From: an uncultured Chthoniobacterales bacterium
GTDB taxonomy: Bacteria > Verrucomicrobiota > Verrucomicrobiia > Chthoniobacterales > SZAS-18
Length of the DNA: 32,000 nucleotides
NCBI GenBank assembly: GCA_964246635.1
Contig: CAXTRS010000002.1
Span: 15,066-47,065 of the forward strand
Direction of reading: 5' to 3'
In this document: positions 1 to 32,000 of the stretch, piece after piece
Position numbering within the stretch: position 1 is the stretch's first letter
Layout: each line of letters starts with the position of its first letter
Position numbers and translations under genes: made by a program
Notes under the pieces: model-generated
What the model saw: only the letters and a program-made list of their open reading frames with translations
What the model was told of the DNA's origin: nothing
Databases searched by the model: none

Positions 1-825
1 CGGACTGGATGGCTTGGCGATCAGCGGCTCGAGCTGGGCGAGGTCGATCTCCTCGTGCACGTCGTAGCTGGCGCCGGGATCGGCCGCGAGCGGCGTCCAG
101 TCTGCTTCCCGACCTTGGTCGCGCAGGAAGCGCCGCGTCACCTCGTCGGACGCAAACACGCTGGTCGTCGCGCCAAGTTCCGCCCCCATGTTCGCGATGA
201 CGTGACGGTCCATCGCCGACAAGCTCGCGAGGCCGGGACCGTGGTATTCGATGATGCGCCCGAAGCCGCCCTCGACTCCATGCCGGCGCAGCATTTCCAA
301 GATCACGTCTTTGGCGCTCACCCAGTCCGGCAGCTTGCCGGTGAGTTTCACGCCCCAGATTTGGGGCATGCGCAGGTGCAGCGGCTCGCCCGCCATCGCG
401 AGCGCGACTTCCACTCCGCCAGCCCCAAACGCGAGCATCCCGAGCGAGCCGGCCGCAGGCGTGTGGCTGTCCGAGCCGACCAACGTCAGCCCCGGCTTGC
501 CGAAGTGCTGCATGTGCACGGGATGGCTGATGCCATTGCCCGGCCGGCTATACCAGACGCCAAACCGCCGGCACGCGCTGCGCAGAAACAGGTGCTCGTC
601 CGCGTTAAGGTGATCGTTCTGGACAAGGTTGTGATCGACATATTGGGCGGCCAGGTCAACCTTCACCCGCTCGATGCCCATCGCCTCCAATTCGAGCATC
701 ACCAGCGTGCCGAGCACGTCCTGCAGGAGGGTCTGATTGACGGCGAGCGCAATTTCGTCTCCGGGGGTCAAGCCCCCATGGACGAGATGCGAGCGGACAA
801 GTTTTTGGGCGAGATTCCAAGCCAC
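1..825 (-). CDS. aconitase-family (aconitate hydratase-like) protein, N-terminal part; 3' end lies outside the window
   Basis: The minus-strand frame is open from nt 1. It is absent from the ORF track because it runs off the edge. Translation: MAWNLAQKLVRSHLVHGGLTPGDEIALAVNQTLLQD...VWYSRPGNGISHPVHMQHFGKPGLTLVGSDSHTPAAGSLGMLAFGAGGVEVALAMAGEP...IDLAQLEPLIAKPSSP, with the aconitase GSDSHT and Fe-S region signatures. The GTG start at 825 is tentative. Plus-strand ORF 55..900 is its antisense shadow. Confidence 0.8.
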   Translation of the reverse strand, partial: MAWNLAQKLVRSHLVHGGLTPGDEIALAVNQTLLQDVLGTLVMLELEAMGIERVKVDLAAQYVDHNLVQNDHLNADEHLFLRSACRRFGVWYSRPGNGISHPVHMQHFGKPGLTLVGSDSHTPAAGSLGMLAFGAGGVEVALAMAGEPLHLRMPQIWGVKLTGKLPDWVSAKDVILEMLRRHGVEGGFGRIIEYHGPGLASLSAMDRHVIANMGAELGATTSVFASDEVTRRFLRDQGREADWTPLAADPGASYDVHEEIDLAQLEPLIAKPSSP

Positions 826-1191
826 GGCGGCACGCTCTCCAAAAGGGGGGAAAATAGATCGGCTCTGGCGCAACTGCCTGTTAACGCGCTTTTGAAATGA
901 TACGAGCCAGGCAGCCAATTCGGCTCCCTCCTCGTATTCGCCTTCTCAGTGGACGGATCTTGTCCGTTGTGGATGTGGTGCTTTGCCTTGCGCCTCGACC
1001 GATTTCCCTCTGCGTTGCAACCCGAATGGAAAACGCGCGATTCGCTACCGTGTCGAATTAGGTGTTGCGGGCATTCCATGTTGCTTTGAGAAAGCCAATG
1101 ACCAGCGCGTGCATCTTGCCCGCCCGAGCGCAGCAGCACCAACCGCAGGGCAGCACCATGCCCAAGCAGCATTCGCGCTCGCTCCGCGGCT

Positions 1192-1545
1192 CTATTCATC
1201 GCATTGCGGCTGCGCTTGTGTCCTCAGTGCATTCACGCCTATCTCGCTGAGCAAGAAGACGGCCTCGGTGTAAGTCTCGATTAGCGCGAGGATTTTCTCG
1301 CGCGGTCCTTGTCGCCAGGCGGCCGAAGCGTAGAAACGTTCCTCCGCCTGCCGGCGATGCTCGCGGTCATCAAAGCAGCGGATCAAGTAATAGCTGTCGG
1401 CCTCTCCCACCGACGGCCCGAAGCTCACCACGTCGATGCCGGCAGCGGCAAGGAGCGGCATGGCGTCGTGGGCGAAGAGGGCGTGAAAGTCTGCCCTTCT
1501 CCCGGAGTGGAGCCGGTAGGAGCGAACCTCGACGAGCTTTGTCAT
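1192..1545 (-). CDS. NIPSNAP-like (dimeric alpha/beta-barrel) family protein
   Basis: Based on ORF 1192..1566, with the start moved to ATG 1545 (MTKLVEVRSYRLHSGRRADFHALF...). The VE(V/L)RxYxLxxG N-terminus and ~117 aa size are typical of NIPSNAP proteins. Confidence 0.55.
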   Translation of the reverse strand: MTKLVEVRSYRLHSGRRADFHALFAHDAMPLLAAAGIDVVSFGPSVGEADSYYLIRCFDDREHRRQAEERFYASAAWRQGPREKILALIETYTEAVFLLSEIGVNALRTQAQPQCDE

Positions 1546-1761
1546 TGCTCGCAAAGTGTAGCCCAAAGATCAAGCAGGCGGCATCGCAAAGCATTGGCTT
1601 CTGATCTTCATGCTGAGAGTGCCCGCTGTGCTGATGTCGCCTATGTAAACACCGCTGTATCCCCAAGCGGCGACGGTCCACTTCAGTTGGAGGACGCGTG
1701 CTGCCTTCCCAAGGGTAGGGTCATGCCTCCGGCCGTCCCTATCCATTTGTCCCGATTGCCA

Positions 1762-2391
1762 TCAGTCACCCGCTAGTTCGGCGGTGATCCGCAGGAAGCG
1801 CTGGGGCTGGCTGGTAGTAGTCTCGACATCGGCGACGGTAACCGCCCCGGTGGTGGCGTTGTCCGTGACGCTCACACTGGAAGCGGTAGTCCACGCACCA
1901 CCGCCGATCTTCGTGGCGAGGGTCGTCCAACTGCTGCCGGTCACCAACGTGTTGGAGGCCAAGACCCGCAGCGTCAGCTTGGGGTCGGGTTGCAAGACGC
2001 GGCTGAAGGAGAGGGTCAGCCGGTTGGCGTCCACTCCGACCACGTAAGCGGGTGTGTTTTGCGCCAGCGTGGGGTCTTTGGCCAGCGCGTATTCCAGCAG
2101 GTTGACCAAGCCGTCGTAATCGTAGTCGGCCGTCGGGGCCGCGTCCGGCGAGCTGGCTTGGGCGTCGAAGTATTGCTGCTGCCACCGGCCGAACGCGCCG
2201 GCGTTGGGGCTAGAGATCGTCACGTTCGCCTGCGTCGTGGCGCCGAGCGTGTAATTGGCGTTAGCGGAAACTTGAAGCGTGACGACGGTGTTGTCCCGCG
2301 CGCTGGACAAAGCGTTCACCATGACCGTGGCGGAAGCGACGCCATCGGGGATCGTCACTGTGCCCGGCAAGGCGGCGTAGTCCGTTCCGCC
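1762..2391 (-). pseudogene. C-terminal fragment of a large secreted repeat protein, 5'-truncated by an IS3 fragment
   Basis: The frame of ORF 1762..2370 stays open upstream to 2391 (GGTDYAALPGTVTIPDGVASATV..., Calx-beta-like). It then stops exactly where the IS3 OrfB-like sequence begins (2392). It contains the DYDYDGLVNLLEYALAKDP motif. No start codon or N-terminal signal is present. Confidence 0.6.
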
Positions 2392-3135
2392 TCAGCACGG
2401 CAGAAGCGCTTGCTCAAACGGCTGCGCGAGTTGTCCGAGGCGCACCCACGCTACGGCTACCGGCGGATCGCGGCGGTGTTGCGGCAGGAAGGCTGTAACG
2501 TTGGCAGGCGCCAAGTCCAGCGGCTCCGACGCGCCGAAGGGCTGCGCGTGCCGCCTACCCGGCGCAAGCTCGTGCGCAGAGGCGGCTCGACTGGCTTGCC
2601 CACCAAAGTACTGCACCGTGGGCACGTCTGGACGTGGGACTTCGTTTCGGACGCCATCGTGCGCGGCGGGACCATCAGGATGCTCACGATCCTCGACGAG
2701 CACACCCGTGAGTGTCATGTGCTCCGGGCCGACCGGGCGCTACGGGCCGCTGATGTGCTCGCCTGGCTGGAGCGGGCGATCAGGGAGCACGGTGCGCCTG
2801 ATTACCTACGCTCGGATAACGGCTTGGAGTTCATCGCCAGAGAGGTGCAGCGCTGGCTGGCAGAGAAGAAGATCAAGACCATCTACATTGATCCCGGCAG
2901 CCCCTGGCAAAACGGTTTTGTGGAGAGCTTCCACGGGCGCTTCCGTGACGAGTGCCTCAACCGCGAGCAACTCTAGACGCTCTCCGAGGCCAGAGTCGTC
3001 ATCGAGGACTACCGCCAGCACTACAATCATCTTCGGCCCCACAGCCGGCTGGGCTACTTAAGCCCGGCACGCTTTGCGGCCAATGGACAACCGAACAACC
3101 CAAACCTACACTCAGAAAACCACCGGCCCGACTAA
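2392..3135 (+). pseudogene. IS3-family transposase OrfB (rve/DDE integrase core) remnant; OrfA missing, in-frame TAG at 2974
   Basis: Translation: SARQKRLLKRLRELSEAHPRYGYRRIAAVLRQEGCNVGRRQVQRL...WTWDFVSD...LTILDEHTRECH...YLRSDNGLEFIA...IDPGSPWQNGFVESFHGRFRDECLNREQL*TLSEARVVIEDYRQHYNHLRPHSRLGYLSPARF. The same frame continues past TAG 2974..2976 to TAA 3133..3135. In ORF 1990..2976 this sequence is fused to antisense sequence of the neighbouring gene. Confidence 0.8.
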
Positions 3136-3235
3136 CTCTGCCTCTGGCTCGAAAAGGTGCGTCCGCTCAGCATCAATTTACACGACAGCGTTAAGATTGA
3201 GCTGACGCACCTTTCTGAGCCAGAGGCAGAGTTAG
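3132..3235. repeat. 38-bp imperfect inverted repeat pair (3132..3169 and 3198..3235, 35/38 match) with a 28-bp spacer; IS3-type terminal IR plus a solo copy
   Basis: Copy 1 is CTAACTCTGCCTCTGGCTCGAAAAGGTGCGTCCGCTCA. The reverse complement of copy 2 is CTAACTCTGCCTCTGGCTCAGAAAGGTGCGTCAGCTCA. The outer ends read ...CA and TG..., as at IS3-family termini. Copy 1 starts at the transposase stop codon. Confidence 0.7.
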
Positions 3236-3428
3236 CACCGATCATTTCGGCTTCATCGCCCAGGAGATCGGCGCATTCAGCGTGGATGCGCGTGGCCCTC
3301 AAGCTCACCGCTGGCCATGGCAATGACACGTCATTCATTGACAGCCGTCTGATGATCGGGGCGATTGGCGATGTTCTGGTGCATGAAGTCTGAGCCTCCT
3401 TCAGACCCCTTCAACGCACGCAGCCATC

Positions 3429-3800
3429 TCATCCTGACGGTCGCAGGGCTTTCCTGCGGCCCTTTATGAGCTTCTGCGCCATATCCACGCTCACTCCGAG
3501 CAGGCTGGCGAGATCGCGCACCGTGTTCGATGCCGTCTTCCATGCCGCGAGCGCGGCACGTGCAGTGGGGCTCAGGCGCATCACCGGCCGAGCTTCGCGC
3601 CGCGCCTTGGCTGCATCCAAGCCGGCGTTGTTGCGCTCACTAATCAGGCTATGCTCAAACTCCGCGACCGCCATCAGGATGTGCATTGCAGTCGGCCCGA
3701 GGAGTTGTCTAGGCTCGTGTCGATGCCTTGGGTCGTGGCGATCGATGCGGCCTTGTTCGTGCCCGGCTCGCCGATGAGCTGCGCGAGGTCTTCGGCGAGA
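3429..3800 (-). pseudogene. serine recombinase (resolvase/invertase) remnant, frameshifted and lacking the catalytic N-terminus
   Basis: The C-terminal part of ORF 3429..4025 reads ...MHILMAVAEFEHSLISERNNAGLDAAKARREARPV...VRDLASLLGVSVDMAQKLIKG, which is the resolvase E-helix plus HTH. An adjacent frame gives LAEDLAQLIGEPGTNKAASIATTQGIDTSLDNSSGRL, the preceding resolvase segment. No Ser-active-site region is present. Confidence 0.6.
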
Positions 3801-3882
3801 GAGTAACGGACCGATGATGCTAACGATAGAGAAGTGTAAAAAGTTCTTTAATGTTTGAATGGAACTCCATAAAATATTCTTC

Positions 3883-5511
3883 ATGAGCACTCCCCTTCGT
3901 TCCTTCGGTTGGCGTGCCGTCGCCTCGTTGTGCGCGCTTTCAGCGGCCTTGGTCGCGCGCCCATTCGCCGCCAGTGCGGCCGATTCCAAATCCGGCGCTG
4001 GCACTGTCATTACGAACGGCACCAATACCGTGCGTCATCCTCCTCCGCGCACCGCGGAAGACACTAATGCAGTCGGCACGTCTGCCCAGGCTGCGGACGA
4101 TAATATCCACAACTCCCTTCTATCCGAGGAAAAGCAAAATATTGCCTACCGATGGCTGAATATCACGGAGGAAGTTACAGCCCGGGACGTTGATCGCGTG
4201 GGTGCCCGGCCCACGATCATTTCTCGGCAAATGGCGATCTGGGCTACCTCCATGTATGACGCGTGGGCCTGCTATGATGAGAAAGCGGTCGGCTCGCGCC
4301 TCGGCGGCAAGTTGCGACGCCCGGCGAAGGAACGCACGCTCGAGAACAAGAAAAAGGCGATGAGCTACGCGTCGTATTATGCGCTGCTCGATCTGTTCAG
4401 CGCGGACAAGGCATACCTGGGCGCGGAGATGAAGAAGCTCGGCTATGATCCCGAAGTAAAGTCCACCGATCCGAAAAAGCCCGAGGGCGTTGGCTTCCTC
4501 TGCGCGCAGGCGGTCATCGACTACCGGCATCACGATGAGGCTAATCAGCTTGGCGACGAGCCTGGCAGCGATGGCAAGCCGTATTCCGATTTTACTTTCT
4601 ACAAGCTCGTCAACACGGTGGACAAGGTCGTCGATCCGAATCGCTGGCAGCCCATTACTTTCACCAAGCCTGACGGCAGCAAGGTGACTCTCGGTTTTCT
4701 TACGCCGCACTGGTATCGGGTAAAGCCCTTCATCCTCGAGCGTTCCGACCAGTTCCGACCCGGTCCGCCGCCTACGACACAAACGCCCGATGATGCCCTG
4801 AAAAAGGAAACCGATCAGGTTCTGGCTTACAACGCCAACCTTACGAACGAGCAAAAGGCCATCGTAGAGTTTATGCGCGACGGTCCGCGTTCGACCGCGC
4901 AAAGCGGCCATTGGCTGCGGTTCGCGCAGGACGTTTCCAAACGCGATCGGCACGGTCTCGACGCGGATGTGAAGCTTTATTTTGTGATCGCGAACACGGC
5001 TTTTGATGCTTTTATCTCGTGTTGGGAAACCAAACGCTATTACGATTCTTCGCGCCCATGGACGCTGATTCGACACTACCGTGCGGGCGAAAAGATCACG
5101 GCTTGGGCTGGCCCGGGAGGAGGGGTCAAGGAAATGCCCACAGAGGATTGGCGTCCTTATTCGCCGGAAAACTTCATCACACCGCCTTTCCCCGGTTATA
5201 CCAGTGGCCACGCCACCGTCAGCGGAGCCTGCGCGAAGATGCTCGAATTGTTCACGGGCAGCGACAAGTTTGGCTTCGTCGCTCACCGCAACTGCTGCGA
5301 GCTCACCGAGAAAGACGCCGGCCCTAAGCTAGTCCTCGAACTTCCGACCTTTAACGGCACCGCGGACATGGCAGCTTTGTCGCGTGCCTTGGGCGGCTAT
5401 CACATCCCGACGGATAACAATGTCGGCCTGAAAGTAGGTCGCGAGCTTGCCACTTGGAGCTGGCCGAAATACCAAGCCTACTTCAACGGAACGGCAACGG
5501 TCCGGCCATAA
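3883..5511 (+). CDS. secreted PAP2-superfamily / vanadium-dependent haloperoxidase-like protein
   Basis: Based on ORF 3859..5511; the start is probably ATG 3883. The signal-peptide-like N-terminus is MSTPLRSFGWRAVASLCALSAALVARPFAASA. The tripartite PAP2/V-haloperoxidase motif is present: KRYYDSSRP (KX6RP), YTSGHAT (PSGH-like) and SRALGGYHIPTD (SRX5HX3D). The upstream region is AT-rich. Confidence 0.7.
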   Translation: MSTPLRSFGWRAVASLCALSAALVARPFAASAADSKSGAGTVITNGTNTVRHPPPRTAEDTNAVGTSAQAADDNIHNSLLSEEKQNIAYRWLNITEEVTARDVDRVGARPTIISRQMAIWATSMYDAWACYDEKAVGSRLGGKLRRPAKERTLENKKKAMSYASYYALLDLFSADKAYLGAEMKKLGYDPEVKSTDPKKPEGVGFLCAQAVIDYRHHDEANQLGDEPGSDGKPYSDFTFYKLVNTVDKVVDPNRWQPITFTKPDGSKVTLGFLTPHWYRVKPFILERSDQFRPGPPPTTQTPDDALKKETDQVLAYNANLTNEQKAIVEFMRDGPRSTAQSGHWLRFAQDVSKRDRHGLDADVKLYFVIANTAFDAFISCWETKRYYDSSRPWTLIRHYRAGEKITAWAGPGGGVKEMPTEDWRPYSPENFITPPFPGYTSGHATVSGACAKMLELFTGSDKFGFVAHRNCCELTEKDAGPKLVLELPTFNGTADMAALSRALGGYHIPTDNNVGLKVGRELATWSWPKYQAYFNGTATVRP

Positions 5512-5584
5512 GTTCGTCGTGAGCGCGAGAGCGCGACTTTGGCTGGAGTGGACTTTTCGTGTTGCAGTCCGCATGGAGTAGGTC

Positions 5585-5889
5585 GGACATGGAGGCAGAG
5601 CCACCCCTCAGCGGTAGCGCTGTAGGTAAGATCGGCCAGCCGATTCGACGCGATCGGGTAGAAGTGGCGGCTGTCGGTGGTCTTGGGTCGGAAGCGGCGT
5701 TTCTGCTGCGCACACAGGCCGCGGCCGCCCATCAGGCGGGCGACCCGCTGCCGGCCCAGCGCGCACGCCGGCCCGACGCAACAAGGCCACTGTGAGCCGC
5801 GGGCTGCCCAAGGTGCGCCGGCTGGCCTCGGAAGAGTTCAGCTCAACTGGGCGCCGATCTGTGCGTTTCGATTGCGTTGTTCCCATCAA
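5585..5889 (-). pseudogene. second, unrelated IS3-family OrfB N-terminal remnant (frameshifted, internally deleted)
   Basis: Two minus-strand frames together give ...SRRTLGSPRLTVALLRRAGVRAG... then ...GRGLCAQQKRRFRPKTTDSRHFYPIASNRLADLTYSATAEGWL. This matches the YGSPRI...RVARLM...TTDS.H...N.L...DITY pattern of IS3 OrfB. The DDE core is absent. Confidence 0.5.
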
Positions 5890-5928
5890 CGGTTGTGCTC
5901 AGTTGTCGCACATCCGCCGGTCCACTTT

Positions 5929-7159
5929 TGGTTCTTCCGCACTTTGTGTGGATTCAGGAGGTGAGGAGCAGCCGACGGCGCAGGAGATCGAACTTGGCGC
6001 GTCCGTACATCTGACGCTTGAGCAGCTTGAGCTTGTTGATGTGGCCTTCGGTCTGGCCGTTGCTCCAGCCGGTCGTCATCCAACCACGGGATGAACGGGT
6101 CGAGCCTGCTCGGTCCCGGTGCGCGCACCGCACGTTCCGGGAAGCTCTCGGCGCGGGCGAAGCGGCGCACGGTGGCCCGGGCCAGACCGGTGGCTTTTTT
6201 GATGGCGCGCAGCGACTCTCCGGCCTGCTGACGGAAGCGCACTTCTTCGTACCATGTCAGCCAGCGTGCCCGGCTGGCCGCCGACGCGGCCTGCGCGGTT
6301 CGGTCGCGTGGGAAGGCGCCGGTGCGGACACTACGGCGTGGCGGGCAGGCTGCCGCCGCTACGAGCAACCGGCGCAGCCGCCCGTACACGCCAAAGAGCC
6401 AGCGCATGAGCATCTCGCGGGTGTTTTTAAGGAGGTGCCAACGGTCGGCGACCTGTACGGCGCGGGGCGCACCCAACTCCACGCCGCGCGCGAACTCAGT
6501 GGAGCGGTCGCGGGCAACCACCTTGACGTGGCGGCGGCGCGGGCGCAGCCAGGCGGCCAGGGTCTCGGCGCGGCGATCCGGCAGCAGGTCTACCGCGCGC
6601 CGAGCCTCCAGATCGACGAGTATCGCGCCATACGTGATCCCGCGCCTGAACGACCAATCGTCCACGCCCAAGGCGGTCGGCGTCGGGTCGGACGCCAACG
6701 GTAGGGCACGGACCAATCGCAAAAGCGTGTCGGCGCTCGTAGGCATCGCCAGCCGGGGTAGCAGTCGTGCACCGGCTTCGCCTCCGAGGGCCGTCGCCAC
6801 CGCGCCCTGCGCCGCCGCCAGTCGGCGGGTGCGGACGGCGATCAAACCGGGGAAGCGTTCGCCAAAGGTGCGGTGCTCGCAAGTAGGGTTGTGGCAGCGA
6901 AAGCGACGCACACGCAGAGCGATCTGTACGGACCGTCCCAGCAAGGGCAGGTCGGCCGGTCGGCGCTGGTAACTGCCGTGGCCGGCCTCGCTCCAAACCC
7001 CGCAGACCGGACAACGCGCACCGTCGCGCACGCCACGCGCTTCCAGTTGCAGGTCGGACAGTTCGATCCGGTGGATGCGTTCGATGCGACAACCCGGCAG
7101 AAGATGAAAAGCGTTCATCTCCTACCATCCCTGAATCCACACAAAGTGCGGAAGAACCA
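5929..7159 (-). mobile_element. ISL3-family insertion sequence (1231 bp) with perfect 30-bp terminal inverted repeats
   Basis: The left IR TGGTTCTTCCGCACTTTGTGTGGATTCAGG (5929..5958) equals the reverse complement of 7130..7159. An 8-bp direct repeat CCACTTTT lies at 5922..5929 and 7157..7164 and overlaps the outermost IR bases. The element carries an ISL3-type transposase gene. Confidence 0.85.
5954..7118 (-). pseudogene. ISL3-family transposase with an internal deletion/frameshift near the C-terminus
   Basis: ORF 5886..7118 has a zinc-finger-like N-terminus (CPVCG...CHNPTCEHRTF), GVDDWSF, VVARDRSTEF and ADRWHLLKN. After ...LDPFIPWLDDD the conserved C-terminus WSNGQTEGHINKLKLLKRQMYGRAKFDLLRRRLLLTS* sits in another frame, with its stop TGA at 5954..5956 inside the IR. 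The usual ~100 aa between these segments is missing. Confidence 0.75.
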
Positions 7160-7222
7160 CTTTTTCCGGGCAAGATCAGTATTACCAGGAAGCGGCTGCC
7201 CCTGCTTTTGAATGCACGGAAA

Positions 7223-9181
7223 TCAAATCGTGCGCTTGTCTCCGGTTTTCGGCAGCATTCGCAAATCGCCCTGCCGTCTCGTCACCCCTTCTCGATCGAG
7301 ACGCTCTAGAAATGGCACCAGAATGCGGCGTGTGGTTCCAAGCGCCTGACGTAGTTCACTGGTTGTTGAAGCGCCATGTGCCTGCAGGTGTCGAAGGACT
7401 GCCGCGCGCATGCGCACAAAGCTGGCTGCCGAGAGCACAACCTCGGCGGTGAGTTCCACGGCCTCGCCGGCCTGCACCAAAAAGCGTAGCGCGCTTTGCG
7501 TCAGCGCGTCAGGTGCCAGGACAGCACGCGAAGCTGGCTCGAGAGGTTTTTCCATCAATGCCGCGCGCACGCGAGCCGCCGCAGCTTGCAAATTGGTCGG
7601 CAGGGCGGGGTGATGATCGGCGCGCCGGATTACCGTGTGATTGACGGTGAAGCCTTGCGTCGCTTGCATGTCGGCGATCAAGGCATTGGTCCATCGCACC
7701 GGTGAGCGCCAGGCTTTCGTCAGTGCGTGCTGTAGCTCGAGCAAAGGCAGGCCGGCGCGTTCTGGGTGCTGGCGATGTGCGGTGTCAATAAGCGCGGCGG
7801 CGCATTCGCGCTGAGTCCGCCACCAAGGTCCGTCGGCGGCCAGTGTCGAATTCAAAAAGATCTGGTTGTTCGCGTGCATCTCGCGCAAAGCGGCGGCAAT
7901 CTCAGCGGCGGAAAATCGAGATTGCACGAGCAAGCTCTCGCGGAGGGCAACTCGGTCGCGAGTGAGCTGGGTTGCGAGGAAGACAACCACATTGTCCGAC
8001 GCTTCTGCGCGGCGTTGGAGGAGAGTTCGGCGTGTCGCGGCGCGCCAGCCACGCCGGCTGGTGGCAGGTTCCAAGACGGTGCCCCCGGCGAGGGTCGTCC
8101 GGCCGGAGGCGTCGCGCACAATGAAACGGTCGCCCGCAAAGGCAAAGATCGGTGTGTCCAAACGGACTTGAGCAATGTCCCGCTCCGCCGGGGGGAGCGT
8201 CGCTCGATCCAGCAGAAAAACTCGCGCCGCGTAGCTGCCGCTGCCGAGATGAATGCGCACGCCGCTGCCGCTTTTCAAGAGGGGACCGGTGCTCCCAACC
8301 CGCGCGGAGCGAACGAGCTGCGCGTCGAGGGTATCACTCGATCCGCCCAGCGAAGCGAGCGTGACGACATGCCCGCGACGCAGCGCGCCAGGTTCCGCGA
8401 CGTCGGCGGACAAGTCGGGCAGATTGAGAGCTACGCGGCTGCCGGGTTGACCGGCTTCCACCTCGCGGCGGTAGCTCTGCACGCTGCGCACGCGCGTTGT
8501 GCGACCGCTTGGTTGAACCACGACGTTTTGCCCGCGGCCCAACGAACCGCCGCTGAGCGTGCCGGTGACCACTGTGCCGACTCCACGCAGGGCGAACACG
8601 CGGTCGATTGGCAGGCGCGGCTTGCCGATGTCGTGTGCCGATGGAACGTGCGCGAGCACTCGCGCGAGCGTTGCACGGAGCGGCTCCAATCCGATGTGCT
8701 TGATGCTGGAAACCGGCACGATGGGAGCACCGTGCAGCGAGCTGCCGGCGAGATGGTGTCGAATAGCATCGCTGGTCTCGACGATCCGCTGCGACGTCAC
8801 GAGATCAATTTTCGTCAATGCAATGACGCCGAAACGGACCGCGAGATAATCGAGAATTTGCAGGTGTTCCTCGCTTTGCGGCATCCAGCCATCATCAGCG
8901 GCGACGACGAAGAGCGCGACATCCACCGCGCCCACGCCGGCGACCATGTTTTTGATGAAATCCTCGTGCCCTGGCACATCGACGATGCCGACACGAAAGA
9001 TTTTGTTCGCATCGTTTTGCGCCGGAAGATCAAGGTGCGCAAAACCGAGATCGATCGTGATCCCGCGTTTTTTTTCCTCGGGGAGCCGATCGGGGTTGAT
9101 CCCGGTGAGTGCCTGGACGAGCGCACTCTTGCCGTGATCGATGTGCCCGGCGGTGGCAAGGATGAAAAATTGGTCGATCAT
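7223..9181 (-). CDS. selB: selenocysteine-specific translation elongation factor SelB
   Basis: 652 aa. The GTPase motifs are AGHIDHGKSALVQALTG, DVPGHEDF and TKIDL. A long C-terminal winged-helix extension is typical of SelB. The gene lies in an operon with selA, selD and tRNA-Sec. Confidence 0.93.
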   Translation of the reverse strand: MIDQFFILATAGHIDHGKSALVQALTGINPDRLPEEKKRGITIDLGFAHLDLPAQNDANKIFRVGIVDVPGHEDFIKNMVAGVGAVDVALFVVAADDGWMPQSEEHLQILDYLAVRFGVIALTKIDLVTSQRIVETSDAIRHHLAGSSLHGAPIVPVSSIKHIGLEPLRATLARVLAHVPSAHDIGKPRLPIDRVFALRGVGTVVTGTLSGGSLGRGQNVVVQPSGRTTRVRSVQSYRREVEAGQPGSRVALNLPDLSADVAEPGALRRGHVVTLASLGGSSDTLDAQLVRSARVGSTGPLLKSGSGVRIHLGSGSYAARVFLLDRATLPPAERDIAQVRLDTPIFAFAGDRFIVRDASGRTTLAGGTVLEPATSRRGWRAATRRTLLQRRAEASDNVVVFLATQLTRDRVALRESLLVQSRFSAAEIAAALREMHANNQIFLNSTLAADGPWWRTQRECAAALIDTAHRQHPERAGLPLLELQHALTKAWRSPVRWTNALIADMQATQGFTVNHTVIRRADHHPALPTNLQAAAARVRAALMEKPLEPASRAVLAPDALTQSALRFLVQAGEAVELTAEVVLSAASFVRMRAAVLRHLQAHGASTTSELRQALGTTRRILVPFLERLDREGVTRRQGDLRMLPKTGDKRTI

Positions 9182-9202
9182 CCCGGCGCGCCGGACGGCG
9201 AT

Positions 9203-10297
9203 TTAGATCGTTATTTCGCGCGCGCTGATCTCGTAACGGAAGCGCGCCGGGTCGAGACAGGGACATTTCCCCTCGTTGGTAAAGGCGTGGGGATACATCA
9301 AAAACGCAAAATCAGGTTCCTGCGATCCGATGCCGGGCAACACGATGTCTGTGGCGCTGTTGTAACCGATCCAGTTCATCTCCCATGAGCCGAACAATCG
9401 ATCGCGCAAAGCGCGCACCTCCGGGCTGTTGAGCGCCAGTTTTTGCTCTAGCACGACCTTGCGCACGTCCGCGGGATCCACCGGGAACCAGCCTTCGTCG
9501 TCGAGGAAAATCTCCGAGCGGCAGTGTTGCGCTTTGGAAATGTCTCCGCTGCGCCCCAGACACGGGAACAGGCGCGAGTCAGCGACGCGGATGCCGTAAA
9601 CGTCACGCGCCGGGAAGCCCGCCGCGCGGGCCAATCCGACCATGAGGCTATTGATGTCCGCGCACTTGCCGCCAAACTCGCCACGTTGCAGCATCTTTTT
9701 GATGTCGCCCCGGCCACAGCCGGGCGTGGCGGGGTCGCGATAGGTGTTGTCCACGACCCAATCGTAAATCGCGCGCAGGCGCTCGCGTGGTGTGGTTCGG
9801 TCAGCGACAATTCGCTTGACCGAGTCCTGCGCGATGACATCCGTGGGATCGCTCGGAGTCGGGGCAGTCCAGAACTGCCGCTCAGCCTCGGTCAAAGGCA
9901 GCAGCGGCGTCGCGGCACGGTCGCGCGTAGCGACGGTCTGCACCACTTCGAGGCGGCGCGGCCCGCGGTCTTTGCTCTCCCAAGTCGTATGGAGGATCGG
10001 AGCACCGTAGCGACGGTCAGATTCGCGCGTGGTAAAGCCGGTGCCGTTCCACTGCAGGTCGAGCGCGGTCTGGTAACCACCGGCCGTCTGCGCCACGGGA
10101 AGCCATAATTGCGCGGAACCAGCGGTGTCGGGCAACGTGACGCGAGTGGTGATCTCGAACCGACGCCAGCCCGCTGCGTCTGGCTTGGGAACGGGTGACG
10201 ATTCGCCAGCATGGCCAGGAGTGGGCAAGAGCACCGCCAGCGGTCCGGCGGCGAGCGGAGCGGTCACGGCAGTGGCGAGGAATTTGCGGCGGTTCAT
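9203..10297 (-). CDS. Tat-signal transglutaminase-like (Cys-His-Asp) family protein
   Basis: The N-terminus MNRRKFLATAVTAPLAAGPLA is a twin-arginine-like signal. The transglutaminase core is GKCADINSLMVGLARAAGFPARDVYG...QHCRSEIFLDDEGWFPVDPAD. Confidence 0.75.
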   Translation of the reverse strand: MNRRKFLATAVTAPLAAGPLAVLLPTPGHAGESSPVPKPDAAGWRRFEITTRVTLPDTAGSAQLWLPVAQTAGGYQTALDLQWNGTGFTTRESDRRYGAPILHTTWESKDRGPRRLEVVQTVATRDRAATPLLPLTEAERQFWTAPTPSDPTDVIAQDSVKRIVADRTTPRERLRAIYDWVVDNTYRDPATPGCGRGDIKKMLQRGEFGGKCADINSLMVGLARAAGFPARDVYGIRVADSRLFPCLGRSGDISKAQHCRSEIFLDDEGWFPVDPADVRKVVLEQKLALNSPEVRALRDRLFGSWEMNWIGYNSATDIVLPGIGSQEPDFAFLMYPHAFTNEGKCPCLDPARFRYEISAREITI

Positions 10298-10311
10298 GGG
10301 CTTGGAATAGA

Positions 10312-11682
10312 TTAACGAAACAGGGAGTGAATGGCGCGAACCAAAATCTCATCCTGGCGCGGAAAAATGGTGCGCAAATCCAGCAGCAGCCGACCGGTGG
10401 AAATGTAACCAATGACCGGCGGTGAGCCAAGCCGCAGACGCGCGGCGATTGCGGCGAGCGAATGATTTTGCGGCGCAAGGGCGAGAGCGACGGACGGGAT
10501 GCGCGCGCGCGGCAGCGTGCCGCCGCCGATTCGTGCCGCGCATTCGACGATGCGCAGATGCAGCGGCAGATCGCCGAGTGCGCTGGCGATGTTTTCCGCG
10601 CGCGCGCGCAGTTCGGCGCTGGAGACGCGCAGCAGTCCGAAAACCGGGATTTCGTCGCTACGGTTGGCCAGGTGGTGATCGACCGTGGCTTGCAGCGCGC
10701 CAAGAATGAGTTTGTCACAGCGCAACGCGCGAAAGAACGGTTCGCGCTTGAGCGCGGCGATCCATTTCCGGCGGCCGGCAATGAGACCAGCCTGAGGTCC
10801 ACCGAAAAGTTTATCGCCGCTACAGCAGACGAGATCGGCACCATCGCGCAACGCTTCCGCTGGCGTGCGTTCGTGTTCGACACCCGCCGCCTGGCTTTCC
10901 GTCGCCACCACCGCGCCACTGCCGAGATCTTCGACAAACGGAACCCGGGCCTTGCGCGCCAGCGCTGCGAGTTCGGCAGCATCGGGCGATACGGTGAATC
11001 CACCCTGGTAGAAATTGGAACGGTGGACTTTCAACACGAGCGCGGTGTCGAGGCCGAGCGCGGCGGCATAGTCGGCGGCGTCGGTTTTGTTCGTCGTCCC
11101 GCCCTCCTTGAGCTTCGCGCCGCTGGCTTCCAAAATTTCTGGAATACGGAAGCCGCCGCCGATCTGGATGAGTTCGCCGCGGGAAATGACGACCTCTTTT
11201 TTCGCACGGCGGGTGAAATGCCGCACCACGAGCACGAGCGCGGCGGCGCAGTTGTTGACGACCGCCACGGCTTCGGCAGCGCAAAGCAACGCGAGGTTCC
11301 CTTCCAGATAGCCGGCCCGCGCACCGCGTTCGCCGGTCGCGAGATCATACTCAAGATTGTTATAATTTACGGCGAGATCGGCGAGCGTCGCGACTGCCGA
11401 CGCGGCGAGCGGCGCACGGCCAAGGTTGGTGTGAATGATGACCCCAGTGCCGTTGATTACCGGCTGGATGCGCGAGCGCCAGAGATCTTCCAGGGCGCCG
11501 CGGACGCGAGCGAGCACAGCGTTGAAATCTGGTATCGGGCCAGACTTGATTTCTCCGCGCACGCTCGCCAGTTCGCGCCGGATCGCGGCGACCACGGCGG
11601 GACGCGGAAGATCGAGCGGATCCAGGGCTTGGAGCAGCTTCTCGACCGAGGGAATGGCGCGGAGAACAGGCGACGGATTCAC
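10312..11682 (-). CDS. selA: L-seryl-tRNA(Sec) selenium transferase SelA
   Basis: 456 aa with a GTG start. The N-terminus LRAIPSVEKLLQ and the PLP-lysine region CCSGDKLFGGPQAGLIAG are characteristic of SelA. Confidence 0.93.
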   Translation of the reverse strand: MNPSPVLRAIPSVEKLLQALDPLDLPRPAVVAAIRRELASVRGEIKSGPIPDFNAVLARVRGALEDLWRSRIQPVINGTGVIIHTNLGRAPLAASAVATLADLAVNYNNLEYDLATGERGARAGYLEGNLALLCAAEAVAVVNNCAAALVLVVRHFTRRAKKEVVISRGELIQIGGGFRIPEILEASGAKLKEGGTTNKTDAADYAAALGLDTALVLKVHRSNFYQGGFTVSPDAAELAALARKARVPFVEDLGSGAVVATESQAAGVEHERTPAEALRDGADLVCCSGDKLFGGPQAGLIAGRRKWIAALKREPFFRALRCDKLILGALQATVDHHLANRSDEIPVFGLLRVSSAELRARAENIASALGDLPLHLRIVECAARIGGGTLPRARIPSVALALAPQNHSLAAIAARLRLGSPPVIGYISTGRLLLDLRTIFPRQDEILVRAIHSLFR

Positions 11683-11725
11683 GGGTGAGAACGTCTCGGA
11701 TTTGTGACACCGCAGCGGTGCGCCC

Positions 11726-12787
11726 CTACCTCACCGAGATTTTCGGCTGAGCCGAGCGGACAATTTGACCGATGATGCGGACGCAGGGTGTGCGTTGCTT
11801 TTTCAGCAGCGCCATAACCTCCGTCTGCTTTTTCGGCCGCACGCAAAGCAGCAGCCCGCCGCTGGTTTGTGCGTCGGCGAGCAGGAGGCGCCGAGCAAGA
11901 TCACGCGTGTGCCATTCCGTGACCTCGTTCGCGGTTTCCAAGTTTTGCCGGCTGCCTCCGGGAATGCAGCCGGCTGCGATCAGATCAAAAATTTCCTCGT
12001 GGATCGCCGGCACTCGCGCCGCCTCTATCTCTGCGCCGACGCCACTGGCCTGGCACATCGAAATGAGGTGGCCCAGCAGGCCGTAGCCCGTGATGTCTGT
12101 TGCCGCGCGCACCAACCCAGCTTCGGCTAATACCGCGCCAGCGGTATTGAGCCGGGTCATCAGCGCGACGGCTTTCTTTTCCAACGCCGGCGAGCAAAGG
12201 CCGCGCTTGAGCGCCGTTGTGGCGATGCCGGTGCCGAGGGGTTTCGTTAGAAGGAGAAGGTCGCCTGGCCTGGCGTGCGCGTTCGTCATCATCCGTCGAG
12301 GGTTTACCAGCCCCGTCACTGCCAAGCCGTAGATCGGTTCAGGATTGCGAATCGAATGGCCGCCGATCAGCGCGCACTTCGCTGCTCGCGCCACGCTGGC
12401 GCCGCCGCGCAGGATTTGTGCGATGACCTCCAACGGCAGGAGATCGGTCGGCACACCGAGCAATGCCAGTGCGGTCAATGGCCGGCCGCCCATCGCGAAG
12501 ACATCGCTCAGCGCATTGGTCGCGGCAATGCGTCCATAGGTAAAGGGATCGTCCACGATCGGCGTAAAAAAATCAACGGTCTGCACCAGTGCGCGAGACC
12601 CCGTGGACAGCGGCAGGCGATAAACGCCCGCGTCATCCGCGGTGGCACTGCCGACGAGCAAGTTCGTGTCGCTCGGCAGGCGAGGTAGGTGACGCAAAAC
12701 TTGCGTCAGAGCCGTCTGGCTCAACTTTGACGCTCAACCGGCGCAGCTCGATAGGGCCGTCAGCTTCAGGCTTGCTTTACGCGACAT
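11726..12787 (-). CDS. selD: selenide, water dikinase SelD, Sec-containing form (in-frame UGA at 12734..12736, residue 18)
   Basis: ORF-track entry 11726..12724 starts at TTG just after an in-frame TGA. Reading through gives MSRKASLKLTALSSCAGUASKLSQTALTQVL... from ATG 12785..12787. This reproduces the SelD N-terminal glycine-rich loop, in which Sec/Cys precedes xxK (E. coli GAGCGCK). The rest of the protein is clearly SelD-like (NLLVGSATADDAGVY...). Confidence 0.88.
12691..12736 (-). promoter_or_regulatory. selD UGA plus candidate SECIS region (two hairpins)
   Basis: Two hairpins follow the UGA on the minus strand. The first is GAGCC-AGAC-GGCUC (plus coordinates 12709..12722). The second is GACGCAA-GUU-UUGCGUC (12691..12707), with its loop 33 nt after the UGA. 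I cannot decide by eye which of them, if either, binds SelB. Confidence 0.4.
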
Positions 12788-12827
12788 GACGCATCACCTC
12801 CGTTCTAGAATAGATGATAGATGAAAG

Positions 12828-12926
12828 TGGCGGAGAGGGCCGGAATCGAACCGACCTCGCCTGCGCGAACGCAGGCCGACAGCAGTTTTGAAGACCGCGA
12901 GGGCCACCAGGCACCCATCACTCTCC
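12828..12926 (-). tRNA. selC: tRNA-Sec (anticodon UCA), 99 nt including encoded CCA
   Basis: The minus-strand sequence is GGAGAGTGATGGGTGCCTGGTGGCCCTCGCGGTCTTCAAAACTGCTGTCGGCCTGCGTTCGCGCAGGCGAGGTCGGTTCGATTCCGGCCCTCTCCGCCA. It has a long acceptor stem, the anticodon loop CUUCAAA (UCA), a long variable arm (CUGUCGGCCUGCGUUCGCGCAGGCGAG) and a GGTTCGATTCC T-arm. It lies immediately upstream of selD. Confidence 0.92.
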
Positions 12927-12986
12927 GGTAAAATCAAGCCGCCGAACCGGCTGCTGCGAGCCGCGACGCTGCTGAAGCGGCAACTG

Positions 12987-13205
12987 TTAAAGCTTGTTGT
13001 GAATCGTTTTGACCAGCTTGTCGAAGCTGGGGAACCAGCCGGCCTGGAACTTGGAATGGAACAGTTCACTTTTGATGCTGACTTCGAAGGCACCATCGCC
13101 GGTCGGCGCATGGAGCATAGTGACGGTGCGCCACTCGAGTCCGAGAATTCTCGCCGACAGGCTGGTGGTCTTGAAGTCGTAATTTCAGACCGCGCGGTAT
13201 TGCAA
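12987..13205 (-). CDS. SelW-like (Rdx/SelW-SelT-SelH family) small selenoprotein candidate, in-frame UGA at 13185..13187; N-terminus atypical, possibly decaying
   Basis: This ORF is not in the ORF track. The minus-strand frame reads (TTG)MQYRAV-U-NYDFKTTSLSARILGLEWRTVTMLHAPTGDGAFEVSIKSELFHSKFQAGWFPSFDKLVKTIHNKL*. The spacing YxxxU near the N-terminus, GxFEV and SK..G.FP match the SelW-like thioredoxin-fold pattern. Arg replaces the usual Cys of CxxU, and only 6 residues precede U. Confidence 0.5.
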
Positions 13206-13564
13206 TGACGATTACCCGCTTCGTTGCGCGTGAGCTTTTCTACGCTGGCGCGTGTGCAGCGTCAAATTTCTCCGGACCTTCGGCGAGGATGCCGCCGAAT
13301 TTCGACTGAAGCAAAAAATTACTGTGACTTCCGGCATGGCTGATATGCTCTCCAAGTGCTGGAGAAATTCGACGGCAAGGGGGGTGACAATTCGGGTGGT
13401 AGGAATTCTCGTTTGGTGCGCCATCGTGGCTGACCGGCAGCCACGTCAACCATTCCCAATGCACCCGTTGCGGATTTTGAGGCTTGACCCTAAGATGTTT
13501 TGCCGATAGACCTCGATTCCACGAGATTCAGGATTCCGAATGCGACTCGGGAGGAACTAACCGG

Positions 13565-13831
13565 ATGGAAATTGAACCTGTTAAAGCCCGCATCAAGGAT
13601 ATTATTCGCGAGTGTGCTCAGCTTCCGCCCGGCGACATAGACGAGGCGGCGAACCTGCATCAAGAATTGAGGATCGACTCCCTTACGCTTCTCGAAATCG
13701 CTCTGATGATCGATCAGGAGTTCAAGACCGACTTTTCAGAAAACGAACTCATGACTATGGCGAGTGTTCAAACCGCCGCTGCCATGGTCGTCAATCGGCT
13801 CGCGGCGAAGTCGGTTAGCCAACCTGTGTGA
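13565..13831 (+). CDS. acyl carrier protein (phosphopantetheine-binding)
   Basis: Based on ORF 13484..13831. The start was moved to ATG 13565, which is preceded by GGGAGGA (13549..13555). The Ser attachment motif is LRIDSLTLLEIALMIDQEF. The stop overlaps the KS start (GTGTGA). Confidence 0.85.
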   Translation: MEIEPVKARIKDIIRECAQLPPGDIDEAANLHQELRIDSLTLLEIALMIDQEFKTDFSENELMTMASVQTAAAMVVNRLAAKSVSQPV

Positions 13832-15048
13832 AGTCGATTGTTATCACCGGCTTGGGACTGGTGACGCCCATCGGGTCAGGTGTGGAGTCCTTCTGGCGCA
13901 ATCTGCTGGAGGGGCGAAGCGGTTTTTCCGAGGTTTCGAGCTTCGATACGAGTGGATATCGGGTTCACCGCGGAGCTGAAGTTCAAGGTGATTGCTGGGA
14001 CAACGGATTTCTTAACGAAAGTGATCGCGTCCACGGGCGCACCCTGCAGTTTGCCCTGGCCGCAACCCGGATGGCGCTTGAAGATGCCGGCCTGCCGCCC
14101 GGCGATCTCGATCCCTCGCGAACGGGGATCGTCATGGGCACGACATCGGGCGAGCCAGGTGAGATCGAGCATTTCAACGACCTCGACATCGCGCAAAGAC
14201 TGAGCGAACTCGGCTCCCGCTTTACGGATCGTTATCCGTGCCATCATATTCCTGGTTTAGTTGCAGCCGACCTAGGGATTTACGGCGGGGGAGGGCCAGT
14301 GATGCTGCCAGTGGCCTGTGCCGCCGGCAATTGCGCCATTGCTCATGCATTCGATCTTCTCCGCACTGGGGAGGCTGATGTGATGCTGGCGGGCGGGGCG
14401 GACGCTTTCTCGCGAATCCCCTACACCGGATTCTCGGGGATGCTGGCAATTGCCCCCGAACGGTGCCAGCCATTCGATCGGAACCGCAGAGGCATGATCC
14501 CCGGCGAGGGTGTGGCGATCCTCGTCCTCGAAAGCCGCGAGCGCGCCATCGCGCGCGATGCCCGCATCTATGCCGAAGTTGCCGGATACGGCCTTTCGTG
14601 TGACGCGTATCATATGACCGGGAGCGACCCGGATGGGCGCGGAGCCGCTCGGGCGATGGAAAAAGCGTTTGCCCAAGCCGGATGCTCGCCCTGCGATGTG
14701 GACTACATCAGCGCTCACGGCACTGGCACGAAGAGCAACGACTTTCACGAGACGATGGCCGTCAAGCGGGTCTTCGGAGACAGGGCATATCGTGTCCCGA
14801 TCAGTTCCATCAAATCGATGCTGGGCCATACCATGGGGGCCGCCTCGGCGATCGAAGCGGCGACGTGTTGTCTCGCGATCACTCGCAGCGCCATCCCAGG
14901 GACGATGAACCTCATGGAAGCCGACCCCGACTGCGATCTTGACTATGTCCCGAACGCAGCGCGCGCCAGACCTGTCAAATTGGCGATGAACAATGCCTAC
15001 GCGTTCGGCGGCACCAACGCCTCGCTCCTTCTCCGAGGACTCTCATGA
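13828..15048 (+). CDS. beta-ketoacyl-ACP synthase (FabF/KS-alpha type), catalytically complete
   Basis: 406 aa. The Cys-His-His triad contexts are present: PVACAAGNCAIAHA, ISAHGTGTKSND and MLGHTMGAASA. The C-terminus NAYAFGGTNASLLL is typical of KS. Confidence 0.9.
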   Translation: MKSIVITGLGLVTPIGSGVESFWRNLLEGRSGFSEVSSFDTSGYRVHRGAEVQGDCWDNGFLNESDRVHGRTLQFALAATRMALEDAGLPPGDLDPSRTGIVMGTTSGEPGEIEHFNDLDIAQRLSELGSRFTDRYPCHHIPGLVAADLGIYGGGGPVMLPVACAAGNCAIAHAFDLLRTGEADVMLAGGADAFSRIPYTGFSGMLAIAPERCQPFDRNRRGMIPGEGVAILVLESRERAIARDARIYAEVAGYGLSCDAYHMTGSDPDGRGAARAMEKAFAQAGCSPCDVDYISAHGTGTKSNDFHETMAVKRVFGDRAYRVPISSIKSMLGHTMGAASAIEAATCCLAITRSAIPGTMNLMEADPDCDLDYVPNAARARPVKLAMNNAYAFGGTNASLLLRGLS

Positions 15049-16289
15049 TTCCGGCGAGGAATCGGGTTGTAATCACAGGTGCCGGCGTCATCTCCGCACT
15101 CGGTGACAACGCGACCGCGCTCCACGAGGCGCTGTCCAGTGGCAAGAGCGCCCTCGGGCAGATCACTCTCTTCGATCGGGAGCTTTCCCGCGGTGCGCGG
15201 GGCGCAGAGATCAAGGATTTCGACGCGAAGCGTTATCTAGGAGATGTCAATCTGCGCCCGCTCGATCGCACCGGACAGTTGGCAGTGTGTGGCGCGAAGG
15301 GAGCACTTGAAGCGAGCGGCTGGACGCCGGAAATGCGCGAGGCGGTGGACGTCGATCTCGTTTTGGGAACAATGTTTTGTTGTGCGCACACAAACACCCA
15401 GTTTGATCGCGCCACGCTTGTGTCCGGCCCAAAGCACATCAAGCCATTGGATTTTGCCAATACGGTAATCAATTCCGCCACGGGGCAGACGGCCATCTGG
15501 CATCGCCTGCGCGGCGCAAGCATGACGGTTTGCGCCGGCACGACCTCCGGCCTTCATGCGTTACAATACGCGGCCCGACGCGTGGTGCTGGGCTGGTCCG
15601 AAGCTGTGCTCGTCGGCGGGGTGGAGGAACTTTGCTTCGAGACTTGGTTTGGCTTTGCCCAGTCCGGCCACCTTCAGCCGATCCAGGAAGAAGAAGGACC
15701 GCGGCCCTTCTCCCGCAGGCGCAACGGATTTCTGCCGGGCGAAGGCAGCGGCTATCTCATGCTCGAAAGTGCCGCTGCCGCGGCGGCGCGTGGAGCTCCC
15801 ATTCTCGGCGAAATCGCAGGTTGGGGTTCCAGCTACGATCCAAGTCGAGGCGCGAGCCGGGACGGAGGAGTCGCCGCAGGCACCCGGGCCGTCGCCGGCG
15901 CGCTTGCCCAAGCAGGCATCTCGGCCGTGGAAATTGGCTGCCTTGGTCTTTCGGGGAATGGCAGTCCGGAAGGTGATCGCGATCAAGCCTGCACCTTGCG
16001 AGAGGTGTTCGGCTCGCGTTTGTCCTCGGTCCCCGCTTTCGCGCTGGCCGGGGCGGTGGGCGAAACGTTCGGTGCCTCCGGTTTGCTCCACGCGATCACG
16101 CTGCTTGAGTCCGGAAGGATCGGCTTGGTTCCACCAACTCGCTCCTACGACAACGATGATGGATCGCTCCCGGCTTTGGGATTGAGAGAAAGCCCCATCG
16201 CCTCCGCTTTTCTCCACGGCCTGGTTCTAGCGAACGGCTTCGATGGCAGCACGGCAGCCGTGATGCTCAAAGTCGGCGCGGACGTCTGA
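15045..16289 (+). CDS. KS-beta / chain-length-factor-like ketosynthase homologue lacking the catalytic triad
   Basis: 414 aa; its ATG overlaps the KS stop (ATGA). By-eye alignment to the upstream KS puts Thr at the Cys position (TVCAGTTSGLHALQYA). Ser replaces the first His (GLSGNGSPEGD) and Glu replaces the second (AVGETFGASG). Confidence 0.8.
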   Translation: MIPARNRVVITGAGVISALGDNATALHEALSSGKSALGQITLFDRELSRGARGAEIKDFDAKRYLGDVNLRPLDRTGQLAVCGAKGALEASGWTPEMREAVDVDLVLGTMFCCAHTNTQFDRATLVSGPKHIKPLDFANTVINSATGQTAIWHRLRGASMTVCAGTTSGLHALQYAARRVVLGWSEAVLVGGVEELCFETWFGFAQSGHLQPIQEEEGPRPFSRRRNGFLPGEGSGYLMLESAAAAAARGAPILGEIAGWGSSYDPSRGASRDGGVAAGTRAVAGALAQAGISAVEIGCLGLSGNGSPEGDRDQACTLREVFGSRLSSVPAFALAGAVGETFGASGLLHAITLLESGRIGLVPPTRSYDNDDGSLPALGLRESPIASAFLHGLVLANGFDGSTAAVMLKVGADV

Positions 16290-16293
16290 TGTC

Positions 16294-17456
16294 ATGAAAG
16301 ATCAGCCATCGCATCCACTCATTCCCCGGTATTCCACCGAGGAATTCCACGAGGAGTCTCTCGTCGGAAGACGCCAGTGGGTCGAGCAAATGACGGGGGC
16401 GAATCTTTCGATGATCGGGCAGGGAAAAATTCCCGCAGCGGCGATGCGCGGAAATTTGGAAAATGCGATCGGCACGGTGCAGATGCCGTTGGGGATTGCG
16501 GGCCCGCTGCTCGTCCGTGGCGAGCACGCGCAGGGCGTATTCTATGTGCCCCTGGCAACAACGGAAGGTGCTCTCGTGCGCTCATATGAGCGCGGCATGG
16601 CGCTCTTAACCCGAGCTGGAGGCGTGGAGGTTCGGATTGAGCGGGATGAGAATCAGATCAGCCCGACTTTTCAGTTTGCCGGCGTCGCGCAGGCGGCGGC
16701 GTTCGCCCGTTTCATTGCGGAAAATGTTGAGGAGTTGCGCCGGCACGCGGAGGCGACCACCTCGCACGGGAAATTGCTCGCCGCCGAGCCGCTGGTAGTA
16801 GGGCGAGATGTAGTGGTGGTCTTCCGCTACCACACAGGCGATGCACACGGGATGAACATGATCGCGAAAGCGACCGACGCCGCTTGTCGTTGGCTGGTGA
16901 AGCACAGCAACGCCGTTTCCTATCTGCTCTTTAGCGGCCTCAGTGCCGAGAAGCGCCCGAGCGCTCGTGGTCTGCTGGGTGGTAAAGGCAAGAAGGTCAC
17001 TGCCGGAGCGGAGATCCCTGCGAAATGGGTGCGCCTCTACCTGCATACCACACCCGAAGAACTGTCCGATCTTTGGCGAAGGACGGTCGTGGGTAATATC
17101 ATGGCTGGGGCCATCGGATACGGTGGTCACTGCGCAAATGGCCTCACCGCCCTCTTCATCGCGTGCGGACAGGATGTCGCCAATGTCGCAAATTCGGTCG
17201 TCGGCCTCACGAGCTTCGAGGTCACTCCGAAGGGGAATCTTTACGCTTCATGCACTCTAAGCTCGCTCGTCGTCGCGACGGTGGGTGGGGGGGTGGACCT
17301 GGGAACAAGCCGCGAATGCCTCGCGTTGCGCGGAAGCTCGCGGAAATCGCCACCGCCGCCGCACTGGCGGGGGAACTCTCTCTGGGGGCCGCACTGGCCA
17401 GCGGAGAATTCGTCGCGGCACATGAAAATTTTGGACGCAACCGGCCGCTTGCCTAG
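16294..17456 (+). pseudogene. HMG-CoA reductase-like (class I-type catalytic domain) oxidoreductase, frameshifted near 17326..17330
   Basis: Motifs: ENAIGTVQMPLGIAGPLLV, VPLATTEGALV, GDAHGMNMI, FIACGQDVANV and ATVGGGVDLGTSRECLAL. After ECLAL the ORF-track frame becomes nonsense and overlaps the next gene. The conserved C-terminus ARKLAEIATAAALAGELSLGAALASGEFVAAHENFGRNRP is in the frame of ORF 17163..17456 and stops at TAG 17454, 8 nt before the next ATG. Confidence 0.75.
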
Positions 17457-17464
17457 TCTCTGCC

Positions 17465-18958
17465 ATGCGCGCATTCCGAGGCTTGAGCATCCGTGAGGAC
17501 CCTGCGTCGGAATATGACGCGATCATTATAGGGGCGGGCATCGGCGGCTTGACGTGTGCCAACCTTCTGGCGGATGCGGGCCTTAAAGTCCTCTTGGCCG
17601 AGCAGCATTATGTCGTCGGCGGCTATTGCAGTTCCTTCTTCCGCCAAGGCTTCAAGTTCGACGCCGCGAGCCATTTCTATCCACTGCTCGGGAACAGAGA
17701 AACGATCACCGGCAAGCTACTTGAGCGGCTGGGAATTGAAACCGAATGGATCAAAATGGATCCAGTAGATCATTTCCATTTTCCGGATGGGAGCCGCTAC
17801 TCCGTCCCGGCGGATTTCGAACGCTATCTGCAAGACTTAAAAGGGATGTTTCCGGGTGAGGCCGCACGCCTGGACGCGTTCTTCGCGGAAGTGCGGAGCC
17901 TGTATCTGCTCGGATTGCTGGGATACTTTCGCGATAGAATGACCGATCGCCTGCGGATGCACGCAGGGGTTTCACTGCGGGCGGCGATTGACCGGCACTT
18001 CGAAGACCGAAAACTCAAGCTCTTGCTCACAGCCGATTGCCCCCACTGGGGGGCGCCGCCGCGGAGAATTTCGTATGTGTTCGACTCCATGCTGAGGCTC
18101 TCCTATTTCTTAGGGAACTACTATCCCCGTGGTGGATCGCAAAAATTTGCGGACGACTTGGCGGCAGCAATCGAGCGAACGGGCAGTGATGTCATCCTGC
18201 GCGCGAGCGCACGGCGCATTCGAGTGGAGCACGGTCGCGCAACCGGCGTGGAACTGGAACTGGGTCCGGTGAATCGGCGGCGGCGCGTCTTCGTCCGCAG
18301 CCCGCGCGTGATCTCGAACGCGGACCTGCTGCAAACTTGCGTCCGCCTGCTCGGGGAGGAACACCTCGACCCCGATTCGCTCGAGCGGCTGAGGCAAATG
18401 CGCCGCAGCTATCCCTGCTACTTGATGCATTTGGGCTTGGCCGAGACGTTGCCCGAAGAACTCTACGACGCGCAAGGCTACCACTGGAGTGGCTGGGATG
18501 CCGACGCTCTTGGCACTACTGACCTGCGCTTCAAGCTTTTCGTCCCCACGCAGTTCGACCCCTCCATCGCTCCGTCCGGCTCTCAGATCATCATCATCCA
18601 AAAGGTGATCGAGATGGATTTCGATCGGATCGCAGACTGGGAGAGTCACAAAGCTGGAATTGACAGGTTCGTTTGGCAACATCTCGAACGGATAGTTCCA
18701 CGCCTGGCTGAGCGAGTCGTGGTGCGCCTCAGCGCTTCGGCGAAAACGGCCTATCGCTACACACTCAACGCCGCTGGCGCCATGTTAGGCTGGGAGATGT
18801 CGCCCGATCAACTAGCCGATGACCGGCCCGCGCTCGGCGGTTCGGTGGGAGGACTTTTTTACACCGGCCACTGGACTCGTCCCGGCGGAGGCGTGACTCC
18901 CGTCCTGGTCTCTGCCATGAAAGCCGCAGAGGAGATTACCGGAAACCGCTACCTCTAA
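17465..18958 (+). CDS. CrtI/phytoene-desaturase-family NAD(P)/FAD-dependent oxidoreductase
   Basis: 497 aa. The N-terminal dinucleotide fold is YDAIIIGAGIGGLTCANLLADAGLKVLLAEQHYVVGGY. The C-terminal region LFYTGHWTRPGGGVTPVLVSAMKAAEEI is typical of the CrtI/COG1233 family. Confidence 0.8.
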   Translation: MRAFRGLSIREDPASEYDAIIIGAGIGGLTCANLLADAGLKVLLAEQHYVVGGYCSSFFRQGFKFDAASHFYPLLGNRETITGKLLERLGIETEWIKMDPVDHFHFPDGSRYSVPADFERYLQDLKGMFPGEAARLDAFFAEVRSLYLLGLLGYFRDRMTDRLRMHAGVSLRAAIDRHFEDRKLKLLLTADCPHWGAPPRRISYVFDSMLRLSYFLGNYYPRGGSQKFADDLAAAIERTGSDVILRASARRIRVEHGRATGVELELGPVNRRRRVFVRSPRVISNADLLQTCVRLLGEEHLDPDSLERLRQMRRSYPCYLMHLGLAETLPEELYDAQGYHWSGWDADALGTTDLRFKLFVPTQFDPSIAPSGSQIIIIQKVIEMDFDRIADWESHKAGIDRFVWQHLERIVPRLAERVVVRLSASAKTAYRYTLNAAGAMLGWEMSPDQLADDRPALGGSVGGLFYTGHWTRPGGGVTPVLVSAMKAAEEITGNRYL

Positions 18959-18959
18959 G

Positions 18960-19397
18960 ATGACTCTGAACCGAGAACAACTCCAAGAACTCTTGCCGCA
19001 TCGTCCGCCGATCTTGATGCTGGATAAGGTCATTGACGTTATCCTGCGCAAGAGCGGGAAGGGAGTGAAGCGCTTCCTGGAAGATGATCCATGTTTCGCC
19101 GGACACTTTCCCGGCATGCCTATCCTGCCGGGCGTTCTGGCGATCGAAGCCCTCGCCCAGACAGCGGCCGTCGTATTCCTCGCAGAGAACCTGACGGCTG
19201 GACGCCCGCACGCCCCCAGTCTGTTAGGCAGGGTGAACGAAATGGCATTTTTTCATCGAATCGTGCCGGGTGATGAGATTGAATTCGCAATCGAAGTCGA
19301 GCGAATTGTCGGCCCATTCGCCTTTGTCAAGGGTGAGGCGACCGCTGGCATTAAGCAATGTGCCCGTGGCAGATTAACGCTCAAGATAGCAGGATGA
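18960..19397 (+). CDS. FabZ/FabA-like 3-hydroxyacyl-ACP dehydratase (hot-dog fold)
   Basis: 145 aa. LPHRPPILMLDKV and the active-site region FAGHFPGMPILPGVLAIEALAQ are both present. Confidence 0.85.
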   Translation: MTLNREQLQELLPHRPPILMLDKVIDVILRKSGKGVKRFLEDDPCFAGHFPGMPILPGVLAIEALAQTAAVVFLAENLTAGRPHAPSLLGRVNEMAFFHRIVPGDEIEFAIEVERIVGPFAFVKGEATAGIKQCARGRLTLKIAG

Positions 19398-19415
19398 CGG
19401 CCGACTTGGAGCCAA

Positions 19416-21149
19416 ATGGAACGGCATTACGACATCATTATCGTCGGCGCAGGCCTGGCAGGATTGACCCTCGCCCGACAATTGTTGCTCTACACTGACA
19501 AAACTATCCTTCAGCTTGATCGCGAGCAAAAGCTTCCCATCGCGCGCCAGAAACTTGGCGAATCCAATGTCCAAGTCGCCGGACATTATCTCGCGAAGAT
19601 ACTCGACATGGAGGAGCACCTCATCCACGAGCACGTGATGAAATATAACCTCCGCTTCATGTGGAAGGCGGCGGGAACCACCGGCGTCAATTTCGAGGAT
19701 TACAGCCACTCATACATCCGCCAATTCTCGAACATCCCGGCTTATCAGCTCGATCGCAATAAGTTCGAAGCTGAACTGATTCGACGAAATCAAGCGGATG
19801 CCCGTTATCTCTTGCTGGAGAACTCAAAGCGGTTGGATGTGTCGCTGGGCGAGGGTGAAAGCAACCACCGCATGCGCTTCGAGCGACTGGGAGAGTGTCA
19901 GGAGGTGACCTGCCGTTGGCTGGTGGATACGTCGGGGCGCACGAGGCACCTGGTCCGCCAGCTCGACTCCGAGCGCGAAAGCGAAATTCTTCATAGCGCA
20001 ACATATTTTTGGGTCGATGGAGCAGTCAACGTCGAGAAGCTCACCAGTGCCTCCCTCCAAGAGATACGTAAGCGGCCGGAAAGGTGTCGGCTCGGGCACG
20101 CCCCCTTCTGGCTGGCTACGAATCATTTCGCCGGTGAAGGTTTCTGGTTCTGGGTAATTCCGCTCCATACGCGGACCAGCTTTGGCTTGGTATATGACAA
20201 CCGCTGCATCGATTCGCGGGATGTTTCAACCAAGGATAAGATGCTCACCTGGCTCTTCCGCCAATTTCCGCTCTTCGAGCGGGAGCTCGCGAATCGCGAG
20301 ATTATAGACTTCTCCGTGCTGCGAAACTATTCGTATGACTGCGCGCGGACGATTCACGCGAACCGATGGGCGATATCGGGATTTGCTGGGCGATTTAACG
20401 ATCCACTCTACAGTCCGGGCGGCGACGCGATCGCGATTCACAATACCCTTATCACCGATGCGATCCTGACGGATGACGACAATGAGTTGGTCGCCAAGTC
20501 AAATGCGTACGAGATATTGATGCGGACGGTTTATCTTTCCTTTCTCCCATCGTTTCAACGCAGCTATAATGCGCTCGGCGACCAGGAGACGTTTGCCATG
20601 AAATATGCTTGGGAGCTCTCGATTTATTTTGCATTCTACGTCTTTCCGTTTCTTAACGATCTTTTCTGTGATCGCTATTTTCTCGTTCCTTATCTCAGAC
20701 GCTTTTCGCAGTTGGGCGAGCTGAACCGCAGTCTGCTGGCGTTTATCGCCGATTATTACGACTGGAAAAAGGCGAACAGACCGAAGCCTGAGCGTCCCAT
20801 TTTTTTCGACTTTACAGAAGTTTGCGCACTTAGGAAAGCGGAGTCCACTTTCTATATGATTGGCGGAGACACAAAGGCCGCGCTCCGAGAGCTGGATTGT
20901 CAGCTCGATTCCTTGCGCGAGTTAGCCCGCCTCTGCGTCGCCCATGTGCATGCAGTGGTCGCCGGTGACCTTGGCCTGATGACGAGCCGCGCCCATGTGG
21001 AACAGATCGATTTAGGGAAGATCCAATTCTCGGCCGATGAAATCAGACAACGCTGGTGCAGCGTGCCGAAGCGAGTCGGAGACGATTTCGCGTGGAGCAT
21101 CGACGCCCATGTCTTCCGCCGCCGATTCCATTCTGAGGTCCCGGAATGA
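19416..21149 (+). CDS. flavin-dependent halogenase-like protein
   Basis: 577 aa. It has GxGxxG (IIIVGAGLAGL), a KLGES segment, the WxWxIP signature (GFWFWVIPL) and FxxPxxSxG (FNDPLYSPGG). Confidence 0.7.
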   Translation: MERHYDIIIVGAGLAGLTLARQLLLYTDKTILQLDREQKLPIARQKLGESNVQVAGHYLAKILDMEEHLIHEHVMKYNLRFMWKAAGTTGVNFEDYSHSYIRQFSNIPAYQLDRNKFEAELIRRNQADARYLLLENSKRLDVSLGEGESNHRMRFERLGECQEVTCRWLVDTSGRTRHLVRQLDSERESEILHSATYFWVDGAVNVEKLTSASLQEIRKRPERCRLGHAPFWLATNHFAGEGFWFWVIPLHTRTSFGLVYDNRCIDSRDVSTKDKMLTWLFRQFPLFERELANREIIDFSVLRNYSYDCARTIHANRWAISGFAGRFNDPLYSPGGDAIAIHNTLITDAILTDDDNELVAKSNAYEILMRTVYLSFLPSFQRSYNALGDQETFAMKYAWELSIYFAFYVFPFLNDLFCDRYFLVPYLRRFSQLGELNRSLLAFIADYYDWKKANRPKPERPIFFDFTEVCALRKAESTFYMIGGDTKAALRELDCQLDSLRELARLCVAHVHAVVAGDLGLMTSRAHVEQIDLGKIQFSADEIRQRWCSVPKRVGDDFAWSIDAHVFRRRFHSEVPE

Positions 21150-22603
21150 ATGAGAAACTTTCACTCGCGCCAATTCTCTTCGAGCCTCCCGTTGAGAGTC
21201 TGGTCGAACTGTACGCCACCGAAGGCGCTATTCCACCGTTGCTCTGTGGAACCTACTACCTCAATGGGCCTGCCAATTTCCGTCGCGGAGACTTTACCTA
21301 CACGCACTGGCTTGACGGCGACGGTTTGATTCGGGCGCTACGCTTCGCCGATGGCCGCGCGATCCACTGCTCACGCTTCGTTCGTTCTCGAAAGTATCAA
21401 GATGAGCACGCGGCCGGCCGGCCCCTCTACCGAGCTTTTGGGACAGTGTTTCCGAACGATCGCCTGCGCCGTCGCATCGCGCTCGAATCTCCGGTCAACG
21501 TCAGCGTTTATCAATTCGAGCAGCATCTTTTCGCGTTCGGAGAGCAATGCCTGCCGTGGGAGCTTTTGCCCGAAACTCTGGAAACGGTGGGAGAGTGCAG
21601 TTTTCGTCGATTCTTTCCCGAGATCAGCCCGTTCTCGGCGCATCCGAAAATTGATCACGACGCTCGGCGCCTCTGCAATTTTGGGCTGAAGTTCGGCATG
21701 ACGGGCAGCAAGCTTGCCTACTGGGAATTCAACGCGAACCTGGCGCTACACTTTGAAACCGAGTTTGCGGTTGAGTTGCCGTATTCCGTTCACGATTTTG
21801 CGCTCAGCACGCGTTTCGCCGCCTTCTATCTTAGTCCTTACTTATTGGAGGTCGCGCCCTTCCTGCGTCAGGGCCGCTCGCTTTTTGACGCCCTGGCCTG
21901 GCGCCCAGAGCTGGAAAATGTGTTGCTGTTGACCGAGCGAATTCCCAAAGGAAAAAAGTGGCGTATTCCGATAGATTGTCGGGGTTACTGCCTGCACTTG
22001 ATCAATGGGTTTGATGACGGAGACACGATGGTGATCGACGTTATCGAGACTGAGGAACCCCTCTATCCACAGTATCGTCCGCTGCCCGATCTATTTTCGA
22101 CCGTCAAGCCTTGCGCGATCGTTCGTCTTCGGATCGATGTGCGCTGCGGGATGGTGCTCGAGGTGTTGGAGGCGCCACTACAGGTGCATTTGGATTTCCC
22201 TGCGCTGCTGCCAGAAAGCCACGGGAAACCCTATCGGAAAGTATGGATGCTTGGCATGCCGACAGAGCCGCGCAACGCATCAAAGTATTATGATCGCCTC
22301 CTCTGTTTCGATTGGGACCAGCGTGCCATTGTCGATCAATACGTTCCCCCGCCGGGGGTGTATCTCTCAGGCGAGCCTTCCCTTTTGAGAGCAGGATCTG
22401 CTGAAGCCGAGGCGCTGCTGATCTGCCCCCGCTGGCATGCCGCAGAGAACCGCAGCGATTACATTCTCCTCAATGCTTTTTCTCTTTCGACCGCGCCGAT
22501 CGCAGTCCTGCCGTTGCCGCATCCAAGTCCGCTGGCCTTTCATTCCAGCTTCGAGACCGATGCGAAAACTTTTTCCTTTCCAAAGCCGCCGATTTCTCCT
22601 TGA
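21146..22603 (+). CDS. carotenoid cleavage oxygenase (RPE65/CCO/lignostilbene dioxygenase) family protein
   Basis: 485 aa; its ATG overlaps the upstream stop (ATGA). The family N-terminal region reads GTYYLNGPANFRRGDFTYTHWLDGDGLIRALRF. Further His contexts are FSAHPKIDH, SVHDFAL and YCLHLINGF. Confidence 0.8.
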   Translation: MNEKLSLAPILFEPPVESLVELYATEGAIPPLLCGTYYLNGPANFRRGDFTYTHWLDGDGLIRALRFADGRAIHCSRFVRSRKYQDEHAAGRPLYRAFGTVFPNDRLRRRIALESPVNVSVYQFEQHLFAFGEQCLPWELLPETLETVGECSFRRFFPEISPFSAHPKIDHDARRLCNFGLKFGMTGSKLAYWEFNANLALHFETEFAVELPYSVHDFALSTRFAAFYLSPYLLEVAPFLRQGRSLFDALAWRPELENVLLLTERIPKGKKWRIPIDCRGYCLHLINGFDDGDTMVIDVIETEEPLYPQYRPLPDLFSTVKPCAIVRLRIDVRCGMVLEVLEAPLQVHLDFPALLPESHGKPYRKVWMLGMPTEPRNASKYYDRLLCFDWDQRAIVDQYVPPPGVYLSGEPSLLRAGSAEAEALLICPRWHAAENRSDYILLNAFSLSTAPIAVLPLPHPSPLAFHSSFETDAKTFSFPKPPISP

Positions 22604-22604
22604 A

Positions 22605-22633
22605 ATTCGCATCAGATTCGTATCATTCGTATC
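22605..22633 (+). repeat. three copies of the 9-mer ATTCG(C/T)ATC in the CCO to FG-GAP intergenic spacer
   Basis: The copies are ATTCGCATC (22605..22613), ATTCGTATC (22616..22624) and ATTCGTATC (22625..22633). Confidence 0.6.
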
Positions 22634-22660
22634 GAGATCGTCTCGTGACCTGCATTGCGT

Positions 22661-25189
22661 ATGGAAACTCCTCCTAGACAAGCGAAACCGGCCCAAAGAC
22701 GTCGACGCCTTGTCAAAGCACTGGTGGCTGTCGTGATCATCGGCTTGGTCGGGAGTGGTGGCGGTTGGCTTTACGTACGACACGTCGGGGCTGAGGCCAA
22801 ACGCGTCTATGAGCTGGGTTCGACCCTCAATGCGTTCTTCGCGCGGTATTCCACCTCCCTCAAGAAGCGAAACGTTGAAGGCATACTCGACCTTTACGAT
22901 TCGAACTATCTCAGCGAGCGAGAGGGGTTGCTGAAAGAGGAGCTTAGTTGGCAGGACGGAACTGCGCCGGAGATCGAAAGCCGGGTGCGCGTCTATACGG
23001 TGAAGGAAACTGATGTCCATCGTTTCGCCAAGGGTGACGTGCGTCAACAGATCGAAGCGCAACTGGCGGCGATGGATTACATTAATTTTGCAAAATTCAA
23101 GATCGAGAGAATCGAAGAGCAAGCCGGCTCAGACCGTGCGACACTGAAAACGCTGCTCTGGCTCCGCGGGCAGCAGGAAAGTGGCGAGACCGTTGAGACA
23201 CATATCTACCTTCGCCTATGGCTTTCGAAAAACGACGGTTGGAAGATTGAGCGCCGAGAATTTTTGGGCGGCACGACCGTGCGCGGCAGAGGGAAGGGCA
23301 TTACCGAGGTGACGTCGCAGGCGGGATTGGACTTCAAAGCGCATCACAACCCAATGTTTCTCGAAGAGCAGTGGAAACCAGAGATGTTTCAAATAATGCG
23401 CTATTCCCATGGCGGTGTGGCAACTGCGGATTACGACAACGACGGCTGGTATGATATCTACCTGTGCGATGGGGAACGGCCGCGGCTTTACCGAAATCTG
23501 GGGAATGGAAAATTTGAGGACGTAACGAAGAAAGCCGGGCTCCCGGAGACGCTGCCGGGGGTGCATGTGGCGATCTTTGCGGATTTTAACAACGATGGAT
23601 TTCCTGATCTATTCCTCGGCCGCTCAACGGCCTAGAACAAGCTCTACCGCAATAATGGGGACGGCACCTTTACCGATGTCACGGAAGGAGCCAACATTGG
23701 CGGTTATTGGGTCTCAACGGCGTCGGCGATCGATTACGACAACGATGGCCTGATCGATCTCTATTTGGGGCGTTACCTCGATCCGCGCAAGAATGTGCCG
23801 ACTACGCTCTTCTACACCCGCAACGGCGAAGGGAACACGCTGCTCCATAACGATGGGAATTTCAAATTCACCGATGCGACGACGAAGGTCACGCGCGAAG
23901 GCGGCTTGACTCTCGGGCTCGCCTGGGGCGATTTCGACGGGGACGGCAAGCCGGACGTATATGTGGTGAACGATTTCGGCCGCAACGCTCTGCTAAAGAA
24001 CAATGGCGACGGAAACTTTACCGATGTCAGCCAGGCCACCGGGACACTGGATATTGGATATGGGATGAGTTCGACGTTTGCGGATTTCAACAATGATGGC
24101 CGGCTGGACATCTACGTTTCCAACGTCCACTCCGGGCAGCGCTGGTTTGGCAATGAAGCGACGCTGCGCAATTACTTAGTCACTTCATTCAAACAGGGGA
24201 CTATTCGCGAGGATCGCAAACTGTTTGAGGAAATTCGCGGCTTCATCGGAAATAATTGGGAAGACTTTGGCGAACGCGTCATCCGCGGTAATTCGCTCTT
24301 GCTGAACCGCGGCACCTACTTCGAGGACGTTACGGAGCAGGCGCAGGTCAATCCCCACGGTTGGTATTGGGGCGGCGTTGCCTTCGATTATGATAATGAT
24401 GGCCTACTGGACATCTATATCGCCAATGGCTGGATCACCGGCAAAAAGCCGGACGATCTCTGACTACCTTATATTTCGTCCGCGGTCGCGGACATTAAAG
24501 CCTACAAATCAGGAAAATTCTACTCGGACGAATTTCGCGGAGACAGTTCCTGGAACGGCGACGAACATAACGTCCTTCTCAAGAACCTCGGTAACGGTCG
24601 CTTTGTCGATGTAGCGCTCGCACTCGGGTGCGACGATGTCCGCGATGGGCGCGGTGTCGCCGTAGCCGATTTCGATAATGACGGCGATTTCGATATTGTG
24701 GTAAATAACAATCCTGGGATCGGCCAGGAAGTAGCGCCGGTGCTGTATCGCAATGACATCGGGCAACGGAACAATTGGCTGGAGGTCGATCTTGTGGGCA
24801 CGCTCGCGAACCGCGATGCGGCGGGCTCAGAGGTGCGGTTGGAATTGCCGGACGGTCAGAAGTTGATGCGGCATGTGGTAATCGGCTCTGGGTATGCCTC
24901 CCAGCAGAGTCGGCGCCTCGGATTCGGCATTGGCAAGGCGACAGAGATCTCCAAGCTGCACGTCCGCTGGCTCGGACCGGGCGGCGGCGAAGACACATTC
25001 GAGCATGTGACGCCCAACCAAATCCTTCGCATCACCCAAGGCGGGAAAGGTCTGCCAGCCACACTCCTCACGCATAGCGTGCCGGCCGGGCAGGATAGCG
25101 GAGCCCAGCTCGGCCAGACCCCGCCGGCGGCAGCCCCGCTCGCTACTTCCGCGAACCAATCCGCCGCGGTGCCAGTCGCGCAGCCATGA
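22661..25189 (+). CDS. membrane-anchored CRTAC1/ASPIC-UnbV family FG-GAP (VCBS) repeat protein, paralogue 1; in-frame TGA (24461, predicted Sec) and in-frame TAG (23633, possible pseudogenisation)
   Basis: ORFs 22655..23635, 23765..24463 and 24698..25189 share one frame, and the two stops are the only interruptions. Conserved FG-GAP sequence fills the gaps between them. There is an N-terminal TM segment (LVKALVAVVIIGLVGSGGGWLYV), repeated DxDxDG/LYRNxGxGxFxDVT units, and a C-terminal UnbV_ASPIC-like region (NNWLEVDLVGTLANRDAAGSEVRL...GSGYASQQSRRLGFGIG...VRW). Confidence 0.75.
24461..24493 (+). promoter_or_regulatory. UGA plus SECIS-like hairpin (GUCCGC-GGUC-GCGGAC) in paralogue 1
   Basis: The TGA is at 24461..24463. 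The 6-bp stem spans 24478..24483 and 24488..24493, and the GGUC loop is at 24484..24487, starting 20 nt after the UGA. Confidence 0.7.
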
Positions 25190-27693
25190 ACGCAATCGCC
25201 TCTCATCCGCCGAAGCCGGCGCGCGGGCGGCGGTGGCTTCTGATCTTGCTTGCCGCGGTCGCAGCGCTGCTTTTGATAATCTGGGTTGGAGCGATGCTTT
25301 ACATGCGCGCCGCTGACGCGGAGTTCCTCGCGTTTCGCGATGCCGGTGTTGGAGTCAATAAATGCCTGAAATCCTTTGGACAGGCCGTTACCGATGCCGT
25401 CGCGTCGCAGAAGTTCGATGAGGTTGGCGGCTACTACGCCGCGGACTTCCAAGCGCCTGGGCGCGGACATTGGAAGCTCGCCGAGCCGATCGTTCACAAC
25501 GGGATTTCGTTTGAGTCACTGCAGAAAGTCGATTCCGTTGACTTCAACCGTGCAGCGGCTGCCGAGCACTGGAGCGCCTATCTGGCGGGCTTGGCAAAGG
25601 TGCAAAATTTCGAATGCAAGATCAATCTAGCCGAGGATATCCAACCAGGAAAAACGGCGCGGGTGACAGTAAAATATATCGTTGATGCGCTGGATCGCGC
25701 GGGGCGCCTGGTGCAGGATCGATTTTTTTTCCGCTGGTGGCTGCGCGTCAGCACCAACGGGCATGGATGGGAGATCGTGCGAGAGGAGTTGCTATCTGAT
25801 CCGGAGGTTTCGAATGTCCGAGTCACCGGCTCTGGCAACGGTTTTGAGCTCGTGGACCTGAAGAAGGCGGGGATCGATTACGTTCATCACCGCGACCCCA
25901 ACCTCGATCCGACGCGTCCGGGGGTAAACCTGAAGTTTCAAGTTATCGAGCACTCCCCCGGAGGCGTCGCCGTAGCCGATTTCGATGGCGACGGCTGGCC
26001 TGATATATTCTTTTGCGATGGAAAGCAAAGCCGCCTTTACCGCAACTTGGGGAGCGACGGAGCTGGAGGATGCAAGTTCGAGGACGTGACTCAACAGACT
26101 GGACTGAGCGGCATCGACCGCGCCACCTGCGCTTTGTTTGCGGATATCAATAATGACGGGCACAAAGACTTGTTCGTCGGGCGTTACGGCGCGCCGTGCC
26201 TTCTCTACATCAATAATGGCGATGGCACCTTCACAGAGCGCGGCCACGAAATGGGACTCGACCTGGTTCAGCCAGTAACTGCGGCCTGCCTGCTCGACTA
26301 CGACCATGACGGATTCATCGACCTCTACCTTGGCGTGAATGGCGATGCGGTGCACGAAGTGCCGCGCATTCCGTTTTTCGCCCGCAACGGCCTGCCAAAT
26401 CGGCTATACCGAAATCTGCAAGGCAGGGGCTTTCAAGATGTGACAGCGCAGGCAGGCGTAGGGGACACCGGCTGGAGCCTCGCTGTGTGCGCGGGCGACT
26501 TTGACGGGGACGGCTGGACGGATTTGGCCGTGGCCAATGACTTCGGGCGAAAGAGTCTCTACCGCAATAATCGCAACGGCACGTTTACAGAATGTGCCAA
26601 GGAGGCCGGAACGCTCGATTTTAGCGGGGGCATGGGAATTTGCATGGGCGACCTCGACGGCGACGGGTGGGCCGACCTCTATACATCGAATATCTATTCC
26701 AATCAGAGGTGGCTCGGCGAGGAGAAGGCGTTGCTGCAGTATGCTCGCAACACAGTTCGTTCCAGGTGGATATTTCGGGATTTCGGCGAATTTCGCGATC
26801 TCTACCAGATGGTAAACGGTGACTGGCGATCGGTGGGACGAATGGCCGGCGAGGGTAACTCGCTTTTCCGTAACAACCACGACGGCACTTTCCGCGAGCA
26901 GCGCGAAAGCTGCACCAACCGCGCCGGTTGGGGCTGGGGTGTCGCGCTCTTCGACGCGAATAACGATGGTCGGCTCGATATTTTCGCCGCGAACGGCTGG
27001 ATCACCGGTGAAAAAAAGGACGATCTCTGACTACCTTTCCTTAGCGGTGCGGTCGCACTGCTCGATGATTACAAGGACGGACGTTTCTTCGGCGAAGGTT
27101 TCGTCGCAAATAACTCGTGGAATGGCTGGGAGCGCAAGCTTCTCTTCCTCAATCTCGGTGATGGGAAATTTGACGACATCGCACGCGCCGCCGGCTGCGA
27201 CGACATCCGGGACGGCCGCGGAGTCGCAATCGCCGACCTGGACAAAGATGGCCGACCGGATGTGATCATCAACAACAACAATGCCGCACCGACCATCTAC
27301 CTGAACCGACTGCCGGCCACTGGAAACTGGTTTCGCTGCACCTTGGTCGGCGCAGCGGGGAAAGGCGGTAGTAACCGCGACGCCGTGGGAGCCCGCGCAA
27401 CGCTGCGCACCACGGTCGAAGGAGCACCGCGACAGACCGTCCGCTGGGTGGAAGCAGGCTCCGGTTATGCGGCGCAATCCGAAGTGACGCTTCATTTTGG
27501 CCTCGGCGATGCCCGGGTAATCGATGGGTTGACCATTGCCTGGCCTTCCGGCCTCACCCAGGAGATTACCGCTAAGGAATTGGAAGGCTTGGTAAATCGC
27601 GAGTGCATTATCGTGGAGAACCACGGGCTTACCCCGATTGGACAGACTGCTGGCGGGCATAACACCGCTGTGGCAACTCCGGCGCAGCACTAA
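25186..27693 (+). CDS. membrane-anchored CRTAC1/ASPIC-UnbV family FG-GAP (VCBS) repeat protein, paralogue 2; in-frame TGA at 27028 (predicted Sec, residue 615)
   Basis: ORFs 25186..27030 and 27262..27693 share a frame, with no stop in 27031..27261. That gap encodes conserved sequence (NLGDGKFDDIARAAGCDDIRDGRGVAIADLDKDGRPDVII). The architecture matches paralogue 1: a TM segment, FG-GAP repeats and a UnbV_ASPIC-like C-terminus (GNWFRCTLVGAAGKGGSNRDAVGARATL...GSGYAAQSEVTLHFGLG...IAWPSG). The ATG overlaps the paralogue 1 stop (ATGA). Confidence 0.8.
27028..27062 (+). promoter_or_regulatory. UGA plus SECIS-like hairpin (AGCGGUGC-GGUC-GCACUGCU) in paralogue 2
   Basis: The TGA is at 27028..27030. 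The 8-bp stem (including one G-U pair) spans 27043..27050 and 27055..27062. The GGUC loop is at 27051..27054, again starting 20 nt after the UGA. Confidence 0.7.
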
Positions 27694-27706
27694 GCGCGGT
27701 GGGCGC

Positions 27707-28684
27707 ATGGCCCCGCTCATGAATATCCACTCGCACGCGTTTGCGGCGATCGGGCGGCAACAGCGGGCGTTGGTGAGGCACATTCATCCACCGGTGCGCT
27801 CCGATGGCGATCCGCTGAGTCGGCAAATTGTCAACGAATTCGGCTTCGTGCCGGCGCCGGTCTTGTTGCACGATTGCACCGACGGGCTTTTCGCCGGCAG
27901 TTGGATGCTCCTGCGCGAGACGATGCTGGTCGGGACGGTGCCGCGTGCGGAGAAGGAATCCCTCAGCCTCGCGATTTCCCGCGCGAACCGATGCCCGTTC
28001 TGCGTCGAGAGCCACGGCATGGCGCTGGCGGCTCTACACGCGAAAGTAAATGGAAATTTAATGGAGGAGCGAGAGCGGTCGCCGGAGGAGAGATCGGAGA
28101 TTAATGGCACGACCGTGCTTTTCCATTACCTGAACCGAGTGGTGAACGTCTTTCTCGATGAATCTCCTCTGCCCCCGCTGCTGCGGCTTCGTGCCTGGCG
28201 ACCGGCTTGGCAGCGGATTGGCGGATGGACCTTCGCGCCGCTCGCTGCGGAACGACTTGTTCCCGGCGAATCTCTCGGCTTTCTGCCGGAAACTCCGCTT
28301 CCTCCAAATCTATCATGGGCGCAAGGGCAGCCCCATCTTGCCGGCGCTTTCGCGCGCTTTGCGGATGCGCTGGAAAATGCCGCGCGGACTGCTTTACCAC
28401 CCGCTACCCGTGAACTCGTTCAACGGCAAATCAATTCCTCCGTCATCGCCTCGACCGAAAATACCGAGGCATGGATAAGCGGCGCGACGTCCGGTCTGCC
28501 CGTCGATGACCGCCCGCTCGCGGTCCTTGCTCTGCTCGCTGCCTTCGCCTCCTACCGCGTCTCCCCCCAGCACATCGAGGCAGCGCGAGACGGCGGCGCA
28601 GATGACTCGACGCTGGTAACGACCGTTGCTTGGTCGGCCTTTACATTGGCCAAGATTCTCGGCACGATTTCGCCTACCTATTGA
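27707..28684 (+). CDS. AhpD-like / carboxymuconolactone decarboxylase (CMD) family CxxC redox protein
   Basis: Based on ORF 27638..28684; the start is probably ATG 27707, 13 nt after the upstream stop. It carries the AhpD-type motif RCPFCVESHG (CxxCxxxH). Confidence 0.65.
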   Translation: MAPLMNIHSHAFAAIGRQQRALVRHIHPPVRSDGDPLSRQIVNEFGFVPAPVLLHDCTDGLFAGSWMLLRETMLVGTVPRAEKESLSLAISRANRCPFCVESHGMALAALHAKVNGNLMEERERSPEERSEINGTTVLFHYLNRVVNVFLDESPLPPLLRLRAWRPAWQRIGGWTFAPLAAERLVPGESLGFLPETPLPPNLSWAQGQPHLAGAFARFADALENAARTALPPATRELVQRQINSSVIASTENTEAWISGATSGLPVDDRPLAVLALLAAFASYRVSPQHIEAARDGGADDSTLVTTVAWSAFTLAKILGTISPTY

Positions 28685-28687
28685 TCT

Positions 28688-29796
28688 TCAGCAGGAGTTA
28701 CGCACTGTGCGGTAGTGCGACCATGCTTTGGATGAAGGTGCAGATAGCTTGGTCAGCGCAGTGGCGCTTGAACTGATACCAAGAACCGATCTGCCCACCG
28801 CAGCGCTGTTCTTCGAGGTGCAGAAAAGCGCGGAGCGAACAGAAGAGATGGTTGGCGATGGCGCGCTTCCAGCGCACGAAAAAACGGCCCACGTGGCAGA
28901 CTGCCTTGAGCGCATGGTGGTGGCACTCGATCTGCCACTGCCGGCTGCGGATGCACCTGCAATGCGCGAAGGCGATCTTCATGCGCTTTTTTTTCGTGGG
29001 TCGAACTGCGCGTAGTGTCTCGCGGTGCCGTGTTTGTCCACCGTGCGAAACAGCGTCACAAAGCCGACCCGGCGCAGGTGCACCACCTTGCCCTTGGCAG
29101 GCAGCTCCAGCGCACAGACTGGCGCGTAGGCGTGCGGCGCTTCGCTGACCACGCGGTTGTTGTTCTCCAGGGCGATCAAGAAGCCCAGTCCCTGGTCTTT
29201 TAGGAACTTGAGGTTTTCCACGCCCGAATACCAACTGTCGGCCGTCACCGCCGCCGGGCGCAGGCCCCAGCCGAGCACTTCTGCGACCATCTCGCCAAAG
29301 AGCGCGTTCTTGGTCTTGGCTTCCGCCTTGTCCACGAGCCGGTAGTTGACCGGCGCCGAGAAGCCGCGCCGGTCGGTGTAGAGCAAGCTGACCAGGCAGA
29401 CGCCCTTGACGGCCGCGCCCGCCTTGCTGCTCCAGAAGTAGCCCACCAGGTCCACCTTGCCCTCCTGGCTGTAGGGCTTCTCCACGACCGTGTCATCGAC
29501 GCTGAGCGTGCCGCCGTCCAGGTCGATCAGCGCCCGGGCTTGCTCGAACAAGTCCTTGGGGCTGAAATGCTCGCGGTTCAAGAAGCGGTTGGCCGCATCG
29601 TGGGCGAAGGCTCCGCCGCTCACCTCGGCCAGCCGCACGCAGCCTGCGCTCTGGCTCTCGGCCAGCAGAAAGGCCGTGTAGTGCTCCAGCGTGCAGAGGG
29701 CCGTCGAGGGCTTGGCAAGCGTGCGCATAAAACGATCCCTCTAAAGTCGCCAGATTTTACTCGCTCTCAAGCGTCACGGTGCGTAACTCCTGTTCA
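28688..29796 (-). mobile_element. IS4/IS701-like insertion sequence (~1.1 kb) inserted 3 nt after the AhpD-like stop codon
   Basis: The terminal inverted repeats have a 14-bp perfect core: CAGGAGTTACGCAC (28692..28705) against GTGCGTAACTCCTG (29779..29792). They extend to ~18 bp with mismatches and enclose a DDE transposase gene. Confidence 0.7.
28698..29728 (-). pseudogene. IS4/IS701-like DDE transposase split by a frameshift at an A8 tract
   Basis: The N-terminal part is ORF 28979..29728 (DDTVVEKPYSQEG..., TADSWYSGVENLKFL). The C-terminal part is the end of ORF 28698..29234 (...RQWQIECHHHALKAVCH...). The two frames meet at CGAAAAAAAAGC, the minus-strand reading of the T8 run at 28987..28994. 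Confidence 0.65.
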
Positions 29797-29814
29797 GTTA
29801 AGTAAAGACTGAAT

Positions 29815-30648
29815 GTGAGAAGGGGAGTTTTGAGCCCTGCCAAAGCGCTTTGAGCAGGCCGGGGTTTTTGGCCGACGGTTTGTAGCTGGGCGCGCACGAC
29901 CTAGTCAAGATATTGGAGGTGTCGGTGCACGAAGATGGCCATGTGGCCATACTTGAGGTGACTCCATTGCAACTCCACTGGGTCAAGAGCCGGCGCATCA
30001 GCGGGCAGCCGCTCGAGGTGCAACCGAGAGTGGCGCGCGGATGAGCGGCCCCTTGTAGCTGCTGCCCCCGTCCTAGACGACGATTAGCCGGCCGCGCAGA
30101 TGTTTGAGCAGGTCACCCAAGAACTTCACCATGGTCACGGCTGTGACGCAGTGCTTGGGAGCTGTCAGAATAATAGAGGTCCAGCCGCGCCGCAGGGTCG
30201 AATGGCGGCGCCTCGTCGCGCTCCCGGGTCGGCTAGGCCGGCTTTTAGGCCGAGTGGCGGCGGGCAGTCAGCCACTCGGTCAAGTGATTGGCGTTGAAAT
30301 GGATGTCCCAGCGTTGCCGATGAGCGTGGCCAGCCGCCGGCTGATCCACAAGTCGGTGGGAAAACCAAAGCGTGTGGGCGGCCCGGCCACCCGGTCAAGC
30401 ACCGTCTGCTCTTGTCGGGCGGTGAGCTTGCGCAGTCTGCCGGGCGTGGGCTTGGCCCGAATGCCCTCGAGGCCGCTAGCCTTGCGATAGGCCGCCATCC
30501 AACGATTGACTGTGCCTTCGCTCACCCCAGAAAGGCGGCCACGGTGCGCTGCTTGTAGCTGGCCAGCAGCCGCTCGACGACCAGCCGTCTGCGCGCCTCC
30601 AGTTCTTGCGCGGTTCCTTGACTTATCATGTCGGGAACTTATGCTCAT
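29815..30648 (-). pseudogene. IS630-family transposase remnant (multiple frameshifts, stops and deletions)
   Basis: ORF 30280..30648 gives the HTH N-terminus (GVSEGTVNRWMAAYRKASGLEGIRAKPTPGRLRKLTARQEQTVLDRVAG...FGFPTDLW). Downstream frames hold fragments such as HFNANHLTEWL, RERDEA and LDPVELQWSHLKYGHMA, the IS630 C-terminal LNPVE..W..LK motif. Confidence 0.6.
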
Positions 30649-30692
30649 AAAGATCAGCCTAGCCAGCCTTTGCTTTCCTGAAGGTCAATAAC

Positions 30693-30806
30693 ATGCCCGA
30701 AGTCATAATCCCAAATTCGGAAATCTCGCCCGACAAACTGATCCTTCACGAGCTCGACGATAGCTACTCGTGGATGAAAACTTTGGGGCAATTTATGACC
30801 GCGTGA
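30693..30806 (+). CDS. hypothetical 37-aa ORF in an AT-richer pocket
   Basis: The ORF runs from ATG 30693 to TGA 30804 and reads MPEVIIPNSEISPDKLILHELDDSYSWMKTLGQFMTA. I recognised no homology, so this is only an ORF. Confidence 0.2.
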   Translation: MPEVIIPNSEISPDKLILHELDDSYSWMKTLGQFMTA

Positions 30807-30819
30807 TTACTCCTTCTTC

Positions 30820-31044
30820 GTGACTGCAAACGTTGCGATACTTGGATGGAAATTTACTAAAGGCGCGACGACAATCTTCCCCACCATCTGGATTGTCTTC
30901 TTCTATTTGCTAAGTGTGTTCGGAATGCTGGTTGTGATCCTGACAGCCGTTTTTCCGCTGCCCTTCATCCAAATAGGGTTTTCGTTGATGGCTTTTGGCC
31001 TCGTGGTGCTTTTAGTGATTTGGATCATGGCTGACCTTAGTTGA
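30820..31044 (+). CDS. hypothetical small membrane protein (two predicted TM helices)
   Basis: 74-aa ORF with a GTG start. The hydrophobic stretches are IFPTIWIVFFYLLSVFGMLVVILTAVF and IGFSLMAFGLVVLLVIWIM. Confidence 0.35.
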   Translation: MTANVAILGWKFTKGATTIFPTIWIVFFYLLSVFGMLVVILTAVFPLPFIQIGFSLMAFGLVVLLVIWIMADLS

Positions 31045-31077
31045 GCGACGACGCTGCGCGTGCGGAATAGCGGAGCA

Positions 31078-32000
31078 CTAATCCTCGCTTCTCGGGACGT
31101 AGAGCGTATGTGCGGACGTATATTCTTCGTAGCCGGCCCGCCCATTTTCATATCCCAAACCCGAGAATTTTAGACCGCCGAGCGGCACACCGGGGTCCGT
31201 GAGGCCATGGCGATTTATCCACACGGCGCCGCATTCCAACCGGTCTCCTAACGCCCCGGCGCGCTCGACATCCGCAGCCCAGATCGAACCACCGAGGCCA
31301 AAGTTCGTCGTATTGGCGCGCGCGAGAGCGTCCTCAGGATCGCTGAAGCGGAGAATCGGCAGGACCGGTCCGAACTGTTCATTCGCAACCAGCGGCGCTC
31401 TTTCGTCCAGATCCGTCACGAGCGTGGGCATAAAAAAATAACCGGGACCAGGCAAAGGCGAGCCACCGGCGAGAAACTCCGCATTCCGATTCCGCGCATC
31501 CTCAACAAGGGAGCGCACGCGCGCCAATTGAGAAGCATTATTCAACGGTCCAAGCTGGCTGGATGGTTCCAAGCCATTTCCGACACGGACGCTCTTCGCA
31601 ATCTTGACTAACTCGCGCACGAGCGGTTGATAGACTCGGTCATGCACGTAGAGGCGCTTGATCGCGAGGCAAACTTGGCCGCAGTTCTTGAAAGCGCTCC
31701 AGAAAATCGCCTCCACGATCTTCGTTGGATCGACGTCGTCCATCACGATCGCGGCATCGTTGCCGCCGAGTTCGAGCGTTATCCGTTTGAGGTCATCCGT
31801 CGCAGCGCGGGCGACGGCTTTGCCCGTCGCAATGGAGCCTGTCAGGGAAACCTTGCGCACATTCGGATGGGAGGAAAGCGCGGCGCCGAGGTCATCTCTC
31901 CCGGCGATCACGTTCACCACTCCGGCAGGCAGCACCTCGCGAAAAATCGCACCCATCTGAAGTGTCGTCAGCGGCGTAAATGGAGACGGCTTCAAAACGA
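31078..32000 (-). CDS. NAD(P)-dependent aldehyde dehydrogenase family protein, C-terminal ~305 aa; 5' end lies outside the window
   Basis: It carries the ALDH catalytic motifs ITLELGGNDAAIV (Glu) and FKNCGQVCLAIKR (Cys), plus EQFGPV. The frame stays open to nt 32000. Confidence 0.88.
   Translation of the reverse strand, partial: VLKPSPFTPLTTLQMGAIFREVLPAGVVNVIAGRDDLGAALSSHPNVRKVSLTGSIATGKAVARAATDDLKRITLELGGNDAAIVMDDVDPTKIVEAIFWSAFKNCGQVCLAIKRLYVHDRVYQPLVRELVKIAKSVRVGNGLEPSSQLGPLNNASQLARVRSLVEDARNRNAEFLAGGSPLPGPGYFFMPTLVTDLDERAPLVANEQFGPVLPILRFSDPEDALARANTTNFGLGGSIWAADVERAGALGDRLECGAVWINRHGLTDPGVPLGGLKFSGLGYENGRAGYEEYTSAHTLYVPRSED

Follow-up and report, generated by a model that had tools for sequence, protein, structure and literature searches.

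A probable selenoprotein-plus-lipid/polyene system encoded beside an apparently incidental selenocysteine-decoding operon in a Chthoniobacterales bacterium

The 32,000-nucleotide stretch of DNA analysed here (the window) sets a selenocysteine (Sec)-decoding operon back to back with a biosynthetic operon that itself carries in-frame UGA codons, and the question is whether the two belong to one selenium-dependent system. The minus-strand operon has the order originally predicted, as borne out by Pfam, NCBIfam, ARAGORN and Rfam. Reading away from the shared spacer, it comprises a SelW/Rdx-like ORF (12987-13205; PF10262 Rdx, 26.4 bits versus a cut-off of 22.6) with a UGA in frame at 13187-13185; a tRNA-Sec with anticodon UCA (12828-12926; ARAGORN; Rfam RF01852, 62.8 bits versus a gathering score of 47); selD for selenophosphate synthetase (11726-12787; AIRS and AIRS_C domains), with a UGA in frame at 12736-12734; selA for selenocysteine synthase (10312-11682; PF03841 SelA, E=2.5e-117); a transglutaminase-like gene (9203-10297; PF01841 Transglut_core, E=2.7e-21) whose product gave no family match in an NCBIfam search; and selB for the Sec-specific elongation factor (7223-9181; TIGR00475, 323 bits versus a cut-off of 242; Pfam GTP_EFTU, Beta-barrel_SelB and SelB-wing_3). 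The complete Sec machinery (tRNA-Sec, selA, selB and selD) is encoded within the window. UGA serves 9 of 16 genes as an ordinary stop, which means that the genetic code is not reassigned. The UGA of selD occupies the Cys17-equivalent position, in a translated context (SSCAG-U-ASK) that we take to align with Cys17/Lys20 of E. coli SelD, and a hairpin is present 3' of it. In the SelW-like ORF, the U aligns with the Sec/Cys position of the Rdx family, in an RxxU where CxxU is expected; only six codons precede it, and a search for a SECIS element in this ORF returned none that was convincing. Of the window's four UGA candidates, it is the weakest. The spacer between its TTG (13205) and the ATG of the first plus-strand gene (13565) measures exactly the predicted 359 bp (13206-13564), and a promoter scan of it found no consensus promoter.

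The two remaining candidates are a tandem pair of plus-strand FG-GAP/UnbV_ASPIC propeller genes, defined by domain and ortholog comparison (gene 1, 22661-25189; gene 2, 25186-27693). Gene 1 contains two in-frame stops, of which the first (23633-23635) is TAG rather than TGA, so the Sec machinery cannot rescue it. The same site is GAG (Glu) both in an 81%-identical ortholog (L086) and in L001, the closest same-order relative; this suggests either one G>T nonsense change or an error in the sequence, and gene 1 of this genome is probably either broken (a pseudogene) or misrepresented by such an error, not recoded at the TAG. The Sec codons of the pair are only those at 24461-24463 (gene 1) and 27028-27030 (gene 2, which is intact).

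Comparative data indicate that the TGA triplets at these two positions are real Sec codons. The site is TGA in 34 of 34 orthologs examined, never TAA or TAG (chance under a free stop codon, ~6e-17), from loci named as Verrucomicrobiota, Acidobacteriota, Poribacteria and 'Multivoradales'; the frame is open across it with conserved residues on both sides, and both propellers share the motif NGW-x7-(D/E)(L/F)-U-LP(Y/F). Each UGA is followed by a bacterial SECIS hairpin, at 24478-24493 in gene 1 (GUCCGC-GGUC-GCGGAC) and at 27045-27060 in gene 2, where the stem is extendable to AGCGGUGC-GGUC-GCACUGCU (27043-27062). Across the ortholog alignment, 81% of cells pair in this hairpin (+18 to +33, GGUC loop), with compensatory changes between CG and UA and between GC and CG; its score was reached by 0 of 500 shuffles, and every slid register falls far short of it. 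The best 120 database homologs all end at ~600-650 aa, the position of the UGA, and the matches to the C-terminal part that are at least 47% identical are all fragments of 155-231 aa. Public gene calls split the propeller at the UGA, with the NCBI name 'VCBS repeat-containing protein' for the fragments, as would be expected if the UGA were an ordinary stop and the N-terminal 600-aa and C-terminal 200-aa pieces were separate genes. However, the C-terminal pieces are given inconsistent starts, 13 to ~240 nt downstream, paralogs without Sec are single ORFs, and the break cuts into the final portion of the propeller, a model built up to the UGA (AF2, to residue 614) ending disordered. Taken with the invariant TGA, the continuing frame and motifs and the SECIS covariation, these features render separate genes highly improbable. 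No Cys-containing ortholog was found at the Sec site; Glu or Gly stands there in paralogs at a greater distance, those that occupy the same slot in the genome carry Glu rather than Cys, and the propeller alignments contain no conserved resolving Cys to accompany the Sec. With Glu in the same-slot paralogs, an acid/base, nucleophile or metal-ligand role suits this position no less well than thiol-type redox chemistry. The propeller genes are members of a widespread, uncatalogued selenoprotein family, absent from NCBIfam and from a 2026 catalogue that lists 119 selenoprotein families of prokaryotes.

The genes ahead of the pair, all on the plus strand, agree in domains and motifs with the predicted order, nearly all of them as placed. 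They begin with an acyl carrier protein (ACP; 13565-13831) with a DSL motif in its translation, weak NCBIfam ACP matches and PP-binding domains in its orthologs. Next come a FabF-like ketosynthase (KS; 13828-15048; Pfam N- and C-terminal ketoacyl-synt domains), the alignment of which shows an intact active-site Cys-His-His triad, and a chain-length-factor-like inactive partner of KS fold (CLF; 15045-16289) that aligns Thr, Ser and Glu in place of the catalytic Cys, His and His. The following HMG-CoA-reductase-like NAD(P)H reductase (16294-17496; PF00368, E=5.9e-88) scores 267 bits against TIGR00533, under the cut-off of 441.8, and has numerous invariant residues among 19 homologs; this gene is a cluster-specific paralog. 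The CrtI/amine-oxidase-family FAD oxidoreductase (17465-18958; PF01593) likewise scores under the cut-off of a family model (TIGR02734 crtI_fam, 147.7 bits versus 238). Most junctions are as tight as first described, with 4-nt overlaps at ACP/KS, KS/CLF, Halo/CCO (see below) and between the propeller genes, and gaps of 4, 1, 18, 57 and 13 nt; the HMGR-like/CrtI-like junction departs from this description, being a 32-nt overlap if the first ATG is used. Promoter and terminator scans of the operon gave results at chance level, and its co-transcription is plausible.

Comparison of 80 species-representative loci, anchored on the HMGR-like gene, supports the predicted grouping of the biosynthetic genes with the Sec-containing FG-GAP proteins, which recur as a single conserved unit. 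In 6 of 6 contigs retrieved through a Sec-type propeller, ACP-KS-CLF-HMGR-like-CrtI-like lies directly upstream; conversely, the Sec pair follows the core in 14 of the 80 loci, across several phyla and with differing gene orders, and the Sec-propeller family adjoins the same fatty-acid/polyketide-like core in at least five bacterial phyla. Membership of a thiol-redox partner is similarly supported by these gene neighborhoods: a TlpA-like thioredoxin with a lipoprotein signal peptide and WCxxC is present in 12 of 22 Sec-propeller loci versus 0 of 71 others (p=1.6e-9), and L088 encodes an exported CMD protein with CRYC upstream. In the window, the corresponding gene would be that for an AhpD/CMD-like protein with CPFCxxxH (27707-28684; PF02627, TIGR00778 ahpD_dom), an ortholog of which, 44% identical, occupies the same position after the propeller pair in L001. 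The sequence of the window's protein revealed no signal peptide, so its compartment may differ from that of the propellers.

The sel genes behave otherwise. The original prediction held that the unit carries its own decoding machinery. Taken to the full, the whole 21-kb block including the sel operon would be an integrated selenium-dependent unit, perhaps a mobile island. The back-to-back operons over 359 bp, the presence of every UGA candidate of the window inside the block and the insertion sequences (IS) on both sides favor this; in other bacteria, too, sel genes sometimes adjoin selenoprotein genes. A section on selenoprotein operons in PMC13188914 gives related background to such adjacency. 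Against it, sel genes are missing from all 43 loci in which 8 kb or more of upstream sequence is available, and the 80 loci as a whole yielded no tRNA-Sec and no SelA, SelB or SelD match long enough to satisfy the length criterion, the sole match to the SelB query (L078, residues 8-254, 31% identity) being under it. In L082-L086, the nearest relatives at ~80% DNA identity, homology starts within the ACP gene, at 13579-13580, and different genes lie upstream; in L002, L007 and L092, the 360-745 bp that precede ACP show no similarity to the spacer, SelW-like ORF or tRNA-Sec of the window. The orthologous clusters compared are therefore without sel linkage, the core being linked in some to UGA-containing FG-GAP genes and in none to sel genes, and locus comparison largely refutes the integrated unit as a conserved arrangement. 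Just downstream of selB lies an intact ISL3-family element (5929-7159, minus strand; DDE_Tnp_ISL3 and Zn_ribbon_ISL3 in the transposase) with perfect 30-bp terminal inverted repeats (5929-5958 and 7130-7159), which is a context marker and not part of the system. A DDE_5 transposase, identified by a domain match (28979-29728, minus strand), sits between the AhpD-like gene and an antisense aldehyde dehydrogenase that runs past the window end (31078-31995, minus strand; PF00171); L001 and L090 have the dehydrogenase nearby without this insertion. The flanking IS belong to different families and have no common repeats, so they do not form a composite transposon. We regard an integrated unit as distinctly improbable; the sel operon appears to be a neighbor in this genome only, its adjacency incidental.

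Between the core and the propellers of the window lie three genes that are an optional add-on module outside the invariant core. These encode a FabZ/ApeI-ApeP-like dehydratase (18960-19397; PF07977, with ApeI-like and ApeP-like domains in orthologs), found in only 5 of 80 loci; a flavin-dependent halogenase-like or monooxygenase-like protein (Halo; 19416-21149) with a partial PF04820 match, GxGxxG and WFWVIP (WxWxIP) motifs and weak NCBIfam matches to LodB, GoxB and CmlS, found in 25; and an RPE65/carotenoid-cleavage-oxygenase family dioxygenase (CCO; 21146-22603; PF03055, E=5e-79), found in 24, almost always with Halo. The antisense aldehyde dehydrogenase is a recurrent neighbor of clusters of this Halo-CCO type (L001, L006, L090). 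The tight conserved order, with propellers directly after the core, could also mean that the core makes a prosthetic group or lipid attached covalently to the propeller Sec (or Glu), the cluster then providing these proteins with a cofactor or lipidation pathway: one site accepts either Sec or Glu, both are nucleophiles that might form selenoester or ester adducts, and Halo weakly resembles the protein-modifying flavoenzymes LodB, GoxB and QhpG. Yet the LodB and GoxB scores are far under their cut-offs (47.7 versus 400), half of the core loci are without a propeller, and among the 19 Halo+CCO loci whose downstream sequence is long enough, 16 have no propellers. Moreover, the core is commonly trailed by acyltransferase and ABC1 kinase genes, and the PlsC/DAGAT type of the acyltransferase suggests that the product is a free lipid. 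Covalent attachment accordingly strikes us as improbable.

The reading that we prefer, to which we assign a probability of roughly 60%, is that the plus-strand operon is an undescribed selenoprotein-plus-lipid/polyene system whose propeller selenolates are redox-active on its product, with the sel adjacency accidental. The invariant core of ACP, KS/CLF heterodimer, HMG-CoA-reductase-like reductase and CrtI-like flavoenzyme would probably make and reductively process a specialised acyl or polyenyl chain bound for the membrane. Against this reading, the cluster encodes no KR, ER or AT, and 27 of the 56 core loci with enough downstream sequence have neither propellers nor Halo-CCO. In one large branch, the core is followed by the tandem pair of membrane-anchored proteins, each with one Sec predicted to be decoded via a bacterial SECIS of the canonical type, with GGUC in its loop. 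Each protein would consist of an N-in transmembrane helix, an NTF2-like cone, a CRTAC1-like FG-GAP β-propeller and an UnbV_ASPIC domain, an architecture seen in gene 2; from the positively charged N-terminus that precedes the helix in the propeller proteins, we infer that both selenoproteins face outward from the cytoplasmic membrane. There, the selenolate may serve as a redox nucleophile acting on the lipid/polyene product of the cluster or its oxidised form and could be recycled by the co-encoded TlpA-like lipoprotein thioredoxins or, in this window, by the AhpD-like CxxC protein. FabZ, Halo, CCO and the antisense aldehyde dehydrogenase would act as an optional tailoring module for dehydration, halogenation or oxygenation, and polyene cleavage giving first an aldehyde, then an acid. 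The sel operon would supply Sec to the propellers as it could from any genomic site, its back-to-back position being a local, IS-associated accident outside the system.

The fold of the propellers bears on whether they are enzymes at all. The best Foldseek match of the AF2 model of gene 2 (residues 1-614, pLDDT 89.4) is CRTAC1 (PDB 9ETN), with fungal GlcNAc lectins also among the top structural matches, and these nearest relatives of the propeller are binding proteins, not enzymes. Like them, the propellers could bind Ca and act in surface, adhesion or sensor roles, under common regulation with a pathway for envelope lipids, their Sec serving in redox sensing or metal binding. The absence of a conserved Cys partner and the Glu of the paralogs, compatible with a metal ligand, fit such a role, as do the histidine kinase and LuxR-type regulator upstream in canonical loci. 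In the same AF2 model, however, the NTF2-like cone adjoins the membrane anchor, and hydrophobic ligands are common among the partners of NTF2-like folds. The TlpA-like reductant is specific in its co-occurrence with Sec-type propellers, and Sec, which is expensive to incorporate, is almost always the sign of a catalytic redox residue (PMC13188914). We therefore consider non-enzymatic propellers unlikely and favor selenolates that act on the cluster's product.

On the evidence of the aligned sequences, the UGA in each of the two tandem FG-GAP+UnbV_ASPIC propeller genes of the window (24461 in gene 1, 22661-25189; 27028 in gene 2, 25186-27693; both on the plus strand) is a genuine selenocysteine codon. 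In an alignment of both genes with orthologs from 80 species-representative genome loci and from metagenome contigs, the codon at this site is TGA in 34 of 34 orthologs, which are 39-78% identical; the named genome loci behind this count belong to Verrucomicrobiota, Acidobacteriota, Poribacteria, and 'Multivoradales'. The reading frame and the motif NGW-x7-(D/E)(L/F)-U-LP(Y/F)xx(S/G)AVA continue through the UGA, and the UnbV_ASPIC domain follows in frame. The same 34 sequences share a hairpin 14 nt past the UGA (+18 to +33) with an invariant GGUC loop. Pairing is kept in 81% of cells, compensatory changes are seen at the third pair (CG<->UA, 22 versus 11) and the fourth (GC<->CG, 29 versus 4), and the observed level of covariation was reached by none of 500 column shuffles, all slid registers being far worse. 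Most of the covarying bases fall at the third positions of Ser/Gly and Ala codons, so the constraint is one on the RNA rather than on the protein. A bacterial SECIS like that of E. coli fdhF has this architecture. As in fdhF, the hairpin stands directly downstream of the UGA and presents a GGUC apical loop at a distance of about 20 nt; unlike in fdhF, the conserved stem of the window family has only 4-8 bp, its fifth pair is often an A·A mismatch, and loop and stem are encoded by a conserved peptide, (S/G)-A-V-A.

The family has been hidden by its own codon. Gene 2 has more than 7,600 database homologs at E<=1e-10, and gene callers end each of the best 120 of these at the UGA, as proteins of 484-667 aa that cover about 70% of the query. 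In a search with the C-terminal 219 aa, every match that is at least 47% identical is an orphan fragment of 155-231 aa, and among representatives the matches are dominated by giant multi-repeat proteins. Annotation pipelines now split the Sec-propeller family into two such fragments, which NCBI names 'VCBS repeat-containing protein'. Recoding of UGA had been predicted for both window genes, and the stop of gene 2 and the second of the two in-frame stops of gene 1 are indeed TGA, whereas the first stop of gene 1 (23633-23635) is TAG. The amber site is GAG (Glu) in L001 and in L086, an 81%-identical ortholog, it is variable across orthologs (E, D, R, P, N, S or C), and a single G>T change suffices for the TAG. 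Since the Sec machinery does not read TAG, gene 1 is most likely a recent pseudogene, or else there is an assembly error at 23633; gene 2 is intact.

The propeller genes stand near the end of a plus-strand operon that begins with an ACP bearing a DSL motif (13565-13831) and continues with an active KS, a CLF-like protein, an HMGR-like protein, and a CrtI-family flavoprotein, these five being the core. FabZ/ApeI-like, halogenase-like (Halo), and RPE65-type dioxygenase (CCO) genes follow, and a CMD/AhpD-like gene with CPFCxxxH comes after the propellers. Divergent from it, the minus strand carries selB (7223-9181; Pfam and NCBIfam), a gene with a transglutaminase core (9203-10297; Pfam), selA (10312-11682; Pfam), selD (11726-12787) with an in-frame UGA within CAG-U-ASK, tRNA-Sec (12828-12926; ARAGORN, and Rfam at 62.8 bits), and a short SelW/Rdx-like ORF (12987-13205; PF10262 at 26.4 bits against a cut-off of 22.6), so that selA, selB, selD, and tRNA-Sec all four lie inside the window. 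The UGA of selD corresponds to Cys17 of E. coli SelD. Matches to Pfam, NCBIfam, ARAGORN, and Rfam agree with the gene content of the original prediction, and the divergent spacer, from the TTG start of the SelW-like ORF to the ATG of the ACP, is exactly 359 bp, as it had been given. The overlaps and gaps listed for the plus-strand junctions are likewise correct, except that the HMGR-like and CrtI-like genes overlap by 32 nt with the first ATG.

UGA is the ordinary stop in 9 of 16 genes, and the genetic code is therefore standard. Scans of the window for consensus promoters and terminators gave matches at chance level only; a terminator-like hairpin lies at 12952-12937, between the SelW/Rdx-like ORF and tRNA-Sec. 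The U of that ORF aligns with the Sec position of the PF10262 family, in a motif that reads RAVU and not CxxU; only six residues precede it, and no convincing hairpin or SECIS follows its UGA. The ORF may be decaying or atypical. The transglutaminase-core gene is wedged between selA and selB with gaps of 14 and 21 nt and has no NCBIfam match; to our knowledge, such a protein is no standard member of sel operons.

The association of the propellers with the biosynthetic core extends far beyond this genome. Gene presence in the related loci (20 kb each) was taken from tblastn maps and from the collection's own gene calls. When 80 genome loci were anchored on the HMGR-like gene, KS was present in 57, CLF in 60, and CrtI-like in 69, the missing core genes falling mostly at contig ends. 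Sec-type propellers directly follow CrtI in 14 of the 80, as tandem pairs in 12 of these; among the 56 loci whose downstream sequence extends for 8 kb or more, the Sec pair is found in 11, Halo with CCO in 19, both in 3, and neither in 27. In the opposite direction, starting from Sec-type propellers of 49-71% identity, ACP-KS-CLF-HMGR-like-CrtI-like lies directly upstream on six of six long contigs. The linkage of the biosynthetic genes with UGA-type propellers is thus seen from either end, as had been proposed. The canonical order in Acidobacteriota (L087-L089) is histidine kinase, LuxR-type regulator, ACP, KS, CLF, HMGR-like, CrtI-like, two Sec-propellers, a PlsC/DAGAT-type acyltransferase, an ABC1 kinase, one or two unknown proteins, and a redoxin; the conserved unknown proteins downstream have no Pfam match. 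L090 and L092 have the gene order of the window, with FabZ-Halo-RPE65 inserted, and in L090 the propeller pair is followed by DinB_2, an antisense aldehyde dehydrogenase (Aldh), and a redoxin.

Some loci depart from these orders. In L082-L085 (e.g., L083 10081-14120), the halogenase gene is cut to its first 22 codons, and after it come two large proteins whose domains are collagen repeats and Peptidase_S74 (endosialidase chaperone). We conclude from this that the tailing module has been replaced. In Thermoanaerobaculia loci among L010, L057, L058, L066, L074, and L079, the KS-CLF-HMGR(-CrtI) core is doubled in tandem, with Halo-CCO after one copy and CrtI after the other, which suggests duplication of the pathway and specialization of the copies.

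A thiol-redox partner also recurs, and it tracks the selenoproteins rather than the core. The redoxins of these loci are about 170-190 aa long and combine lipoprotein signal peptides (e.g., LQGC, LAGC) with a WCxxC thioredoxin motif, which marks them as TlpA/ResA-like exported reductants. They occur in L087 (917-1444 and 21274-21804), L088 (20449-20949), L089 (18784-19299), L090 (14765-15325), L091 (16598-17131), and L001 (16182-16757). Overall, 12 of the 22 loci that have Sec-type propellers also have a redoxin, versus 0 of 71 without such propellers (Fisher's exact p=1.6e-9); the acyltransferase and the ABC1 kinase are found in both classes of loci. Upstream in L088, there is also an exported CMD protein that carries CRYC. 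In the window, the gene next to the propeller pair encodes a CxxC AhpD-like protein that has no signal peptide and that PF02627, TIGR00778 (43.9 bits versus 27.8), and the motif CPFCVESH place in the AhpD/CMD family; its counterpart in L001 is 44% identical. The redoxin of L001 and L090 comes just past Aldh, the point at which the window ends. Between the AhpD-like gene and Aldh, L001, the closest relative of the same gene order, has a gene for a CAP12/Pycsar-type TIR effector (13919-14572), where the window has a transposase.

The sel operon does not share in this conservation. No match to SelA, SelB, or SelD that met the length criterion was found in the 80 genome loci, the sole match to the SelB query being one in L078 (residues 8-254, 31% identity); in the 43 loci whose upstream sequence extends for 8 kb or more, no sel gene was seen, and tRNA-Sec was seen in 0 of 80. 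In L082-L086, the closest loci by DNA (about 80% identity over 13580-19471), similarity is gone upstream of 13579/13580, and the genes there are unrelated to the window, being either unknowns or Aldh/DeoC. In L002, L007, and L092, which share the extended gene order of the window, the 360-745 bp upstream of the ACP resemble neither the spacer nor the SelW-like ORF nor tRNA-Sec, and ARAGORN found nothing in these stretches. The contigs of all three end there (L002 1-745, L007 1-360, L092 1-541); such ends at the ACP boundary in three independent relatives suggest a repeat or a hard-to-assemble element.

The surroundings of the block in the window are mobile DNA, with an rve integrase (1990-2976), a resolvase remnant (3429-4025), an intact ISL3-family IS (5929-7159) that has perfect 30-bp terminal inverted repeats and lies 64 bp past the stop codon of selB, and a DDE_5 transposase (28979-29728) after the AhpD-like gene. 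A composite transposon carrying the whole block was considered and rejected, as the flanking IS elements belong to different families and have no common repeats. The IS-rich left flank also holds an inverted repeat at 3132-3235 (38 nt, 92% complementary, with a 28-nt spacer). The lack of sel linkage elsewhere, taken with the IS elements, indicates that the back-to-back arrangement is confined to this genome; sel genes adjoining selenoprotein genes can be a local accident. The original prediction had named orthologous clusters without sel linkage as its own refutation, and with these in hand the claim that the unit carries its own decoding machinery falls. Its selenium-dependent biosynthetic and redox part stands, including the thiol-redox partner, for which the distribution of the redoxin and the AhpD-like gene after the pair in both the window and L001 speak. 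The true unit, which is conserved across phyla, combines the KS/CLF-HMGR-CrtI core with the Sec-propeller pair and a thiol reductant.

The residue at the Sec site is itself distinctive. Cys-containing homologs are usual for selenoproteins, though not strictly defining, and none with Cys at this position was found in the best 120 matches of gene 2 or in the best 150 C-terminal representatives. Instead, paralogs that are 36-44% identical and have the same architecture carry Glu, in (T/S)E(I/L)-E-L(E/D/Q)F, and adjoin the same core (L011, L012, L024, L026, L028, L029, and L056); more distant paralogs have Gly, Tyr, or Val. An interchange of Sec and Glu at one site and in the same genomic slot, never with Cys, is unusual among selenoproteins. 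A conserved resolving Cys was sought and rejected: within residues 1-614 no Cys is invariant, and the Cys of GCDD after the Sec is not conserved. Given the Sec/Glu interchange, the site might also act as acid/base, nucleophile, or metal ligand.

An AlphaFold2 model of gene 2 residues 1-614, from an alignment of 50 sequences and ending just before the Sec, reached a pLDDT of 89.4 and a pTM of 0.86. It predicts a long N-terminal helix (13-74), read as a transmembrane anchor with KPARGRR ahead of it, then a putative α+β NTF2-like cone (~78-215), and after it the FG-GAP blades. In a Foldseek comparison with the PDB, the model matches murine CRTAC1 best (9ETN, E=1.8e-13) and fungal seven-bladed lectins next, and CRTAC1 is also the only sequence match among solved structures; PF13517 and PF01839 (FG-GAP) followed by PF07593 (UnbV_ASPIC) place the propellers in the CRTAC1/ASPIC-UnbV family. 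We know of no report of a selenoprotein or of an enzyme in that family. A rival to an enzymatic reading is that the propellers are non-enzymatic binding or sensor proteins.

The KS has a Cys-His-His active site (ACAAG, HGTGT, GHT), where the CLF-like partner has Thr, Ser, and Glu; with a DSL-bearing ACP, an active KS, and a CLF devoid of the catalytic Cys, the set is of the type II PKS/FAS KS-CLF kind. The HMGR-like protein was rejected as the HMG-CoA reductase of the mevalonate pathway (TIGR00533, 267.1 bits against a cut-off of 441.8); it keeps the fold and many invariant residues, and a score below the equivalog cut-off with the fold retained is the reason for calling it HMGR-like. The Halo-like flavoprotein has GAGLAG (GxGxxG) and WFWVIP (WxWxIP), a partial Pfam match (151-286 of 458), and an NCBIfam CmlS score of 42.9 against a cut-off of 900. 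As a main reading, a role for it as a LodB/GoxB-type maturase of the propellers was rejected, since Halo-CCO occurs mostly without propellers and the scores lie far below cut-off. A vanadium-haloperoxidase-like protein (DUF6851 + VCPO_2nd + PAP2; 3859-5511) is encoded to the left of the sel operon, and a 31%-identical relative of it is found just upstream of the KS in L023 (6028-6711); together with the halogenase-like gene, this protein hints at halogen chemistry around the pathway.

From these parts, a tentative scheme may be drawn. The core has no KR, ER, or AT, so these would presumably be supplied by fatty-acid synthesis. By analogy with HMG-CoA to mevalonate, an NAD(P)H-dependent reduction of a thioester would most obviously fall to the HMGR-like enzyme; the CrtI-like flavoenzyme would desaturate or oxidize the chain, and the acyltransferase suggests placement of the product into a membrane lipid. 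Where present, FabZ-Halo-CCO and Aldh might effect dehydration, halogenation or oxygenation, and cleavage of a polyene, giving first an aldehyde and from it an acid. With an N-in anchor, the propellers should face the periplasm, and their NTF2-like cone, close to the membrane, could accommodate a lipid tail. The obligate Sec and the dedicated exported thioredoxin would then point to redox chemistry on the lipid or on its oxidized form; a rival explanation for the same Sec is that the core product is covalently attached to it. The most far-reaching reading, to which we give a probability of roughly one in three, is that of a hitherto unrecognized class of extracytoplasmic selenoenzymes, in which a CRTAC1-like β-propeller with an obligate catalytic Sec (Glu, not Cys, in a sister clade) acts on a novel polyketide-like membrane lipid or polyene made by the KS/CLF-HMGR-like-CrtI-like core and is recycled by dedicated lipoprotein thioredoxins. 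Soil Acidobacteriota and Verrucomicrobiota, along with other phyla that are poorly cultured, commonly carry the system. If the reading is true, the chemistry of envelope lipids in soils would be tied to selenium availability.

The Sec-propeller family is without a model in NCBIfam release 20, and neither the deep-Sep supplementary tables nor a 2026 catalogue of 119 prokaryotic selenoprotein families and subfamilies includes an FG-GAP, VCBS, ASPIC, or β-propeller family (PMC13188914). In the full-text literature searched, outside which lie subscription journals and some supplements, nothing relevant ties FG-GAP, VCBS, ASPIC, UnbV, or CRTAC1 to selenoproteins or selenocysteine, and no paper was found on the combination of KS, CLF, HMGR-like, and phytoene-desaturase-like genes. 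Within that scope, the family and its operon are therefore regarded as undescribed. They add a widespread selenoprotein family with a non-thioredoxin fold; moreover, as orthologs with Cys are lacking, a rarity for selenoproteins, the family is a natural test of what Sec can do beyond Cys. The propellers also provide a genetic handle on an uncharacterized multi-phylum lipid/polyene pathway of dominant soil bacteria, and bacterial CRTAC1-like propellers gain a concrete biochemical context.

Several known systems invite comparison. The discrete ACP, active KS, and Cys-less CLF are shared with the aryl polyene, ishigamide, and cispentacin (AmcF/AmcG) systems, the ApeI/ApeP-like dehydratase with the aryl polyene systems, and weak NCBIfam matches to AmcB, AmcE, and AmcF, all below their cut-offs, recall cispentacin. 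In contrast to KS-CLF polyene systems, the window has no aryl starter enzymes, thioesterase, LolA/MMPL export, or glycosyltransferase, and an HMGR-like reductase and a CrtI-like flavoenzyme are invariant partners. Identification as an aryl polyene (APE) cluster was rejected because only KS-CLF, the ACP, and the ApeI/ApeP-like dehydratase are common to both, the other hallmarks being absent from the window and the canonical loci. With CRTAC1/ASPIC-UnbV proteins, the propellers have in common the FG-GAP β-propeller and UnbV_ASPIC domain pair (Pfam); they differ from CRTAC1 in the predicted N-terminal transmembrane anchor and NTF2-like domain, in an invariant selenocysteine within a subfamily-specific insertion, and in being fixed beside a KS/CLF biosynthetic core. 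A parallel may be drawn with GPX4, which reduces lipid hydroperoxides in a selenium-dependent manner, and with the periplasmic thiol-reductant relays of TlpA/ResA, in that a membrane selenolate protein, genes of an unsaturated-lipid pathway, and a dedicated thioredoxin-fold reductant would come together. However, the fold is unrelated, there is no UxxT/CxxU motif and no conserved resolving Cys, and paralogs have Glu. Finally, among the reviewed selenoprotein operons, grdA-grdB, prdB-prdC, frhA-frhD-hdrA, SAO, and Tso likewise combine two adjoining selenoprotein genes in one operon with presumed cooperation at the level of a pathway (PMC13188914). Unlike these, the window pair consists of β-propeller paralogs of a family outside the 119-family table (PMC13188914), and its operon is centered on lipid/polyketide-type biosynthesis rather than on energy or organometal metabolism.

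Follow-up and report, generated by a model that had tools for sequence, protein, structure and literature searches.

Two tandem genes of an uncultured Chthoniobacterales bacterium, each interrupted by an in-frame UGA, are very probably members of a large selenoprotein family that has so far gone uncatalogued. In both genes the UGA is almost certainly a selenocysteine (Sec) codon, a conclusion reached without 75Se labelling, proteomics or reporter data. The family appears large because at least 85 orthologous genes, spread over six or more bacterial phyla, carry the same signal. Databases annotate its members as truncated proteins, and the current catalogue, dated May 2026 and covering 119 selenoprotein families, does not list it; no NCBIfam model matched it either, which supports the original prediction that the protein was not among the described selenoproteins. 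The window, that is, the whole stretch of 32,000 nucleotides that we analysed, holds the following features of the pair:

22661..25189, + strand: paralogue 1 ('LPY' type), read-through coding sequence of 842 codons, architecture as in paralogue 2
23633..23635, + strand: in-frame TAG of paralogue 1, a nonsense mutation or sequence error, outside the recoding signal
24461..24463, + strand: inferred Sec-UGA codon of paralogue 1 (residue 601)
24478..24493, + strand: predicted bSECIS hairpin of paralogue 1, GTCCGC-GGTC-GCGGAC (6-bp stem, GGUC loop)
25186..27693, + strand: paralogue 2 ('LPF' type), complete read-through coding sequence of 835 codons
27028..27030, + strand: inferred Sec-UGA codon of paralogue 2 (residue 615)
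27043..27062, + strand: predicted bSECIS hairpin of paralogue 2, AGCGGTGC-GGTC-GCACTGCT (8-bp stem with one G.U pair, GGUC loop)

The stop of paralogue 1 overlaps the start of paralogue 2 (ATGA). We recovered the TGA of each gene where it had been predicted, between the peptides quoted for it, and the nearest possible restart is indeed distant: the first in-frame ATG, GTG or TTG is the 79th codon past the TGA in paralogue 1 and the 78th in paralogue 2. All fragments of each gene do lie in one frame, but a second in-frame stop had been missed in paralogue 1, which has two internal stops (TAG at codon 325, TGA at codon 601); paralogue 2 has one, the TGA alone.

Matches to FG-GAP_3 (six stretches) and to UnbV_ASPIC were obtained for both proteins. 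In paralogue 2, an N-terminal membrane helix is followed by a small alpha+beta domain, an FG-GAP beta-propeller and the UnbV_ASPIC domain, a beta-sandwich. The AF2 model of its read-through protein (pLDDT 91.6, pTM 0.91) is continuous across the TGA position, with FG-GAP propeller strands and the entire UnbV_ASPIC domain located C-terminal to it; as modelled, the read-through protein folds as a single unit. A beta-propeller followed by UnbV_ASPIC is also the arrangement of CRTAC1/ASPIC-UnbV proteins (PF07593 plus FG-GAP), and the best solved-structure match is murine CRTAC1 (9etn; Foldseek E 6e-26, TM 0.73 on target), which has the same fold at about 17% sequence identity. Both are probably extracytoplasmic. 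CRTAC1, however, is a secreted vertebrate protein without Sec and with no known catalysis, whereas the bacterial proteins have a membrane anchor, the additional N-terminal alpha+beta domain and conserved inter-blade insertions, one of which bears the Sec.

The TAG of paralogue 1 is not explained by UGA recoding. It sits 276 codons before the UGA in a column that is not conserved (P/R/E), and the closest relative, L089 (77.6% identical to paralogue 1), has GAG there and an intact gene; LPY-type genes at other loci are uninterrupted as well. Carrying this TAG, paralogue 1 would be either a recent pseudogene or the victim of a sequence error. That it is a pseudogene here, leaving paralogue 2 as the sole selenoprotein of the pair, is a serious possibility to which we give slightly less than an even chance. 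Insertion sequences, located upstream of the sel genes and also right after the end of the operon, would fit some local decay. Yet paralogue 1 shows no frameshift or any further lesion, the remaining gene is fully conserved relative to L089, UGA and hairpin included, and an error in sequencing or assembly, or a minor variant in the population, could account for a single G-to-T difference. Thus the core of the inference that both proteins incorporate Sec stands, but its application to paralogue 1 in this organism is uncertain, since the TAG, if it is no sequence error, would halt translation before the UGA is reached.

The hairpins lie just past the UGAs, and the spacing from TGA to GGUC loop is exactly 20 nt in both paralogues, as had been claimed. 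In E. coli fdhF the SECIS loop is also GGUC, about 18 nt past the UGA. The hairpin of paralogue 1 folds at -11.1 kcal/mol and makes up 82% of the ensemble; for paralogue 2, the 50 nt from the UGA give an MFE of -15.1 and a centroid of -11.6 kcal/mol. Both satisfy all four criteria of a published bSECIS model, whose spacing window is 16-37 nt (PMC13188914). In a shuffle test their z-scores were -1.9 and -2.1; out of 200 shuffled sequences, 9 and 11, respectively, folded equally well or better. Each hairpin alone is thus only marginally better than chance, and the case therefore rests on comparative evidence.

The machinery for Sec insertion is encoded in the same window:

7223..9181, - strand: selB, Sec-specific elongation factor (GTP_EFTU, Beta-barrel_SelB, SelB-wing_3)
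10312..11682, - strand: selA, selenocysteine synthase (PF03841 SelA, E 2.5e-117)
11726..12787, - strand: selD, selenophosphate synthetase, itself Sec-type (TGA 12736-12734, 'SSCAG-U-ASK') with its own downstream hairpin
12828..12926, - strand: tRNA-Sec (selC), anticodon UCA (ARAGORN; Rfam RF01852, 62.8 bits, above the gathering score of 47)

The genes reported earlier are therefore all present, some 10-18 kb upstream of the two paralogues; selB includes the SECIS-binding C-terminal winged-helix domain. Elsewhere we checked for Sec machinery no further than the short flanks of the loci in other genomes, where no tRNA-Sec was found. Hairpins 3' of stops can stimulate read-through in some systems, and sequence alone cannot reveal the inserted amino acid. 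One could thus imagine that the UGA is decoded without Sec, by near-cognate Trp or Cys or under a reassigned code, with the hairpin only stimulating read-through. We consider this very unlikely: 9 of the 15 confident ordinary genes in the window end in TGA, which rules out a reassigned code; a complete Sec system is encoded nearby; the spacing of the hairpin, the size of its loop and the G within it agree with the SelB-type bSECIS model (PMC13188914); and homologues carry Cys, the usual counterpart of Sec, at the column.

Across the family, TGA occupies this column in 84 of 84 distinct orthologous genes (85 instances at 80 genomic loci), with no TAA or TAG, and the frame beyond it stays open for another 200-240 codons or so. 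Codon-position conservation just past the TGA (0.80/0.83/0.66) has the signature of protein coding, and no conserved restart codon was found there among the Sec-type genes compared. Each of the best 120 database matches to the read-through protein is annotated with a length of 484-667 aa and stops at the UGA column with '-DL' as its last residues; the same holds for a further 56 clusters found with a Cys homologue as query. Could the UGA then be a genuine stop, each 'gene' being a conserved pair of an N-terminal propeller protein and a separate C-terminal UnbV_ASPIC protein? Gene callers split these genes everywhere, and this organism normally uses TGA to end genes. Still, this reading is even harder to sustain than decoding without Sec. 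At their true ends the Sec-type genes variously have TAA, TAG or TGA, in contrast to the invariant TGA of the column; about 80 codons past it are under protein-coding constraint with no conserved start codon, the first possible one ranging from codon 5 to beyond 80 (codon 78-79 in the window); full-length homologues with Cys, Glu or other residues are single polypeptides; and propeller strands flank the UGA on both sides in the confident single-chain model.

The recurrence of the same-column TGA together with a hairpin, which was to be expected of a Sec codon, is borne out: the 4-bp core stem is found in 82 of the 84 Sec-type genes, against 0 of 24 Glu-type homologues, and the loop is GGUC in 78 of 84, with fixed spacing. 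The stem pair +18/+27 is C-G in 49 genes, U-A in 30, G-C in one and A-U in one, and is never unpaired, both sides being synonymous third codon positions. Its covariation score is 0.291, compared with 0.126 for shuffles (0 of 500 reach the observed value) and at most 0.104 for slid controls. Thus the compensatory stem changes, first noticed between the two paralogues with loop and spacing kept, extend to covariation at synonymous sites across orthologues. The conserved core stem is short, and as it overlaps a conserved Ala-Val-Ala peptide, coding accounts for part of its conservation. GCG-GTC-GC, which encodes this peptide, is even partly self-complementary, but that the hairpin is a mere by-product of coding G/S-A-V-A-H, with no RNA-level role, is the least credible reading of all, given that the synonymous third positions are near-fixed (GCG 96%, GTC 93%) next to variable four-fold sites (32-64%), that the paired ones covary perfectly, that Glu-type genes lack the hairpin, and that an 'LDF' Sec clade has another peptide and another hairpin at similar spacing while its Cys sister has none.

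Homologues also speak for a Sec codon, if not uniformly. Cys occupies the exact column in 8 full-length homologue clusters, as expected, but most non-Sec relatives have Glu. Glu instead of Cys in the nearest non-Sec relatives is unusual for selenoproteins. L081 (TGC) and L084 (TGA) share a gene neighbourhood and have flanks about 83% identical, and only the TGA form has a hairpin, one that differs from the main type (UUGGGC-UGGAC-GCCCAA); like the Glu-type genes, the Cys-type homologues compared have none. The Sec lies within a conserved insertion between propeller blades, 'NGW..(4-12 residues)..DL-U-LP[F/Y]', and tracks with an SW[N/H]G motif: U goes with Asn in 77 of 77 cases, C with Asn in 8 of 8 and E with His in 74 of 75. 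The resolving Cys proposed earlier (LGCDD/AGCDD) did not hold up, acidobacterial orthologues having GSD, GAD or GTD there; in fact, neither a UxxC/CxxU motif nor a conserved partner Cys was found in the family sequences compared.

The paralogue genes belong to a conserved operon of polyene-lipid-like type that includes a redoxin inferred to be periplasmic. Their neighbours in the window are:

13565-13831, + strand: ACP
13828-15048, + strand: KS
15045-16289, + strand: KS/CLF
16294-17496, + strand: HMG-CoA-reductase-like gene
17465-18958, + strand: FAD amine oxidase
about 18960-19397, + strand: FabZ/ApeI-like dehydratase
19416-21149, + strand: FAD halogenase/lycopene-cyclase-like gene
21146-22603, + strand: RPE65-type dioxygenase
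27638..28684, + strand: AhpD-domain protein (TIGR00778 ahpD_dom, E 1.5e-11) with a CPFC motif ('RCPFCVESHG')

The AhpD-domain gene directly follows paralogue 2; with its start as listed, the two overlap by 56 nt, which makes a later true start probable. The gene order of the upstream operon (13565..22603, + strand) recurs in other phyla, with the HMGR-like and amine-oxidase genes immediately upstream in 43-45 of 60 Sec-type loci. Operon redoxins in other genomes are TlpA-like, with a signal peptide, a lipobox Cys and WCxxC.

We envision that SelB with Sec-tRNA(Sec) would bind the GGUC-loop hairpin as the ribosome arrives at the UGA, so that selenocysteine is inserted in place of termination. 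The product would be a single protein of about 835 residues rather than a 614-residue fragment and a separate C-terminal piece, its bulk probably periplasmic because basic residues precede the membrane-anchor helix. The Sec may serve catalysis or redox chemistry in functional coupling with the Asn of the conserved 'SWNG' about 30 residues downstream, a function inferred, not shown, and supported by the pairing of U or C with Asn and of E with His. To judge only from gene context and sequence features, the enzyme could act on a lipid- or polyene-like operon product, and the TlpA-like lipoprotein redoxin (W-C-x-x-C) encoded in the operon in other genomes would probably keep it reduced; the conservation of the operon across phyla and the redoxin features support these inferences. 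The operon genes named in this proposal are those for ACP, KS, CLF, dehydratase, HMGR-like reductase, FAD amine oxidase, RPE65 and acyltransferase.

How does the family compare with known selenoproteins? The glutathione peroxidase active site combines Sec with Gln, Trp and Asn. The likeness is a lead at the level of motifs only: a lone Sec without a partner Cys, a conserved Trp-Asn (SWNG) that tracks perfectly with Sec/Cys (spatial proximity is not shown), and a thioredoxin-fold redoxin in the operon. The folds differ, however, and no conserved Gln was identified in the family. Like E. coli fdhF-type genes, family members have an in-frame UGA and, directly past it, a hairpin whose small apical loop contains a G, spaced within the 16-37 nt consensus window (PMC13188914), together with selA/selB/selC/selD-dependent recoding (the genes being present in the window) and Cys homologues. 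Unlike those genes, they have Glu at the column in most non-Sec relatives and a SECIS core unusually invariant across phyla (LPF and LPY clades); none of the 119 families or their subfamilies is related to the protein, which lacks a thioredoxin-like fold, a UxxC/CxxU motif and a molybdopterin site. A further precedent is Haft's 'unexpected selenoprotein families' (bioRxiv 10.1101/2022.07.06.499078), recognised from their truncation at the Sec codon in databases. The logic of discovery and the kind of evidence are shared: products truncated at one column, coding conserved past the UGA, Cys counterparts and a gene neighbourhood that is conserved. Those come mostly from anaerobes and involve CU/UxxC motifs and metal or organometal chemistry, whereas members of the present family, which come from Acidobacteriota, Planctomycetota, Verrucomicrobiota and related phyla, carry a lone Sec in a propeller.

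The two tandem CRTAC1-like genes of the window, paralogues 1 and 2, are about 39% identical and very probably belong to a family that decodes an in-frame TGA as selenocysteine (Sec), a reading for which there is no direct selenium evidence. As the original prediction had it, the TGA lies at a common alignment position in both genes (hereafter the column), and the GGUC loop of a hairpin begins exactly 20 nt past it. These are the features on which the argument rests:

22661-25189, + strand: paralogue 1, six FG-GAP_3 repeats and a UnbV_ASPIC domain
23633-23635, + strand: in-frame TAG of paralogue 1, absent from the original prediction
24461-24463, + strand: predicted Sec-UGA of paralogue 1, at the same column as that of paralogue 2, in '...ANGWITG.K.DDL-TGA-LP[F/Y]...'
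24478-24493, + strand: hairpin of paralogue 1, 6-bp stem, 4-nt GGUC loop
25186-27693, + strand: paralogue 2, six FG-GAP_3 repeats and a UnbV_ASPIC domain, with only one internal stop (TGA)
27028-27030, + strand: predicted Sec-UGA of paralogue 2, its sole internal stop, residue 615
27043-27062, + strand: hairpin of paralogue 2, 8-bp stem including one G.U pair, 4-nt GGUC loop
11726-12787, - strand: selD, itself Sec-type, TGA at 12736-12734 in 'SSCAG-U-ASK'
12828-12926, - strand: tRNA-Sec

A reassigned genetic code can be ruled out: TGA is the normal terminator of 9 of the 15 confident genes in the window, and the standard code therefore applies. The published bSECIS model has an apical loop of 3-9 nt on an upper stem of 4-16 bp (PMC13188914, Fig. 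2A), a G in loop position 1 or 2, usually followed by G or U, a UGA-to-apical-loop spacing of 16-37 nt and an MFE of at most -7.5 kcal/mol (PMC13188914). Both window hairpins meet all of these criteria (loop, stem, loop G, spacing and MFE), with MFE values of -11.1 kcal/mol for paralogue 1 and -15.1 kcal/mol for paralogue 2 over the 50 nt starting at each UGA. Taken singly, each folds only slightly better than its shuffles do (z about -2), so the question of recoding had to be settled by other genomes.

The read-through protein, used as query, brought up 7633 relatives. Relatives go by the database names 'VCBS repeat-containing', 'CRTAC1 family', 'FG-GAP repeat domain-containing' or 'hypothetical' protein, and the best 120 of the 7633 are all annotated at 484-667 aa, cover at most 74% of the query and end in '-DL' at the UGA column (DDL 90, TDL 22, others 8). 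At the DNA level, one genome per species was scanned, giving 397 relatives; of these we kept the best 80 loci, with 85 gene instances, 84 of them distinct. Their carriers are Verrucomicrobiota, Planctomycetota, Acidobacteriota, Latescibacterota, Poribacteria, Multivoradales and one 'Deltaproteobacteria' MAG. The window itself is assigned to Verrucomicrobiota on its best hits and gene order alone. In this set the codon at the column is TGA in all 84 distinct orthologues and never TAA or TAG. The frame runs uninterrupted for about 600 aa before the TGA and continues for about 200-240 aa after it, up to true terminators that are a mixture of TAA, TAG and TGA. Just past the TGA, conservation at the three codon positions is 0.80/0.83/0.66, a pattern that points to selection at the protein level, and the orthologue alignment contains no conserved restart codon.

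Whether homologues share both TGA and hairpin at this column was a check named with the original prediction, and the outcome is favorable: a conserved core stem of 4 bp is found in 82/84 Sec-type genes (TGA at the column) versus 0/24 Glu-type homologues (Glu there). The loop reads GGUC in 78 of the 84, GGUA in three, CGUG in two and AGUU in one. Its distance from the UGA is 20 nt throughout the LPF and LPY clades, named for the peptide right after the column residue and represented by paralogues 2 and 1, and 22 nt in the LDF clade; orthologue MFE values range from -7.7 to -22.6 kcal/mol over the 57 nt after the UGA. The pair +18/+27, both of whose members are synonymous third codon positions, is C-G in 49 genes, U-A in 30, G-C in one and A-U in one, and is never unpaired. 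Its covariation score of 0.291 compares with 0.126 +/- 0.014 in shuffles, none of 500 reaching the real value, and with at most 0.104 when the partner position is slid as a control. RNAalifold recovered the same core stem. At gathering thresholds, Rfam matched only the tRNA-Sec in the window, as expected given that it holds no model of such an element. Could the hairpin simply be a by-product of coding for Ala-Val-Ala? The LDF clade argues against this, because another peptide and another hairpin follow the UGA there. The Sec forms of this clade carry a hairpin distinct from that of the other clades, with the loop UGGAC.

Cys at the column in homologues had likewise been proposed as a check. 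An exhaustive, profile-free search with the junction-spanning segment found one full-length Cys homologue, P0165 (814 aa, 40% identical over 624 aa, 'HDL-C-LDF'). With P0165 as query, we obtained 8 Cys-type clusters, all reading 'HDL-C-LDF', 56 further clusters ending at '-DL', some of whose proteins are 69% identical to P0165, and 50 Glu-type full-length proteins. A pair of forms occurs at matching loci: the column codon is TGC in locus L081 versus TGA in L084 and L085, the three sharing a GH3/MMPL/desaturase neighbourhood with flanks about 83% identical, and the hairpin of the TGA form (UUGGGC-UGGAC-GCCCAA) is disrupted in the Cys form. The LDF clade thus holds both Cys (L081, 7738) and Sec forms (L084, 7741; L085, 2301), and it sits in a lipid-related neighbourhood other than the main operon, with GH3, MMPL, fatty-acid desaturase, sulfotransferase and Rieske genes. 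A rough NJ tree has Cys forms branching at two points from within a Sec clade; the tree is distance-based and midpoint-rooted, and we used it only for this nesting, not for the direction of change between Glu and Sec. Among non-Sec relatives, the nearest carry Glu at the column, as do most of the others.

That both proteins incorporate Sec, as proposed, is uncertain for paralogue 1: UGA and hairpin are intact in both genes, but paralogue 1 is also interrupted by the TAG. In the closest relative, L089 (77.6% identical), the codon at this position is GAG, and no stop interrupts the LPY-type gene before its own TGA. LPY-type genes of other genomes are intact as well, and the TAG column is not conserved. 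The TAG is therefore a single G-to-T change, either a recent nonsense mutation or a sequence error; the remainder of paralogue 1 is intact, UGA and hairpin included.

What kind of protein is made by reading through? In both paralogues, FG-GAP_3 scores 179.5-185 bits (Pfam gathering threshold 26.9) and UnbV_ASPIC 60.5-63.6 bits (23.4). An AF2 model of the paralogue 2 read-through product, run with X at the Sec position, reached a pLDDT of 91.6 and a pTM of 0.91. It comprises a membrane helix preceded by basic residues, an alpha+beta region (~96-202), a beta-propeller (~260-710) and a UnbV_ASPIC sandwich (714-817). In the model, Sec615 sits between a strand (609-613) and a helix (617-624). A stop at the UGA would leave an incomplete propeller, since strands 643-707 and the entire C-terminal domain come after it. 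The best Foldseek match among solved structures is murine CRTAC1 (9etn_A, E 5.9e-26, target-normalised TM 0.73, 17% identity), which also matches by sequence (E 1.2e-16); integrin-like propeller lectins come next. No enzyme of known mechanism is found among the structural or sequence matches to the read-through protein.

Unlike thiol/selenol oxidoreductases with UxxC or CxxU, the window proteins lack a partner Cys: neither motif is present, the context DDL-U-LPF/LPY has no nearby Cys, and no Cys is invariant or 90% conserved in the N-terminal 614 residues. A downstream Cys in LGCDD, put forward earlier as a resolving partner, does not survive comparison: Acidobacteriota have S, A or T in its place. 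The column residue tracks one some 30 positions further on, in the motif SW[N/H]G (W645-N646 in paralogue 2, about 27118-27123). This residue is Asn in 77/77 proteins with Sec (U) at the column and in 8/8 with Cys, and His in 74/75 with Glu. Such tracking suggests that the two form a coupled active-site pair, an inference from the alignment for which we have no spatial distance data. Overall, the Sec interpretation is supported by the invariant TGA, the covarying hairpin, the Cys homologues and the sel genes in the window, with three corrections: paralogue 1 contains a TAG, no resolving Cys is conserved, and Sec is commonly matched by Glu rather than by Cys.

Recoding itself follows the known bacterial mechanism; it is the fold, the likely location, the Glu counterpart and the breadth of the family that are unusual. 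Most known selenoproteins differ from this family, which is not thioredoxin-like, lacks a partner Cys and probably lies outside the cytoplasm. We know of no biochemical role for the CRTAC1/ASPIC fold, vertebrates included. The read-through protein has no NCBIfam match at E <= 0.001, and our literature search found no link of selenoprotein or selenocysteine with FG-GAP, VCBS, ASPIC, UnbV or CRTAC1. The most complete catalogue of selenoprotein families has no FG-GAP (PF13517/PF01839), VCBS, CRTAC1 or UnbV_ASPIC (PF07593) entry in its Table 1 of 119 families/subfamilies (May 2026; PMC13188914). Nor is the family mentioned in deep-Sep, Haft's preprint or the main text of BSepDB. If it is confirmed, the prokaryotic selenoproteome would gain a large family, carried by phyla that are abundant in soil and sediment (Acidobacteriota, Verrucomicrobiota, Planctomycetota, Latescibacterota and Poribacteria). 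Corrections would also be due for hundreds to thousands of database entries, in which such a gene is at present annotated as two products, a truncated 'VCBS repeat' or 'hypothetical' protein plus a small UnbV_ASPIC fragment. Because the nearest non-Sec relatives use Glu, the family also offers a fresh case for what selenium does compared with sulfur or a carboxylate.

Our confidence in a function is much lower than in Sec decoding, and function is inferred from the neighbourhood. Across phyla, the genes lie in an operon that comprises a regulator, ACP, KS, KS/CLF, in some cases a FabZ/ApeI-like dehydratase, an HMG-CoA-reductase-like gene and an FAD amine oxidase, then one or two FG-GAP(Sec) genes, a PlsC-like acyltransferase, an AhpC/TSA-family redoxin and ABC1 kinases, and often includes an FAD monooxygenase-like gene and an RPE65 dioxygenase. 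The window holds the upstream part (13565-22603) and an AhpD-domain gene (27638-28684). The operon looks like an aryl-polyene-like lipid pathway and appears to be undescribed so far, a literature search for a published description having found nothing relevant. Its redoxins have a signal peptide, a lipobox Cys and a W-C-x-x-C motif, and on these features are predicted to be TlpA/ResA-like periplasmic reductants. Our best guess, which remains to be shown, is that the FG-GAP(Sec) protein would be a periplasm-facing selenoenzyme that acts on the lipid or polyene-like operon product and is recycled by the operon redoxin. We hold only tentatively, and with more doubt than belief, the full picture of a selenium-dependent periplasmic enzyme family on a CRTAC1-like propeller, with Sec-Asn replacing Glu-His, a lipoprotein thioredoxin-like reductant and a conserved operon (ACP/KS/CLF/dehydratase/HMGR-like/amine-oxidase/RPE65, in Acidobacteriota, Planctomycetota, Verrucomicrobiota and allies). 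If true, the selenoenzyme chemistry on a polyene/lipid substrate would be new, and the CRTAC1/ASPIC fold would have its first catalytic role. The family also draws attention to a conserved biosynthetic operon that appears undescribed, and offers a starting point for the function of the fold.

The operon occurs in at least four phyla (the window and loci L083, L086, L087, L088 and L089). Its window part comprises ACP, KS, KS/CLF, FabZ/ApeI-like dehydratase, HMG-CoA-reductase-like, FAD amine oxidase, FAD halogenase/lycopene-cyclase-like and RPE65 genes; the PlsC-like acyltransferase, TlpA-like lipoprotein redoxin and ABC1 kinases are in the operon of other genomes. In three Latescibacterota loci (L064 at 2956-7126, L074, L077), the place in the operon immediately after the HMGR-like and amine-oxidase genes is taken by a full-length Glu-type gene; in L064 a second gene, of a different FG-GAP/ASPIC subtype, comes next. 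A further Latescibacterota MAG, L016, carries the two Sec-type genes.

All four of selA, selB, selC and selD lie within the window, in line with the original prediction; other genomes were not covered. In 59 loci scanned for tRNAs, no tRNA-Sec lies near the orthologues, and the proximity of the sel genes to the operon may be peculiar to the window genome. The selD motif is of the known UxxK type; a nested hairpin (GCGUCA...GAGCC-AGAC-GGCUC-UGACGC) starts immediately 3' of its UGA, and ORF lists contain solely the 332-aa part of selD 3' of the UGA. Within the sel cluster, a transglutaminase-core gene (9203-10297, -) lies between selA and selB. Mobile-element genes (1990-2976, +; 5886-7118, -; 28698-29728, -) flank the region of sel genes and operon on either side, with an rve integrase and an ISL3 transposase upstream of selB and two IS701 transposase fragments right after the AhpD-like gene, where the operon continues in other genomes. 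A 550-aa protein (3859-5511, +) with DUF6851 and a VCPO second helical-bundle/PAP2 domain resembles a vanadium haloperoxidase or acid phosphatase. Finally, an aldehyde dehydrogenase gene (31078-31995, -) is cut by the window end, and one is also found near the operon in the Verrucomicrobiota-like loci L082 (3140-4567) and L089 (14643-16043).
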